A DNA stretch of 63,960 bases, the filler included, from Candidatus Fermentibacterota bacterium (GTDB taxonomy: Bacteria; JAFGKV01): NCBI GenBank assembly GCA_016928395.1. It is 5 parts of 5 records of this genome, joined end to end, with 100 filler letters (N's around TTAATTAATTAA, not from the genome) between each part and the next. Parts side by side here need not be neighbours in the genome. Positions count along the whole stretch, not along the records: positions 20,986 to 42,253 come from JAFGKV010000127.1; positions 42,354 to 55,861 come from JAFGKV010000129.1; positions 55,962 to 60,440 come from JAFGKV010000018.1; positions 60,541 to 63,960 come from JAFGKV010000168.1; 1 more part is not named here. One strand, written 5' to 3'. A model generated the notes under the pieces. That model was not told where the DNA came from, searched no databases, and saw only the letters and a list, made by a program, of their open reading frames with translations. The position numbers and the translations under genes were made by a program. Below, piece by piece: positions 1 to 63,960 of this stretch. Positions within the stretch are counted from its first letter, which is position 1; each line of letters opens with the position of its first letter.

Positions 1-5
1 CTAGT

Positions 6-1352
6 CTAATCTTGCACGGGTTCAAGTTCTACTGATCCCGGAAGTGCTCCCACAACGGTTGCCTCGATCAACGAGCCTTGGCGCGCACAAATGGGAAGAT
101 GGTAATGCCAATCGATGTCAGGGGCGTCAGTCCATGGTCTCACAGTGACCCCTCCGCTGGTGGAGGGTCCATCCACCAAGACCAGGAACTGGCGTCCAAG
201 CATCTGGGCCGCATGCCGCGTCGCCTGGTCCAGCAGTAGATCCTCGGTGGCGGCCAGCCGTCTGCCGACTTCAGCCGCTGGCGGTGCATCGAGACCCGCG
301 GACGGAGTGCCTGGCTGGGGACTATACCTGAACAGACCAACGCGATCGAGGTCGGCCCATTCGAGAAACTTAAGAAGTTGCGTGAAGTCCGAGCGCTTTT
401 CGCCTGGATGGCCAAGGAGAATCGTGGCCCGGAGAATGGCCTGCGGGGCATGGGCTCGTATCCGGTCTATCAGGGGCTCCCAACCGTTTTCCGGCACCGG
501 TCTCCTCATCTGACGCAGTACTCGGGAGCTGGAGTGCTGAAGGGCCAGGTCGAAGTAGGGAAGTACGGGCCGCTGGGTCATGGCGCGGATCACGCTATCG
601 TCCACCTTGCTGGGATGTAGGTAGAGCACCCTGATCCACCGCTCCCCTACCCCCCCGGCGGAACACTCTTGGGCCACTCGATCAAGCAGAGGGGCCAAGC
701 CCCGCATACCCGTGCGATCGTGTCCATACGCAGTGGTATCTTGCGCCACCAGCACCAGCTCTTTGGCCCCACTGCGCAGAAGCGCACGAGCCTCCCGAAG
801 AACTGCGTCTTCCGGCATGCTTCGGGCCGCTCCCCGGATTCTCGGTATCACACAGAAGCCACATCCGCAATCACAACCCTCGGCAATCTTCAGGTAGCGT
901 GTATGCCTTCCCTTCAGCGGGACGCGCGCTGCGGGCGCGAGAAGCGGTGGGGTGGACGAACGATACAGACGCCTCGTGGGGCAATGAGAAAGAGCCTTCA
1001 GAAGTCCCGGCACGCGCGGCCAGTCATTCACTCCCACTATGAGATCGAGCTGCGGGATCTGCCTCGCCAGGGAATCTCCTTCGATCTGGGCGAGACAGCC
1101 TGCGGCTACTATGTGGGTGGCTGCGCCCGCATCCTTGAGTGCGCATGCTGAGAACAGGCCCTCCAGTGATTCCTTCTGGGCGTCTTCGATGAACGCACAG
1201 GTGTTGACTATGAGAAGGTCGGCACCCGTGGGAATGCGCGATCGTCGCCAACCGTGTCGAATCAGGAGCGCCGCCAACATCTCACTGTCCACCTGATTCT
1301 TTGGGCAACCAAAGGTCGTCAGGAAGAAGAGGGGCGCGGACCGTTGTTTCAC
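6..1352 (-). CDS. rimO: Ribosomal protein S12 methylthiotransferase RimO
   Basis: UPF0004 motifs GCPKNQVDSE and VNTCAFI, radical SAM motif KIAEGCDCGCGFCVIP, and a C-terminal TRAM-like region. Start placed at GTG 1352 because the longer ORF overlaps lolA. Confidence 0.93.
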   Translation of the reverse strand: MKQRSAPLFFLTTFGCPKNQVDSEMLAALLIRHGWRRSRIPTGADLLIVNTCAFIEDAQKESLEGLFSACALKDAGAATHIVAAGCLAQIEGDSLARQIPQLDLIVGVNDWPRVPGLLKALSHCPTRRLYRSSTPPLLAPAARVPLKGRHTRYLKIAEGCDCGCGFCVIPRIRGAARSMPEDAVLREARALLRSGAKELVLVAQDTTAYGHDRTGMRGLAPLLDRVAQECSAGGVGERWIRVLYLHPSKVDDSVIRAMTQRPVLPYFDLALQHSSSRVLRQMRRPVPENGWEPLIDRIRAHAPQAILRATILLGHPGEKRSDFTQLLKFLEWADLDRVGLFRYSPQPGTPSAGLDAPPAAEVGRRLAATEDLLLDQATRHAAQMLGRQFLVLVDGPSTSGGVTVRPWTDAPDIDWHYHLPICARQGSLIEATVVGALPGSVELEPVQD

Positions 1353-1369
1353 GCTGACCAGTGGGCGTT

Positions 1370-1993
1370 TCAGTCTAGGGGTACGATCTCCACACCGCGG
1401 GGAATGTCGAGGACAAAGATCCCGTCGATATCCGCGGAAGCGGGTTCTCGATGCCACCGCAGTAGGGAGTACGTCGTGGAGTTTCCGCCGACGTCGACAA
1501 GCCTCGCCCTCCAGGGCCACTGTTCGCCAAAAGGTACGAACGCTTCCACCCTGGTGAACTGGCATTCTCCGCTCTCATCGAGCCACGTAAGCAGTTGACC
1601 GAGGCGGCCTTCCAGCGTGGTGTCGGTGCGGACGGTTGCCGGTTCCACCTTGAGCAGGTGACCCAAAGGGCTGTCACGCCAGGTGAGCTCAGACCCCTGC
1701 TCCTGCACCAATACTTGGCGATTCTCCGGTGCATAGGTCCACAGCCTCGTACCATCGGCCACGATGATCTGACTGTCAGGCTCACCGTAGCATGCCTTGA
1801 ACCGGTTGGGAGGAACAAACCATAGCTCCAGCATTCGGGATATGCTGTCGCCCGTCAAGGGCCACACGATCTCCTGAGTGAGCACAACGTAATTCAGAAG
1901 TGGCTCCTCGATCTGTCTTTCCCACGCCGTCCCCAACGTGTCTCCTGCGACACAACCAGTCAGCGAAATCGCCACGATTATGGCCATTCCCAT
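1370..1993 (-). CDS. lolA: Outer-membrane lipoprotein carrier LolA family protein
   Basis: PPNRFK-x-Y-x-EP-QIIVADGTRLWTYAPENRQV is a LolA-like signature. Has a signal peptide and sits in the usual ftsK-lolA order. Confidence 0.8.
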   Translation of the reverse strand: MGMAIIVAISLTGCVAGDTLGTAWERQIEEPLLNYVVLTQEIVWPLTGDSISRMLELWFVPPNRFKACYGEPDSQIIVADGTRLWTYAPENRQVLVQEQGSELTWRDSPLGHLLKVEPATVRTDTTLEGRLGQLLTWLDESGECQFTRVEAFVPFGEQWPWRARLVDVGGNSTTYSLLRWHREPASADIDGIFVLDIPRGVEIVPLD

Positions 1994-2139
1994 TCAAGAA
2001 CCTCGCCACGCTCGCGGCCGATGGTCGTCAGATGGCACGGGGTTCACGGTCCGCCTCTCCAACCTTCCATGGCATCCGTCTTTGCTCGCTGCTCTATCGC
2101 GCTCCTCCATCATTCCTCTCTTCCCCCACTCCCCTCTCG

Positions 2140-4287
2140 TCAGGACCCAATATTGTCGGTATTCTCAAGCCACGCTGAATCCACGAGAACGTCTCTCGGC
2201 TTGCTTCCCTGCGCAGGTCCCACCACACCCCTATTCTCCAGGATATCCATCAGCCTTCCGGCCCTTGCATAACCCACCTTGAGGCGGCGTTGCAGCAGGG
2301 AGGTACTCCCCTGTCTATTCAGGATAACCAATCGTGCGGCATCCTCCCACAGCGAGTCGTCGTCACCCGGCTCGACCATCTCGCCCAAGTCGATAGTGGT
2401 TGGCACTGGGGGTGCTTTGGGCGGCAATCCCGACGCCGAAGGCGCCCGGTCTCGCGACGCCGGGGCGATCTGAACCTGGCTACGCCAGAAGTCCACCAGC
2501 GACCTGACCTCTTCCGGGGTGATAAACCCGCCGTGCACCCGTTGGGGTCCCGGTGCGCCAGGCGGAAGAAAGAGCATGTCACCCTTGCCCAGGAGCCGTT
2601 CGGCTCCGGGGGAGTCGAGGATGATGGTGGAGTTGACCCGCTGCATGACCTGAAAGGCGATCCTTCCCGGGAAGTTCGACTTCAGCACGCCTGTGACGAT
2701 CTCCTTTGAAGGACGCTGAGTTGCCACAATGAGATGAATGCCTACCGCCCGCGCCTTCTGGGCGATCCGGATGATCACGGCCTCCATCTCTGCCGGAGCG
2801 CTCATCATGAGATCGGCGAGTTCGTCGATCACGACGACGATATAGGGCATCGTATTGCCGTTCTCCGCTTCCTGGGAATGGAACTCGCCGATATCACGCA
2901 TTCCCAGAGTTGAGAGGAGTTCATAGCGCCGTTCCATCTCCTGCGCCGTCCACGTCAGGCTGCGAAGCGCAACCTTCGGGTCGGTGACCACCGGATAGAG
3001 GAGATGGGGTATGCCTTCGTATGTGGTCAACTCGACTCGCTTCGGGTCGATCAAGAGGAATCGAACCAGATGAGGCGTCACTCTGACCAGAAGCCCGCAG
3101 AGAAATGAGTTTATGCAACTGCTCTTACCTGAACCCGTTGTCCCTCCGATGAGCAGATGCGGCAACGTAGAAAGATCGCATGCCACCGGTTCGCCCACGG
3201 CGTCCCGGCCGACCGGAAGCAGAAGCGGCGCATCCGAAGACCGAAACACCGGCGAGCGCATCATGTCGCCCAATCGGACGACGGCTGCCCTACGGTTGGG
3301 CACTTCAACACCGACGACTCCGGTACCTGGGATGGGTGCCACCACGCGGGTCTGCAGAGCCTTGAGGGCCAACGAGATATCGTCTGCCAAGCTTTCGATG
3401 CGGGCCACCTTGATACCGGGAGCCGGTTCCACCTCGAATCGGGTGATGACAGGGCCGGGCACGGCCCGGACAACCTTTGCCGTCACTCCGAAACTCCCCA
3501 GCGCCTCTTCCAGCTTGACCCTTCTGCGCTCGATCTCCTTAGGGTCGACGAACGAATGCATGGGGCCGTCGGCACGCAGCAGCGTGGAGGGTGGAAGCTT
3601 GTAGGGCCATGCGTCGGCCTTTATTCTCGATGGTGTCGGCTCGGGCTCTGATTCGACCACGGGCGAAGGAGTGCGCTCAGCCATTCCTTCCTGAGTGACT
3701 CCCTCCATGAATGGAGCGGGAACTGGAGTGCTGCTCCCTCGAGCCACAGGTCGCTGACGGCGTCGGGGAAGCCGAAGATGCAACTTGAACCCGCCCAGGG
3801 CATGAAAGGGGAGCAAAAGCCCGGCCACGGTGAGCACGATGGTCATGCCAGACGGACCCAAGGCCCGCATCCCGAGGGTCGAGATTCTTACGCCCACCGC
3901 GCCGCCGGCCCATGCCGGAACCGAGCCGATAGGATGCATGGCCAGAGCCGTCGTGAGCACCAAGGTGGCGACCGTCACCATCCCAAGCCAGTACCATAGT
4001 CGCCGCCTGAGGTCCCGCCATACTACGGACATGCCCGCCAATGTGATGAAGACCACCACAGAGAACGCAGGGATACGGCCCAACCCCACTGACAGCAGGT
4101 GCGCGGTTGCGGCCCCGACGATGCCACAGGTGTTCTCGACGCGCACCTTGAGCAATGAGTCACGGCGGAGGTTAAACCAATCCTCATGACGATAGGTAGC
4201 CAGGCTCGCTGACACCAACGCGGCGACCGCCAGAGCCAGAACCAATCGTGCCACGGCGGCCCCGCTCACCACACGGCCCGTGTTCAT
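2140..4287 (-). CDS. ftsK: DNA translocase FtsK
   Basis: N-terminal TM domain, GPVITRFE alpha domain, PHLLIGGTTGSGKS Walker A, VIDELADLMM, and gamma domain SLLQRRLKVGYARAGRLMD. Confidence 0.97.
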   Translation of the reverse strand: MNTGRVVSGAAVARLVLALAVAALVSASLATYRHEDWFNLRRDSLLKVRVENTCGIVGAATAHLLSVGLGRIPAFSVVVFITLAGMSVVWRDLRRRLWYWLGMVTVATLVLTTALAMHPIGSVPAWAGGAVGVRISTLGMRALGPSGMTIVLTVAGLLLPFHALGGFKLHLRLPRRRQRPVARGSSTPVPAPFMEGVTQEGMAERTPSPVVESEPEPTPSRIKADAWPYKLPPSTLLRADGPMHSFVDPKEIERRRVKLEEALGSFGVTAKVVRAVPGPVITRFEVEPAPGIKVARIESLADDISLALKALQTRVVAPIPGTGVVGVEVPNRRAAVVRLGDMMRSPVFRSSDAPLLLPVGRDAVGEPVACDLSTLPHLLIGGTTGSGKSSCINSFLCGLLVRVTPHLVRFLLIDPKRVELTTYEGIPHLLYPVVTDPKVALRSLTWTAQEMERRYELLSTLGMRDIGEFHSQEAENGNTMPYIVVVIDELADLMMSAPAEMEAVIIRIAQKARAVGIHLIVATQRPSKEIVTGVLKSNFPGRIAFQVMQRVNSTIILDSPGAERLLGKGDMLFLPPGAPGPQRVHGGFITPEEVRSLVDFWRSQVQIAPASRDRAPSASGLPPKAPPVPTTIDLGEMVEPGDDDSLWEDAARLVILNRQGSTSLLQRRLKVGYARAGRLMDILENRGVVGPAQGSKPRDVLVDSAWLENTDNIGS

Positions 4288-4402
4288 GCTCCTGCGCCTC
4301 CTAAACCATGCCCGTTTCCCCGGCGCACCACTCCGTGGTCATGAACCCTCTTCCACGCACTCATGTGGCCTGCCCCCCTCGTCCCACAATCCGGCTGTCT
4401 GG

Positions 4403-5080
4403 TCATAGCAGCCCCGCTTCCCGGAAACTGAAGTGCGCCGAGGATCCGATCACCAAATGATCTAGAAGAGCCACCCCGACGGCTGCAAGAGTTGACTTCA
4501 GTTCTCGTGTCAGTCGCACATCGTCCTCCGAGGGTTCCGCGTCGCCGCTGGGATGGTTGTGAACGACCACCACACTCCGCGACTTGGATTCCAGGGCCGC
4601 CTCGGCCACCCGGCGGGGATAGACGACTGCCTGGTCGACAGTTCCCTGCTGCAGTTCGCGCACCTCACGGATCCGGTTCTTCGTATCGAGACACGCGACC
4701 AGGAATCTCTCCTCTCGGTGTCCTCTGAGCCGGGCCCGAAAGTACGCAGCCACGTCCTGGGGACTCCGCAGATAGTCGCCGCCCCGCTCCACAGGGTCCA
4801 TGGATTTCAGAGCCAGAGTGTGAAACAGCTTCAGCAACACCACGCAGACCTCCCCTACCCCATCGACAAGCCGCAACTCGCTGGGCTCGGCTTCAAGCAC
4901 CGCAGTGGTAGTGCCGAAACGCTGGAGCAGCCTCTTTGCCACAGACTTCGTGTCCTTCCTCGGAATAGCAAACGAAAGCGCAAGCTCCAGGAGTTCATGG
5001 GAGGCAAAATCCGAACCCAACCCATGGAGAAAACGCGTCCGCAATCGACTCCGATGGCCCTTCGCCAACGCATTATCCAC
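4403..5080 (-). CDS. radC: RadC/JAB domain protein (full length with HhH N-terminus)
   Basis: GHRSRLR N-terminus and JAB motifs VHNHPSGDAEPSEDD and LLDHLVIG. Confidence 0.93.
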   Translation of the reverse strand: MDNALAKGHRSRLRTRFLHGLGSDFASHELLELALSFAIPRKDTKSVAKRLLQRFGTTTAVLEAEPSELRLVDGVGEVCVVLLKLFHTLALKSMDPVERGGDYLRSPQDVAAYFRARLRGHREERFLVACLDTKNRIREVRELQQGTVDQAVVYPRRVAEAALESKSRSVVVVHNHPSGDAEPSEDDVRLTRELKSTLAAVGVALLDHLVIGSSAHFSFREAGLL

Positions 5081-5085
5081 GCTGT

Positions 5086-6372
5086 CTACCTCCGCCGAGT
5101 GAGTAGGGCGACGCTCTCAACGTGGGCCGTATGAGGAAAGAGGTCAAATGGAATGACTCGAACCAGGTCGTATCCCCCCTTCTGCAGCCTGGCAACATCA
5201 CGGGCCTGGGTCGCCGGGTCACAGGACACATACACTATCGAGCGGGCGGCCATGGCGGCCGCTGCCTCAAGGTCTCGGGGCAAGAGGCCATCCCGTGGGG
5301 GATCCATCAGCATTACATCCGGTCGGGAGGGAAGCGCTCCTCGGCATCGAAGGGATGCCAGGGTTCCCCGATGAAAACGCACGTGATCCAACCCGGCTCG
5401 CCGGGCATTGGCGATTCCCCGTTCACAGGACCGGCGGGCAATCTCCGCACAGATAACCTGCTCGTAGGGCGGGGCAAGACACAATGAGGGCCATCCCACA
5501 CCGGCGTGCCCATCCACCAGCACCGCCCCGCCAGGAGCCAGCGCCTCCAATGTCCCCACCATGCTCTCGAGTTGCGCAGAATTGACCTGGAAAAACGTCC
5601 CTGCCTCCACGTCAAAGGAGACACCTCGGCACAGGTATGACACGGTCTCCCGTTCTCCCCCAGCCGCAACACGGACGTGGGGCAGTGCAGCGGCAAGCTG
5701 CGCAAGGCGTTTCGCAGGGGTCCGCGAATGAGCCACCACCAACGGCGAATCTTCCTGTCCGACCCTGAGCATCATACGAAACGGCTCCTCATGGGTCACC
5801 GAGTGCGCCCACATGCGCACCGCAGGCCATGCCTCCTGAAGGCGTGGCTCCAAGACCGGGCACTCCGGCACGTCGACAATGTCGTGAGAGTGCGCCCTCA
5901 AAAATCCAACCCTTCCGTCGCCCACGTGGATGCTCGCCTTGTTGCGGTATCCCACAGTAACCGGGCTTGCGGTCACCTCGTCGACGGCGGCATCCATTCG
6001 CCCTATCCGGCGAAACGCGTCTTCGACCCAGTGGCGTTTCAGTGCCCGTTGTGCCTCATACGAGAGGTGCTGCAACTGGCAGCCACCGCACCGACCGAAC
6101 AGCGGACAAAACGGCGTCACGCGTTCAGGCCCGGGCTCCTGTACTTCTATCACCTGGCCCACGGAATAGCGCGCCCCTTCGCGCTCGATCCGATACGCGA
6201 CTCGATCGCCTGGCGCCGTCAAGGGTAGAAACACAACCTTTCCGCCCACGCGCGCCACACCGATCCCTCTATTGGCGATGCCCGTGACAGTTGCGACGCC
6301 TTCGGCCCTTGACGAGGCACCATCGGAGGCGGCATGTTCATGCGTTGCCGATTTGAACCGAGGAGCGTTCAT
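5086..6372 (-). CDS. rlmD: 23S rRNA (uracil-5)-methyltransferase, RlmD/TrmA family
   Basis: TRAM domain, CPLFGRCGGCQLQH Fe-S motif, FFQVN, DPPRDG, YVSCDPAT and DLFPHTAHVE. Start uncertain (ATG 6372 or 6387). Confidence 0.88.
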   Translation of the reverse strand: MNAPRFKSATHEHAASDGASSRAEGVATVTGIANRGIGVARVGGKVVFLPLTAPGDRVAYRIEREGARYSVGQVIEVQEPGPERVTPFCPLFGRCGGCQLQHLSYEAQRALKRHWVEDAFRRIGRMDAAVDEVTASPVTVGYRNKASIHVGDGRVGFLRAHSHDIVDVPECPVLEPRLQEAWPAVRMWAHSVTHEEPFRMMLRVGQEDSPLVVAHSRTPAKRLAQLAAALPHVRVAAGGERETVSYLCRGVSFDVEAGTFFQVNSAQLESMVGTLEALAPGGAVLVDGHAGVGWPSLCLAPPYEQVICAEIARRSCERGIANARRAGLDHVRFHRGTLASLRCRGALPSRPDVMLMDPPRDGLLPRDLEAAAAMAARSIVYVSCDPATQARDVARLQKGGYDLVRVIPFDLFPHTAHVESVALLTRRR

Positions 6373-6373
6373 C

Positions 6374-8224
6374 GTGTCTCCACTCATGAGTTTACTTGAC
6401 GACGATCAGGTCGTAGTGTTCGACGGCGCCATGGGGACCATGCTGTACAGCAAGGGCGTGCCGCTCAACCACTGCTATGACGAACTATGCCTCTCCAACC
6501 CCGCTCTCGTGCGCGACATCCATCGGCAGTACATCCGCGCCGGCGCGCAAGTGGTCGAGACCAACTCATTCGGGGCCAATCGATACAAGTTGGCGAAACA
6601 TGAGCTAAACGACAAGGTGGCGGCTATCAACCGGCGGGCCGTGGAGTTGGCCCGCGCCGAGGCCGCCGCCGCCCTGGTCGCCGGAGCCATTGGTCCTCTG
6701 GGATTGAAGATTGAGCCGTGGGGGCCCACGAGCATCGAAGAAGCCAGGGACGCGTTCGGAGAGCAGGCTGCTGCCCTGTATGAAGGCGGTGTAGACCTTT
6801 TCGTTCTGGAGACCTTCAGTGACCTCAACGAAATCCACCAGGCTCTTCAAGCCGTCAGAGGCATGTGCACCTTACCCGTGGTTGCACAGATGACCGTGCA
6901 GGAAGATTGCACCAGTCTCTACGGCACGACGCCGGAAGTGTTCTGCCAGCGTTTGGACGCGTGGGGAGCCGATATTATCGGCATCAACTGCTCCGTGGGG
7001 CCGCATACCATGTTGGCGACCCTGGAGAGAATGGTTCGGGTGACCCATCGTACACTCTCGGTACAGCCAAATGCCGGCGTGCCGCGAAACGTGGAGGGTC
7101 GAAACATCTACCTGGCATCGCCTGAGTACATGGCCGAGTACGCCCGGCGATTCATTCTCACAGGCGCCAGGGTAGTGGGCGGATGCTGCGGTACAACCCC
7201 TGTCCACATTCGCGCCATCGCCAATGCTGTCAAGGCCCTACGCCCACGCCGGGTTGTCACGAGTACGACGGTGCTCCCCCGCGAACATGCCGAGATCCCC
7301 GCCGCAGCAGAGGTCCCACGTCCTCGCAAGAGTCCCTTGGCCTCCAGGCTATCCTCCGGGGAGTTCGTCTACTGCGTGGAGTTGGTTCCTCCCAGGGGTC
7401 ATTTGCTAGCCAAGCTCGTGGACCGCGCCCGGATGCTCAAAGACGCCGGTATTGACGCGGTCAACATACCGGACGGCCCTCGGGCCTCGGCCCGCATGGC
7501 GCCTCTTGCCCTGGCGGTGCTGCTGAAGAACAGCGTGGGCATGGAGACCATCCTCCACTATGCGTGCCGCGACCGGAATCTTGTGGGCATGCAGTCGGAT
7601 CTGATCGGAGCGTTTGCTTTGGGGCTTCGCAACCTGCTTGTCGTCACCGGTGACCCGCCGAAGCTGGGAGACTATCCCGACGCCACTGCCGTATTCGATG
7701 TAGATTCCATCGGGCTCACGAACATGGTGAGACGGCTGAACAGGGGCCTTGATTTAGGCGGCAACTCCATCGGTGATCCCACGGCCTTCCACATCGGTGT
7801 GGGTGTGAATCCCGGTGCGGTCGATGTGGAATTTGAATTGCGCAGGTTTGCCTACAAGGTCGAAGCCGGAGCGGAGTTCGCCATTACGCAGCCGATCTAT
7901 GATCCCGACCTCCTCGAGACCTTTGTCCGACGCATTGGTGGGTTTGGCATTGATCTCGTCGCGGGTATCTGGCCTTTGGTCTCGCTCCGCAATGCCGAGT
8001 TCATGAACAATGAGGTGCCCGGTGCCAAGGTGCCTGCGACCGTCATGGAACGGATGGCCCGCGCGGAGACTCGGGGAGTTGCGGCGGACGAGGGAGTAGC
8101 CATCGCCCGGGAGGTTTTGGCACGGATCCGACCCATGATCAAAGGAGTTCAGGTGGCTGCGCCCTTTGGCCGGATTGACTTGGCTCTCGCCGTGCTCGGC
8201 CGGTCCCCACAACATGAGGGTTGA
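6374..8224 (+). CDS. yitJ: Bifunctional homocysteine S-methyltransferase / methylenetetrahydrofolate reductase
   Basis: DGAMGTML, NCSVGP and GGCCGTTP (Hcy methyltransferase) followed by ELVPPRG, DRNLVGMQSDL and TQPIYD (MTHFR). AGGAG at 6361 precedes GTG 6374; ATG 6386 is the alternative start. Confidence 0.92.
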   Translation: MSPLMSLLDDDQVVVFDGAMGTMLYSKGVPLNHCYDELCLSNPALVRDIHRQYIRAGAQVVETNSFGANRYKLAKHELNDKVAAINRRAVELARAEAAAALVAGAIGPLGLKIEPWGPTSIEEARDAFGEQAAALYEGGVDLFVLETFSDLNEIHQALQAVRGMCTLPVVAQMTVQEDCTSLYGTTPEVFCQRLDAWGADIIGINCSVGPHTMLATLERMVRVTHRTLSVQPNAGVPRNVEGRNIYLASPEYMAEYARRFILTGARVVGGCCGTTPVHIRAIANAVKALRPRRVVTSTTVLPREHAEIPAAAEVPRPRKSPLASRLSSGEFVYCVELVPPRGHLLAKLVDRARMLKDAGIDAVNIPDGPRASARMAPLALAVLLKNSVGMETILHYACRDRNLVGMQSDLIGAFALGLRNLLVVTGDPPKLGDYPDATAVFDVDSIGLTNMVRRLNRGLDLGGNSIGDPTAFHIGVGVNPGAVDVEFELRRFAYKVEAGAEFAITQPIYDPDLLETFVRRIGGFGIDLVAGIWPLVSLRNAEFMNNEVPGAKVPATVMERMARAETRGVAADEGVAIAREVLARIRPMIKGVQVAAPFGRIDLALAVLGRSPQHEG

Positions 8225-8297
8225 CGCCGGCGCCGAACGCCTCTACATAGGTTCCCTGGGCAGTCACAACCGGTTGCTTTTCCCGATGGAGGTGCGT

Positions 8298-10418
8298 ATG
8301 CGTTGGGTATCCCTCACCGTGCTTGCGTTTCTGGTCGCGTCAAACGCCGTTTCGGCCGGCGTTTCACCCGGAGGGCTGCGGGGCCTGATCGAGACCCTTG
8401 ATGCCGGCAATGACGGCACTGGCACGCTCACCTTAGGGTTCCATGGGCTGTATAGGTCTCAGAAGCTCACACTTCTGAACGAGCAGGAGCGTTACCACCA
8501 GGGCCAGTTTCGTCTCAGTGTGACCTATGCCTTGGCCACCTATGTGGAATTTGGCGCATTCGTGCCGTACCACATGACCTATCTTTCTGGCCGGGGCGAT
8601 GTCGACAGCGACGCCAACGATTTTGAGAGTGGCTTTGGGGATCTGGAGACGCGGGCAAAGCTCACCATTCCATTCGGACCCAACGAGGCGATCCGCCTCG
8701 GCGGGATGGGATTCTATCGTTTCACCACCGGCGATGAGGACAAGGGCTACGGGAGTGATGATCCGGTCATGGGCGGCATGGGGCTGCTCACTTTCGATCT
8801 CGCCGATATACCCGGCACCGCGCCCATCCGGTTGCACGCGAACGCGGGGGTGGAGAAGTACAAGGACGTCGAACCTGCCGACGGCCTCCCTTCGATTGAG
8901 GACAACGATATCCTTCGCCTTTCGGCCGCCGTGGAGTTCCCAACGCCGGCCATGTCGTTCTTCCTAGAATGGTCCACGGATCAACTCTTCGAGCAGGGTG
9001 ATCTCGGTTTCTCCGACTCCCCCATGCGGCTCACGCCCGGCGTGCGCTTTGGCGGGCAGGGGGAGAGCTACCTTGATATTGGTGTACGTATCGGCCTCAA
9101 TGGCGATGATGCCCTCTACAAAGCCCCTGATTGGGAGTTGGTCGTATCATTGGGTACTCCTTCGCTCATGGCCACGCGTGACCGGGATGGCGACGGCGTG
9201 GCGGATGAACACGATCTCTGCCCAGACACGCCAAGTGGCGCGATAGTCGATGCCAACGGGTGTCCCACGGATTCGGATCTCGACGGCGTCTATGACGGCC
9301 TCGACCGTTGCCCCGGGACACCTCGGGGAGCTATCGTTGACATCTGGGGATGCCCGACCGACAGCGACGGCGACGGTGTGCCAGACGGCATGGATAAGTG
9401 CCCCGACTCACCGCCGGGTGCGCTCGTGGATCGTACCGGCTGCCCCCAAGACAGTGACGGCGACGGTGTGCCAGACGGCATGGACCGCTGCCCCGACACG
9501 CCCCGCGGCGCCAGGGTGGATGAGTTTGGCTGTTCGGAGGATAGCGACGGCGACGGTGTACCCGATGGCATCGACAAGTGCCCCGAAACACCCCCCAACG
9601 CGCCGGTAGATCGGTCTGGCTGTCCCCTCGATTCCGATGGCGACGGTGTGCCCGATGGCATCGACAAATGCCCCGAAACCCGCCCGAATACCGTGGTGGA
9701 TGAACGGGGATGTCCCATTGACGAAGATTCTGATGGCGTGCCCGACGGCGTGGATCGGTGCCCAGGAACGCCGTATGGAGTCAAGGTCGACGGCTTCGGC
9801 TGTCCACTGGATTCCGACGGAGACGGCGTATACGACGGATTGGATCGGTGCCCGGATACGCCCTATGGAGTCAAGGTCGCTGCCAATGGCTGCCCCCTGG
9901 ACGAGGATAAGGATGGCGTGCCCGACGGGCTGGATCTCTGCCCGGATACGCCGTACGGCGCCGTGGTTGACCGCAACGGCTGCCCCCTGGATTCCGATGG
10001 CGATGGAGTGTATGATGGGCTGGACAAGTGCCCCAACACCACGCCGGGGGTGAAAGTAAACAAGTGGGGATGCCCGGAGCGAACACGCCTGGAGGGCGTC
10101 ACTTTCGCGTACAATAGCGCCGAGCTGAATCCCGAGGCATTGCCGGTGCTCGACAAGGCTGGTCAGCTTCTGGTGGATATACCCGAGATGAAGGTTCGCA
10201 TCGAGGGCCACACCGACTCCGACGGCTCCGATGCCTACAATCTTGACCTGAGCCAGCGTCGGGCGGAATCCGTCCGAGCCTATCTCACCAAGAGGTTCAG
10301 CATCGACCCGATGCGCATCGATGCTCGGGGCTTTGGAGAGTCGGTGCCCATCGCCAGCAATGCCACGCCGGAGGGGAAGGCCCTCAATAGGCGGGTGGAG
10401 TTCGTGACCGTAGACTAG
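8298..10418 (+). CDS. OmpA-family outer membrane protein with thrombospondin type 3 repeats
   Basis: GGAGG then ATG 8298, signal peptide, beta-strand-rich N-domain, 10 DxDGDGVxDxxDxCP repeats, and C-terminal OmpA motifs IEGHTDS, NLDLSQRRA and NRRVEF. Confidence 0.92.
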   Translation: MRWVSLTVLAFLVASNAVSAGVSPGGLRGLIETLDAGNDGTGTLTLGFHGLYRSQKLTLLNEQERYHQGQFRLSVTYALATYVEFGAFVPYHMTYLSGRGDVDSDANDFESGFGDLETRAKLTIPFGPNEAIRLGGMGFYRFTTGDEDKGYGSDDPVMGGMGLLTFDLADIPGTAPIRLHANAGVEKYKDVEPADGLPSIEDNDILRLSAAVEFPTPAMSFFLEWSTDQLFEQGDLGFSDSPMRLTPGVRFGGQGESYLDIGVRIGLNGDDALYKAPDWELVVSLGTPSLMATRDRDGDGVADEHDLCPDTPSGAIVDANGCPTDSDLDGVYDGLDRCPGTPRGAIVDIWGCPTDSDGDGVPDGMDKCPDSPPGALVDRTGCPQDSDGDGVPDGMDRCPDTPRGARVDEFGCSEDSDGDGVPDGIDKCPETPPNAPVDRSGCPLDSDGDGVPDGIDKCPETRPNTVVDERGCPIDEDSDGVPDGVDRCPGTPYGVKVDGFGCPLDSDGDGVYDGLDRCPDTPYGVKVAANGCPLDEDKDGVPDGLDLCPDTPYGAVVDRNGCPLDSDGDGVYDGLDKCPNTTPGVKVNKWGCPERTRLEGVTFAYNSAELNPEALPVLDKAGQLLVDIPEMKVRIEGHTDSDGSDAYNLDLSQRRAESVRAYLTKRFSIDPMRIDARGFGESVPIASNATPEGKALNRRVEFVTVD
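9180..10079 (+). repeat. Intragenic tandem repeat, 10 x 90 nt (TSP3-like 30-aa units)
   Basis: Counted ten 30-aa units from DRDGDGV... to ...WGCPE. Confidence 0.92.
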
Positions 10419-10429
10419 TCGCACGCACG

Positions 10430-10467
10430 AGCCTTGGGGCGCCTCCTTTGGGGCGCCCCAAGGCTTT
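10430..10467 (+). terminator. Probable intrinsic terminator after the OmpA gene
   Basis: 14-bp perfect stem AGCCTTGGGGCGCC / GGCGCCCCAAGGCT with a short T run, 11 nt after the stop codon. Confidence 0.65.
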
Positions 10468-10492
10468 CGTGCCGACGCCTGGGAGGAGTGAG

Positions 10493-12535
10493 ATGAGCCG
10501 CCGCATAGGCATGATTCGCAACATAGGTATTATCGCGCACATCGATGCCGGGAAGACCACCACGAGCGAGCACTTCCTCTACTACTCCGGCACAACCCAC
10601 CGCATCGGAAAGATCGACGATGGCAACACTGTGCTCGACTATTTGGAGCAGGAACGCGACCGAGGCATTACCATCACGTCCGCCGCGGCGACGCTGATGT
10701 GGAACAATCATACTATCAACCTGGTTGATACACCCGGCCACGTGGATTTCACGGTGGAGGTGGAGCGCTCCCTCATGGCCATAGACGGCGCGGTTACCGT
10801 GCTCTGCGGTGTCGGGGGCGTCGAGCCGCAAACGGAGAACGTCTGGCGTCGCGCGATGCGCTACCACCTACCGAGCATCGTGTTCGTCAACAAGATGGAC
10901 CGGATCGGCGCCGACTTCGACCGGGCGGTTCGAATGGTGCGAGAACGTCTTGGACTGGCCTGTATCGTCACTCAGCTTCCCGTAGGTTCCGGCAACTCCT
11001 TCGCCGGCATCATTGACTTGGTGCCTATGGAGATGCTGGTCTGGGATCAGGAGAACCAGGGCGCCACTTTCAGCCGTCTTCCGGTGGCCGAGGCCGAGGC
11101 TGATCGGGCAGCCGAGGCCCGGGTGGCCATGCTGGAGGCCATCGCAGATCGGGACGATCACTTCTTCACCCTCATGGTGGAACAGGGCAACCCCCCACGA
11201 GACGAGATCCTCGCGGCGCTACGTCGGGTGACCTGCCGATGCGCCGCAGTCCCGGTGGTGTGCGGCGCCGCTCTGCGTAATGTGGGCATCCAGCCGCTTC
11301 TGGACGCCGTGGTGGCATTTTTGCCCTCGCCTCAGGACCGAGAGCCAGTAGTGGCCCGGGCGGTGGACACCGGCGAGGCCATTGCCCTCGTGCCAGACGA
11401 GAAGGAGGCATTCTGCGCCTTGGCTTTCAAGGTAATGTACCAGGAGAGCCAGAGCCGGCTGACCTACGTGCGGGTGTACTCAGGGACACTGGAGCCCGGT
11501 CACGATGTCTACAACCCGACGAAGGATGTTGTCGAGCGGCCCAAACGGTTCTTTCGCATGTATGCTGACAAGCGGCTCAAGCTGGATCGTCTGACGGCGG
11601 GTGACGTGGTCGCGGTTGCGGGATTCGGGGAAGCGGCCACCGGTGACACATTATGCACGCCAGCGCGGCCGGTGGTCCTCTCGCAGAGCATGGACTTCCC
11701 GATACCAGTGGTCTCGGCAGCCATCGAGCCAAGGACACGGAAGGATGAGGAACGTCTTGCGAGAGCGCTGGAGAAACTGCTCGTTGAGGATCCGACTTTC
11801 TCGGTTCGGGAAGACCGAGACACAGGGCAGACGGTTATCTCCGCCATGGGAGAGCTGCATCTGGAGGTCATCGTGCAACGGCTGGCGGACAACTTCCAGG
11901 TTGACGCCCGCACTGGGACCCCCCAGGTCGCCTATAAGGAAACCGTGAAGTCACTGGCCCAAGCCGCCGCCCATTACGAAAAGCAACTGGCCGGCCGTGT
12001 CCACGCGGCCACCGTAGTGGTGGAGGTATCGCGGGGAGCGCAAGGCAGCGGAGTGCTCATCGATTTCTCTCAGGCTGCTGCAACACTGCCAGACGACCTG
12101 CGCAATGTCGCCGAGGGTACCATCCGGTCTTCCGTCACCTCTGGAGTATTGCTTGGGTACCCCATGACCGATCTCCTCGTTCGTCTCCACCGTATCGAGT
12201 ATGCAGAAGACGCCGTCAGCACCATCGCCGTGGCGGGCGCCGCGGCCAAGGCATTTCAGGACGCGTGCGCACAGGCAACGCCGGTGCTGCTGGAACCCCA
12301 CGTCTGGGTCGAGATCGCACTGCCGCCGGAGGCACTCGGCGCGGTGGTCGAGTCGTTGAACGCCCGGGGCGGAAAAGTCAGCGAGATCGGATCGAACCCG
12401 GCAGGGCACACCGTTCGGTCCACCGCGCCCATGTCGAAGATGTTCGGCTACGCTACCCAGCTTCGATCGCTCAGTCAGGGCCGTGCGTCGCTGTTCATGA
12501 AATTCAGTCACTATGCCGAGTGCGACAGGGACTAG
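10493..12535 (+). CDS. fusA: Elongation factor G paralog (outside the str operon, divergent domain IV)
   Basis: AHIDAGKTT, ERDRGITI, DTPGHVDF, NKMDR, MGELHLE, PQVAYKET and MFGYATQLRSLSQG. GGGAGGAG RBS. Confidence 0.9.
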   Translation: MSRRIGMIRNIGIIAHIDAGKTTTSEHFLYYSGTTHRIGKIDDGNTVLDYLEQERDRGITITSAAATLMWNNHTINLVDTPGHVDFTVEVERSLMAIDGAVTVLCGVGGVEPQTENVWRRAMRYHLPSIVFVNKMDRIGADFDRAVRMVRERLGLACIVTQLPVGSGNSFAGIIDLVPMEMLVWDQENQGATFSRLPVAEAEADRAAEARVAMLEAIADRDDHFFTLMVEQGNPPRDEILAALRRVTCRCAAVPVVCGAALRNVGIQPLLDAVVAFLPSPQDREPVVARAVDTGEAIALVPDEKEAFCALAFKVMYQESQSRLTYVRVYSGTLEPGHDVYNPTKDVVERPKRFFRMYADKRLKLDRLTAGDVVAVAGFGEAATGDTLCTPARPVVLSQSMDFPIPVVSAAIEPRTRKDEERLARALEKLLVEDPTFSVREDRDTGQTVISAMGELHLEVIVQRLADNFQVDARTGTPQVAYKETVKSLAQAAAHYEKQLAGRVHAATVVVEVSRGAQGSGVLIDFSQAAATLPDDLRNVAEGTIRSSVTSGVLLGYPMTDLLVRLHRIEYAEDAVSTIAVAGAAAKAFQDACAQATPVLLEPHVWVEIALPPEALGAVVESLNARGGKVSEIGSNPAGHTVRSTAPMSKMFGYATQLRSLSQGRASLFMKFSHYAECDRD

Positions 12536-12660
12536 GGCCACCGGCCTCCGTCGCGTCATTCACGCCACGCTCAGCTGTCCTATGTCAGCCTGCTAGACGT
12601 CCCTCACCCAGGTCCACACCTGAATGCTCGAGGCTCTGCCTGGAGACCAAACCCTGTTTC

Positions 12661-15600
12661 CTAGTCCTCCTCCTCCCCTACCTCGAGGCGACTGAAGGTC
12701 CTCAGCACGAGAGGATCGGTCTCGTCGTGCATGCGTAGGCGCACGAAGTCTCGTGTTTCGCGATCACCAAGGCCCAGCAGCGCCTCCACCGCTGCCATCC
12801 GTTCAGGGGCACCCGATGGATCGCTCCAGGCGTCCAGCGCGTGCATCATGGTGCGCCTTCCCAAGGCCCGCGCCCGGAGGCATCCCGCGGTCGCGCTATC
12901 GGGTATGGCAGTCACGAGCTGTCCGAGTGTCCTGATGTGAACCACGCGGGACGAGGGGATTCCAGCTCCAGAACCTGGTACCTCCCGCGATACTGGGTTC
13001 GGCATGTGCGATCCGATAGCCTCGCTGACAGCCGAAACCGCACGAGGTCCGAATGATACCAGCGCCTTCGACGCGGCGGCTCTGACCGTGAGGGTCGGAT
13101 CAGCCAAAAGACCCACCAGGGCCGGTATGGAGGTCGTGTCGCCAAGAGCACCCAAGGCAGCTGACGCTTGGATCCGCCGACGTTCCATCTCGTCGTGCAG
13201 GAAGGGACGAAGCGAGGGGGCCGCCACAGAGTCTCCCAGGGCGCCCAACGCGGTGATAACCCGGGTCCAGTGGGATTGCCTGCGTCGGTCTCTGAGCATG
13301 CGTTCCAATGGCGGGCGAGCGTCAACCCTCTTCATCTCGCCCAGAAGACCTATGACGTTCCGCACGACCTGATCGTCGGAATCGTCGAGCCGGGATATGA
13401 TGCGCGCAGCAAAAGAATCAGGGAATGCCTTGCCGATTTCCACCAGAGTCCGGTACTCCAGGCCGTCTCTGCTGCCTATCTTGTGCTCCACGGCATAGTT
13501 CACCGCTTCGATACCGCGGGTCATCAAAGCCGCCCGAGCCCGGCGAACCCGCTCCCTGGCGCTACCGACTTCCCACAGTGATGCCGTGGCAAAAAGCTCA
13601 TCCAAGACCCGTGCCGAGTCTTCAGCGGTCAGCACCGGGTCAGGGATGACTTCGTCGGGCAGCACGATGTCCCGGGGCAGATCGATGCCGATGGAGAAGA
13701 GCGACGAAGACCAGGCAGCCGAATCCTCTCCGGCAGAGCCCCGTGGGTAGGTGTCACGGCCCTCCAGGTCGAGGAACAGCCCGAGGCCGCTGAAGCCGCG
13801 AGCCCAGGTGGCTGCGCCCTGGCCAGTGCCGGTCGTCGCGTAGAGGTCGTCACCCTGGGCGTCGACGAAGATGCCGACGGAGTTGGCGATGCTCATGCCC
13901 TGCCCGTCGCTGACCACATAGTAGTCATTGCCGCTTTCCTCCAGCAGCATGCCCACGGACAGGTCATGGCCCGTGCCCTGGGTGACGCCGAACCTGCACA
14001 CGTAGTGGTCATCGCCGCCCCGGTCCCACAATGCACCAATCGAGAGGTGGATGCCCGCCCCCTGGGCATACTGGGTGGCCACGTAGCGATCATTGCCTCC
14101 GCCATCGAAGAGCAGGCCGAGAGAATACCAGTAGGAGGCGCCCTGGGCATAGACCTCGGCATGGTAGAAGTCATTGCCTTCCTCATCGATGAGCAGGCCG
14201 ACACCGCCGGCGGCCCGGGGCCGGAAGCCGATGGCAAACCCCTGCGACAGAGACTGGAAGTCATGAGGAAGCAGCGGCCTGTGGAGGTAGCGGCCTCCTG
14301 CCCTGTACACATCGTTGCCGGCTTTGTCGTAGAGGAGCCCGATGCCAAATGTCGAGGCAAATCCCTGCGACTGCCGGGCGCAGAGATAGGTATCATTGTC
14401 ATCGTGGCGCACCGGGCGCGCGCCAGTGCCGGGCACCTTGACCAGGCTCAGGTCAAAGGCTCTGTCAGGTTCGATCTCCTGCGCCGGAGGCGGGTCGTCG
14501 GCCACCAGAGATACAAGAGCGCCCATGCCGAACGCGCCCGCTCCCTGGCAGAAGTTTCGCCCCTCCAGCAGATCTCGCCCTCCCCCATCTACCAGAAACC
14601 CTGCTCCAAAGAAACCCGCGCCCGCAGAGCCGTCACCGCCCCGGTAGACATCGTCTCCATCCAGATCCAGGAGCACCGCAAGGCCCAGCACCGCGCCTCC
14701 GATGCAGAAAGCACGGCCCTGGGCGTCGTACAGATCATCCCCGGAGATGTCTACGACTGCCGAGAGCGCACGAAGAAGCCCTCCCACGGCCGAAGCGACC
14801 CGGCCCCGGTACACATCATCCCCCCCGAGGTCGACCACGAACGCGATGCGCCGCAGAGCCTCAGGCCCGTAGGAGTTGGGCCCTTCTCCGCAGATCGCCA
14901 GGAGCCCCCACGGCGTGTCAAAGACCGCGCGAACATCCCCATCCAGACCATCCACAACACGCTGCGGTTCGCTCGGGATCTGCCCGATGTCGGCATGCCG
15001 CACTGCCTCAACATCGGCTCGAAGCCGCACCACCGCGTCCGCGAATACCCGGGAAGCCTCGGTGAGCGCACCACGGTTCATGCGGGCCCCGGCGTCCAGG
15101 ATGCGATCCTCGTTCAAGAGGCCGGTGGTATCGGCGCGCATGCCGAACTCTCGAAGAATCGCACCCTTTGCGGCAGCATCCTCAGGGTCGTCCTGATCGC
15201 CCCAGAACGCAGACGCGGCCATCACGACATGCGCCCGATCCTCAGGGGTCAAGCCTGAGAAGGCCTCGTCAAGCCCGTCCTGGGCCTGGTGGCACACGTG
15301 GAGGAACACGTCAACCGCTCCCTGGAATGGCGATTCGCCCGCTGGGTAGAGCAAAGCCGCACGGCCCCAGGGCATCACGGGCCGGGCCCTCTTCCCGGCC
15401 AGAGCCGGCGGCGCCTCGGCGAGTTCGCCCAGAGAAGCCGCCAGGCCCCCGAGTCCCGTGAAGTCTGCCAGCGTGTCCCGGATCCGGGCAACGGCGTCGC
15501 TATGAAACCCGGGCAGCGTGAGCGGATCGTTCAGAATGGCCTCCACGATCTCAAGCCGGAAGGTGTCATCCTCGGCGTAGAGTTTGTCGAAGCCCAGCTC

Positions 15601-15801
15601 CAAAAGGGTGACATCGAGATACTCCAGAGCCTGCACCAGAGTCTGTACCGCCAGCGAGTCGACCCCGCCTGCGGCAGGAAGCCAGTCTGAGTCGGAGGCC
15701 TCGCCCCATGCGGCAAAGGCACAGAGTCCCAGTGCCGAAAGCAGTATCCCTTTCATCGCCGTACGATTCCATGGGGGCAGTGTACTCCGGTGGTGCGTCA
15801 T
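12661..15801 (-). CDS. Large exported protein with DxxG(D/N)DxY repeats and C-terminal HEAT repeats
   Basis: GAGGAGGA RBS, signal-peptide-like stretch, about 12 (V/L/F)D-x-x-G-(D/N)-D-x-Y units with AQG/SQG spacers, then HEAT-like helices (LADPTLTVRAAASKAL). Confidence 0.75.
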   Translation of the reverse strand: MTHHRSTLPPWNRTAMKGILLSALGLCAFAAWGEASDSDWLPAAGGVDSLAVQTLVQALEYLDVTLLELGFDKLYAEDDTFRLEIVEAILNDPLTLPGFHSDAVARIRDTLADFTGLGGLAASLGELAEAPPALAGKRARPVMPWGRAALLYPAGESPFQGAVDVFLHVCHQAQDGLDEAFSGLTPEDRAHVVMAASAFWGDQDDPEDAAAKGAILREFGMRADTTGLLNEDRILDAGARMNRGALTEASRVFADAVVRLRADVEAVRHADIGQIPSEPQRVVDGLDGDVRAVFDTPWGLLAICGEGPNSYGPEALRRIAFVVDLGGDDVYRGRVASAVGGLLRALSAVVDISGDDLYDAQGRAFCIGGAVLGLAVLLDLDGDDVYRGGDGSAGAGFFGAGFLVDGGGRDLLEGRNFCQGAGAFGMGALVSLVADDPPPAQEIEPDRAFDLSLVKVPGTGARPVRHDDNDTYLCARQSQGFASTFGIGLLYDKAGNDVYRAGGRYLHRPLLPHDFQSLSQGFAIGFRPRAAGGVGLLIDEEGNDFYHAEVYAQGASYWYSLGLLFDGGGNDRYVATQYAQGAGIHLSIGALWDRGGDDHYVCRFGVTQGTGHDLSVGMLLEESGNDYYVVSDGQGMSIANSVGIFVDAQGDDLYATTGTGQGAATWARGFSGLGLFLDLEGRDTYPRGSAGEDSAAWSSSLFSIGIDLPRDIVLPDEVIPDPVLTAEDSARVLDELFATASLWEVGSARERVRRARAALMTRGIEAVNYAVEHKIGSRDGLEYRTLVEIGKAFPDSFAARIISRLDDSDDQVVRNVIGLLGEMKRVDARPPLERMLRDRRRQSHWTRVITALGALGDSVAAPSLRPFLHDEMERRRIQASAALGALGDTTSIPALVGLLADPTLTVRAAASKALVSFGPRAVSAVSEAIGSHMPNPVSREVPGSGAGIPSSRVVHIRTLGQLVTAIPDSATAGCLRARALGRRTMMHALDAWSDPSGAPERMAAVEALLGLGDRETRDFVRLRMHDETDPLVLRTFSRLEVGEEED

Positions 15802-16133
15802 AGCAAATCCTCCTCAAGTTGCGAGCTGGACTATGGGTGCACGTAGGCCTTGGCCATCGCCTCCGGTATGCCCATGGGCGTGTGCATACTAGCCCGAAGC
15901 GTCGGAAGCAAGGGCTGTCGGTGACAAAGGAACCCGGAGGGGATGGGCCCGCGCCCACGGTCAGGCGCACTGCGCGGCAGGGGCGGGCGGTGATGTCGTC
16001 TCCTGGCGACCTATGACTCTTGACTGCGGCGATGCCTCGTCCCGACTTGCGAGCCTCTTCGAAAAGAGAATGCCTGGAACGAACGAGCCGACGCAGCGCC
16101 CGGGCGGCGTGCCGGCAGAGAGGAGCACATTTC

Positions 16134-17168
16134 ATGAGGTGGGACCTGAGCGTATCGCTGGCCGAGAGTGGGCGGGTGCCTGATGTGCTGGTGCGGAGGG
16201 GCATGCATCGGCTCATCGCCGCGACGCTGCAGCACTACCGCGCCGAGATCACCGACCGGGACGCCTGGATGGGTTCGCTGGTTCGCGGTCTCAAGGCCTC
16301 CCCCATTGCACTCACTCCCGACGAGGCGAACCGTCAGCACTACGAACTGCCGCCGGAGTTTTTCTCCTTGGTGCTGGGTAAGGCCATGAAGTACAGTTGT
16401 TGCCTGTGGGAGCCCGGCACGACCTCCCTTGACGAGGCAGAGGAGGCCATGCTGACCCTCACGGCCCAGCGGGCCGGGCTGGCCGACGGCATGAGGATTC
16501 TCGATGCTGGCTGCGGATGGGGCTCCATGGCCCTGTGGGCCGCGGCCCGGTATCCCGGATCCTCGATCACCGCACTCACCAACTCGCGGCTCCAGAGGGA
16601 CTTCGTGGTGTCGCAAGCCCAGCGGCGCGGGATCCCCAATATCCGTGCAGTGCTTGATGATATCGGCTCATTCGTTCCCGACCGGCGATTTGACCGCATC
16701 GTATCGGTGGAGATGTTCGAACACGTGCGCAACTTTGCGGAACTGCTGCGCCGCATGGCATCCTGGCTTGTCGACCGGGGAGCGCTCTTCGTCCACCACT
16801 TCTGTCATCGCGACATCGCCTATGTCATGGACGCCTCGGACGAACGCGACTGGATGGCCAGGCACTTCTTCACCGGGGGCATGATGCCCTCCGCCGATCT
16901 TCTTCTTCACTTCCAGGATGACCTGACCATTGCCTCAACCTGGCGAATAGACGGCACCCACTATGCCCGCACGCTGGGCGCCTGGCTCTCCCGCATGGAT
17001 GCCCACGCCGCCGAGGTCCGGGCTGTGTTCGCTGCTCACTACGGCCACAAGGACGCCCGGCTCTGGTACAACCGATGGCGCATGTTCTTCATGGGGTGCG
17101 AGGAACTCTTCGGATACCGGGAAGGCCGCGAGTGGCAGGTGGTGCACCACCTGTTCACCCGCACCTAA
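16134..17168 (+). CDS. Cyclopropane-fatty-acyl-phospholipid synthase family SAM methyltransferase
   Basis: ANRQHYELPPEFF, KYSCCLW, ILDAGCGWGS, FDRIVSVEMFEH and FFTGGMMPS. AGGAG RBS. Confidence 0.9.
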   Translation: MRWDLSVSLAESGRVPDVLVRRGMHRLIAATLQHYRAEITDRDAWMGSLVRGLKASPIALTPDEANRQHYELPPEFFSLVLGKAMKYSCCLWEPGTTSLDEAEEAMLTLTAQRAGLADGMRILDAGCGWGSMALWAAARYPGSSITALTNSRLQRDFVVSQAQRRGIPNIRAVLDDIGSFVPDRRFDRIVSVEMFEHVRNFAELLRRMASWLVDRGALFVHHFCHRDIAYVMDASDERDWMARHFFTGGMMPSADLLLHFQDDLTIASTWRIDGTHYARTLGAWLSRMDAHAAEVRAVFAAHYGHKDARLWYNRWRMFFMGCEELFGYREGREWQVVHHLFTRT

Positions 17169-17320
17169 GAAACGTGGCCGCCGGGCGGAGGGGTGGTCAG
17201 CTACACGCTGGGGCGTGGGTCCGAGGGCCCCGTGCCGACGCTACCGAAAGAGGCCAAGAACCACGGTGTGAGCGCCCATATCGATGAGCCCGGTTCCGGA
17301 GCGCATGGCGGACGGTTCGG

Positions 17321-17788
17321 TCAGCCTCCCGCGGTCTGGACAAAGGCGGTATTGGCGTAGAGGTATTCCACCTTTTCCTTGTGTCGCAATTCCTCGGCGG
17401 CCATCCGCTTCAAGACCTCCCGTACTTCTCCCTCGGGTTGGAGCGCGGCGAGACCCTTGTAGAAGTTGTGCGATGCCATCTCCCGGTGCGCTGCCACGAG
17501 GTAGACCTCGGAACTCTCCATGTCACGATCCGGATCTGGAGCATCCAGGTGCTGAGCCAGTTGGTAGTCGACAACGGCATCCACCGGCAGAGCCGTGAGA
17601 GACTTCTGCCCGTCGCGGTAGGCAACCAAGAACTCCCGATGCTTCTTCTCCTCTGCAGCCAAGAACTGCAGCGTATCCCTGGCAGTGGCATCCTCAATCC
17701 TGTCGTGCAGGGCCGTATAGAAGGCGAATGCCTCTTCCTCTCTCTGAATGGCCTTACCCAGAACTGATCGCAAGTTGATCCTCTCCAT
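17321..17788 (-). CDS. Ferritin-like (rubrerythrin family) diiron protein
   Basis: Two E-x6-Y...EExxH helix pairs (EEEAFAFY...EEKKH; EMASHNFY...EELRH). AAGGAG RBS. Confidence 0.85.
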   Translation of the reverse strand: MERINLRSVLGKAIQREEEAFAFYTALHDRIEDATARDTLQFLAAEEKKHREFLVAYRDGQKSLTALPVDAVVDYQLAQHLDAPDPDRDMESSEVYLVAAHREMASHNFYKGLAALQPEGEVREVLKRMAAEELRHKEKVEYLYANTAFVQTAGG

Positions 17789-17957
17789 GGCAATCTCCTT
17801 CGTGTGTGTACTGTGTTCTATGCCACATGTAGAAGTCTGCAGCGTCCTTTCGGTACGCGTTTCCATCCGTGCTTTCGCCCCATCTTATCCTCCGAGGGTC
17901 GAGTTCTCCAGCCTCCCCGAGTCCAGCCACCCAAAGGCTTGCCGCGCGCACCTCCGC

Positions 17958-19628
17958 TCACGCCAGGCCCGTGATTACACCGTCGTCGTCGATGTTGATC
18001 GATTGGGCTGCAGGCTTACGGGGCAAACCAGGCATACGCATGATGTCACCCGTGAGGGGCACCAGGAAGCCTGCGCCCGAGCAAATCACGACGTCCCGAA
18101 CAGTCACGAGGAAATCCTTGGGTCTGCCAAGGAGATCGGGGTTATCCGAAAGTGATTGCTGGGTCTTCGCGATGCACACGGGCAGATTGTCAAACCCGAG
18201 CTTGTCGATTCTGTGAAGCGAGCGTTCCGCTTCCGGCCGGTAGTCCACGGCCTCCGCGCCATACATCTCCCTGGCCACTATGGCGATCTTGTCTTTGACC
18301 GGCATGTTCCAGTCATAGAGGGTCTTGAAACTGCAGGCGTTACCGTGCGCCAGATCAATCACTTTCTGGGCAAGCTCAAGCCCACCGCCACCGCCCTCGG
18401 TGAAGAATGTCACCACTGAGCTATCCTCTCCTGCATCCGCGCAGATCCGCGCCGCAGCGGCCAACTCCTCGTCGGTATCCGACGGAAAGCGGTTGAGCGC
18501 CACCACCGATCGCATGCCGAACTTCCTGATGTTCTCGATATGCTTCTCCAGATTGCCCCGACCCCGCTCCACGGCCTCGGGATCGGGTTCATTCGCCTTC
18601 TTGAGGGGTATGCCGCCATGCATCTTGAGAGCCCGGATCGTAGCAACCAGCACCACCGCGCAGGGCGCAAACTTTCCATACTGACACACGATGTCGAAGA
18701 ACTTTTCTGCGCCGAGGTCGAAGCCAAACCCTGCCTCAGTCACCACATAGTCGCTGGTGGCGAGCGCCAGCTTGGTGGCGAGGATACTGCTGGTCCCCTG
18801 GGCGATGTTGGCAAAAGGCCCGCCATGCACAAAGGCCGGCCCGCCTTCCAGAGTCTGCACCAGATTCGGCAGAAGAGCATCGCGAAGCAGGGCAGCAACC
18901 GCACCCTGGATGCCCAGTTGCGACACCACCACGGGGTCTCCCTCTCTGGTGAACCCAACCAGAATCCGTCCGATGCGCTCCTTCAACTCGGCATAGGAGA
19001 GTGATAGGCAAAGGGATGCCATGATCTCGGATGATGCAGTGATATCAAAGCCACCTTGACGAATGGGATGGTTCACCCGTCCGAGGCCGATAACCGTCTC
19101 ACGGAGGGTTCGATCGTTCATGTCAATCACCCGTCGCCACAAGACCTCGCCGGGAGCGAAGCCCGAATCAGTGCCGAAGTGGATACTGTTATCGATGGTC
19201 GCGGCGATCAGGTTGTGCGCCGTGGTGATGGCATGAAGATCCCCGGTGAAGTGAAGGTTGATGTCATGCGCAGGGATCACTTGGGACCGTCCGCCTCCGG
19301 TGGCGCCGCCCTTCCGGCCTAAACAGGGGCCCAAAGAGGGCTCGCGGAGGCATACCGTCGCGTTCTTTCCCGCCCGGCGCAACGCTTGGGTGAGGCCGAT
19401 GCTCATGGTGGTCTTGCCCTCGCCGGCTGGCGTGGGCGTCATGGCGCTGACCAGCACCAGCCTGCCGCGCGCTGGCTGCGCAGCAGGGTCCTCCCCGAGA
19501 ATTCGACGAATGGCCTGTATCCGCACTTTCGCCTTGTCGTTGCCGAAGGGAACGAGATCGTCAGGTGACAGATCAAGCATGCGTGCAATGTCGCCAATGG
19601 GCCTGGGTGAGGCGGCCGTTGCGCTCAT
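17958..19628 (-). CDS. fhs: Formate--tetrahydrofolate ligase
   Basis: TPTPAGEGKTT, KGGATGGG, NLHFTGD, HGGPFANIA, TEAGFG, VCIAKTQ and IMRMPGLP. Confidence 0.97.
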   Translation of the reverse strand: MSATAASPRPIGDIARMLDLSPDDLVPFGNDKAKVRIQAIRRILGEDPAAQPARGRLVLVSAMTPTPAGEGKTTMSIGLTQALRRAGKNATVCLREPSLGPCLGRKGGATGGGRSQVIPAHDINLHFTGDLHAITTAHNLIAATIDNSIHFGTDSGFAPGEVLWRRVIDMNDRTLRETVIGLGRVNHPIRQGGFDITASSEIMASLCLSLSYAELKERIGRILVGFTREGDPVVVSQLGIQGAVAALLRDALLPNLVQTLEGGPAFVHGGPFANIAQGTSSILATKLALATSDYVVTEAGFGFDLGAEKFFDIVCQYGKFAPCAVVLVATIRALKMHGGIPLKKANEPDPEAVERGRGNLEKHIENIRKFGMRSVVALNRFPSDTDEELAAAARICADAGEDSSVVTFFTEGGGGGLELAQKVIDLAHGNACSFKTLYDWNMPVKDKIAIVAREMYGAEAVDYRPEAERSLHRIDKLGFDNLPVCIAKTQQSLSDNPDLLGRPKDFLVTVRDVVICSGAGFLVPLTGDIMRMPGLPRKPAAQSINIDDDGVITGLA

Positions 19629-19880
19629 GGTAGCAACCTCTCCTGGAAGGATGTGAGGGATCAGGACACTGAAGAACCCAACGAAGGTGGCACTACCTGC
19701 CGTGTTGCACAAGTGAAGCGAGGAGCGTCGGATGCGGACACGGGAGACGAGGATTGTCGTGGATGGTGCCGGTATCACCGCTTATCTCCCGGTAGGTGCG
19801 TGCGGCCGGCGTACGCACTACCTTGCGTTGAACACCACTCATTCTCGCGTTCCCCTCATCCGTTGCACGAGGAGCATCCA

Positions 19881-20885
19881 GTGCGAAACAGCTTTCTTTT
19901 CATGTGCGGGATGGCGGCAGTTGCCCATGCCGCTCCTCTACTCGTGGCTGTCGAGTTGCCAACCCCGGATATCCGCGATCTATGGGTTCAATCGGCGCAC
20001 TCAACCTTTGCCTACCTGGAGCCAACGGCGTTTGCAGAACTCACTCCTGCAGACATTCCTATACTGGCCCGACGCGGTATCTCGGTTCGCGTGCTTGACG
20101 GGGAAACATGGAGCCGTCGCTACTTCTTCGGGATCATCCCCGATGCGATGCGACACTCGCTCCCGGGCGAGGTGCTCTGGGAGCGCGACGATACCGTGTT
20201 GCTCAGCGTGTCGGAAGAGAACGTCTCCGTCCTTCTGGGTCTTCCGGCTCGATTCCATCCTCTGGAACGACGTACCTTGGAAGCCGGATTCTGGCGGAGG
20301 TTCGCCGGCACTGCGGTTCCACTTCGCGCTCTGCCGTGGGACGCAGCGGTCCAGGCCGTGGTGGACGCGGTGAACACCGACTCGCTCACTGCCTACATCC
20401 AGCGGATGCAGGACTTCGGAAGCAGGCTCACCTTGGGAGACAGCTCACTGGCAGCCTCTCAATGGCTGGCCGACACGTACGAATCTTGGGGCTACCCGGT
20501 TGAGTTCGACAGCTTCTACGTTTCGCACCCGGCGATGGGCAACTGGCCCGGCACGGGGTGGGAGCGAAACGTTATCGCACGGAAGACGGGCACTCACGGC
20601 GCGGCATCACGCCTCGTCATCGGCGGTCATTTCGACTCCATTGTCTGGTCTGACACGGCTCTGGCCCGAATCAACGCCCCGGGCGCCGACGACAATGCCA
20701 CCGGCACGGCCGGCGCCATGGAGGCAGCCCGAGTGCTCCGTGACTTCCCTATGAAGAAAGACGTCCATTTCGCGGCGTGGGCAGCTGAGGAGATTGGCCT
20801 CGTCGGTTCGTCGATTCATGCCCTCGGGGCCTCGCAGCAAGGAGATCTCATCGAGGGCGTGATCAACATGGACATGATCGGTTAC
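19881..20885 (+). CDS. M28 family metallopeptidase (exported), 3'-truncated by contig end
   Basis: GGHFDS, PGADDNATG, AAEEIGLVGS and NMDMIG motifs, signal peptide. Runs into the N spacer. Confidence 0.88.
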
Positions 20886-20985
20886 NNNNNNNNNNNNNNN
20901 NNNNNNNNNNNNNNNNNNNNNNNNNNNNNTTAATTAATTAANNNNNNNNNNNNNNNNNNNNNNNNNNNNNNNNNNNNNNNNNNNN
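20886..20985. other. Artificial contig spacer
   Basis: N-run flanking TTAATTAATTAA (stops in all six frames), 100 nt. Confidence 0.97.
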
Positions 20986-20986
20986 C

Positions 20987-21075
20987 GAGAGCCAACTGCC
21001 GGCTGTACTCTCAACCCTGAGAATTCTGAGGGAGCCCGGCGTCCTCAGAGGCCGCACTGAACCCCGAACCCTGAA
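20987..21075 (+). repeat. Dispersed intergenic repeat element (copy A) ending in C(T/C)GAACC heptamers
   Basis: Aligns by eye with 33314-33432 and in part with 33070-33124. Confidence 0.75.
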
Positions 21076-21100
21076 TGGTCAGAACCACAAGGAGGAACCA

Positions 21101-21436
21101 ATGTCACGGATGATCGCGGTATGTGGACTTGTCTGCTCGGAGTGCCCGGCGTACCTCGCAACCAAGGCTGAGGATCATGAAGCCTTGGCCAGAGTCGCCC
21201 AGATGTGGAGCAAGGAGTACAATGCCGAGCTGACGCCCGAGGGTTGCCGATGCGATGGGTGCCAGGAGCTTAAGGGCCGTCATATCGGCCACTGGTCCGA
21301 GTGTCCGATCCAGGCCTGCGGCCATGGGAAGGGTCTCGTAACCTGCGCATCGTGCGCCGACTATGCCTGCGAGAAGATCACCGGATTCTTCGGTATGGTG
21401 CCCGCGGCCAAGGAGACGCTGGACGCGCTGCGCTGA
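21101..21436 (+). CDS. DUF3795-like cysteine-rich small protein
   Basis: IAVCGLVCSECPAY, CDGC, CPIQAC and TCASCADYAC. AAGGAGG RBS. Confidence 0.85.
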   Translation: MSRMIAVCGLVCSECPAYLATKAEDHEALARVAQMWSKEYNAELTPEGCRCDGCQELKGRHIGHWSECPIQACGHGKGLVTCASCADYACEKITGFFGMVPAAKETLDALR

Positions 21437-21559
21437 GTCCGGCGGGAAGGCGTTCCGTTGGGAGGGATCGGCGCCCAATCCTGAGCCCTTCCCGCGGAAC
21501 GGGTATGCCGGCCCGCCCCTAGCGGCAGGCCGGCATGAAGTAACGGTGGGCGCGCCGAG

Positions 21560-22444
21560 CTATGACGTCGCGGGGGGAGCCTTCTGACGATCGCGGAGCA
21601 ACTCGCCGATGCCTGCGATGCTGCCCAGAATGCCGGATGTTTCCATGGGCAAGAAGACCTTGGTCGCCTGCCCATCAGCGACTTTCTGCAGAGCCTCCAG
21701 GTACTTGATAGCGATAAGATCACTGGTCGGATTGCCTTCGTGGATCGCCTTGTACACGGTCTGGATGGCTTCTCCTTCGCCCAAGGCCACGGTTTCCTTC
21801 TGATAGCGATCCGCGTCGGCCACCTTCTTGATCGCCTCCGCCTGTCCTTCGGCCTTCAAAATCGCCGACTGCTTGTGGCCCTCGGCTTCCAGGATCATGG
21901 CGCGGCGTTCCCGCTCGGCCTTCATCTGCCGGTGCATGGACTCGGTGACATCCCGAGGCGGCTCGATGCGCTGCAGCTCAACCCGCGTAACCCTGGTTCC
22001 CCACTTGTCCGTGGCATCATCCAGGATCTGACGCAGCTTGGTGTTAATGAGTTCTCGGGAGGTGAGAGACTCGTCCAGAGCCAGGTCACCGATGAGATTC
22101 CTCAGATTCGTCTGGGCCAGCTTTGTCGCAGCCATGTAGAAGTTGGCCACATTGTAGGTGACCTTGACAGGATCGGTCACCTCGTAGTAGACGACCGCAT
22201 CAACTTCGACCGCCACGTTGTCCTTGGTGATGACCGCCTGCGGCGGCACGTCGACGACCTGCTCCCGCATGTCGACCTTGAGCATCCGTTCCATGAAGGG
22301 GATGATCACCGTCAACCCGCTGTCAACGGTGCGCTGGTACTTGCCCAGGCGCTCGATCAACGCTTTCTGCCAGGGACGAACGGTCTTGACCCCGTTGGAG
22401 GCGAAAATGAAGACGACGATAGCAGCGATGACGAGCAAAATCAT
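21560..22444 (-). CDS. SPFH/stomatin (QmcA-like) membrane protein
   Basis: [29 protein letters not shown] and [10 protein letters not shown]. Confidence 0.93.
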
Positions 22445-22447
22445 CGA

Positions 22448-22891
22448 TCAACCCTCCTCGTGGTAAGGACGCACGATGGCTCGGGTGCCATCGATTCTGG
22501 ATACGATTACCGCAGTGTCGATTTCAATGGGTTCTCCTGTCTCACTTTCCGCCCGCCACTCCTCCTTTTCCAGCCGAACCCTACCCATGTTCCTCACATT
22601 GTCGATAGTCTCCAGCACAATGCCCTGGCGCCCCTGTAGCCGGCTCGCCCCGACCCCGTCAGGCTGAGGCTTGGAAACCCGCTCCGCGAATCGGCGCGAG
22701 AATGCGACCAGCGCCAGCGACACCGCGATGAAGGCTCCCCACTGCCACGGCGTGCTGAGGCCCAGCACGGCCAGCACGCCAGCCGCAGCAGCGCCGATGC
22801 CGAACCAGAGCAGGAAGAACCCCGCCGTGAAGATCTCGCCGACCGCAAACACCGCGGCAACGACGAACCAAATCCACCACACCATAGCCAT
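22448..22891 (-). CDS. NfeD family protein (short form)
   Basis: Hydrophobic N-terminus EIFTAGFFLLWFGIGA and OB-fold GRVRLEKEEWRA. Adjacent to the SPFH gene as usual. Confidence 0.9.
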   Translation of the reverse strand: MAMVWWIWFVVAAVFAVGEIFTAGFFLLWFGIGAAAAGVLAVLGLSTPWQWGAFIAVSLALVAFSRRFAERVSKPQPDGVGASRLQGRQGIVLETIDNVRNMGRVRLEKEEWRAESETGEPIEIDTAVIVSRIDGTRAIVRPYHEEG

Positions 22892-23162
22892 CGCTCACTC
22901 TCCTTGCAGGGGTTGGTGTGCGGCCCGAGGTGAAAGTGGGTGGCCTGTCCGGTGGAGGCAACACTATCACCACGAGCAGCGCCGATAGCGAGAAGTCAAT
23001 CCATACTACCCCACACAACGGCGGACTATTCCGCGCATGCCCGCCTGAACTCTTCGCCTCCAAAGCCCTGGGCCGAGTCTGAGAATAATCTGAGCGGAGG
23101 CGTGCATTCATTTCTGGGTGACTGGCCGACAAGTGTATGACGCGAGAAGGCGAGGTGGTGCA

Positions 23163-23468
23163 GTGTTCTACCGCTATTTCCTTGGGCCCGGCGATCCAGA
23201 TCCCTTCTCAGATACCACGACAATCCCGTATGGACTCCCCTGGTCCAGCGATGTCATGCTGGAAGTCTGTGATGGAAGGGGACGTCGGATACGGCTCCTG
23301 GTCAATGGAACGCAAGATGCCGGCGAGTACTCCGTCTCGTGGAACGGCGAGGACGACGCGGAACGAGCCGTGGACGACGGCATCTACCGCTCGCGGTTGA
23401 CCGCCCATGACGCCGGTGGCCGTGCGTTCATCCACACGCGAACCATCACTCTCAGACGCCACGCCTGA
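23163..23468 (+). CDS. Stand-alone FlgD-type Ig-like C-terminal domain (possible remnant)
   Basis: PDPFSDTTTIPY...GRRIRLLVNGTQDAGEYSVSWNG...GIY matches the PNPFN/FlgD-Ig pattern. GAGGTG precedes GTG 23163. No signal peptide. Confidence 0.6.
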   Translation: MFYRYFLGPGDPDPFSDTTTIPYGLPWSSDVMLEVCDGRGRRIRLLVNGTQDAGEYSVSWNGEDDAERAVDDGIYRSRLTAHDAGGRAFIHTRTITLRRHA

Positions 23469-23495
23469 GACTAAATCCGCATGTAGTGTGTTGGG

Positions 23496-26400
23496 TCAGC
23501 CTCGGCCCTGTTCATCGGCCAACTCATCAATCAGGCCTTCGGGGCTACGGAGTCCGCCTGCCGCCAGTGCGTCAGAGAGCTCCCGGGCGGAAAGCTCTGC
23601 GTGCAAGATTCTCAGGACACGCTCTGAGTCAGCGGACAACCGCGCAGCCGGCAGGTGCGCCGCCAGGCTTCCCCACAGCTCTGCGGCCCGGCGATGATGT
23701 CCCTGGGCCAGGAGCAGCCGAACCCACGAGCCCAGAACCTGTTGCGCGTGTCGCCTGTCACCGCTCCCCTTCAAGACCGCCAATGCCCTCACGGCAGCAT
23801 CCCTTGCCGCCGGGAGATCACCCTTGGAGACGAGGGCCTCGCACAGACCACGAAGACAGGTGACCATACCCCATCGGTTCTGATCGTGCTCAAAAACCTG
23901 TAGACTCTCCCGGTAGAGAGCGGACGCCCGATCGAATTCGTTCGTGATGCAGAGGGCATCCGCCAGGCACGCCCGCGAGACGGCTGCCTCGTGGTGCGCG
24001 CCCAAGACGGTGCGGATCGCCAGGCTCTCCTCCAGAGCGTGCCGGGCTTCATCTCCATGCCGCAGGTCGATATGCACATTCCCCAGGATGCACAGGCACA
24101 CTGCCATCAGGTCCTGGTGGCCGAGATCCCGAGCGATTTCCAGCGCCTCCCGTGCGCGCTTCAACGCCTCGTCCAGTTCTCCATTGTCCAGGGCTAGATT
24201 GCACAAGCTCGTAATGGCCACCATCTCGGCCCTGCGATTCCCGATGCGACGACTGGTGTCACGACTCTCTTCGAAGTAAGCCCTCGCGCGCGCTAAGTCA
24301 CCCCGGGAGCGGCAGAGGGTGCCGAGAGTATTGAGAGAGCTCATGAGTCCTGCCACGACGCCTTCGTTCCGGTGGAGCCTGAGGCTGTGAACGTAATGGT
24401 CTTCGGCGGCGGCATAGTCTCCGGCCTCCTGCGCCATGATGCCCATGTCGCCCAGTACATAGGCTTCCATGCCCCGGTCACTCGTGCTCTTGCAGAGAGC
24501 CAGCGCCTCGTCCAGCAGGGCCATGGCCTCGGCTCGATCGCCCTGGGAGGTGGCCACCAAGGCTAGATGCCTGAGGGTGAACGCCAGATCACGGTCTGCG
24601 CGGAGGTCAGCCTGAATCCGCCGGCTTTGCTCCAGGAGCGAACGGGTGCCCGCTCGTTCGCCAAGGCGAAACTGGAATGATCCCTGCCATGACATGAGCC
24701 GTGCGCGTAGCCGGGCAAGCCCTTCCGAAGATGGCAGGGCATTCAGCCGACGCGCCGCATCCCCACAGAGGCGGTCTCCCGCGTGGTACCACGCGCGTAA
24801 GGAGATGAGCAAGCAAAGCGGATCTAGAAGCCCTTCCAGGAGTGATGGTTCTCCCGTCCGAACCCCCCATTCCCACGCCGCGGCGATGTTGTCGGACTCC
24901 GCGTCGACCCTAGCCAGGGTCTCGGGATCACCGGCTCGAATGCCCTTCTCTTCCGCGCTGAGGAAGTCCGCGTACCACCCGGCGTGCGCGGCCAAGGTTC
25001 TGGCCGGCTCCGCTTCAAGGCCGGCCAGCTTCTCGCGAAGAAAGCTCCGCAGCAGATTGTGCATCTGATACCTGTGCGGGCCTGCTCTCTGAATGAGGGA
25101 GCGATCGACCATCTGGGCCAGCATGCTGAGATCTAGCCCGGCCACGGCGACCGCGGCGTCTCGTCGAAAGCCGCCGGCAAACACTGAAACGCGTGCCAGA
25201 ACTCGTCGGTGAGCATCATCAAGCAGCCTCCAGGAGCGATCGAACACTGCCCGCATGCTTCTGTGCTGCCGGGACGCATCCCGGGTGGTGGTCGAGAGGA
25301 AGTCAATGTCTCGGCCGATCTCTCCGGCGATGGCCGCGCACGTCAGGGTGCGAACCCAGCTCGCCGCCTGTTCGATGGCCAGGGGCACACCGTCAAGCAT
25401 TCGGCAGATGCGCACCACATCCGGCATGTCGGCTTTCGTCACGTGAGCTCCTGCTCCGAGCCGTCGCACGTGTTCCAGAAAGAGCTGTATTGCGTCGTCG
25501 CCGCCCGCCCCCGGATCGCGCAGATCATCAGAAACACGGAGCCCTTCAAGATGCAGGAGAGCCTCCTCTTCGAGGTTCAGCCTGGTCCGCGAGGTGACCA
25601 GGAATCGGGGCCCGCAGGCATGCGTCAGGAGCCGCGTGAGTACGCAGGCGCCTTCAGTCAGACGATCGAAATCATCCAGGACCAAGAGAAGTCTTTTCTG
25701 GCTGAGAAACGCGGCCAACTGATCCGTCGGATCCTCTTTCCCGTAGAGAGTGACGTCGAGAGCATTGGCGATGGCCAGTGCAACGAAAGCCGGGGAATGA
25801 ACTGTTCCCAAAGGCACAACGAAGGCCCCATCCGCGAAGTCACTCGACAAATCCTGTGCCGCGTGGAAGGCGAGGCGGCTCTTCCCGATTCCGCCAGGAC
25901 CCAGCACTGTCAGCACCCTGCACGGCGTCGCGGCAAGAACCCGGCGAATCTCCGCCATCTCCGCAGTTCTTCCGATGAAGGGAGTCATGGTCCAAGAGGC
26001 CGGAACAGAGGGAGGAGCCGGCGTTCCTGTCGACGCTTTGACTCGCACTCCGTCTACCGGAGAACCATGGCCGGTGGCCGCGCCGAGGAGGGAGGAGATC
26101 GCGGCCCGCACCTCGGGCAGGCTCTGGAGCCTGAGATCCGGATCCGGATCGAGCATACGATAGATGGTGCAGGCGAGATCGTCCGTGATATCCGGCCGGG
26201 CATCGGTCAAAGATCGGATCATCCCGCCTTGTTCGGCGGGATGCGACGCTCCCCATGGCGGCCTTCCAGACAAGAGCTCAAACAGCAGTGCACCTGCCTG
26301 CCACATTGCCGAGTGCATGCCCGGGGGCTGGCCTTCCCGCACCTCCGGGCTCATGTAGTTGGCTCGACCCGCCTCGCATGTCGTCGCTACGATGCGGACC

Positions 26401-26600
26401 TGTGGTTGCTGCAGTTCGCCCTCGACCTGAATGTCATCCGGAGCGAGGCATCGGAGGAAGCTGTCATGCTCCGTCATTGCATCGAGCTGGTCGAGGATCG
26501 CCACCCCAAGCGCGGCAACGTGGGGGAGGGGCAATGGATGGCCTTGAACGAGATGCCGCAAGGTGCGAGGTGTGTCGTTGCCGGGGATTGCCGTGTGCAT
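23496..26600 (-). CDS. Degenerate kinase C-lobe + NB-ARC/STAND ATPase + TPR repeats
   Basis: YMSPE and LFELLSGRPPW kinase remnants, FIGR, GPGGIGKS Walker A, LLVLDDFD Walker B, LVTSR, DGVPLAIE, and a C-terminal TPR array. Confidence 0.85.
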   Translation of the reverse strand: MHTAIPGNDTPRTLRHLVQGHPLPLPHVAALGVAILDQLDAMTEHDSFLRCLAPDDIQVEGELQQPQVRIVATTCEAGRANYMSPEVREGQPPGMHSAMWQAGALLFELLSGRPPWGASHPAEQGGMIRSLTDARPDITDDLACTIYRMLDPDPDLRLQSLPEVRAAISSLLGAATGHGSPVDGVRVKASTGTPAPPSVPASWTMTPFIGRTAEMAEIRRVLAATPCRVLTVLGPGGIGKSRLAFHAAQDLSSDFADGAFVVPLGTVHSPAFVALAIANALDVTLYGKEDPTDQLAAFLSQKRLLLVLDDFDRLTEGACVLTRLLTHACGPRFLVTSRTRLNLEEEALLHLEGLRVSDDLRDPGAGGDDAIQLFLEHVRRLGAGAHVTKADMPDVVRICRMLDGVPLAIEQAASWVRTLTCAAIAGEIGRDIDFLSTTTRDASRQHRSMRAVFDRSWRLLDDAHRRVLARVSVFAGGFRRDAAVAVAGLDLSMLAQMVDRSLIQRAGPHRYQMHNLLRSFLREKLAGLEAEPARTLAAHAGWYADFLSAEEKGIRAGDPETLARVDAESDNIAAAWEWGVRTGEPSLLEGLLDPLCLLISLRAWYHAGDRLCGDAARRLNALPSSEGLARLRARLMSWQGSFQFRLGERAGTRSLLEQSRRIQADLRADRDLAFTLRHLALVATSQGDRAEAMALLDEALALCKSTSDRGMEAYVLGDMGIMAQEAGDYAAAEDHYVHSLRLHRNEGVVAGLMSSLNTLGTLCRSRGDLARARAYFEESRDTSRRIGNRRAEMVAITSLCNLALDNGELDEALKRAREALEIARDLGHQDLMAVCLCILGNVHIDLRHGDEARHALEESLAIRTVLGAHHEAAVSRACLADALCITNEFDRASALYRESLQVFEHDQNRWGMVTCLRGLCEALVSKGDLPAARDAAVRALAVLKGSGDRRHAQQVLGSWVRLLLAQGHHRRAAELWGSLAAHLPAARLSADSERVLRILHAELSARELSDALAAGGLRSPEGLIDELADEQGRG

Positions 26601-26918
26601 GAGATGCCCTCGGTAGTCTGTGGGTCTTCAGCAAAGACTCCACCGTGAAGCTGTCGCATGGGGTCCCTTCGCGCAAGAGCCGCCACGCTGCGTCCCTGCC
26701 GTATTCGATCCGGGCGGCTCGAGGCATGCCGTCTCCTCCCCGGCGCGCGGGTCGGCTTCGCGTCTGGCGTCAATCCTGCCCGCCGACCGCATGTCCCCAT
26801 TTCACTGTTGCAACGGCCCACGTCAGGGGATACGTTCGTGGCATTCAGAATTGTGGGCGAGTACGCCCTTTCTTGGGATGCTCGTCACAGCGACAGCCCC
26901 CCGGAAAGGAGCGCCGCC

Positions 26919-28727
26919 ATGCGAAGGTTGATCGTCCTCCTCTTCCTATCTGTGGCCCTCTCCGCCAGCCTTGCCCAGATCCCCCGCATGATCAGCTACC
27001 AGGGCAAGGTGACCGATGGGTCAGGCAACCCCGTGGCTGACAACACCTACGTCATGAGGTTTCGCATCTACAATGCCTCCAGTGGCGGCACGATGCTGTG
27101 GGACAGTTCGAATCAGAACGTGGCGGTGAATGGAGGGGTCTTCAACGTGTTGCTTGGCGAGAGCCCTCAGCCGGCCTTGGGACTGGCCTTCGACGCGGAC
27201 TACTGGCTTCTGGTGACGTTCGCGGGAGTCGATCAAACGCCCCGACATCGCCTGGCCTCAGTCGGCTATGCCTATATGGCCAGTGGCCTGGTACCGGGGA
27301 CCGTCGTCTCTGGATCGGTTACCACGGGCTCGTCGGCAGCCATTGCCGGGGTGAACACGGCGGCCACGGGCAGCACGTACGGCACGTATGGGCAAGTCAG
27401 TTCCACCGCGGGCACGGGCCTGTATGGGTGGGCAACAGCCACCACAGGGTACCCGCGAGGCGTCGTGGGTGTGAGCAGCTCCCCTACAGGAACGGGAGTG
27501 CTCGGGTACAGCAACGCCACCTCAGGCGCCAACTGCGGTGTCTACGGGTACAGCCCCTCACCCGACGGTCGGGGAGTCTATGGCTACGCCCTGAACTCAG
27601 GTGGACAGAACTTTGGGGTCTACGGAGAAAGCGCCTCTGCTATCGGTCGCGGTGTCTACGGGTATGGGACCGCGACAACCGGCGTAAACTACGGCGTGTA
27701 CGGCCGCACTGATTCGCAGAACGGCTATGGTGTGTTCGCCTCGGCCACAGCAAACACGGGTAGCAACTACGGTGTCTATGCCTTGACCACGTCGATGGCC
27801 GGCACGGCATTATACGGCTGGGCCCAGGCAGCTACCGGCACCATCTACGGTGGCCGGTTCCGAGCGGATGCATCCGCCGGCAGGGGTGTCTTTGGCGAAG
27901 CAACCGCCACGACCGGCACCACCTACGGGGGGTACTTCCAGAGTGCATCAGCATCAGGGCATGGCGTCTACGCGTACGCCTCGGCGGAGACGGGCGATAC
28001 GTATGCCGTTCGCGGGGAGTGCGAGTCAACGGAGGGGGTCGCGGTGCATGGGTCGGCTCTCGCGAACTCTGGCAACACCGTCGGCGTCGAGGGCGTGAGC
28101 TACTCCACCTCAGGCAAGGGGGTCTTCGGCCGCGCCGGTGCCACCACCGGAGTAGTATTCGGAGGACGTTTCGAGGCAAACTCCACCAGCGGTAGAGGAG
28201 TGAATGGGGTGGCCATGGCAACTACGGGCACCAACTACGGGGTCTACGGCTACACGGCATCCACTTCTGGTTACGGAGTCTACTTCTCGGGCGGTCTCGC
28301 CGGTTCCGGCACCAAGAGCTGTGTGGTGAAGACATCCAGGGGACCGAGCCTGATGTACTGTCAAGAGAGCCCCGAAAACTGGTTCGAGGACTTCGGCGAA
28401 GGGCGCCTCGTGAATGGGCGGGCGCACATCGAGCTGGATCCCCTCTTCCTGGAGACGGTGACCATCGATGAGGCGAACCCCATGAAGGTGTTCGTGCAGC
28501 TTCATGATGAGACGTGCAAGGGCGTGGCCGTGAAGAAGGGCCTGACTGGCTTCGATGTGATCGAGCTCTGGGAGGGCACGTCACACGGCGCCTTCGACTA
28601 CCGCGTGGTTGCCAAGCGCAAGGGCTACGAGGAGCGACGGCTCGACTACTGCGCAGCGGCGGAGACCGACTCTCACCTGTTTCCCGAGTTACGGGAGAAG
28701 GAAAACGAGCGCCTCAGCGCGGACTAG
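26919..28727 (+). CDS. Exported Gly/Ser/Thr-rich repeat protein (GVYG repeats) with conserved C-terminal ESPENWFEDFG domain
   Basis: AAGGAG RBS, signal peptide, IPRMISYQGKVTD N-domain and about 12 repeats of 26 aa. Confidence 0.8.
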   Translation: MRRLIVLLFLSVALSASLAQIPRMISYQGKVTDGSGNPVADNTYVMRFRIYNASSGGTMLWDSSNQNVAVNGGVFNVLLGESPQPALGLAFDADYWLLVTFAGVDQTPRHRLASVGYAYMASGLVPGTVVSGSVTTGSSAAIAGVNTAATGSTYGTYGQVSSTAGTGLYGWATATTGYPRGVVGVSSSPTGTGVLGYSNATSGANCGVYGYSPSPDGRGVYGYALNSGGQNFGVYGESASAIGRGVYGYGTATTGVNYGVYGRTDSQNGYGVFASATANTGSNYGVYALTTSMAGTALYGWAQAATGTIYGGRFRADASAGRGVFGEATATTGTTYGGYFQSASASGHGVYAYASAETGDTYAVRGECESTEGVAVHGSALANSGNTVGVEGVSYSTSGKGVFGRAGATTGVVFGGRFEANSTSGRGVNGVAMATTGTNYGVYGYTASTSGYGVYFSGGLAGSGTKSCVVKTSRGPSLMYCQESPENWFEDFGEGRLVNGRAHIELDPLFLETVTIDEANPMKVFVQLHDETCKGVAVKKGLTGFDVIELWEGTSHGAFDYRVVAKRKGYEERRLDYCAAAETDSHLFPELREKENERLSAD

Positions 28728-28741
28728 CCAGACCCAGGCTG

Positions 28742-28771
28742 GGGGACTATTCTAAGATTAGAATAGTCCCC
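28742..28771. repeat. Palindrome family copy 1
   Basis: GGGGACTATTCTAA-GA-TTAGAATAGTCCCC, perfect 14-bp arms. Confidence 0.9.
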
Positions 28772-28871
28772 GCGGAGCAGTCAACGGGTCGGTCAGGACT
28801 CGTGCGGAGTAATGCGGGGTGGGGTTTCGCGCATCTTGGCTGCACGGAGACCATCGCGGCACCGTTGCCTT

Positions 28872-28930
28872 GTAGGGGCGACCGTCTCTGGTCGCCCCGA
28901 GTGCGGGAGGGCAGAGACGCCCTCCCCTAC
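28872..28930. repeat. GTAG-type REP doublet
   Basis: GTAG-GGGCGACC-gtctct-GGTCGCCC ... GGGAGGGC-agagac-GCCCTCCC-CTAC: two inverted GTAG-tagged hairpins. Confidence 0.75.
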
Positions 28931-29041
28931 GGGGATGTCCACCGCACCTCTGCCCTTATTGCGCTTGACTGCGGAGTCGCTGCCGCGCACTATCACGGTC
29001 TTGTTGTGTGCCTGTGGAATCCGCAACACAAGGAGGTTCGA

Positions 29042-29914
29042 ATGCGCGTGCTCATGGCCGTGTGCATGATGGCCCTGGCCTTGCCGGCCATGGCCTGGGA
29101 GAAATCGGCCGATCTCGGCCTGAACTTCAACCAGACTGCCTATAGCAACTCATGGACTGGCGGCGAGTCCGGCGCCATCACGTGGACCTTCACTGGCAAC
29201 CTCGCTGCCCAGAAACAGATGAGCCCCAAGGTCCATTGGGGCAACCAGCTCAAGCTCCAGTTCGGCCAGACTCACAATCAGGCCACTGCGGGTGATGGCT
29301 CAAAAAACTGGGAGTCTCCCCAGAAGTCATCAGACCGGATCTTCCTGGAGAGCATCGCCAAGTTGACCCTGGGCGCCTTTGTGGATCCATACACCGCGTT
29401 CACCTTCGAGAGTCAATTCTACGATGCCAGCGTGCCGCGCGTGCCGCGCTACATCAATCCCATGCTCCTCACGGAGTCTATTGGTGCCGGCAAGACCCTC
29501 ATCAAGAATGAGCACACGGAACTGCTCTCCCGTCTCGGGTTCGCCATCCGTGAGCGGTTCGACCGTGTGGTCATAGACATCGCCACAGAGGAGACCGAGA
29601 TGGAGACCACCACCGACGGCGGTCTCGAATGGGTCAGCGACTTCAGCCACACACTCAGCGACAACGCCAAGTATGTGTCGAAGCTGCGGGTGTTCCAGGC
29701 CGTCTTCAGCAACGCCGCCGATGATCTGGAGGGCTTACCCAACGAGGACTACTGGAAGACCGCCGACATCGCCTGGGAGAATGCGCTCTCGGCAACTGTC
29801 TCCAAGTACCTGCAGTTCTCTCTGTTTGCCGAAGTTCTCTACGACAAGGAACTCGATCTCCGGGGCCGCTTCCGCGAGGTCCTCGGCGTCGGAATCGCCT
29901 ACAAGCTGTTCTAA
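29042..29914 (+). CDS. DUF3078-like outer-membrane beta-barrel protein
   Basis: AAGGAGG RBS, signal peptide, NFNQTAYSNSWTGGE, amphipathic strands and a terminal aromatic motif (GIAYKLF). Confidence 0.8.
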   Translation: MRVLMAVCMMALALPAMAWEKSADLGLNFNQTAYSNSWTGGESGAITWTFTGNLAAQKQMSPKVHWGNQLKLQFGQTHNQATAGDGSKNWESPQKSSDRIFLESIAKLTLGAFVDPYTAFTFESQFYDASVPRVPRYINPMLLTESIGAGKTLIKNEHTELLSRLGFAIRERFDRVVIDIATEETEMETTTDGGLEWVSDFSHTLSDNAKYVSKLRVFQAVFSNAADDLEGLPNEDYWKTADIAWENALSATVSKYLQFSLFAEVLYDKELDLRGRFREVLGVGIAYKLF

Positions 29915-29996
29915 GCGCAAGGCAGCGTGCGCGAGACCGTCGCGGGCTGCCTGCTCGAGGGGTAGCGTGCGGGCTGCCGCGGTCGGAGGCCGATTC

Positions 29997-30953
29997 CTAC
30001 GCGGCGATTTCCTTTATGGCGAGTGCTGCCAAATCCATCTCGCCCACGCCCAACTCACGGGCGATGCGGATATGATGAAAAGGCGTGATGTCGCCCCAGA
30101 AGGCATGGGCGGTGTACGCATCAATGGCCACGGGATCGACGCCGGCGATGACAGTCTGGGCGACCCGCACCTCGCCGGGGCCGCTGGGGCCGTTGGTCAG
30201 GAGCACGTGGTTCGCATCCATGATGATGAGATCCTGCCGCACGGCCGAGTTCAGTTCCGCGATGCACCTATGGAGATCGAGCCTGTGGAATCGCAGGCGG
30301 TCCCAGGTGATGCCCATGAGGTTCTTCATCGACAGTGTCACGCCCGATCCGGCGTGATGCTTGGCGATGGGCATATTGATGAAGACATCGGCATCGAGCA
30401 CATCGGCCGATACCATGTCGGTGCGCAGGAGTACTCCGCGGGGAATCGGTATCTCCCGGTAGAGATCAGCCGTGGTGAGCGCTTTCACCGCGCCGCCAGC
30501 ACGTTCTGCGGCTGCGCCGATCCCGTTGGCGGCGAACAGGCTTGCCTCGTCATGGCTTACGAGCAGCACCTCCCTAGCCCCGGCCTTCATGCATCCGGAG
30601 ACGACCACCTCGACGAGATCCGGATGCGTGTTGATAGCCAGTTCCGGCCTGCCGCGTCCCACGGGATTCGGCTTGATCACCACCCGGCTGCCGGGCTTTA
30701 CGAAGGCGCTGAATCCCCCAAGCGCTTCCACGGCGGCGCGGCAGTTGTCCGCAGGAGACGGGCCTCTGGCGACGGCAAGATCAATGGGGAGGGTCAGGAG
30801 CCTATCCGCGGCGTACGCCAGCCCGGGTGATCCCAGTGCCGCGCCCGCACCCAGGGCGGCGGTCTTCCGGAGGAAGTCTCTGCGGGACAGCCTGCTCATG
30901 GCGTTCAGTAGTGTTCGCGCGGGACGACGGCTTCGTGGATCCTGGTCGTGCAT
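29997..30953 (-). CDS. DUF362 domain protein with Tat signal
   Basis: SRRDFLR twin-arginine motif, VVIKPN, NTHPD, INMPIAKHH, SMKNLMG and DPVAIDA. Confidence 0.9.
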   Translation of the reverse strand: MHDQDPRSRRPARTLLNAMSRLSRRDFLRKTAALGAGAALGSPGLAYAADRLLTLPIDLAVARGPSPADNCRAAVEALGGFSAFVKPGSRVVIKPNPVGRGRPELAINTHPDLVEVVVSGCMKAGAREVLLVSHDEASLFAANGIGAAAERAGGAVKALTTADLYREIPIPRGVLLRTDMVSADVLDADVFINMPIAKHHAGSGVTLSMKNLMGITWDRLRFHRLDLHRCIAELNSAVRQDLIIMDANHVLLTNGPSGPGEVRVAQTVIAGVDPVAIDAYTAHAFWGDITPFHHIRIARELGVGEMDLAALAIKEIAA

Positions 30954-30964
30954 GACCTCACCTC

Positions 30965-32530
30965 CTAGTTGTCGGCGCCTGCCAAGGCCTGGCGGGCCTG
31001 CGGGGTTCGTGGATCGTCAGGAGCGAGTTCGATGAACCGCCGGTAGGCATCACCGGCTCTCTCGCCATTGCCCAGTCTCTCGCAGGCGGTGGCCAGCATG
31101 AAGTAGGAGTTGGCGAAGAGCGAGTCGAGTTGAATAGCCCGCTCATATGCGCGCACCGCGTCTTCGACCTGCCCGGCCGCCAGAAGGCCTTCTCCAAGAC
31201 TGTCGTAGGCATTGGCATCCTCCGGCGCCGCCTCGACGTAACGGCGGAAGTAAGGGAGCGCGCGTTCCGCCTCATTCTGGCCGAGTAAGGCGTAGCCCAT
31301 TCGGTTGAGGGCGTTCGGGTCGTCTGGGTTCTCACTGAGGAACGCGGCGAACTCCCGTTCGGCGTCGTCGAGCCTGTTCTCCCCCGCATAGGCCATTCCC
31401 AACAGGATGCGGGTGTGCCCTTCGTCAGGCGCCAGGTCTCGCGCTTTCTCCAAAGCCGCCACGGCCTTGGCATTCGCACGCGACTGCAAATAGAACGTGC
31501 CCAGCGCGCGGTGTGCCGCCGGATCATCGGGAGTGCGCAGCGCCGTTGCCTCGGCATCCGCCACCATGGTGAAATGGTCGAGCTGGAGCTGGGCATTGGG
31601 CATCATACGCCGATCCGGCAATGACGCGAGCAGGGCGGCCAGCTCGCTGGCGCCGCGGGTAAAGTCGCCCTCCAGAGTCGTGGTGGCCACGACTCTGCGG
31701 AACGAGGCACAGAGCCGAAGCGTCTCATTCGCCGAGCGCGAAAGGACCGTGTCGCACCGGGCGATGGCCATTTCATAGTCGGGCACGGCGAAGTCCTGGG
31801 CGGTTCGGGCATAGACCAGATAGTCATCCCAGTCGAACTCAGCATGCCGGTCCACGAAGGATCGCTGCTGCAGCGCCACCCCGAATACCGGCGCGAACGG
31901 GTAGTCGCGGACCACACGGACGAAGCAGTCCGCCGCGCGCGTCGAGTCGCCAGCAGCCTGATAGGCCTCCCCGAGGCGAAACACGATCTGGGCAGCGGCA
32001 TGCGGCGCCAGGGAGGGCTGGAGCGCCTTCTCGTACAGCATGATCACGCGATCGCGGTCTCCGCTCTGGTAGAGGCAATCCGCAGCAGCCAGGGACACCT
32101 CATTCACCCACTGGGCCGACGGGGCCTCCGCTTCACGGCCGGCCAGTTCCAGGGCGCTGCCATAGGCCTCAGCCGCCTTTGCCCACGAGGAGGATGCCAC
32201 GAGGCATTCGGCCTTTCTGCGGGCCGCTTCCGGCGCATAGGCGCTTTCGGGGTAACGAGCGACAACCACATCGAACGCATCCACCGCGCCCACGGTATCC
32301 TGGAGCGCCAGGAGTCGCAGATTCGCAGCGCCGAAGGCGGCTGTGGCCGCGAGACGATGCTGTGGATCCTCGCGCAGGAGTCCCTCGTAGATCTCGAGAG
32401 CATCCTGGTAGTCTCCGGCCACTTCCAGGGCGACCGCATCACGGAAGTGCTCCCGGGCCTGGGAGCATGGCGGGCGGGTAATGAGCATGGCCATGGCGGC
32501 CCACGCTCCCCACGACAAGGGTCTGAACAT
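30965..32530 (-). CDS. Exported tetratricopeptide repeat protein
   Basis: GGAGGAG RBS, signal peptide, and multiple TPR units (YPESAYAPEA; PEDANAYDSLGE). Confidence 0.85.
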   Translation of the reverse strand: MFRPLSWGAWAAMAMLITRPPCSQAREHFRDAVALEVAGDYQDALEIYEGLLREDPQHRLAATAAFGAANLRLLALQDTVGAVDAFDVVVARYPESAYAPEAARRKAECLVASSSWAKAAEAYGSALELAGREAEAPSAQWVNEVSLAAADCLYQSGDRDRVIMLYEKALQPSLAPHAAAQIVFRLGEAYQAAGDSTRAADCFVRVVRDYPFAPVFGVALQQRSFVDRHAEFDWDDYLVYARTAQDFAVPDYEMAIARCDTVLSRSANETLRLCASFRRVVATTTLEGDFTRGASELAALLASLPDRRMMPNAQLQLDHFTMVADAEATALRTPDDPAAHRALGTFYLQSRANAKAVAALEKARDLAPDEGHTRILLGMAYAGENRLDDAEREFAAFLSENPDDPNALNRMGYALLGQNEAERALPYFRRYVEAAPEDANAYDSLGEGLLAAGQVEDAVRAYERAIQLDSLFANSYFMLATACERLGNGERAGDAYRRFIELAPDDPRTPQARQALAGADN

Positions 32531-32825
32531 ACACTCCTCCGAATGGAGATGAAGACGACCCGGCCGCACGACCGGCAGATTGATTCCCGAGCAGGGATGA
32601 TAGGAAGGTCGAAAGGCAAAGACAACACCCGAGCCCACGGCGGATAGCATATCCGCACGTAACGCCGGTAGCCAAGCAACAAAGCGGCCATGCGGTGATC
32701 AAGGGCCATCGGTCTCCAAGCCACCGTCTGCAGAGCGTGAGCCGAGGGGCGCGAGCGCACACGTGTACGCTGCGAGTGTACACCGGAGTCCTGGTGTCTC
32801 CCCCCGAAGCACAGTGATGAGCATA

Positions 32826-32855
32826 GCCAGCTATTCTAATATTAGAATAGCTGGC
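32826..32855. repeat. Palindrome family copy 2
   Basis: Perfect 30-bp palindrome GCCAGCTATTCTAATATTAGAATAGCTGGC. Confidence 0.92.
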
Positions 32856-33313
32856 CGGAACGGTTTCAGACGGATCGGGACACGGGCCTGCGGCCAATTC
32901 TGGGCACGGAATGCGGGTACCGGTACGGGCTTTGTTCGAGAGTACATGGGTCTGCCATCCGAACGCTCTCGCCATCGGACACACTCGATTCCGATGCCGA
33001 GTGCGACCCCGGCCCGTTCGCCCCCTGGCGACCAGGGACGATCACCCCTACAACGGCCGGTTGCCATCCGGCCGTGTCTCTCAACCCCGAAGAATCCGAG
33101 GGCATCCCCGCCGTCAGAGTCCCGCCGTGTTCCAGAGAACATGCAAGGCTCGTACTCATACTCGTACTCGTACTCGAGCTTGGATTCCCGGCTCGCCGAT
33201 TACGACAACGATACCGACACCGACCCCGAGGCGGGCGGAGTCAGAGCTCCGCCCCTACGAGGCAACGGTTCCTCGCAGAGCTGGGCGGGCCTGATAGCTG
33301 AGGGCCGATAGCT

Positions 33314-33432
33314 GACAGCCAACTGCGGGCCGTACTCTCAACCTCGAAGAATCTGAGGGCGCGTCGCGCCGTCAGAGTCCCGACTGAACCCTGAACCCTG
33401 AACCCCGAACCCCGAACCCTGAACCCTGAACC
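33314..33432 (+). repeat. Dispersed repeat element (copy C) with 7 tandem C(T/C)GAACC heptamers
   Basis: Matches 20987-21075. Seven heptamers counted at 33384-33432. Confidence 0.8.
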
Positions 33433-33462
33433 CTCTGAAACGTCACCTCGCCAGGCGAGGGT

Positions 33463-34758
33463 CTACACCGACTCGGTGACCGAACTGAAGGTGAAACCCT
33501 CGCTCATGACGGCGGGCACCCGCATACTCCCGTTCACGTACTCCGGCCGGCTCAGACCGACGATGTTCTTGAAGAGCGTTACAGGAGATTCGTTGAAGCG
33601 CAGGTTTTTCACCGGGCCCGTCACTACGCCGTTCTCGATCAGGAACAACCCGTCGCGGGTCATGCCCGTCAACAGCAGCTCCTTCCGGTCTACATAGCGA
33701 ATGTACCACAGCCGCTTCACCAGCAATCCACGGTGGCACGAGCCGACCAAATCCTCCACTGAGCGATCGTCGCCGCCAATGCACAGGGGGAAGAGTGATG
33801 GATCGGGAGACTCATTCTTCACGTGTGCCCAGTACCTCGTATGGTGCAGTCTGCGCACCACGCCGTCCTCGACCCATACGATGCGCCTCGAAGGAAGCCC
33901 GTCGTCGGAGAAGGGCGGCGCCGGAAGCCGCGGGTCATCGATCTCGGTGGTCAGGGTGAATCGCGAGCTGAAGAACTCTGTGCCCAGTGTGCCCGCAAAG
34001 ACAGTGCTTCCTTCCTCCCCTTCCCGGGCGCCCAGGCTCATAGCCGTGAACAGGAGCAGTTCCGCCACGGCCAGAGGCTCGAGGATTACGGTGTAGTCGC
34101 CTGGCTCCAGGGCCCGCGGATTCTGAGCGGCGTGGGCCGTGGCCGCGGCCCGGCCCGCGATCTCCTCAGGCGCGATATCCTCTGCCCGCCACGAGGCGCC
34201 CGCCGCATAGCCGCTGCCGTGGGCGCCGTGCATGGTGGTGGAGAGCGACAGCTTGGAGTGCTGGTCATAGCCGAAGAGCCCGAGCGTTGTCGCCAGCGCC
34301 GACACGCCGGACGAAGCGCTCATCAATCCACTGGGGACGAACCCCTGGGCCTTTGCCCGTTTGACAATGCCTGCCACATGATCCGCCAGAGCCGCAGGTG
34401 TCGCCTGAGCAACCTTCGGGTCGAACCGGGGCTGCGCCACAGGGTAGGATTGGGGGCCGAGGGGCGGTACGAACTCGGGGTCTTGTGGCGCTGCCAAGGC
34501 AATAGTCTGTGCCCGCTCTGCCACTCTCTCCAGTGACGCATCGTCCATGGAATTGATGATGGAACTTCCTTGACGCGTGCCGAAGGAGACTATCACCCGC
34601 AGTGATTCCTCCTCACCACTGCGGTTCTGGGTAATGGCCCCCTCCGCAAATCGCGTCGTAAGGCTTGCGCTGAAGTCATATTCGACCTGGGCCTGCGGCG
34701 CCGATATCCGTGAGAGAACCCGGCTCAGTAATGCCTGTACGTCGTCTTTGGTTCTCAT
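33463..34758 (-). CDS. pmbA: TldE/PmbA family protein
   Basis: TRFAEGAITQN, LEPGDYTVILEP, TGMTRDGLFLIENG and NLRFNES. Lacks HExxH. ATGA overlap with tldD. Confidence 0.88.
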   Translation of the reverse strand: MRTKDDVQALLSRVLSRISAPQAQVEYDFSASLTTRFAEGAITQNRSGEEESLRVIVSFGTRQGSSIINSMDDASLERVAERAQTIALAAPQDPEFVPPLGPQSYPVAQPRFDPKVAQATPAALADHVAGIVKRAKAQGFVPSGLMSASSGVSALATTLGLFGYDQHSKLSLSTTMHGAHGSGYAAGASWRAEDIAPEEIAGRAAATAHAAQNPRALEPGDYTVILEPLAVAELLLFTAMSLGAREGEEGSTVFAGTLGTEFFSSRFTLTTEIDDPRLPAPPFSDDGLPSRRIVWVEDGVVRRLHHTRYWAHVKNESPDPSLFPLCIGGDDRSVEDLVGSCHRGLLVKRLWYIRYVDRKELLLTGMTRDGLFLIENGVVTGPVKNLRFNESPVTLFKNIVGLSRPEYVNGSMRVPAVMSEGFTFSSVTESV

Positions 34759-36203
34759 ACCTTCGCCTCCCCTACGCGGATAGCGCGGAACCGGCAGTAG
34801 CTGGCGCCATGGGTCATTCTCATCCTCTGGGACGGCTCGCCTTTGCCGCAGTTCATGAGGCCGAACGGCTTCCAGTGGGAAGGGCCGGCAATGGCATCAC
34901 AGCTTCCCCAGAACTGACGCGTCTGCGACTGATACGTGACCTTCTTCAGCGGCTTCGTCACCGTGCCGCCCTCGATCATCCAGAACATGTCGCCGCCGAA
35001 CTGGAAGTTGTTGCGCATCTGATCGATGGAGAAACTCCCGCGCCCCTGAATGTAGACGCCGCGGTCAACACCGGCGATCAGCGACTCGGGGGTTACCTCC
35101 TCGCGTGAACCCGGCTCCATGTACAGATTGGGGATCCGGTTGATGGGGAAACTCCGGAACCCGTCGGCGCGGCAGCACCCTACCGAGTGCTCCCAGCCGA
35201 TCAGGGGGGCGGTCTCCCGGGTTGTCCCCAGGCCGACCAGAATGCCATCTCGGATGATGGGAAACTTCTGCATGGCCACCCCGTCGTCGTCAAAAAACCA
35301 GCTCCCCGCACCGCCCGGCATGGTATTGTCTACCGTGAAGTTCACGATCTCGCTGCCGTACTTGAGGCTTCCGACATCATTGGGACGAATGAAACTCCGG
35401 CCTGCGAAGTTGCTCTCCCACCCCAGGATGCGATCCAACTCCGTGGGATGGCCCACCGATTCGTGCATTGTCAGGGCTAAGTGATCGGGGTCAAGAACAA
35501 GATCCATGACGCCCACGGGGCTGGGATCCGCGCAGCACTTGAGCACTGCCTCTTCGGCCCACCAGCGCGCCCGGCCGGCCAGGTCCAGAGAGCGGATGAA
35601 CTCATACCCGGCCTGTCGTGCCCCGCCCTGGTAGCTGCGTTCCTGCGACTCGCCGTTCTTCACGGCCACGGCCTGGAGCATGGGGTTGGCGAAGGTGGTG
35701 GTCATGTCGACGTAGGTGCCGTCGGTGGTGGCGATGATCCTGTGCACCCGCGAAAACTCAAGCAGGCCAAGGGTCATGACCACACCGGGCACCCCAAGCA
35801 TGGCGTCGCACGCCGACAACAGCAGATCGGCCTTCTCGCCGTGGGGAACGGCGAATGGGTCTTCCTCGCACGGACCGATGCACGTCGCAACGTGGGCGGG
35901 CTCGGGCGCCATGACGAGAGGCGGCGTACGCCTGGCCTTGGATGATGCCTGGGCTGTGGCGACGGCACGATGAGCCGTCTTCGCCACGGCGTCCCTGGAA
36001 AGCGTGGTACTTGAGGCGAAACCCCATGCACCATCGATGAGCATGCGCACCGCATACCCGAAGCTCTCAGCCTCATCGATCAGCCGGAGTGATCGCCTCT
36101 TGACGAAGATGCGGTTCTCGCGTTCTTCCACCACGCGCATGTCGGCAAAACTGGCCCCGGCTTCCTGGGCGATGCCCAGGGCGATCTCAGTGTATTCCCT
36201 CAT
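34755..36203 (-). CDS. tldD: TldD family metalloprotease
   Basis: HESVGHPTELDR zinc motif, SFSIDQMRNNFQF and NCGKGEP. Confidence 0.93.
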   Translation of the reverse strand: MREYTEIALGIAQEAGASFADMRVVEERENRIFVKRRSLRLIDEAESFGYAVRMLIDGAWGFASSTTLSRDAVAKTAHRAVATAQASSKARRTPPLVMAPEPAHVATCIGPCEEDPFAVPHGEKADLLLSACDAMLGVPGVVMTLGLLEFSRVHRIIATTDGTYVDMTTTFANPMLQAVAVKNGESQERSYQGGARQAGYEFIRSLDLAGRARWWAEEAVLKCCADPSPVGVMDLVLDPDHLALTMHESVGHPTELDRILGWESNFAGRSFIRPNDVGSLKYGSEIVNFTVDNTMPGGAGSWFFDDDGVAMQKFPIIRDGILVGLGTTRETAPLIGWEHSVGCCRADGFRSFPINRIPNLYMEPGSREEVTPESLIAGVDRGVYIQGRGSFSIDQMRNNFQFGGDMFWMIEGGTVTKPLKKVTYQSQTRQFWGSCDAIAGPSHWKPFGLMNCGKGEPSQRMRMTHGASYCRFRAIRVGEAKV

Positions 36204-36228
36204 GCCCTCTCCTCTCTATGCTATCACC

Positions 36229-39200
36229 TTACGACAGGGCAGGTAGCAGGGTTGGGCTCCGCGATTGCCCCACCGGGCCCGGATGACTCCGGGTGCCGGG
36301 CTCTTCACCCTCGGGACGGTAGGCACGCAACTCAATGGATTCGATGCGAACCCGACCGACCCCGTCGGGAAATTCCAGGCGGAGTCTCGTCACGGATCCA
36401 CGCCACACCCATGCCGGCAGCAGCCCCACATCGACTCGATAGGTGTGCGTCGTGTCGTCTGCCTCCATGAAAAACGCCATGGCCGCGGAACCGTCCAGCG
36501 TGTCTCGACGGGCTGAGGCAAAAACGACCCGCGCCGTGCCGACGACATCGCATGCCAGCCTCAGCACCAGCGTATGACCCCCATCGGGCTGGATGAACAC
36601 GGGCGGTGATGTCAACGCCTTGGCGTGGCCCGAAACTGCGGCGGGCAGGCCCGCGCCGGGCGAGGATTCCTCCCGAAGGCCTCGAATCCCTGACCAGGTC
36701 GACAAAATCTCGGAAGCCGACCATCGCCGCACGAGATCGGACTCCTGCGGCAGGTCGCCAAGATACCGAGGCACATGCCCCACATCGACCGCAAAGGGTG
36801 CCGATGCGATGAAGTTCCACACTGCCTGATCGCGGGGAATTGGCCGGCCGCGCGCTTCCAGAATGATCGTGTCGTCTACGAGAGCGGAAGGGGCGTAGTT
36901 CCGATAGAGGTGGCGCGTGATCAGCGGATGGCGCAGCGGATGAATGAGCCAGTCATACCCGTATTTCTCCGCATCGCCCGAGGGGAAGAGCACCATCCGG
37001 GGGCGTACCGCGGCCAGGGATGCGACGACCTCGCGCTGCGCGGCCAGGGATGCGGCATAGGTTGTCTGCACGTAGCGCGTGGGGCAGGGCCGGTCTGCCA
37101 GGAAGTAGAGCAAGCCGCCATTGAGGAAGTCATAGAATCCCTCATTCGGACCAAGAGTCTTGTTCACGTAGTCCACCACGTGCTCGATCCATGCGGCGGT
37201 CCCGGGGTCGGCCACCACGCCGGCGCCCGCCCGCCGTAGCCGAAGCTCCTTGAGGCGTGCGGATCCATCCCGCCGCGACTCAGGCCCCAGGCGCCCGGAT
37301 AGAATGCGGGCGGGGGCGGTTTCCGGATCCACCACCATGATCCGGAACCCGAGAAATAGCAAGACGCCCAACGCCATGGCATGGGAGACGGCACCCCGGC
37401 GGGCGGTGCGCAGCGCGTTCGCATGATGCTGGATGAGCACTACCAGCACCACGAACACCAAAGGAAGGAGCTTGCCGACATGATCCATATCGGGCCTTCG
37501 AATGACCGCCCGGAAGAAGGCCGCCGAACCCGCAACGACCACCGGGAGCGCGAGGGTTGATCCGGCTACCTGACCCAGAGAACGGCGCGCGGCCAGATGC
37601 GCCAGACCCCACACGATGACGAAGGGAGGCAGATAGAGGGCCGTTGCCTTGGACTGAACGAGGCGACCCAGTCCTTGTGCCCCGTGGCGCAGGAGCATCC
37701 AGGGAAGTTGGGGATACGGCCGGGATGAGCGATCCGACAGCCCTCCCACGATGGAGAATGAGGTCTGGATGAAATGCGGCAGGGCTCCCCGTACTGCGAG
37801 ATAGATCAGAGGAACCGCGGCGCCCACGAGCCCCCCGCACAGCACGGCAGCCGTCGACCGCCACCATGGCCGCGGCCACGCCGGATCGGGCGGGAGTGTG
37901 GCCCCGTAGGCCAGAGTGGCTGCCACCGCCACCGCCGCCGCAATTCCGCCATCCAAGCTGTAGAACACTGCCAGAGCCCCCAGACAGCCCGCGGCGAACG
38001 CGGGTCGGCGATCACGACACCGGCGCACGAGCCACATGGTCATGGCCGCATACGCGAGGAATGGCAGCCAGTACCGCCCGTGGGGTGGCGGGAGGGTGAA
38101 TGCCGCGACCGCAGCAGCAGCCACGCCCTTTAGAGGCGAGCCGAGGCAGATCGCCAGCAATACGTAGAGCGCGACCATGGCAAAGGGATCCACGGCGTGC
38201 TGGATCGCGCGTACGCCATGCACCGACCAGTCACGGGCCAATCCCATCTGCGGCACCAGGCCGTTCTCGGCCAGGCCATGCCAGAGGAATACCTCCTTGT
38301 AGGGGGCTGCCCCCTGGGCGATGGCCGCCGCGGGGGTGAGCCGCTCGCCCTCATGGTAGAGGTCGATGGGTTCGCGCACATCGTGTACGTAGCACGTGGC
38401 GTAGAGCACGGCGGGGGCCCACACCCACCAGAACAGCCGGGAGGTCAGCCGCCGGGAGATGGCCGAAGCGCGCCCGGCCGCCACGGCCGCGAGAATGCAG
38501 GCGGCGATGACCGCGACGACCGCGGCAGTTCTCAGGGCATGACTGGCAGGATCGGCATTGAGAATCACCAGGCCGCCAAGGGGAAAGACCCCCGCCGCCG
38601 CGACGCGCCGGGCATTCTCTCGCCCCATGCGTAGCGACAGTAGCCCTGAGGCCGCCGCCCATAGGGCGCCCACTAAGACACTACACACGAGCGCGAACAC
38701 GATGGAGGCACGGCGCAGGGTCGCGAAATCTTCTCCAGGCCCCCACGCGATCATGGAGGCGAGGCCGATGCCAGCCAAGACTATGGCGCCCAGGGTTTCC
38801 GCCTCGAAAACGCGACGAGATGCGCCCGATTCGTTCGCGGGCGGGCCCGGCGACTCGACGGAAGTCGATGAGAGAGCCCTCGCCCTGCCCTTGAAGGAGA
38901 CCGCCGTGAGCAGGGCATAGGCGGCGCCGCAGATCGCCAGAGCCGAGCCTACACCGATGCCAGCGGCGACCGGGGCGGGCCAGGCCAGGAGCGCGGCAGG
39001 AGCCACGATCGCCAGAAGACTCCCGGGCCCGGCTGGTCTGTGCAACCGAGCGGCGCGCAGGGCCACCACACACGCCAGCGGCACAATGATGCAGGCCATG
39101 AGGAAGATGGGCACTTCGCGGCCCTTGGCATAGCCTTCGACCACCGCCTGGTTGATGACATCGCCATCCCAGCGCAGGACCGGCGCCACGTGGGGCGCAA

Positions 39201-39321
39201 GCAGGGCCACGACTCCCAAGCCGAATGCGCCGGCGCACAGCGCGACGAAGGTGGCCGCGCCCGATGGGCCGACCGGGGATACTCGCCCGACGGCCGAGCG
39301 AGGCATGTCATGCCTCGTCAC
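36229..39321 (-). CDS. Large polytopic membrane protein, GT-C-like core with extra N-terminal TM block and soluble C-terminal domain
   Basis: Many TM segments; DLYHEGE...GAAPYKEVFLWHG resembles the first-loop motif of GT-C proteins. Start uncertain (GTG 39321). Confidence 0.6.
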   Translation of the reverse strand: MTRHDMPRSAVGRVSPVGPSGAATFVALCAGAFGLGVVALLAPHVAPVLRWDGDVINQAVVEGYAKGREVPIFLMACIIVPLACVVALRAARLHRPAGPGSLLAIVAPAALLAWPAPVAAGIGVGSALAICGAAYALLTAVSFKGRARALSSTSVESPGPPANESGASRRVFEAETLGAIVLAGIGLASMIAWGPGEDFATLRRASIVFALVCSVLVGALWAAASGLLSLRMGRENARRVAAAGVFPLGGLVILNADPASHALRTAAVVAVIAACILAAVAAGRASAISRRLTSRLFWWVWAPAVLYATCYVHDVREPIDLYHEGERLTPAAAIAQGAAPYKEVFLWHGLAENGLVPQMGLARDWSVHGVRAIQHAVDPFAMVALYVLLAICLGSPLKGVAAAAVAAFTLPPPHGRYWLPFLAYAAMTMWLVRRCRDRRPAFAAGCLGALAVFYSLDGGIAAAVAVAATLAYGATLPPDPAWPRPWWRSTAAVLCGGLVGAAVPLIYLAVRGALPHFIQTSFSIVGGLSDRSSRPYPQLPWMLLRHGAQGLGRLVQSKATALYLPPFVIVWGLAHLAARRSLGQVAGSTLALPVVVAGSAAFFRAVIRRPDMDHVGKLLPLVFVVLVVLIQHHANALRTARRGAVSHAMALGVLLFLGFRIMVVDPETAPARILSGRLGPESRRDGSARLKELRLRRAGAGVVADPGTAAWIEHVVDYVNKTLGPNEGFYDFLNGGLLYFLADRPCPTRYVQTTYAASLAAQREVVASLAAVRPRMVLFPSGDAEKYGYDWLIHPLRHPLITRHLYRNYAPSALVDDTIILEARGRPIPRDQAVWNFIASAPFAVDVGHVPRYLGDLPQESDLVRRWSASEILSTWSGIRGLREESSPGAGLPAAVSGHAKALTSPPVFIQPDGGHTLVLRLACDVVGTARVVFASARRDTLDGSAAMAFFMEADDTTHTYRVDVGLLPAWVWRGSVTRLRLEFPDGVGRVRIESIELRAYRPEGEEPGTRSHPGPVGQSRSPTLLPALS

Positions 39322-39352
39322 AGGTACACCTTCACGTCGGGGAAGACCTCCC

Positions 39353-40900
39353 TCACCTGAGCCCCAGGCGATAGACCCCGGTGGTGCCCTCGCCGTAAGG
39401 GCCATCCCATTGTTCGGCCATAATCCGGTTGGCCCTTACCCCGCATGAGCGCAACATCGGCCACACTCGTTTCTCCAGGACGCGGTCTCTCGTGGAGATT
39501 TCCAAGTAGTACGCGGACTGCCGTAGGATATCGCACCCTTCGGTGAGGCCGACCACACGCAATGGCGCATGTACGTACCCCAAGGCAGGAACGCTAAGAG
39601 CCTCAGCCGCTTTCCCCGCCGCCACGATGGGGAGATCCCCCGCTGCTGCCCGAAGGTAGTCTATCGCGGCCTTGTGGGCGCGAATGGTCCCCCTGTACCC
39701 AAGGGTGCTCTCATGTACAGACCATTTGTCCATCTTCCAGACCTCGGCTGAGAACGCCGCGGAAATCATAAGGCCGGCCGAAACCGCCACGATTGGCCAT
39801 CCGGCGCGGCGCCGGACCAATGCAGCCGCGGAACAGATGGCCAGACCGGGCCATGCCGGCAACATGTACCGGGGAAATCGGTAGTGATACGTGCAGAAGA
39901 GCAGCGTCAGGGCCAGGGCCAGCAGCGGCACGATCCTCCAGAAGCCACCTCTGGCCCAACAGAGAGCAGCCACCACCACGAAAAGGCCCACCGCGGCCCC
40001 GTCGGCCGCTCCCATGCGAGGCATTGCCGCGGCCCCTACCACGCAAAGGGCGCAGACAGCAAGGGGGATCGCCATGCGCCAGCCGCGCCGAACTCCCAGC
40101 AGCACTGCCGCGCTGAACGGCACCCAGGCCCACTGATCGACCACCAGTCGCCGCACCCAGTACACCCAGCCGTCAAGACCCGCTCGGACATTGTGCAGCA
40201 GCGAGAAGTCCTCCACGTTCTCGGGGTAAAGGAACCACCCGAAGCGGACCTTGCACGCCACGAGCCACGCCGCATAGACGATCACCGGAACCCACAGGAA
40301 AACCTGCCGGAATCGTGGTCTCCAAAGACCGAGCGTTCCCATGGCAGATAGAACCGCGGGTGCCAGTATTCCGGGCGCCTTGGTGAGTGGGGCCAAGGCG
40401 CCTGCCAGCAGATAGATGGCCGGCCATCCCCGGTGGGCGGCGAGCAGGGTCAGGATCGAGAGCGCAGCCACCGGTATGTCCAGCCGCACCAAGGTGGTCT
40501 GCACCAAGAACGGGGGCCATGCCGCCACCAACAGCGCCGCCATTGACCCTGCGGAAGACCCGGCAAGGCCGGCGCCCAAACCATAGACCGCCGCCACCAT
40601 CACCATGGAGAACACCACGGATAGGGCATGAGCAGTCTCGACGTGGGGGCCGAACAGTCGGAATGCGATCCCCTCCAGAAGAAAAAAGAACGGGGGATGC
40701 ACCTCGTCCTCGATGAACGGATCGAAGGTGCGCATCATGTGCAGGGCATTGGGTATCATGTAGGCCTGGCCGTCGCCAAACTCGGGCTGTCGAAGTGTCG
40801 CGATCCCCGCGCCTGCCGTGATAAGGAGGCCGGCGACAAGCCCCCAATGGGCGCCCAGGGTTCGCAGGGTTCGTGATCGCGCGTGTGTCATGAGGCCCAT
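39353..40900 (-). CDS. ArnT/PMT-like (GT39/GT83-type) membrane glycosyltransferase
   Basis: GDGQAY...HPPFF loop, TLVRLD, LTK and PRYMLP motifs, many TM helices. Confidence 0.75.
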   Translation of the reverse strand: MGLMTHARSRTLRTLGAHWGLVAGLLITAGAGIATLRQPEFGDGQAYMIPNALHMMRTFDPFIEDEVHPPFFFLLEGIAFRLFGPHVETAHALSVVFSMVMVAAVYGLGAGLAGSSAGSMAALLVAAWPPFLVQTTLVRLDIPVAALSILTLLAAHRGWPAIYLLAGALAPLTKAPGILAPAVLSAMGTLGLWRPRFRQVFLWVPVIVYAAWLVACKVRFGWFLYPENVEDFSLLHNVRAGLDGWVYWVRRLVVDQWAWVPFSAAVLLGVRRGWRMAIPLAVCALCVVGAAAMPRMGAADGAAVGLFVVVAALCWARGGFWRIVPLLALALTLLFCTYHYRFPRYMLPAWPGLAICSAAALVRRRAGWPIVAVSAGLMISAAFSAEVWKMDKWSVHESTLGYRGTIRAHKAAIDYLRAAAGDLPIVAAGKAAEALSVPALGYVHAPLRVVGLTEGCDILRQSAYYLEISTRDRVLEKRVWPMLRSCGVRANRIMAEQWDGPYGEGTTGVYRLGLR

Positions 40901-40907
40901 ACGACTC

Positions 40908-41867
40908 TCAGTTCGAGACAAGCCGCCACACTGTCAGGCAGAGCGGCAGGGTGAGGGAACAGAGAGCATAGGTCACCAGCATGATGCTGCCGATTTTGCG
41001 CTCGTCGCCGCCATAGGTGCGAACCTGGAGTATGATACCTGTGGCCGGTGCGGATGCGGCCTGGATTACGAAGAACTGTGCAAGGAGCTCATGCTGCTGC
41101 GCAAGCCCAATCCCACGCAGCACCACCATGACGATGGCGGGCAGGGCAGTGAGCTTGAGCGCCGATACCTGCAGCGCATCCCGGCCATGGTCCCTCAGGC
41201 AGCAGGGCACACCGCCTAGAATCGCACCGAGCGCAAAGGTGGCAACGGGCACGGTGGCCTGGCCCATCAGCGACACAGCATTGAGCACGACCGACGGCAT
41301 CCACCGTTCGCAGCCGACCATGGCGCCAGCAATGCCGACGAGGCTGGCCACCAAAGGCGGCGTCATGAGGCCTCTCCACCCTCGCTTCCCCTGGGATCGA
41401 TTCGTTGCCAGAAGCGGCCCCAGGCTCCACAACAGGGGGTTCACGCCGATTATGAACAGGAAGGTATAGAGCGCGAAAGTCTCGAACTGATCCGGAAACA
41501 GCCGCAAGCCCACGGGCAAGACCAGATAGCCGGCATTCTGCAGGCCGACCAGCGGAAGCAGATTGCGCGAAGACGAGAGCCGTCGGCCGAACGCGACTGC
41601 TGCCAAGCCTAGCCCGATCGCGGTTATGGCCACGGCAGAGAGGGGAAGCACCCACCAGAAGGAGAGGGCGTCGGGGTCGAACATGGTCACGAGATTGGAG
41701 AAGATGAGCGCAGGCAGAAACACGTTCACCGTGGCGGCAGTCAGCCCAGTGACGTGGGCCTGGGTGACGACATTTGTGCGGACAAGCACACCGGCCGCCG
41801 CCACCACCAAGAAAATGTCAAGGATGGCAGTAAAGGTACCCCAGAATGCGGGAAGGAATGCTGCCAT
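40908..41867 (-). CDS. AEC (auxin efflux carrier) family transporter
   Basis: VFLPALIF, NAGYLVLP, TVPVATFALG, KLTALP and AASAPA, about 10 TM helices. Confidence 0.9.
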   Translation of the reverse strand: MAAFLPAFWGTFTAILDIFLVVAAAGVLVRTNVVTQAHVTGLTAATVNVFLPALIFSNLVTMFDPDALSFWWVLPLSAVAITAIGLGLAAVAFGRRLSSSRNLLPLVGLQNAGYLVLPVGLRLFPDQFETFALYTFLFIIGVNPLLWSLGPLLATNRSQGKRGWRGLMTPPLVASLVGIAGAMVGCERWMPSVVLNAVSLMGQATVPVATFALGAILGGVPCCLRDHGRDALQVSALKLTALPAIVMVVLRGIGLAQQHELLAQFFVIQAASAPATGIILQVRTYGGDERKIGSIMLVTYALCSLTLPLCLTVWRLVSN

Positions 41868-42253
41868 GCCGGTGCCTCGAATTCCTTAGAGCTCAGGATC
41901 GATAGAGATTCCCGGTCGCCTGTCGAGCATGAAGGGCGAGGTGGTACGCAGATCGGCACCAATCAGGGGAGCCCACGCCAACAACGCAACCGCACCGTAC
42001 CGGCGAGCGAAGGGAGCCGCACGCGGGCCTCACGCAAAGCCGCCTCGAGAAGTGAGGAGTGAGGAGATGGGGCGGCAGGCTTCTGAGTGCGGAAGGTGGA
42101 ACTGAGAGCTACCCTGTAACTTCACGCGGCAACCTTAGAAGTTTCCCTATGTATGAGCAGGGCAACGCCCGGGGCCCCCACTAAGCTGTAACTTCACTCC
42201 ACGCGGCACCCATCACCCTCATCCCCCGCATCCGCGGGTGCGGGGTGAGGGCG

Positions 42254-42353
42254 NNNNNNNNNNNNNNNNNNNNNNNNNNNNNNNNNNNNNNNNNNNNTTA
42301 ATTAATTAANNNNNNNNNNNNNNNNNNNNNNNNNNNNNNNNNNNNNNNNNNNN
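42254..42353. other. Artificial contig spacer
   Basis: N-run with TTAATTAATTAA. Confidence 0.97.
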
Positions 42354-42622
42354 GGTATCGCTATCGAAATTCCACTCGACGAGCCTGACTGGTCGGGAGC
42401 GCGAGCTCAAGTATGAGCACGGCTTTGCATGTTCTCTCAACCAAGTGGGGGTCCCGGGCCCGCCCGGACGATACGTGGTGCAACTTCCGGTGCCGCGGCG
42501 GGAAGTTACAGTTCAGCCCGGCCTGGCGGCGAGCCCCTCCCTTTGGCAAAGGGAGGCCGGGAGGGATTTGGAACGAGGGCACGCTCGCCGTTCTCAGCCG
42601 CCTCTCAGCCCCGGGCGGCCTC

Positions 42623-43132
42623 TCAGTCGATCCGTTCGGGCCTTTCCCCCTGATCGGCCGCGGAGTCGCAAAGAAGGACCACAACCCAGGCCGCGAGGCC
42701 TTCTCCTCGACCAACTGGCCCCAGGCCTTCATTGCTGGTCGCCTTCACCGATACCGCGCCGTCCTCGATGTCCAAGGCTCCTGCCAGGGCCCGACGCATT
42801 GCCTGAACATATGGCCCGATGCGAGGCTCTTCCAGTATGACCATCACATCAAGGTTGACAACGGCATACCCGGCGAGAGACAACAGGTCTCGCACGTGTC
42901 GCAGCAGGGCCAGGCTGTTCGCCCCTGCCCAGGCCGGGTCCTCGGGAGGGAAGTGCGCGCCTATATCCCCCAGAGCAGCCGCACCCAGCAGGGCATCCGC
43001 GGCGGCATGACAGATCACATCGCCGTCGGAATGCGCCTGGGGACCGCGCGGCCAGGGAATGTGCACCCCTCCCAGCACCAGAGGCCGGCCTTCAATCAGC
43101 CGGTGTATGTCGTACCCACATCCAATCCGCAT
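42623..43132 (-). CDS. ispF: 2-C-methyl-D-erythritol 2,4-cyclodiphosphate synthase
   Basis: MRIGCGYDIH, HSDGDVICHA, LGDIGAHFP and VKATSNEGLG. Confidence 0.96.
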   Translation of the reverse strand: MRIGCGYDIHRLIEGRPLVLGGVHIPWPRGPQAHSDGDVICHAAADALLGAAALGDIGAHFPPEDPAWAGANSLALLRHVRDLLSLAGYAVVNLDVMVILEEPRIGPYVQAMRRALAGALDIEDGAVSVKATSNEGLGPVGRGEGLAAWVVVLLCDSAADQGERPERID

Positions 43133-43811
43133 GGTCGCTCCCTGTGTGAACAACCCACTGGGCCAGAGCCTCAGCCAGGACGAAATCGCCTTCGGTAGTC
43201 AGCTTGAACGCGAACGGGCTCCCCGGCACAAGTCGGGGCCTGATGCCGAGCAGTTCGGCTCCCTGGGCTTCATCGGTCAGTTCTCGATCCGGCAGTGCCG
43301 CCACGATCGCGGCCAGGACCTCACGACGGCAGGCCTGCGGGGTCTGCGCCACCATGAGACCTCGCCGGTCCACGGTGCCGGCCGCGTAGTGGCCTTCCTG
43401 CCGTTTGACCGTATCCGCCACGGGAAGAACGGGGAGCGCCATCCCGGTCTCCTCGCATGCGTCTGCTACCCGGCGGATCAGCGATGCAGCAAGGAAAGGC
43501 CGTGCGGCATCATGCACCAGAACCGTCGCCGCCTCCTCCGGCACCGCGGCCAAGCCACGGGCCACGGAGTCCCGCCGGAGAGGCCCACCCGCGACCACAC
43601 GTATCCGAGCAAGCTCGGCGCACTCGCTCCGCACCATGGTCACGGAGTCTTCTGGGACCACCAGCGTCACGCCTCCCCAGGCATGAAGAGCCCGCATGCT
43701 CCATCGGTAGAGCGGCATCCCGCCCAACAGCCTGAATTGCTTGGGTACGGCGCCGCCCATGCGCGACGAAGCGCCGGCCGCCACGACGATGGCCCACCTG
43801 TCACCCCTCAT
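43092..43811 (-). CDS. ispD: 2-C-methyl-D-erythritol 4-phosphate cytidylyltransferase
   Basis: VAAGASSRMG, PKQF, VLVHDAARP, DTVK, QTPQ and TDEA. Confidence 0.95.
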   Translation of the reverse strand: MRGDRWAIVVAAGASSRMGGAVPKQFRLLGGMPLYRWSMRALHAWGGVTLVVPEDSVTMVRSECAELARIRVVAGGPLRRDSVARGLAAVPEEAATVLVHDAARPFLAASLIRRVADACEETGMALPVLPVADTVKRQEGHYAAGTVDRRGLMVAQTPQACRREVLAAIVAALPDRELTDEAQGAELLGIRPRLVPGSPFAFKLTTEGDFVLAEALAQWVVHTGSDHADWMWVRHTPAD

Positions 43812-45177
43812 AGTGTGTCAACGCCGCGAGATTGGCCCCTACCGCCAGGGCAAGCCCCGAGAGAAGCACAAACCACCGCCGCCGCCATCCCACGATGGCG
43901 ATCCATCCAAGATGGATGAAGAACACCAAGGCCGGCGCGCAGGGCAGAAGAAACCGGCCCTGGGGTTGCGGAAAGTCCAGATTGTACCGGTATACTCCTG
44001 CAAGCAGAAGCAAAAACGCCAAACCCAGCAAAGCGATCTCCCGGCGTGCAGAGGCGTTGGGTCGCCACCGGATCGGCCCCATGCCGGCAATGAGGAGCCC
44101 GGCTACCACACAGAGCAGGGCCAGCTTGACCGGCACGCCACCGACCGCGGGCATCCTGGCACTGAACCAAGGCACGGCCAGAGGCCAGCCCAGAAAGGAT
44201 ACTATCGCGCCGCCAAAGACTGCGCCGGCCCAACGGCCAAGCCGGCCGTCCCAGCGAGAACTGACCAGCCCCGCGGCGCCGACGCCGGCAACCATGGTGA
44301 CAAGGATGTAGACCGATGGGCCCGCGGTCTGCCGCGCCGAGGGGCCGAAGGCCGCCCACAGCGATCGCCATAGTTCCACAGTGACGGCATACAGGTATTC
44401 GGGCGATACCCGCTCTCGTCGCACCAGCGTTGGTGACGCCGCCATCTGCTGGCTCCACCCAAAAACGTCACCGTAGAGGAGCCAATTGCGCCAGAACCAC
44501 CATCCCGCCACCACCGCGACGACCAGCAAGAGCTTGCCTGTCAAGGCCAGACACCTCGACGGGCTCAGCCTCCGCTCCGTCACCAGGCGAACCCAGGCCA
44601 GCACGGTGTAGGGCAGAAGGAAGAGAGCGGAGAACTTCGACAGGATGGCACCGCCGACCAATGCCGCGGCACCCACGCCTCGACGCCCGTCCCATCGCGT
44701 GGGGTCCACGCCGACAAAGAGCGCCAGGGCCACAAGAAGCTGCACCAGCGCGCCGTTGTTCACCGAGACGGAGAGAAAGGAGAACATGGGTAGAAGGCCT
44801 GCCGAGGCTGCCATCACCGCCGAGGACACGGGCGCACCCGGCAAGAGCCTTCGCGCAATGCCATAGTATGCCACCACGCTGCCCACAGCCATGAGTAGAG
44901 AGAGCCACCGCAATGACCAGTCAACACCCACCGCCGCGGATGCTACCGCGGCGACGGTATAGTACAAGGGCGGCTGATGGCCTTCCGACCACCCGCCGCC
45001 ATGGGTGAACCGCAGAGCGGGGAACTGCCGATCGGTCGCCAGGGCCCGCACATACTCGAGATGGGCCTCCTCATCGGGACCGTGGGCCGGAGGGAGCGCA
45101 TGGAGCCAGAGGACGCCGGCCGCCAGAGGAATCGCCATTACACCGATGATCAGAGCTCTGGTTCGCGCAGGAGTCAT
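43801..45177 (-). CDS. GT-C-like membrane glycosyltransferase (DUF2142/GT39-like)
   Basis: GPDEEAH, HQPPLYY, SVNNG, LSK, WFWRNWLLYGD and QGRFLLP. Confidence 0.75.
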   Translation of the reverse strand: MTPARTRALIIGVMAIPLAAGVLWLHALPPAHGPDEEAHLEYVRALATDRQFPALRFTHGGGWSEGHQPPLYYTVAAVASAAVGVDWSLRWLSLLMAVGSVVAYYGIARRLLPGAPVSSAVMAASAGLLPMFSFLSVSVNNGALVQLLVALALFVGVDPTRWDGRRGVGAAALVGGAILSKFSALFLLPYTVLAWVRLVTERRLSPSRCLALTGKLLLVVAVVAGWWFWRNWLLYGDVFGWSQQMAASPTLVRRERVSPEYLYAVTVELWRSLWAAFGPSARQTAGPSVYILVTMVAGVGAAGLVSSRWDGRLGRWAGAVFGGAIVSFLGWPLAVPWFSARMPAVGGVPVKLALLCVVAGLLIAGMGPIRWRPNASARREIALLGLAFLLLLAGVYRYNLDFPQPQGRFLLPCAPALVFFIHLGWIAIVGWRRRWFVLLSGLALAVGANLAALTHYEG

Positions 45178-46421
45178 CGGGCATCATCCTCAGAAAAGGG
45201 ACGATCGTTCCGGGCCATCCACGCCAAGTGCAGGAGAATCGCCGATATCAGGGTGCGAAACGTACCCACGGCAACTCCTCCCAAACGAACCCGGTCCAAC
45301 AATTCCATGGGGTGGGGCCAGGTCTCGAAGGAATGGGGTGCCAGAGGGGCAAAGAGCAGCACCGACGCCTCCCGGGGGAACTGAAAGGTGTAGACCACCA
45401 TGGCGATGCCCATCAGCGCGGTGAGAATCCCCACTCTGGGCCGAACGCTGTGCTGAATGGCCAGCAGCGGCACGAGCCACGCGAGCCACTGGGGATGGAA
45501 GTAGGTAAGGGCGAACATTGTGTACATCACCGAGGCGCTCCATCGCCAGATCTCGTCTATCCCCGCTGGACGGGCGGCCTGGGCAATGGCTAGATAGATC
45601 AGAAACAACGCCAGAGGAAAGAGGTAGATCACGTCTGACTGTAAGAGCGGCACATAGGCGGCGAAAAGGAAAACCCGATGGGGCATGGTGAGGATGCTCG
45701 CCAATTCTGCGCTGTCGCGGAAGGCTGGCAGCGAGGAGGAAACCGCAAGCTGCACGGCAAGAACGAGCAGAAGCGGAACCACCAGCCCCGCGGTCATGAC
45801 CAGTCGTTCCCGGCCCGAACGCGGCGCCAGCCACCAGAACAAAGGCAGCAGCAAGGCAGCGTAGAACCGCATGAGCACGGCGCCCATCAAGGCCAGGAAG
45901 CCGGCAAGAGGCCGGCGGCGATACAGCGCCACCAGCGACAGCACCACGAACAGCACCGGGAAGCTCTCGTAGCGCCCATAGAGGTGAATCCCGTAGAGGA
46001 GAAAGGGATTCCAGAGCCAGTAGGCCCGCACTGCGGTCCGGCGGTGCTCGGGAATGATGGAGAGCAACAGGGCTAGCGCGCCCAACTCGGCGGCCAGATA
46101 GGGCAGTTTCAGCAGGATCAGGATTCCTGGCGCCCACGGGTGCTGGGCTAATGCCCGCCACCCGGTAGCATCGTCGAAGGGGTGAAGCCAGATGCCATGA
46201 GGGATCAGTGAAAAGAGGCGCAGGAGAGCCAACCACCCGGCGTGGACGAGGTGGACCAGCAGCTGATTGTGCTCTATGGCGGTGCCGTGATAGGCCAGGA
46301 GGTGTGACCTCCAGTACACGGAGTAGAGATCCCCGTGGAAACCCGCTCCCATGAGGGCAAACCGCAGCAGAATCGCCGGGACCACGAGCAAGATCTGACG
46401 CGTCCCAATCCTCTTCACCAT
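45174..46421 (-). CDS. GT-C-like membrane protein (GT87/PIG-M-like)
   Basis: HGDL loop, LKLPY, LWNPF...YGRYES and HPQWLAW. ATG 46421 overlaps the upstream stop. Confidence 0.65.
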   Translation of the reverse strand: MVKRIGTRQILLVVPAILLRFALMGAGFHGDLYSVYWRSHLLAYHGTAIEHNQLLVHLVHAGWLALLRLFSLIPHGIWLHPFDDATGWRALAQHPWAPGILILLKLPYLAAELGALALLLSIIPEHRRTAVRAYWLWNPFLLYGIHLYGRYESFPVLFVVLSLVALYRRRPLAGFLALMGAVLMRFYAALLLPLFWWLAPRSGRERLVMTAGLVVPLLLVLAVQLAVSSSLPAFRDSAELASILTMPHRVFLFAAYVPLLQSDVIYLFPLALFLIYLAIAQAARPAGIDEIWRWSASVMYTMFALTYFHPQWLAWLVPLLAIQHSVRPRVGILTALMGIAMVVYTFQFPREASVLLFAPLAPHSFETWPHPMELLDRVRLGGVAVGTFRTLISAILLHLAWMARNDRPFSEDDAR

Positions 46422-48013
46422 ACTGTGCTCGGCGTAAGGGAATCGAAGTTCATCCACAGATGCACGATCCGAGCCCCATTGTACGCGGTGGCGGCCAGGA
46501 CCACCAGTCCCACGATCCGGCGCCACCGGGGATACCGATCCGCCAGAAGCTGCGCGGTGACCACCATGGGCACGATGGTCAGCATGAGATGCTTGGTCTG
46601 ACGCCAGTCTGTGACGGATCCCAGCAGCCAGCCCGCCAGCGCCCAAAGCGAAAGGAAGCGAATGGAGCCTGGCTGGGTCAACCCCCATAAGACCCCCGCA
46701 ACTCCCAAGGCCAGGAGGGGAGGGCTGAGATTGCGGGCCCACTCCAGCCACAGGCCGCCTACGCCGGGATACCAACCCGGTCCATGCGTACCCATATTCA
46801 TATCCTGGAGCAGAAACCTGTCGCGAAAATCATAGTAGAAGTGATCCTTGAGAAACGTCGACCACTCGACGGAGGCGCCATAGCCCCACCACAGGGCCGT
46901 GCCCGCGGCCACACCCCACAGCCATGGATCCCGGATCACTCGGCGGATACCCTCGACGCCTCCGGGCGCGAGGCGCCAGAGGCCATAAGCTGCCGGGACG
47001 AAGAGCATCTTCTGGTTCAGAAGGCCCAAGACGGCGCCGGCCATGAACCGGGGCCACCGAGCAGCCGGTCCCAGCGCCAGCAGGGCGCCTAAAGCCAAAA
47101 CCGCAGTGCTGGGCGTGGTGAAGCCGGCATAGCCCATGCGCACAAACACTTCGGGAATCAAGAGATACGCGACTCCCGTCACCAGGGCCGTGGCGGGGGC
47201 GCCCCCTAGTAGCAGCGCGAGATCGGCAAGGAGCAGCGGGACAAGTGCTGCGTAGAATGTGGTGAGGGTCCGCGCGGCGAGGACGAGTTCGTGATTCAGC
47301 TCGAAGGCCTCAATGTCTTTCTGCCGGAACCGTGTGGTTGCCCAGGGCGCCTCATCCAGAAGCTGCACGATCCGGCCGCTCTGCCAGTAGAACTCCGCCT
47401 GCTGGAGCCGGTCGACCAGAAGCAGAGCGGCGCCGGCCTGAAGGTGCAGCAGAGGAGGTTTGGAGAAGATGTACGCGAAGTGAGTCTCGGTGCCGTAGGG
47501 CTTGCCGTGCTGGAGATAGCCGTAGGCCGGGTTGGCGATGACCATGTCCTGATCTTGCTGCGGCGGCACGACCCACGAGGACGAGCAGAAGGCAAGAAGC
47601 CAGGCAGAGATGAAAAGCAGCTTCTTCCAGCCCGCCCACCGTGCCAGGGCCGGGCGGAGACGGCCCGCAAGCTTCAGCAGAGCGCGAGGCCTCAGGAGCC
47701 ACGCCACGGTAAGCAGCACCCAGTAGAACGCCCATCCGTGCCACGGAGCCAGGCGAATGCCGGCCACACGGGAAAGGAGAAGCCCGGCCATAAGGGCTCC
47801 CGCACTGGTTCCAAAGACCATTGCCCAGTAGGCCCATCCAAAGCCACTCCGAGGTGGGACGAACAGCATTCCCGGGAACACAACGATGACGAACGGAATC
47901 AAAAGGGCGGCCGCGGCGCCGAACGGTGCGACGACGGCGCACAGATGAGCGGCGACCAGCGGCGCGCAGGTAATGGCAGCAGCGCGAAGGGGCAGCATGA
48001 TTCCGGGGATCAA
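46415..48013 (-). CDS. GT-C-like polytopic membrane protein
   Basis: Many TM helices, acidic loop QDQD followed by KPPL (ArnT-like). TTG start overlaps the ftsY stop. Confidence 0.6.
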   Translation of the reverse strand: MIPGIMLPLRAAAITCAPLVAAHLCAVVAPFGAAAALLIPFVIVVFPGMLFVPPRSGFGWAYWAMVFGTSAGALMAGLLLSRVAGIRLAPWHGWAFYWVLLTVAWLLRPRALLKLAGRLRPALARWAGWKKLLFISAWLLAFCSSSWVVPPQQDQDMVIANPAYGYLQHGKPYGTETHFAYIFSKPPLLHLQAGAALLLVDRLQQAEFYWQSGRIVQLLDEAPWATTRFRQKDIEAFELNHELVLAARTLTTFYAALVPLLLADLALLLGGAPATALVTGVAYLLIPEVFVRMGYAGFTTPSTAVLALGALLALGPAARWPRFMAGAVLGLLNQKMLFVPAAYGLWRLAPGGVEGIRRVIRDPWLWGVAAGTALWWGYGASVEWSTFLKDHFYYDFRDRFLLQDMNMGTHGPGWYPGVGGLWLEWARNLSPPLLALGVAGVLWGLTQPGSIRFLSLWALAGWLLGSVTDWRQTKHLMLTIVPMVVTAQLLADRYPRWRRIVGLVVLAATAYNGARIVHLWMNFDSLTPSTVW

Positions 48014-48951
48014 TCGGCAGAGAGCAATGCGTCGACGAAGGCGCCGGCCTCAAAGGGTTCCAGATCGTCAAGGCCCTCACCGACGCCCAGCCATCGAACC
48101 GGCAGCCCCAGTTCCCGGGCCAATGGCAGCACGACGCCTCCCTTGGCGGTACCGTCCAGCTTGGAAACCACGATACCGGTGATGCCCAGGCTTTGATGAA
48201 ACTGCCGGGCCTGGGCTATCGCGTTCTGCCCCATGGTCGCGTCGACCACCAGCAAGACCTCGTGGGGCGCACCCTCATGGGCCTTGCCCACGACCCGTTG
48301 GATCTTCAAGAGCTCCTGCATGAGGTTGACCTTGGTGTGGAGCCGCCCCGCTGTGTCGAGGATAACCACATCATTGCCCCGGGAACGGCCTGCCGCCACT
48401 GCATCGAAGGCGACACTGGCAGGATCCGCGCCGGACTTCTGCGCCAGGAGATCAGCCCCGACCCGGTCAGCCCAGATGGCCAGTTGTTCCACCGCCGCGG
48501 CACGAAATGTGTCTGCTGCCCCCAGGAGCACCCGGCGGCCCGCCTGGACGTGACGATAGGCGAGCTTGCCGATGGTCGTGGTCTTGCCCCCGCCATTGAC
48601 CCCGATCACCAAGACGACCTCTGGGGGAATGGGCGGCAGAATGGCGGCCTCTGCGGGGGGCACGGCCGACAGCATGCGAACCATACTAGCTCTGACGATC
48701 CCTAATACGTCGTCCCACGTGGCGCCGGGATGCACAGCGAAGTATGCGCTTACGTCGTCACGGATGATACCTGCGGTCTGGATGCCGACATCTGCCTGAA
48801 TGAGCAGTTCTTCAAGTTCATCCAGCAGTTCCTGGCGATTCTCGGCACTGGAGGATCGCAGAAGCTGGAGCCCTTGCCCCAGGACATTGCGGGTCTTGGC
48901 CAGCCCGGCCTTGAGACGGGTGAATGCTTTCATACGCATGAGCCTCAGCAT
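48010..48951 (-). CDS. ftsY: Signal recognition particle receptor FtsY
   Basis: GVNGGGKTTTIGKLA, DTFRAAA, DTAGRLH, KLDGTAKGG and GVGE. Confidence 0.97.
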   Translation of the reverse strand: MLRLMRMKAFTRLKAGLAKTRNVLGQGLQLLRSSSAENRQELLDELEELLIQADVGIQTAGIIRDDVSAYFAVHPGATWDDVLGIVRASMVRMLSAVPPAEAAILPPIPPEVVLVIGVNGGGKTTTIGKLAYRHVQAGRRVLLGAADTFRAAAVEQLAIWADRVGADLLAQKSGADPASVAFDAVAAGRSRGNDVVILDTAGRLHTKVNLMQELLKIQRVVGKAHEGAPHEVLLVVDATMGQNAIAQARQFHQSLGITGIVVSKLDGTAKGGVVLPLARELGLPVRWLGVGEGLDDLEPFEAGAFVDALLSAD

Positions 48952-49633
48952 GGGTGTGAGCGAGCAAACTCATACAAAGTGCTCGGGAGCGCAAATGTGG
49001 CGACGTCGCAGGAGCGACGTCGCGGGATAGGAGGAGGGGTGCCAGACCGGGGAAGCGCGCATCCACTATTCAAGCCCGGGCTGCCGATCTACGCCAGGAA
49101 ATCACTACCGACGCCACCCGAGCAGCTCGCACGAAGATCGTCCTCACCGCGACAGCGCCAATGTCCTCACTCTGGATGTGGGTGATGATTCTGTCGGCAC
49201 TGCCCGAAGAGCGCCAGATCACTACGTACGCTAGTTCATAAGTACGGTAACGTATCGAGATCGATGGGGCGACCGGGCAACACGGCGCGAGGAGGGCAGA
49301 TATCCGCTGGGATATCCAACCGATCGAGCAACACAGCTGCACGGGATACAGCGGCGATCGAATGTGGCGTATGTGTGAATCAGTGTGCTTAGGCAAAGGC
49401 ACACAAGACTCTGGTCATGCGAGCGTAGGGGCGTTTCGCTGCAGGATATGTCGGGTGGCTTCTCTGCAACGCCGTTAGGGTGTCTGACCGTTTGACCGAA
49501 CCTGATCAGATCGGTGTGCCTCTGGCAGGCAGGGAGGTTCACATTGCGGGAGAGCAAAATGGCAGCCCCAGCCTCGCCGAGGATCAGCACCCACACTCTG
49601 GCGGCGCCTTTCAGAGCCGGGAGACCAGCCCCT

Positions 49634-51040
49634 TCAGAATCCCCATCCGACCTCTTCCATGACGAACACCAGCAGGCCGCCGTAGACCCAGGCAGTGGGG
49701 AGACGGATGCTGTACCAGTCGTGATTGCGGCCCACGCCGCTCTGCGCTACCTTGAAAGGCTCGGTGGGGAGGAACCCGACGTAAAAGTCAGCCAGCACGG
49801 TGGAATCCGAGTAGGGTTGCGCCCGCACTGAGATCGGCGACCGCAGATCCTGACGAATCGACACCCGCATCGTCCTCGACCATATTCCGTCGGAGGCGAA
49901 TCCCTCCTCGACACACTCAGCCATTCTGATGTAGCCATAAGTACGGGGCGGAGCATCGGTCTCGCACCACCCATTATACACACCGCGGAGCCTCACCGTA
50001 TCACCCGCTGCGATCCCTACAAAGACGGGGCTGTAGTTCTCCCCAGTGACGCCTCCGGGCGACCCATGCACATTCACGCCATCCCGCGCCGCAACGCCGG
50101 TACGCGGGCTGTATCGACGGCACTCCCCTGAAGACTTGTCCGCGCGAATCACCCCTTTATCGGTGCCGATCCAGTACTCCCGATCATCCTCATCCACGGA
50201 CAGGATCGCCAAGGGCACGGGGGGCAGAGCCAGCTCCGTCCACGGCTCGAAGGTCGCAGTCTCTGGCGCGAACCGGATCAAACCGGAGGCTGGTTCAGCA
50301 TTTGATTCATACCAGCGCTCGGCGGTCGCGAGGATGATAGAGTTGCCCTCAACGAAGCAGTCGGTCACCACACCCTTGAAAATGCCGGACGGGTAGAAGC
50401 TGAATGTAGTACTCGGGAGATCAAAGACCCCGACACCGGCGGCGATGTATCCCTCCATATCACCGACATGGTACGCGAAGACGACCTTCCCGTTCCAGGC
50501 AACCGGGTGGAAGAACGGGAACTGACTCTGAGACCTACTCCAGGTTGCCATCGTGGCAGACAGAGGAGGCGGCGTCGGTGGAACGAAGATACGCCGTAGA
50601 TGGCCATCATCGATAATGAGGGTATCCATGTTCACGACATACGTAACGTCACCCGAGCGGAGAGTGTCCGCCATGGTCCACGGCTTGCGCGCTACTCGTT
50701 TCGAGACCTCGAGACTCCCGGTGGCCCGATCGAAGTACGCCCTCCACCCCTGCATCTCGACGGCGATGCGATCACCGGACTCTCGCAGGCCGTCGATCCT
50801 GTTCGACATGAGCCCATTGCCCACACCGTAGTTCGCCCAGGTCTCGTTTCGCCGGTCAAACACAAACAGCCCAAATGTGTTGCTGCCCCAGTCGGTGTTG
50901 CAGCCGCAGTAGACGAAGGAGCTGTCTACCAGGGTGTGTTCGATCAGAACCTCGTCGATCGAGTGCCTACTCTCGCCCCATGCGAGAGCGAGCTGTGGAA
51001 TCACCAGGAGCAACGCGAGACGCACACCGGTCCGTGCCAT
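49634..51040 (-). CDS. Exported hypothetical protein, beta-propeller-like N-part and SH3-like C-part
   Basis: Signal peptide, GLMSNRI and YWIGTDKG propeller-type motifs, and VNVHGSP...GWC and ISVRAQP...WY SH3b-like segments. Confidence 0.55.
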   Translation of the reverse strand: MARTGVRLALLLVIPQLALAWGESRHSIDEVLIEHTLVDSSFVYCGCNTDWGSNTFGLFVFDRRNETWANYGVGNGLMSNRIDGLRESGDRIAVEMQGWRAYFDRATGSLEVSKRVARKPWTMADTLRSGDVTYVVNMDTLIIDDGHLRRIFVPPTPPPLSATMATWSRSQSQFPFFHPVAWNGKVVFAYHVGDMEGYIAAGVGVFDLPSTTFSFYPSGIFKGVVTDCFVEGNSIILATAERWYESNAEPASGLIRFAPETATFEPWTELALPPVPLAILSVDEDDREYWIGTDKGVIRADKSSGECRRYSPRTGVAARDGVNVHGSPGGVTGENYSPVFVGIAAGDTVRLRGVYNGWCETDAPPRTYGYIRMAECVEEGFASDGIWSRTMRVSIRQDLRSPISVRAQPYSDSTVLADFYVGFLPTEPFKVAQSGVGRNHDWYSIRLPTAWVYGGLLVFVMEEVGWGF

Positions 51041-51251
51041 GGCGGCCGACCCCCTTCAGGCTATGGGTGATGTTTTGCACCGCGCTCGACTCCCATATGA
51101 GCGCACGGCACACCGGGGAGAACACCGTATGGTGCAGAAGGTGCCCGGTATGAGGTCATTCTGAGGGTCGCGGCTCCTCCGGGACGAGCTGCAATGAGCC
51201 TCAGCCGAGGACCGATGTCAACCGGAGGGAAAACCCGCCAATGAAGCAGGC

Positions 51252-52181
51252 TCAGAGCCCGAGAATCCTCCCAAGGACCAGACCCGCCGTGAACAGGAGC
51301 CCAAAGGTCAGGTTGAGTTGGGCGGTGGCCGCGTCGAGTACGACGAAGGGCGGGGGATCGCCCGTCGTGGGCCGGGCGTATGCACTACGGATGAGCCCGG
51401 TTGTTTGAGGGATAGCCAGAAAGACCAGGAGGCATGTCCACGGCATCCGCGGTGTGATAGCCCAGACCTGGCTCGCTGCAATCATGAGAACGGCCAGGAG
51501 GAGAGCGCCGGCGGTGAGCACGGCATAGTACAGGAAGGACCCACGATCACCGAGACGCTGGGCCAGTGACCGTGCCCCCAGTTCTCCGTCGCGTCCGATA
51601 TCGCGCCAGTTATTGGCGTGAAGAATGCCGACGACGAGCATGGCCTGCGGGAAACCCCATACCACGGGCGTCCATGTCAGGCGCCCTGTCTGCACGAACC
51701 AGCTTCCGGCTGCGACACCGACGCCGAAGGCGAACAGAATCGCGAGGTCACCGAGGCCGCGATACTTCAGATGCAACGGGGGCGCCGTGTAGCACACCGC
51801 AAGGAGCAGGCCGCCCAGGCCGATGGCCGCCACCAGCACGCCTCTGAGGAACACGAAGTAGATTCCGATTCCGGCGCCAAAGATGGCGCAATAGGTGGCG
51901 AGCTTCAGGGCCTGCCGCGCCGTGATCAGCCCCCGGACCACTGCGCCGCTCACCGGGATGACATGCCGGTCGATGCCCTTCGCATAGTCATAGGCGTCGT
52001 TGACCAGGTTGCCCGCCGCATGGATCAAGGCCACACCCAGGCTTGCGAGGAACAGGTGAATGACATTGAGGGGCACCCCAGTATACCATGCCGCCGCCGC
52101 ACCGATGAGCGCCGGCATGATGGATGCCGGAAATGCATACGGCCGAATAGCAATCCAGAAAACTCGAAGTTGCGCGATCAT
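51252..52181 (-). CDS. menA: 1,4-dihydroxy-2-naphthoate prenyltransferase (UbiA family)
   Basis: IRPYAFPAS, NLVNDAYDYAKGID, YTAPPLHLKYRGLGD and NNWRDI. Confidence 0.88.
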   Translation of the reverse strand: MIAQLRVFWIAIRPYAFPASIMPALIGAAAAWYTGVPLNVIHLFLASLGVALIHAAGNLVNDAYDYAKGIDRHVIPVSGAVVRGLITARQALKLATYCAIFGAGIGIYFVFLRGVLVAAIGLGGLLLAVCYTAPPLHLKYRGLGDLAILFAFGVGVAAGSWFVQTGRLTWTPVVWGFPQAMLVVGILHANNWRDIGRDGELGARSLAQRLGDRGSFLYYAVLTAGALLLAVLMIAASQVWAITPRMPWTCLLVFLAIPQTTGLIRSAYARPTTGDPPPFVVLDAATAQLNLTFGLLFTAGLVLGRILGL

Positions 52182-52337
52182 GACGACCAGTGCCTGCCCG
52201 TGCGTACTCGTCGACTGAGTATCATCCGGAAGTAGAGCGGGGTAGCCTCGCCTGGTTTGACAAAGCGGTCAGATGAGAAGCGCAGATGACTGTCTCGGCC
52301 ATGTGTTGCTGAGCAATTCGCACTCACGCCAGCGCCG

Positions 52338-54692
52338 TCACCGAGCATCCCCGTTGGAGTCTGATTCTGATTCCGACTCTGACAGGTATCCCAGGAGCCG
52401 TAGCTGCTCCCGCAGTTCGCCCGTTGGGCTGAATATGCGTGGCCTCGTCTTCGGCTGCAGCGGCCTCTCGGCGCGCGTCAGGGCAGACTGAAGGCTTTCG
52501 GCCATGGCGCGAGCAATCCCTGGCTCGTCGGCCAGGCGGTTCCGTGTCTCAGCCGGGTCTTCATCTAGGAAATAGAGTGCCGGTTCAAGGGAGTAGGGAT
52601 CTCTTCGCGCGACACCTGCGGCGCCCTTCTCATCCAGAATGGCGATGTACTTCATGCTGCCTGAGATGAGGCATGCTCTTCGCGTCTTCGATCGGCACTT
52701 GTCATTCAGGGCAAGCACTGGCACCACTCGGTGCTGCGTTTTCATCTCCAACAAGGGTCTGACACTGGCTCCGTCGCAACCCTGCGGGACAGTGAGGCCC
52801 AACAGCTCACACACGGTCGGCATAAGATCAACGGTGCTGATGGGGATATCGACATATCTCGTCCCTCGGCAACTGATACCGGGAGCATGGAGATAGAACG
52901 GTACACTCAGCAGTTCCGTGTGCACCGAGGATGCCGAGTGCTCGGCGTATAATCGGGAGTGATCCCAGAACTCCTCACCATGGTCGCTAAGCACTATGAC
53001 CACCGTATTCGACCAGAAGCGCAGGCTGTCCAACAGGGCGAACAGCCCCACAGTTGCATCACATGCGTTGGCAACGCCACCATCATACGCCGCTTGCACA
53101 TAGGTGGTCTCCGCAGGGGTCAGGTGTTGCCAGGGAATCGAACTCGGGTCTATCGGATTCTCTCCCGCGGACAGGTCGCCAAGCCGGCCCCGCGGTAGTT
53201 CCCGGCAGAACCTGTCCCTCGTGTAGGGCACGTGGCTTTCGTAGGTATGCACAAAGAGGAAGAACGGACGGGGCGGGGTACCTCTCAGCCAGGCACGGAG
53301 CGGTGGAAAGACATCCTCGACCTTGCCGTATCCATCGAGTGGGTAGTGGAACTCGTGGAACCCCTGTTCGAACCCTGGGGTGCGCAGTGCGCCTCCACCC
53401 GTGAAGGCCGCGCAGTAGTACCCGTTCTTCCGCAGGATCTCGCTAAGGGTTGTGTACTGGCGAGGAACTACTTCTTCCGTATGTATGTTGAGGAAACGCG
53501 AAGTCATGAACTTGGCAGTTGCAGGCACTGTCACTGGCCCCGCCGAGTAGGCCTTCCGAAAGATGAAGAAGCCCTTCTCGTCTGCAATCGAATCCAGCCG
53601 GGTTGATGTGGGCCGTGTGGTGTAGCCATGGGACCCCAGCCGGTCAGCTCGCATCGTGTCAAGATCGATCAGAATCACATTGTACGCGCCTGGAGGCATG
53701 CTCCTCCGGGTGAGGATCACCGGTTCGCCAATCGCGATCACCTCAGAGGGCCGCCCCTCCGAAATGAACCTGAGGCTGTCGCACCGATCCGGGAGAGGCT
53801 CCTTGAGGGTGTGGGTGAGCCATGGCCCATCTCGTGTGCCCGGACTATCTTGAAGCGGGGCTTCCCGCCACTGGCCGTCGATCCAGATCTCGGCACGGAC
53901 GCCGGCAATCCCAAGAAGCTCTGCCGAGTGGAACTGCACTCTTGCTTCTACATCTCTCTTTGGAAGGGTCAGCGAAAGCGTATCTTGACCAACAAGAGCA
54001 ACGCAGTCCCTCGTGACCCCATTGGCCGAAAGGGGAAACTTCCGCATCATTAGCATGCCATCGGGCGTATCACCGAATCCACGCACGTCTAACGAGGCCA
54101 GGGCTCTCGCTCGCTCGCGCTCCCAATTATCCGTAGCGCGGGGCATTGCGAGGATTCTGACTCCTTGGATCGGTATCTCTTCATCACGCGGTAGAGGGAA
54201 CCTGATCGCCAGTGTCGTGACCCCCTCGTGAGGTACTTCGAGCCACAACTGTGTGCGTTTCCTCAAGAAGACTTCGCTCCTGCTGGAGTCACCATCTCCC
54301 TTCGCGACAAGAACTACGGGGTGAGAGAAGTCGATCGGCTCTTTCGGGAAGAGTGAGCAGAGCATGATCTCGTCTTCCGATAGAGAAGCCCGAACCTTCA
54401 GCTCGACCTGTTGGCCCTGCCCGAGCAGTGACCGGCTTTCCGCCCGAAGCCCGATGGCGGCGATCTGGTCTCCGTACCTGATTTCGTCATCGATGCTGCC
54501 GATATCCGCAACCACTCGCCATGGCCCGGCAGCCTCAGGCTCAGGGATCTGGTCCAAGAGGCCGACAACTGCCGGGTGCTCCGCCGCGCAGCCACAGAGA
54601 AGCACGGCCGCAGCGATGAGCGCCGGCATGATGGATGCCGGAAAGGCATAGGGCCGCATCGCAATCCACAAGCCTCGAAGTTGATCCTTCAT
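52338..54692 (-). CDS. Sulfatase-like hydrolase/transferase, probable lipoprotein
   Basis: NVILIDLDTMRADRL, FFLFVHTYESHVPY, SDHGEEF, VDLMPT and LRLLGYL. Lipobox-like LLCGC. Confidence 0.85.
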   Translation of the reverse strand: MKDQLRGLWIAMRPYAFPASIMPALIAAAVLLCGCAAEHPAVVGLLDQIPEPEAAGPWRVVADIGSIDDEIRYGDQIAAIGLRAESRSLLGQGQQVELKVRASLSEDEIMLCSLFPKEPIDFSHPVVLVAKGDGDSSRSEVFLRKRTQLWLEVPHEGVTTLAIRFPLPRDEEIPIQGVRILAMPRATDNWERERARALASLDVRGFGDTPDGMLMMRKFPLSANGVTRDCVALVGQDTLSLTLPKRDVEARVQFHSAELLGIAGVRAEIWIDGQWREAPLQDSPGTRDGPWLTHTLKEPLPDRCDSLRFISEGRPSEVIAIGEPVILTRRSMPPGAYNVILIDLDTMRADRLGSHGYTTRPTSTRLDSIADEKGFFIFRKAYSAGPVTVPATAKFMTSRFLNIHTEEVVPRQYTTLSEILRKNGYYCAAFTGGGALRTPGFEQGFHEFHYPLDGYGKVEDVFPPLRAWLRGTPPRPFFLFVHTYESHVPYTRDRFCRELPRGRLGDLSAGENPIDPSSIPWQHLTPAETTYVQAAYDGGVANACDATVGLFALLDSLRFWSNTVVIVLSDHGEEFWDHSRLYAEHSASSVHTELLSVPFYLHAPGISCRGTRYVDIPISTVDLMPTVCELLGLTVPQGCDGASVRPLLEMKTQHRVVPVLALNDKCRSKTRRACLISGSMKYIAILDEKGAAGVARRDPYSLEPALYFLDEDPAETRNRLADEPGIARAMAESLQSALTRAERPLQPKTRPRIFSPTGELREQLRLLGYLSESESESDSNGDAR

Positions 54693-54726
54693 GGTCCCCT
54701 CTCCCGCAAGAAGAACTCCGGCGTCA

Positions 54727-54746
54727 CTATTCTAATGTTAGAATAG
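54727..54746. repeat. Palindrome family copy 3
   Basis: CTATTCTAA-TG-TTAGAATAG. Confidence 0.85.
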
Positions 54747-54959
54747 CTTGAAGAGACGCTCTTCGCCGGTGCGCCGGGGGTCGAAGATGCGCACGCGTCT
54801 CCACCCCGTGCGACCAGGAGGGCGCCGTCGTCGTTGCGGGCCTCTTTGCCCGCGGGTGCATCGACCGCAGCCAGAATGCGTTCACCGGCAATCCCTGGCA
54901 CTTCATTCAAGGCATCCCCGGAGCACGGCGTCAAGGCCTCGTCCGCGCCCGACGCGGCG

Positions 54960-55861
54960 TCATGGTGAGTCCTGCCGTGTACGCACGTCATCTTTGGATG
55001 ACTGCCATGTGAGGATGTGGATCCTCCACCCGGGCACTACCGTAGGGCAGGTAATGCTCCGCTCTGTCTCGTAGCCGGGCACCACACTCAAAGCCACGAC
55101 ATACCGAGGTTCGATCTGGGGCGCCCACAATCGTATCCACCACGGCGCATAGGCTGCCGGGGTGTGCTGGGTGGACGACCCGCGCCAGGCATGTCGCCAG
55201 CCCGCCCACTCGTAGCCGCCGTCAATGGTATCAGGATCAACACCCTGCTCCTCCAACCCTGCGATCTGCTCCCCGCGGCACCGGTTCCACGACAGATAGT
55301 CGTGGGTGCCGATGACCGACAGTATCCCCATGACGGCCATTGAGGCCCAGACCCACGGCCGAATCCGGCCGAGCTTCGGCACCAGGTCAATCACGAACAG
55401 CGGCAGGAGGGGCACGAGGTACCGATCGTAGAACGGCGGAAGAGCCGCCAGAATCGCCAGCCAGACGATGCCCAAGGCCAAGCCTCCCCGCGCGCGGAGC
55501 GCTCCCCAAAACGCCCAGAGCCAGAAGGCGCTACCACCCATGCCTACTACGATCGCGCGCAACAGAGACGGGCCAAGAACCAAACCCCCGATCCACGGGA
55601 TGATCCCCAGCAAGAGCCCGGCCCACGCCGGCAATGCCGACGGTGGAAGGACCCGCCCCACCAGGCCGATGGCGGCGCCGAGACTGCCCACCGACAGGGT
55701 CATCCAGAACCACGATGGCAGCGGGGGAGGCGCCCCCTGCACCCCGATGAATCCCAACCCCGCCGGATGCAGCACGTTCTCAAGGCTCGGCAAGGGCAAC
55801 GGGGCGGGAGCGCCCAGCCACCACGCCTGGCCCCACGCCCACAGTATGAAGCACGTCGGAA
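54960..55861 (-). CDS. GT-C-like membrane protein, 5'-truncated by contig end
   Basis: TM-rich with FYDRYLVPLLP, HDYLSWNR and IDGGYEW. Runs into the spacer. Confidence 0.6.
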
Positions 55862-55961
55862 NNNNNNNNNNNNNNNNNNNNNNNNNNNNNNNNNNNNNNN
55901 NNNNNTTAATTAATTAANNNNNNNNNNNNNNNNNNNNNNNNNNNNNNNNNNNNNNNNNNNN
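55862..55961. other. Artificial contig spacer
   Basis: N-run with TTAATTAATTAA. Confidence 0.97.
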
Positions 55962-56131
55962 CGCGCCACGACCGACTCGGTGATCCCCACCACATCCCGG
56001 TCGCGGATCGAGAAACCCTCCTCCTCAGCGGCCTCCAGCACGCCCTGTACCACCATCTCGTCTATAGCATCGCCCGTGCGTATGATCGGGATGCGGATCC
56101 CTCTCACCACCGTCCCTACGCGGCGTACCAC
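55962..56131 (-). CDS. F420-0:gamma-glutamyl ligase (CofE)-like family protein, N-terminal fragment
   Basis: VGTVVRGIRIPIIRTGD...DRDVVGITESVVA. GGAG RBS. Truncated by the spacer. Confidence 0.7.
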
Positions 56132-56212
56132 GTGTCTTTCTCCTCCCTAGAACCTGGCTGTGATCTGACCGCACATTCGGAATATGCCGATGCGCTTCAT
56201 GGTACTCCCGTT

Positions 56213-56968
56213 TCAAAGCACGAACAGCAACACACCTGCCACTCCGGTCATGACCATGACGAAGACGCGATACGCCCTCTCGGGGATCTTACCGGCCGCA
56301 ACGATGCCGAGGGCGGCCCCGATCGCGATCGCCGGGACCATGATCGCGTCGAACGTCAGCGTGGCCGCGCTGATGTTCTTCCAGAAGATCACCTGGAGCG
56401 GGACCTTCAGCAGGTTCACGATGAGGAAGAACCAGGCCGCCGTCCCGATGAAGGCGTTCTTGGGCAGGCGCATGGAGAGAAGGTAGATGGACGTTATCGC
56501 TCCCGCGGCATTGCCGATCATGGTGGTGAATCCCGCCGCCAGTCCGGCCACGACGGCGAACCACCAGGCCTGAGGGTAGTGAGGCTCCTTCTTCTGCACG
56601 TCCTGCCAGATCATCATCCCCAGCAGCAGCAGGATGATGCCGCCCAGCAGGAAGCGGAACGAGTCATCGGACAGACGTCCCCCCACCGCGACGCCCGCTC
56701 CGATGCCGACCACCGCACTGGGCAGGAGTTTGAGCAGGTAGTGCCATTCCGCATGCCTGCGATACCACGCCACCGCGAAGACATCGCCCACGCAGAGCAT
56801 GGGCAGCAGGATCCCCGTCGATTCCCTACCCCCGAAGGAGATCGCCATGAGAGGGATGAACATGAGCGTCAGGCCGGTGATCCCGGCTTTGGACATGCCT
56901 ATCACCATGGCGCTGATGATGGCGAGCACCCACTGATAGGCCTCTACCTGGGCGATGTCAAAGGGCAT
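56213..56968 (-). CDS. Sulfite exporter TauE/SafE (TSUP) family membrane protein
   Basis: GMSKAGITG, STGILLPML, FTTMIGNAAG and FIGTAAWFFLIVNLLKVP. Confidence 0.9.
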   Translation of the reverse strand: MPFDIAQVEAYQWVLAIISAMVIGMSKAGITGLTLMFIPLMAISFGGRESTGILLPMLCVGDVFAVAWYRRHAEWHYLLKLLPSAVVGIGAGVAVGGRLSDDSFRFLLGGIILLLLGMMIWQDVQKKEPHYPQAWWFAVVAGLAAGFTTMIGNAAGAITSIYLLSMRLPKNAFIGTAAWFFLIVNLLKVPLQVIFWKNISAATLTFDAIMVPAIAIGAALGIVAAGKIPERAYRVFVMVMTGVAGVLLFVL

Positions 56969-56986
56969 ATCGGCGTATGCCCGACC

Positions 56987-57331
56987 CTACCCGAGGACCT
57001 CGGACTCGGCGTCGAAGCTCGGCGTGTGCAATAGGCAGAGCCGAGCACGCTCATCGCTCACGCTGCGGTACGAGAAACGTTCTCCCTGTTCGACGAGGCA
57101 GAAATCACCAGCCGCGAGCACATGCGTCTGCCCGGACTCCACGAACTCGACCTCGCCGGAGATGACGTAGTAGTACTTGTCCGACCGACGAGACCAGGCG
57201 ACCGGGTGCATAGCGCCGGGTTCGACCTCGATAACCGCGAACGACGAGCTGGTCTCGTGGCCGGCGGTGTAGTCACGGATCGCCAGACCGTGGAAATCGA
57301 ACGGGGGGACGCTACGCTCTCTGACGATCAC
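56987..57331 (-). CDS. Cupin domain protein
   Basis: EVEPGAMH...YYYVISGEVEF...LAAGD...GERFSY. GGAGGTG RBS. Confidence 0.85.
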   Translation of the reverse strand: MIVRERSVPPFDFHGLAIRDYTAGHETSSSFAVIEVEPGAMHPVAWSRRSDKYYYVISGEVEFVESGQTHVLAAGDFCLVEQGERFSYRSVSDERARLCLLHTPSFDAESEVLG

Positions 57332-57425
57332 TCAGACCACCTCCGGGCCTTTTCTCTCCGCTGTGCGTCACCACGATACGACATGGTTCCAAGGGCGACG
57401 TCCACCGGCATGAGCACTTTTCGGA

Positions 57426-58106
57426 TCAACCATGACCCCGGGTGCAACCACCCGCCGTAGTCTTGTGGCTTGCTGTTCCGTTCTCCGCTTTCAGCACATC
57501 CCCCTCGCTGACGAATCCTGAGGTCTTGAAGGGCGTGGGCCAGGCGTGCGGCATGAGCATCAGGTCGACTGAACCAGCCTGGATGAGACCGGCAAAGCGC
57601 GTGTAGTGATTATCCGCACAGATGCCAATACCGATTCTCCCAATGGCTGTGTCGACGATATGGCTTCCTTTGGAACGTTTGAAGCAGTAGGCCTCGGCCA
57701 TGGTCTCTCTGATATGTCCCGCTATCTCTCCATCAGGAGCGGTGATCAGATACGCGTTGAAGAAATCTGCCCCATCTGTCTCGGTCATTCCGGCCCCCAG
57801 GTAGACACCGAGTCTCCTGGATGTCTCGCGGAGCCAGGTAGCCGTTGGACCCGCCAGTGGCTCGGCGTAGTCCCAGATGACCTTGTTGGGCACGTAGCCA
57901 CAGGCGAAGAGTTCGGGCAGAACCACCAACTCGGCCCCCGAGCGGGCCGCCTCTTCGACCATGGCTGTGGCGCGAGCATGGTTCGCCTCGATCCGCCCAG
58001 GTTGTGACTCGATCTGGATGGCTCCAACGCGCAGTGTACGCGTCGGTTGTTGGCAGTCTCTCGTCGTCCGACTCTCGACTGCAACTGGAAACGAACATGC
58101 ATGCAT
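57426..58106 (-). pseudogene. Carbon-nitrogen hydrolase family protein, apparently C-terminally truncated
   Basis: VVLPELF, FFNA, GIGICAD and MPHAWP are present. The catalytic Lys position appears to read E (HIRE), and the ORF ends before the usual final strands. Confidence 0.55.
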
Positions 58107-58136
58107 AGCGCCGCGGAAAGCCCCAGGATGAGCAGA

Positions 58137-58988
58137 CTACTCTATGATCCCCCATCTCTTGAATAGAAGGCTATAGAATTTGGGCTGTTCGAAATCCGCC
58201 TGCATCAGTTTGGTCAAGTGGACATAACCGAGCTTGATCTCATCATAGTGTCTCAGGCCTTCCACCAGGACCTTGACTTTGTCTTTGGTCAGCGAAAAGA
58301 TGATCTTGTTCTCATCAGTCAACGCCCGCTCCTGTTCGCCCGGGTCAGGGATAGTGATCATATAGCTTTGCTTACCCTCGACCAGAGGAACAAGGGAATA
58401 GATGCAGGAGTCAATAGGGTCAAACTCAGAGGTTACGTGGACTCCTTCCTTGTACTTTATCGCCATCAGAATGTTTCTGAGCTGAGCGTTGTTAGAATAG
58501 ATGAAGACTACATCCGGCTCAAAGGTAGTATTCCTCAGGGGCGCCGTGAGACACCCGATATATTTTCCGGTTTCCAAACATGGGAATGTCATATTCTTAG
58601 CCAATTCCGGCTTTTCAAGAAAGTGACCGAGAAACTTTGAACCCGTACCCTCCAAAGCCTCCTTTATCTCCGGATCATCCTCGAATTGAGGATCATACAA
58701 GCCCCCCTTCTTGAAGAAGTCGGGCTGTTCGACGAGCCCGTAACCGATGACCGGCGCATAGCACCAGTGGTCTTCTTTCAGCATTGCCACAGTCTTGCCC
58801 TCGCGCCGCGTCAGGGAGAAAGCCTGACACTGAGCAATATGCTGATTACGATCCCTTTTCGGCCGCACAGCGTCTTCCGGAATCTCCTCTTCCTCTTGGA
58901 TCATCTTCACCGCTACAGTGAACGAATCCAGCCTTAAGATGCCGTCGATCTCTTTGCCGTAGCTTCTGTATTCTTCAATTGTGGGCAT
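58137..58988 (-). CDS. DUF169 family protein
   Basis: VAVK, AQCQAFSLTRR, DHWC, EPDVVFIY, DSC and PDPGE. GGAG RBS before ATG 58988. Confidence 0.85.
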   Translation of the reverse strand: MPTIEEYRSYGKEIDGILRLDSFTVAVKMIQEEEEIPEDAVRPKRDRNQHIAQCQAFSLTRREGKTVAMLKEDHWCYAPVIGYGLVEQPDFFKKGGLYDPQFEDDPEIKEALEGTGSKFLGHFLEKPELAKNMTFPCLETGKYIGCLTAPLRNTTFEPDVVFIYSNNAQLRNILMAIKYKEGVHVTSEFDPIDSCIYSLVPLVEGKQSYMITIPDPGEQERALTDENKIIFSLTKDKVKVLVEGLRHYDEIKLGYVHLTKLMQADFEQPKFYSLLFKRWGIIE

Positions 58989-59199
58989 TGGTCTATCTCC
59001 AGTCGCTCGAGAAATCTTCAGACAGCATCCCACCTGGGCTGACAGCCCTTGTCGAGGCCGGGGGAGAGGGAAGCCGCCTGCGCCGCGGAAATCTGGTTGC
59101 CCCCGGTCGCCGCCTTGGCGTCATGCAGACTCTATACGTCGCCCCACAGCCCGTCAAGCCGGCTGCGGGTGCCCTGGGTCCCGATGCCCTTCTCGGGAT

Positions 59200-59484
59200 T
59201 CAGGGCCTCGCTTGGCGGACGAACTCAGGCGTTGCGGCCTGACCATCTGCCACCTTCTCGACCCGGATCGCGACCGGTCGGTCACCCAGGCCCGCAGTGT
59301 GATCTCGCCGCGCCGGCTGACGGCCTTGACGGTGTCGTATCAGCATGCCGTCGTTGGGCGGGATCTCGCGGCCGGTGACGCGGGCGACTCGATTGGCATC
59401 ACGGTCGACGTGAAGAGTCACCTGGCAGCCCACGCCGCAGTAAGGGCAGGTGGTGTCGACCTTGTCCAGGTCCTTGGCGCGGCC
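59200..59484 (-). pseudogene. Collapsed remnant of a formate dehydrogenase alpha / molybdopterin oxidoreductase gene
   Basis: KVDTTCPYCGVGCQ...PPNDGML, then in another frame VKAVSRRGEITLRAWVTDR, then AIRVEK. Confidence 0.8.
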
Positions 59485-59519
59485 CTAGGTGCCGGGACAA
59501 TCGCGGATGCGCCAACTCA

Positions 59520-60266
59520 TCACCGCGGCATCAACGCGAACACACCCCAGCCTAGATACTCCCGAGTGTAGACGACGTAGCGCTCGGGTTCCGAGGTCAG
59601 TTCTGCTCGAACCTCTTCCGCAAAGTCGTCGTCGGGATTGTCTTCAAGCCATCGGCGCATCGTCAGCCACTTGGCCGCCTCGTATCTGTCCCAGCTGTCT
59701 TGGTCTGCCAAAACCATTTCCACGACATCGTAGCCGAGTTGACCGAAGGACGCGAGTATTCCCGGAAGCGTGAGGAAGTCGGCTATCGCGTTGGCACCAC
59801 ACCCTTTGGCTACGTCTTCCGCCGGCGGCAGCTGCCGCCAGTAGGGCTCGCCGATGAGGATGATCCCTCCGGCGCGCAGGCTCCGCGCAAGAAGCTCGAC
59901 AGTGCCGGCGACTCCCCCAGCGATCCACGTGGCACCGACGCAGGCAGCCACGTCGACCTTCTCGTCAGAGACATAGCCGGCAGCATCACCATGGATGAAC
60001 TCGACTTGATCGGCGACGCCGAGTTCCTCAGCACGGAGTCTTGCCTGTGCGGTGAACAACTCGCTCATGTCGACGCCGGTGCCGATGACGCCGTGGTCGC
60101 GTGCCCAGGTGCAAAGCATCTCCCCCGAGCCGCTGGCGAGGTCGAGCACCCGGGCGCCCGGTTCCAGACGCAGCGCCGCGCCGAGCGTGGCGAGCTTCTC
60201 GGGTGTGAACGGGTCGTGAATGCGGTGAGCACTTTCAGTGATGTTGAACATTCGTGGGATATCCAC
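59520..60266 (-). CDS. Class I SAM-dependent methyltransferase (YjhP-like)
   Basis: ESAHRIHDP, VLDLASGSGE, ACVGATWI, IGEPYW and REYLGWGVF. Confidence 0.9.
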   Translation of the reverse strand: MDIPRMFNITESAHRIHDPFTPEKLATLGAALRLEPGARVLDLASGSGEMLCTWARDHGVIGTGVDMSELFTAQARLRAEELGVADQVEFIHGDAAGYVSDEKVDVAACVGATWIAGGVAGTVELLARSLRAGGIILIGEPYWRQLPPAEDVAKGCGANAIADFLTLPGILASFGQLGYDVVEMVLADQDSWDRYEAAKWLTMRRWLEDNPDDDFAEEVRAELTSEPERYVVYTREYLGWGVFALMPR

Positions 60267-60292
60267 AGTGGTAAATCTCCTTCCGGATGTAA

Positions 60293-60440
60293 CTAGATTC
60301 GGTCTCGGTCTGACGTGTTCGACCTGCCGGTGTGCTTGAAGTAGTCCCGAGAGGCCTTCGCGATGTCCTTCCGCTTCCGAACCTCCTGAGCGCGCAGCCG
60401 AAAGTCTGTCTTCATCGCAGCGACCTCCGCCTCGCGCAAC
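60293..60440 (-). CDS. 3' end of a gene cut by the spacer, possibly RsgA GTPase C-terminal helix
   Basis: Open frame LREAEVAAMKTDFRLRAQEVRKRKDIAKASRDYFK...*, a basic helical tail reminiscent of RsgA. Confidence 0.35.
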
Positions 60441-60540
60441 NNNNNNNNNNNNNNNNNNNNNNNNNNNNNNNNNNNNNNNNNNNNTTAATTAATTAANNNN
60501 NNNNNNNNNNNNNNNNNNNNNNNNNNNNNNNNNNNNNNNN
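60441..60540. other. Artificial contig spacer
   Basis: N-run with TTAATTAATTAA. Confidence 0.97.
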
Positions 60541-60560
60541 CGGTGGGGTGTGTTGGGCCG

Positions 60561-60603
60561 GTCAGACGCGTCGGACCTGTCGGACGGGTCGGACCTGTCC
60601 GAC
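60561..60603. repeat. 9-nt tandem repeat GTC(G/A)GACNN (encodes SDRSDPSDRSD on the minus strand)
   Basis: gtcagacgc gtcggacct gtcggacgg gtcggacct gtccgac. Confidence 0.8.
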
Positions 60604-60692
60604 TCCCTCATTCCTCCCCTCCTCCGATGATTTCCTCCAGCAGCCCTTCGGTGGGTCGGTCCGGCGCCAGGGGTGCCCACCCAGCCGTCACC

Positions 60693-60720
60693 GGCACTAT
60701 TCTACTATGAGAATAGTGCC
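60693..60720. repeat. Palindrome family copy 4
   Basis: GGCACTATTCT-ACTATG-AGAATAGTGCC, 11-6-11 layout. Confidence 0.85.
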
Positions 60721-61059
60721 CAAATCGCATGGCGCCGGCTTCGGCTGGACATGAGGAGCGACCCTTGTGCGGGCGGGAAATCGAGGCGGAAGACAAAAAG
60801 GGAGTACTACAGGTCGCTGAGCTCCCGACTCGCATGTGAGCCGAGGCCTGACAAGGGCGCGGGCAAGATGTGGTTGATTGCATCACGGCCCCACGATGGA
60901 CGTTGCTCTTCGGCAGATCGAAGGACAAGAAACCCCCTGGGCGGGATGCGTCAAGCCGTCCTTGTGTCGCTTGGCGCAACGGGGGCACAGCTCATGGAGA
61001 TCGAGCGTCCCGTGCAGATCGGTGGGGGCGAATCCGTGGGGATGGTAAGGGAGCGGTGG

Positions 61060-62838
61060 CTACTGGGCGATCACGACTCGCTTGGGCCAGGTATGGTTGT
61101 CGTCCTGCAGTCGGCAGATGTAGACTCCTGAAGGCAGGTGGCCTACCTCCAGGGTGACCGTGTCCGCGAAGGGAGGGATCGTCTCCCGCGCGACCCGCGC
61201 GCCGTCCAGGTTGAACAGCTCCATCATGGCAGGCATGCGGAGGCCGGCGGGGGGCTGGAGGCGAAGTGTCGTGGTTGCCGGGATCGGGAAGAGCTGCAGC
61301 ACGTCGCCCGGGAGCGGAAGATCCCCGATGCCCAGAATGTCAAAGGGCATGAAATCAACGAGGAGGAGCCCTTCGGCATCACTCCCGTCGTAGATATCGT
61401 AGGTCGCGATTTCTGCCGAATCCGCATGGTCCCAGATGTTGTACTTGGCGAACAGCACGGGATACTGGCCGCTGATAGCCTCGATAAGAAGGTCGTAGTT
61501 GCCGTTGCCCATGATGATGTTGTTGCCGGGGCAGTCGAACTCGCCACCCCCCAGATCGATGCGCGGAAACTCCACCCGTATCCCGGCGCCCCCGTTGTCA
61601 CGAATCGTGTTGTGATGGATCGGGCCCCGCAATCCGTGAAGGACCATGCCGTCTCCGGAGCACTCCGTGATCGTATTGTGATGCACCTCTTCAGCACCGC
61701 AGGAATAGAACCCCGTGCACGAACGCGTGACTGTGTTGTTGGCGAACTCCGCCGTGCCTGCCGCGCTGTAGTACCCCGCGTCACCGCCCGATATAGTGTT
61801 TCCAGTGACAAATCCCCAGCCGGAGTAGTTCCACAGACCAACGATGCCTTCCTCCGGATCAGAACTCGGCATCATGACTTCATCGACGGTAATCGTGTTA
61901 TCGATGACATGGAACGGCGCCCCGGACGACGCGCGTATGCCGGACACATTGCCGGTGCACGTGATAATGTTGTTTCGTAGTGTCGCCGATCCGGCGTATG
62001 CGTATACTGCAGAGGTGATGCCCTCCGCAATCAGCAAAGGAGCGTTCTCATTACAGTTGATTATGTTATTCTCCCAGATCTGATCCTCATATTCCTTGCT
62101 TCCGCTCTGGTCAATTATCGGGCCATTATGAATCATGTTATTGCAGATGGTAGTGGTGATGCTAGCTCCAGAGGCATCTTTGATTCCATACTGCACGTCG
62201 TTGTTATCAACAAGGTAGGTATAGCCATAGCCCGATAGTATCAAGATGTACCCGCAGACATTATTTCGCACCGTGTCATTCGCCGTTCCTGACCCTTGCC
62301 CGAACTGGATGATGCCCTCCGTACCGAGGTCGTTGTCCTCGATGAGAACGCGATGGACCGGCGGTGGATCTTCCTCGCCGACCCCTCCTGCGTGTCCTAT
62401 CCCGATCACGCCACCCCCGCAGCGCCGAACGATGTTCTGCTGGTCGAAAGGGCCTTCCTGGGGGCCGCGCCAGAAGTGGAACTCGTCGAAGGCCAGATCC
62501 TCTACCACGATCGGGAGATTGCTCTGCTGTGTGTCCACAACCTTGCCCTCGAGGATGGTCGCGTCTCGCCCTTCCCCCCTGAGGGTAACCCCTGCCTTCA
62601 TCAAGAGGAGGTTGTGGTGATCGTTCCAGGACTCGTCAGGATAGTAGATCCCGGCTCTCGCCATGACTGTGTCCCCGACGGACGCCGAGGCGATCCCCTC
62701 CCTGATGGTGTTGAACGGGTGCTCGTCGGTCCCGTCTTCGATACCTGAGGTGTTGGCGGCATCCACGTAGATGGTGTGCGCCAGAGCGGGGTGGGCTGTC
62801 GCCATCAATGCCAGAACGATGGGGAGCAATGCCTTCAT
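61060..62838 (-). CDS. Exported right-handed beta-helix protein with T9SS-type C-terminal sorting domain
   Basis: Signal peptide, IYVD...GTDEHPFNTIREGI (DUF1565-like), NN-I repeats, and C-terminal LFPIPA...LPSGVYICRL...KRVVI. Confidence 0.85.
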   Translation of the reverse strand: MKALLPIVLALMATAHPALAHTIYVDAANTSGIEDGTDEHPFNTIREGIASASVGDTVMARAGIYYPDESWNDHHNLLLMKAGVTLRGEGRDATILEGKVVDTQQSNLPIVVEDLAFDEFHFWRGPQEGPFDQQNIVRRCGGGVIGIGHAGGVGEEDPPPVHRVLIEDNDLGTEGIIQFGQGSGTANDTVRNNVCGYILILSGYGYTYLVDNNDVQYGIKDASGASITTTICNNMIHNGPIIDQSGSKEYEDQIWENNIINCNENAPLLIAEGITSAVYAYAGSATLRNNIITCTGNVSGIRASSGAPFHVIDNTITVDEVMMPSSDPEEGIVGLWNYSGWGFVTGNTISGGDAGYYSAAGTAEFANNTVTRSCTGFYSCGAEEVHHNTITECSGDGMVLHGLRGPIHHNTIRDNGGAGIRVEFPRIDLGGGEFDCPGNNIIMGNGNYDLLIEAISGQYPVLFAKYNIWDHADSAEIATYDIYDGSDAEGLLLVDFMPFDILGIGDLPLPGDVLQLFPIPATTTLRLQPPAGLRMPAMMELFNLDGARVARETIPPFADTVTLEVGHLPSGVYICRLQDDNHTWPKRVVIAQ

Positions 62839-62922
62839 GCGTGCCTCCGTGTGAATGGGTGCCGGGGTGAGCCGTCAGGTGCGCCATACCCTTGCCGGTG
62901 GAACGTACCCAGGCGGGACCCT

Positions 62923-63960
62923 TCAGAAGTTCATGGCGAAGAGGCGGTGGAGGAATGCAGCGACCGTGGTGGCGGGACCGGTTCCGCCGGCCAGCGATGC
63001 GGCGGTTTCCGCAATGGCTCCGGCGGCGATGAACAGGATGGCCAGCAGCTTGCCGACGTCTTGCCCCTTGAGGCTGCCCAGCATGCGGGGCTCCTGCGAG
63101 AGATATGCGCTGGCGGCGAACAGCTCTTCGCCGATCAGCGTATAGTCGCACGCGGCGACAAAGAACGGAAGCTGCGCAGGCATGGCCGTGCCGGCAACCT
63201 GAATCGCGCCGATGGAGTTGCCCGTCTCGGCCAGAATGAGGCTCTCGGCGAAAAAGGCCCCCAGATAGAAGGCCGTTGCCGGCCTTTCCCGAACCATGAT
63301 CCCGTCAACGGCGGCGACATAACCGAACTGGGCGTCGGTGATGTAGTGCACGCAGTCTTCGCGATACGCATCGGGCCTGCCTGCGGCAAGGTAGGCTTCT
63401 TTCACCGTCTCCCGGGCGGCACTCAAGACCAGCGAGCGGGAAACCGGCACATTCAAAGGCGTATCATACTCGGCCGTGGTGCGGGCGATGGTCTGCAGGA
63501 TGGAAAGCCCTGCCAGCGTCTGGACATCATCCATGTCATTGATGCCGGGCACGAACAGCACAGCGCGGCCCATCTCCGTGGCCCGCCCCACTGCTTCGGA
63601 CACCGCCTCAAGCCCCGCAATGCGCCGGATGAAGAGCTGCTGACCCCGCTTGGCGCGTTCGATGAAGATGAGGACCGCAGTGGACAGGAGCAGCGCAATG
63701 ACCAGGAGATTGGCCTTCTCGCGGTTGAACCACTGCGGGCACGCCGCCACCGGATCGGTGGGCACGCTGGGAATTGACCGGCCCACGACGTCGATCAAGA
63801 CGATGCGATACTGATGGGTGATGCCGTTGGGCAGGCCGTTCACGACCATGGAGGTAGCGGTTGGAGCCAGGGAGTCTACGACCACGAACTCCCCCGGAGA
63901 GACCGCCTTCTGGACGAGTTGAACCCGAATCCGCGCCGCATCCTCCGGCCTGATCCGCCA
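62923..63960 (-). CDS. DUF6754-like membrane protein with upstream FN3-like domain, 5' end outside the window
   Basis: LFIRRIAGLEAVSEAVGRATEMGR, FFAESLILAETG and DYTLIGEELFAASAYLS. The frame stays open to the window edge. Confidence 0.75.
   Translation of the reverse strand, partial: WRIRPEDAARIRVQLVQKAVSPGEFVVVDSLAPTATSMVVNGLPNGITHQYRIVLIDVVGRSIPSVPTDPVAACPQWFNREKANLLVIALLLSTAVLIFIERAKRGQQLFIRRIAGLEAVSEAVGRATEMGRAVLFVPGINDMDDVQTLAGLSILQTIARTTAEYDTPLNVPVSRSLVLSAARETVKEAYLAAGRPDAYREDCVHYITDAQFGYVAAVDGIMVRERPATAFYLGAFFAESLILAETGNSIGAIQVAGTAMPAQLPFFVAACDYTLIGEELFAASAYLSQEPRMLGSLKGQDVGKLLAILFIAAGAIAETAASLAGGTGPATTVAAFLHRLFAMNF

Follow-up and report, generated by a model that had tools for sequence, protein, structure and literature searches.

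Introduction

Most of what is known about dispersed extragenic palindromes comes from Proteobacteria. In the core sites dif and pdif a pair of inverted arms, each about 11 bp long, encloses a 6-8-bp centre, and Xer-type plasmid site families combine conserved arms with a variable 6-bp centre; tyrosine recombinases require identical centres in the two partner sites. Integron attC sites carry R and L boxes with a GTT-type core on an imperfect stem with extrahelical bases, and they lie in arrays beside an integrase gene. REP elements are defined by a 5'-terminal GT(A/G)G followed by a hairpin-forming palindrome, and are described there as highly numerous, almost exclusively intergenic and arranged mostly in inverted doublets (REPINs) or higher-order clusters, with the RAYT gene flanked by REPs (PMC3686654). 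FRT, the Flp target of the yeast 2-micron plasmid, contains CTATTCT-CTAGAA-AGTATAG as its sequence is printed in PMC3797059.

Here we describe a dispersed AT-rich palindrome, CTATTCT-N6-AGAATAG, which looks like an apparently new hairpin-forming repeat with a putative protein reader. It occurs in Candidatus Eisenbacteria, to our knowledge a phylum without a cultured member.

Results

The window, the whole 63,960-nt stretch of DNA analysed, comprises five contigs joined through N44-TTAATTAATTAA-N44 spacers. It contains four exact matches to CTATTCT-N6-AGAATAG (cores at 28747-28766, 32831-32850, 54727-54746 and 60697-60716), two on the second contig and one each on the third and fifth, confirming the four copies on three contigs that a sequence-only reading had listed with these sequences and outer arms. 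The first copy, GGGGA-CTATTCT-AAGATT-AGAATAG-TCCCC (28742..28771), has 5 outer pairs; the second, GCCAG-CTATTCT-AATATT-AGAATAG-CTGGC (32826..32855), is a 30-bp perfect palindrome; the third, CTATTCT-AATGTT-AGAATAG (54727..54746), is a bare core with no outer pairs; and the fourth, GGCA-CTATTCT-ACTATG-AGAATAG-TGCC (60693..60720), has 4 outer pairs. Base composition predicts only about 3.6e-5 exact copies per window, and 100 dinucleotide-preserving shuffles yielded no exact match and an average of 0.41 matches at 3 mismatches. No further copy appeared in the window when 1, 2 or 3 mismatches were allowed, or in a relaxed search that tolerated one mismatch in each arm and spacers of 0-14. At 4 per 63.5 kb, the density would correspond to tens of copies in each Mb.

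A genome scan for the exact motif returned at least 117 matches and, among those listed, four come from the metagenome-assembled genome Candidatus Eisenbacteria Prado127, where its 65% GC leads to an expectation of about 0.0003 copies per Mb. The best match of the window's FTHFS, at 82%, is named Candidatus Eisenbacteria, and judged by this match the window genome is itself of the Eisenbacteria lineage. The palindrome family thus spans two Candidatus Eisenbacteria genomes so far and is far beyond chance. We found no shared flank homology between the window and Prado127 loci, and the analyses below use all eight copies, four from the window and four from the exact-match scan of Prado127.

None of the 112 arm bases (8 copies x 14) is changed. 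The four Prado127 copies had to be exact, having been found by an exact-match scan; in the window alone all 56 arm bases also keep the consensus, without copies at 1-3 mismatches. The centre departs from AATATT at 9 of 48 bases, every change being from A/T to G/C, and the eight copies carry seven distinct centres (in the window AAGATT, AATATT, AATGTT and ACTATG), bearing out the earlier description of invariant arms around a varying centre. The consensus centre AATATT is itself palindromic, so that the core is fully two-fold symmetric, and this symmetry would suit a dimer bound to double-stranded DNA no less than a protein that reads hairpins. The motif accounts for three of the window's five AT-rich islands. 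Repeats that spread by copying normally have their flanks and centre in common and leave degenerate relics behind, whereas these copies differ in both and no relic was seen.

Beyond the core, perfectly complementary, copy-specific and GC-rich outer runs of 4-9 pairs extend five of the eight copies (runs of 5, 5, 0, 4, 9, 4, 1 and 2 pairs). Given a background probability of 0.0054 for a run of at least 4, this has a binomial P of 2.5e-10, or 2.9e-8 with the two GGCA copies counted once, in support of the claim that the outer arms differ in sequence yet remain complementary. The outer five pairs are 67.5% paired versus 51.6% in shuffles (8 of 500 shuffles reach the observed value), and their covariation score, reached by 6 of 500 shuffles, exceeds both shuffled and slid controls. 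Covariation over the whole structure of 15 pairs is not significant, with 66 of 500 shuffles reaching the score. Outer runs of at least 4 pairs also occur at 23 of 113 unrelated loci among the scan matches listed. An extension taken by itself is therefore a frequent trait of natural matches to a palindromic pattern. The sequence-only reading had taken compensatory arms as a sign of selection, which need not follow, because replication template switching, as described in PMC8794818, creates perfect multi-base compensatory stems in one step.

The window holds 14 perfect hairpins with a stem of at least 9 bp, of which the motif supplies four, with perfect stems of 9-15 bp. Since most copies have a complementary flank of 4-9 bp, a 12-16-bp stem is possible on either strand. 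Predicted fold energies for RNA and DNA, respectively, are -24.9 and -12.6 kcal/mol for the first window copy, -21.4 and -13.4 for the second, -7.9 and -5.9 for the third, and -17.2 and -10.1 for the fourth; among all eight, the RNA folds of clamped copies range from -17 to -28 kcal/mol and three copies are weak, at -7 to -13 kcal/mol. An Rfam 15 covariance-model search of the window gave no match at the gathering score and none at E<=1. At least 5 T in 8 bases was found in none of the 16 tails (8 copies in both orientations), and the copies are therefore not canonical intrinsic terminators, in which a U-tract follows a GC-rich stem.

All eight copies are intergenic. The outer arm of the first begins 14 nt past the stop codon (28725-28727) of a 689-aa ORF (26658-28727, plus strand), as had been reported, and the copy lies 275 nt ahead of the start of a DUF3078-family gene at 29042. 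The second occupies a large intergenic gap, 612 nt beyond the stop (33463) of a PmbA/TldD-family gene and 180-300 nt upstream of a minus-strand TPR gene, which starts at 32650 or at 32530, the latter with a Shine-Dalgarno sequence. An 89-nt repeat and heptamer runs do exist around one copy that had been placed in a repeat island, but they are unrelated to the palindrome and about 460 nt away. The third precedes the ATG (54692) of a minus-strand sulfatase-domain gene by 34 nt, in agreement with an earlier figure of about 35 nt, and lies 213 nt past the stop (54960) of the preceding 279-aa ORF, also on the minus strand. The fifth contig begins (60541) 152 nt away from the fourth copy, which follows the stop (61060) of a minus-strand gene by 343 nt; the product of this gene has a T9SS secretion tail. 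An hsdM remnant proposed nearby found no backing, as the stop-free ORFs there match no Pfam family even at E<=10.

Distances from a copy to the next start codon are 34, 35, 61, 180-300 and 275 nt, and both starts at 34 and 35 nt have Shine-Dalgarno sequences. One start-proximal copy, at locus L061, precedes a PadR-family regulator gene, and the copy at L052 lies midway between convergent genes. Stop codons lie 19 (first window copy; 14 to the outer arm), 110/115, 139, 213, 245, 343 and 612 nt from the core. A gene reads toward the copy in all seven cases with an identifiable neighbour (L061 being judged without its right-hand neighbour), which has a P of only about 0.13 because 75% of intergenic gaps have an inward-reading gene. 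No copy among the eight was seen in a divergent promoter gap, and the 1 kb around each of them holds neither another copy nor a half-site, save for a single CTATTCT at L073:747, within the end of a gene. The genes adjoining copies are functionally unrelated. The earlier view that the copies hold no single regulatory position is supported by these variable start distances and by the L052 copy, and an ordinary operator therefore does not account for all copies; we rejected an ordinary transcription-factor operator on these grounds, together with the unrelated genes and the absence of variants at 1-3 mismatches.

A domain scan of 50 window ORFs revealed no recombinase, integrase, HUH, RAYT, transposase, DNA-binding protein or regulator, and the statement that the window encodes no cognate enzyme holds across these ORFs.

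Discussion

The palindrome family is REP-like in a broad sense and is not a canonical REP. Its copies, like REPs and REPINs (PMC3686654, PMC3116915, PMC3337134), are short hairpin-capable palindromes that are constant in sequence across copies, and apparently numerous, lineage-specific and near-exclusively intergenic. The perfect stems of the window copies agree with the hairpin of the REP definition, whereas the GT(A/G)G head given in the same passage stands inside the outer arm, or immediately 5' to it, in only 1 of 16 flanks, and the Eisenbacteria copies are singletons rather than REPIN doublets (PMC3686654). The REP core is GC-rich and the core here AT-rich, and unlike in REPs the flanks and centre vary between copies around an invariant inner stem. 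The Eisenbacteria element is also fully symmetric and therefore offers no strand cue, unlike a REP, and no RAYT, the type of transposase that mobilises REPs and REPINs, was seen in 64 kb of sequence.

The account that we tentatively favour, with considerable reservation, is a REP-like extragenic hairpin or cruciform repeat whose arms would serve a symmetric protein as its recognition sequence and whose GC clamp would be the product of template switching, selection or both. A sequence-specific, two-fold symmetric protein would recognise the arms, and its read-out would hold them by purifying selection against the GC pressure of the genome. The clamp could arise in one step through replication template switching on the palindrome, and would be retained at places where a stable hairpin or cruciform helps or does no harm, as after gene ends and between convergent genes, and may be missing where the core stands 34-35 nt ahead of a start codon. 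The association of short arms with start-codon proximity is post hoc and concerns 2 of 8 copies (1 in 28). The effect of a copy would then depend on its context: at 3' ends it may act as a hairpin or roadblock, and beside a gene start it may serve as an AT-rich, -10-like (TAGAAT) patch.

Somewhat unlikely, in our judgement, is that the core is a double-stranded DNA site for a dimeric global regulator or nucleoid-organising protein, with the outer complementarity a neutral by-product of template switching. The perfect two-fold symmetry of the core, its palindromic consensus centre included, the invariant arms around a drifting centre, and the half-site spacing of ATTCT-N6-AGAAT, which resembles CRP-type spacing, would all suit such a protein, as would the three copies that precede start codons by 34, 35 and 61 nt, among them the one before the PadR-family gene, and the prominence of the copies as the window's main AT-rich islands. 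However, regulon sites are normally degenerate, whereas all four window copies are exact with none at 1-3 mismatches, and 4 per 63.5 kb is a high density for an operator. The unrelated neighbouring genes, the copies between convergent genes (L052) and 14 nt past a stop codon, and the lack of a regulator gene among the 50 window ORFs scanned argue against it as well. The CIRCE/HrcA system likewise combines invariant arms with a variable spacer and may work at the DNA as well as the RNA level, but has few copies at fixed promoter positions in one regulon, whereas the Eisenbacteria family is dense, lies beside unrelated genes and between convergent ones, and has copy-specific complementary flanks. 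Template switching of the kind described in PMC8794818 could build the arms without selection, yet extended arms in five of eight copies (P 2.5e-10) are much for a neutral process.

It is improbable that the family acts mainly at the RNA level, as an orientation-independent 3' untranslated region hairpin serving as a protein-assisted terminator, stabiliser or processing signal. Consistent with this role are the genes reading toward all seven assessable copies at stop-to-core distances of 19-612 nt, the placement of the L052 copy, the stable RNA folds of the clamped copies, and the palindromic core, through which both transcripts carry an identical hairpin. The orientation of neighbouring genes is nevertheless within chance (P about 0.13), T-tracts are absent from all 16 tails, three stems are weak, and Rfam offers no match in the window at the gathering score or at E<=1. 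If structure alone were required, moreover, covariation would be allowed in the inner stem too, yet its sequence never changes.

We consider it very unlikely that the palindrome is a special promoter with outward-facing TAGAAT -10-like boxes on both strands. TAGAAT or GAGAAT does end 2 nt inside each core end, two copies lie 34 and 35 nt ahead of Shine-Dalgarno-bearing starts, and AT-rich patches are otherwise very rare in the window genome. By eye, however, no -35-like hexamer stands at the right spacing, a sigma-70 consensus scan is not enriched (4 found versus 3.3 expected), and the copies between convergent genes and just past a stop codon are poorly placed for a promoter. Of 10 TAGAAT occurrences, the 6 that are not part of the motif do not fall in intergenic gaps, as read off the ORF map rather than separately tabulated, and TAGAAT is therefore apparently not this genome's general -10.

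There is a still slimmer prospect that the copies are substrates of an undescribed hairpin- or cruciform-acting enzyme, perhaps a relative of tyrosine recombinases or telomere resolvases, that would read the arms and use centre and clamp as an address. Such an enzyme, as proposed, would cut 6 bp apart across the dyad, and only like or sister copies would react.

Least credible is the recombination or gene-capture possibility raised by the sequence-only reading, taken here to mean tyrosine recombinase core sites (Xer/pdif-like, 11-6-11) or other hairpin-acting recombinase sites marking rearrangement or gene-capture points; it is not supported because the centres differ between copies and the links to 'scars' are weak or unverifiable. 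The consensus GGCACTATTCT-AATATT-AGAATAGTGCC does have the 11-6-11 form, and the family resembles dif and pdif in its two inverted arms, 6-bp centre and length of about 28 bp, with the inner bases most conserved and the centre variable. Two copies 4.1 kb apart flank three genes, and an 87-nt duplication lies near the third window copy. Yet the four window copies have four different centres, and by the homology rule no pair could exchange strands; conservation covers only 7-8 bp of each would-be 11-bp arm, and the outer positions covary rather than being fixed. Both arms are identical here, unlike those of dif and pdif, and there are many chromosomal copies, each with its own centre, while the 50 ORFs scanned yielded no domain of the integrase, recombinase or HUH type. 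The duplication stops at the ATG, 34 nt from the palindrome, the hsdM remnant is unconfirmed, and tens of such sites per Mb would destabilise the chromosome. Integron attC identity was rejected on the perfect stems, the lack of a conserved GTT box and the single, scattered copies. FRT as printed in PMC3797059 agrees with the palindrome at 13 of 14 specified bases; it belongs to a eukaryotic plasmid system, with 13-bp arms, an 8-bp spacer and other arm bases unlike the flanks of our copies, and the agreement is most likely coincidence. If an undescribed hairpin- or cruciform-acting enzyme did use these copies, an uncultured phylum would have a novel type of site for structuring the chromosome or mobilising genes.

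The family combines two layers of conservation in an unusual way, in that the AT-rich inner stem is invariant and the centre free, while the GC clamp is complementary but specific to each copy. If this pattern holds genome-wide, a single 30-bp element would allow sequence read-out by a protein to be told apart from a need for structure only, and the family would provide a natural test case for template switching as a stem builder. The palindrome points to a putative sequence-specific protein that could be fished out with a 22-mer, and it offers a practical metagenome marker for this lineage.

Four exact copies of a palindrome in the window

The palindrome CTATTCT-N6-AGAATAG, two 7-bp arms around a 6-bp center, has four exact matches in the window, at 28747, 32831, 54727 and 60697, the contigs being linked by N44-TTAATTAATTAA-N44 filler. 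As the sequence-only reading had described, the copies lie on three contigs (two on the second and one each on the third and fifth of five), and their outer arms, beyond the 20-bp core, are GGGGA/TCCCC, GCCAG/CTGGC, none and GGCA/TGCC. Scanning the window at one, two and three mismatches added no match to the pattern, and allowing one mismatch per arm with a spacer of 0-14 produced no further site in the window. Lone arms occur there at chance level, with one CTATTCT (2231) and one AGAATAG (58494), both inside ORFs. Chance origin of the family is ruled out, with four copies observed compared to no exact match in 100 dinucleotide-preserving shuffles and about 3.6e-5 expected per window from base composition. 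The copies make up 4 of the 14 perfect hairpins of stem at least 9 in the window, and three of its five islands having at least 13 A/T in 16 bases.

We found at least 117 loci when genome contigs were scanned for the palindrome, 113 of them single matches scattered among unrelated, mostly AT-rich organisms. Four loci with one copy each (L043, L052, L061 and L073) share one 63-67% GC MAG, Candidatus Eisenbacteria Prado127 (JALOPK01), where chance would give about 0.0003 copies per Mb. Among the matches listed, this MAG is the source of all four high-GC members of the family, a pattern suggestive of a narrow clade in which copies are numerous. Judging by its sequence, the window belongs to the same lineage as Prado127, Eisenbacteria: the best match to its formate-tetrahydrofolate ligase, at 82% identity, is a protein named Candidatus Eisenbacteria (the next is at ~65%), and one of its genes encodes a T9SS-secretion-tail protein. 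No similarity between the window and the Prado127 loci was found outside the palindrome. Two high-GC actinobacterial matches from the scan, L014 1001-1020 (Micromonospora) and L098 301-320 (Microbacterium), have CTATTCTAG-NN-CTAGAATAG in common, extended outward by 4 and 11 more pairs, respectively, and may form a separate family.

Invariant arms, a free center and paired outer arms

Counts of anatomy and position rest on eight copies, four from the window and four from Prado127, with the consensus gGCA-CTATTCT-AAyATT-AGAATAG-TGCc. The arms carry no change in 112 bases, although for the four Prado127 copies this exactness follows from ascertainment, which is not so for the 56 arm bases of the window. 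Seven different hexamers occupy the eight centers; of their 48 bases, 9 depart from AATATT, in each case with G/C in place of A/T. Because this is the direction expected for unconstrained sequence in a genome of 62-65% GC, the arms appear to be under selection and the center much freer. A MAFFT alignment of the eight copies with 40 nt on each side revealed no homology past about 5 nt of flank, where GGGCA is common to three copies on one side, and no direct repeats indicative of target-site duplication adjoin either side of the core.

Perfectly complementary outer runs extend for 5, 5, 0, 4, 9, 4, 1 and 2 pairs in the eight copies. The probability of a run of at least 4 is 0.0054 against a background of all positions of the same sequences, and its occurrence in five of eight copies has P=2.5e-10 (2.9e-8 with the two GGCA copies counted once). 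The earlier claim that the outer arms covary stood for the five pairs adjoining the core, which were 67.5% paired compared to 51.6% in shuffles (reached by 8 of 500), with a covariation score of 0.493 versus 0.261 (6 of 500) and slid controls at 22-52%, but not for the whole 15-pair structure (66 of 500 shuffles, not significant). At least 4 outer pairs are also present in 23 of the 113 unrelated scan loci, many followed by T-runs, and outer-arm extension as such is common among natural matches to the palindromic pattern. Fold energies of copies clamped by such arms are -17 to -28 kcal/mol for RNA and -10 to -17 kcal/mol for DNA, against -7 to -13 (RNA) and -4.5 to -8 (DNA) kcal/mol in unclamped copies.

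Genomic context of the copies

All eight copies are intergenic. The outer arm of the first window copy (28742-28771) starts 14 nt past the stop of a 689-aa ORF, 275 nt before a DUF3078-family gene, the true start of which is 29042. The second (32826-32855) lies in a large gap, 612 nt after a PmbA/TldD-family gene and 180-300 nt before a TPR gene; the third (54727-54746) has the ATG of a sulfatase-domain gene 34 nt downstream and the end of the preceding ORF 213 nt upstream; and the fourth (60693-60720), at 152 nt from a contig end, comes 343 nt after the stop of a gene for the T9SS-secretion-tail protein. In Prado127, the L043 copy is 139 nt after a 6-phosphogluconate-dehydrogenase-family gene and 61 nt before a DUF4126 gene, the L052 copy sits halfway along the gap between two convergent genes, whose stops are 115 and 110 nt away, the L061 copy is 35 nt before a PadR-family regulator gene (438-965, -), and the L073 copy is 245 nt after a DUF6029 gene. 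The copies share no one regulatory position, in agreement with the sequence-only reading, and their neighbor genes are functionally unrelated. The shortest outer arms belong to the two copies nearest a start codon, a post hoc observation (1 in 28). The PadR-family protein is a candidate binder, although one regulator among about 14 neighbor genes is not beyond chance.

Rearrangement scars had been proposed beside three window copies. A repeat is indeed present in the gap of the second copy, but about 460 nt away; the supposed hsdM remnant near the fourth gave no Pfam signal; and the scar at the third proved to be an 87-nt, 86% duplication ending at the start codon, 34 nt from the copy. This duplication relates the first 87 nt (29 codons) of a UbiA-family prenyltransferase gene (51252-52181, -) and of the sulfatase-domain gene (52338-54692, -), 86% identical between 52096-52182 and 54607-54693. 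The likeness of the two genes ends at the start codon, and an N-terminal membrane segment seems to have been duplicated or converted recently. The repeat near the second copy, 89 nt long and unrelated to the palindrome in sequence, occurs at 33314-33402 and at a contig start (20987-21075) with 80% identity, and runs of the heptamer GAACCC[T/C] follow at 33386-33433 and 21059-21078.

Other features of the window were also recorded. Separating the 689-aa ORF from the DUF3078-family gene, the gap 28728-29045 folds much more stably than its shuffles (z -3.98); it holds the first copy and GC hairpins at 28875-28898 and 28905-28926, whose loops, GTCTCT and AGAGAC, are mutually complementary, and it may be a structured leader, with no Rfam match for the gap. 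A GC hairpin with a 14-bp stem (10430-10465), 12 nt past an OmpA-family gene stop and followed by only TTT, may exemplify the ordinary 3'-end hairpins of this genome. Ten 90-nt repeats (9168-10039) encode thrombospondin type 3 repeats in an OmpA-family protein, and a 1034-aa protein (23496-26600, -), with a partial kinase-like match, a NACHT/NB-ARC-type ATPase and TPR repeats, is by predicted domains a STAND-type signaling protein.

Known classes and competing explanations

Several classes were ruled out. No T-run follows in any of 16 tails, excluding an intrinsic terminator, and the window has no Rfam or tRNA match. Canonical REPs, in the definition found in the available part of PMC3686654, have a GT(A/G)G head and form doublets; of 16 flanks here only 1 has the head, and each copy stands alone. 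Unlike attC sites, the palindromes have perfect stems and lack a conserved box. An ordinary operator is excluded by the absence of a single position, the unrelated neighbors and the all-or-none conservation. Nothing similar is annotated in plasmid or phage collections; the plasmid collection gave no match and the phage collection only matches at E ~7, inside genes of AT-rich phages.

We tentatively favor a REP-like extragenic hairpin or cruciform repeat of two layers. The AT-rich inner stem would be read sequence-specifically by a symmetric protein, as suggested by invariant arms beside a GC-drifting center. The simplest origin for a copy-specific GC clamp on that stem would be template switching during replication of the palindrome, a process that generates perfect complements of several bases in a single event (PMC8794818, in the part available); the clamp would persist at sites that tolerate a stable stem.

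The main rival is a double-stranded DNA site bound by a global or nucleoid protein acting as a dimer, the arms having lengthened neutrally. It fits the full two-fold symmetry, but the exactness and density of the copies and the copy between convergent genes (L052) make it somewhat unlikely. We consider a hairpin acting in RNA at 3' ends improbable; a gene reads toward the copy in 7 of 7 cases with an identifiable neighbor (no right-hand neighbor was identified at L061), with P only ~0.13. A special promoter is very improbable, and neither sigma-70 promoter nor terminator consensus matches were enriched in 21000-40999. Xer-type sites have conserved arms, a free center and an 11-6-11 form, and tyrosine recombinases impose a homology rule on the centers of exchanging sites. 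The earlier proposal of a recombination or gene-capture site is barely plausible: the consensus has the 11-6-11 form and its conserved arms and free center look Xer-type, but fixed bases span only 7-8 bp per arm, outer positions covary rather than being conserved, the scars were not upheld, and the four different window centers would forbid exchange between copies under the homology rule. The FRT site printed in the available part of PMC3797059 matches 13 of 14 specified palindrome bases, but its arms and spacer parse differently and its flanks are unlike those of the copies, so we read the match as coincidence. The window also lacks a cognate enzyme, as first stated: Pfam searches of 50 ORFs (at least 90 aa) detected no recombinase, transposase or HUH enzyme, and no transcription factor.

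Among the literature matches listed, we found no earlier description of the family: those for the motif sequence were mostly primer, CRISPR and FRT-construct work without a bacterial repeat family, and those for Eisenbacteria did not treat genome repeats. The palindrome family appears to be new, within the known class of dispersed extragenic palindromes, and only the discovery of an enzyme that acts at the sites would sharply raise interest in it.
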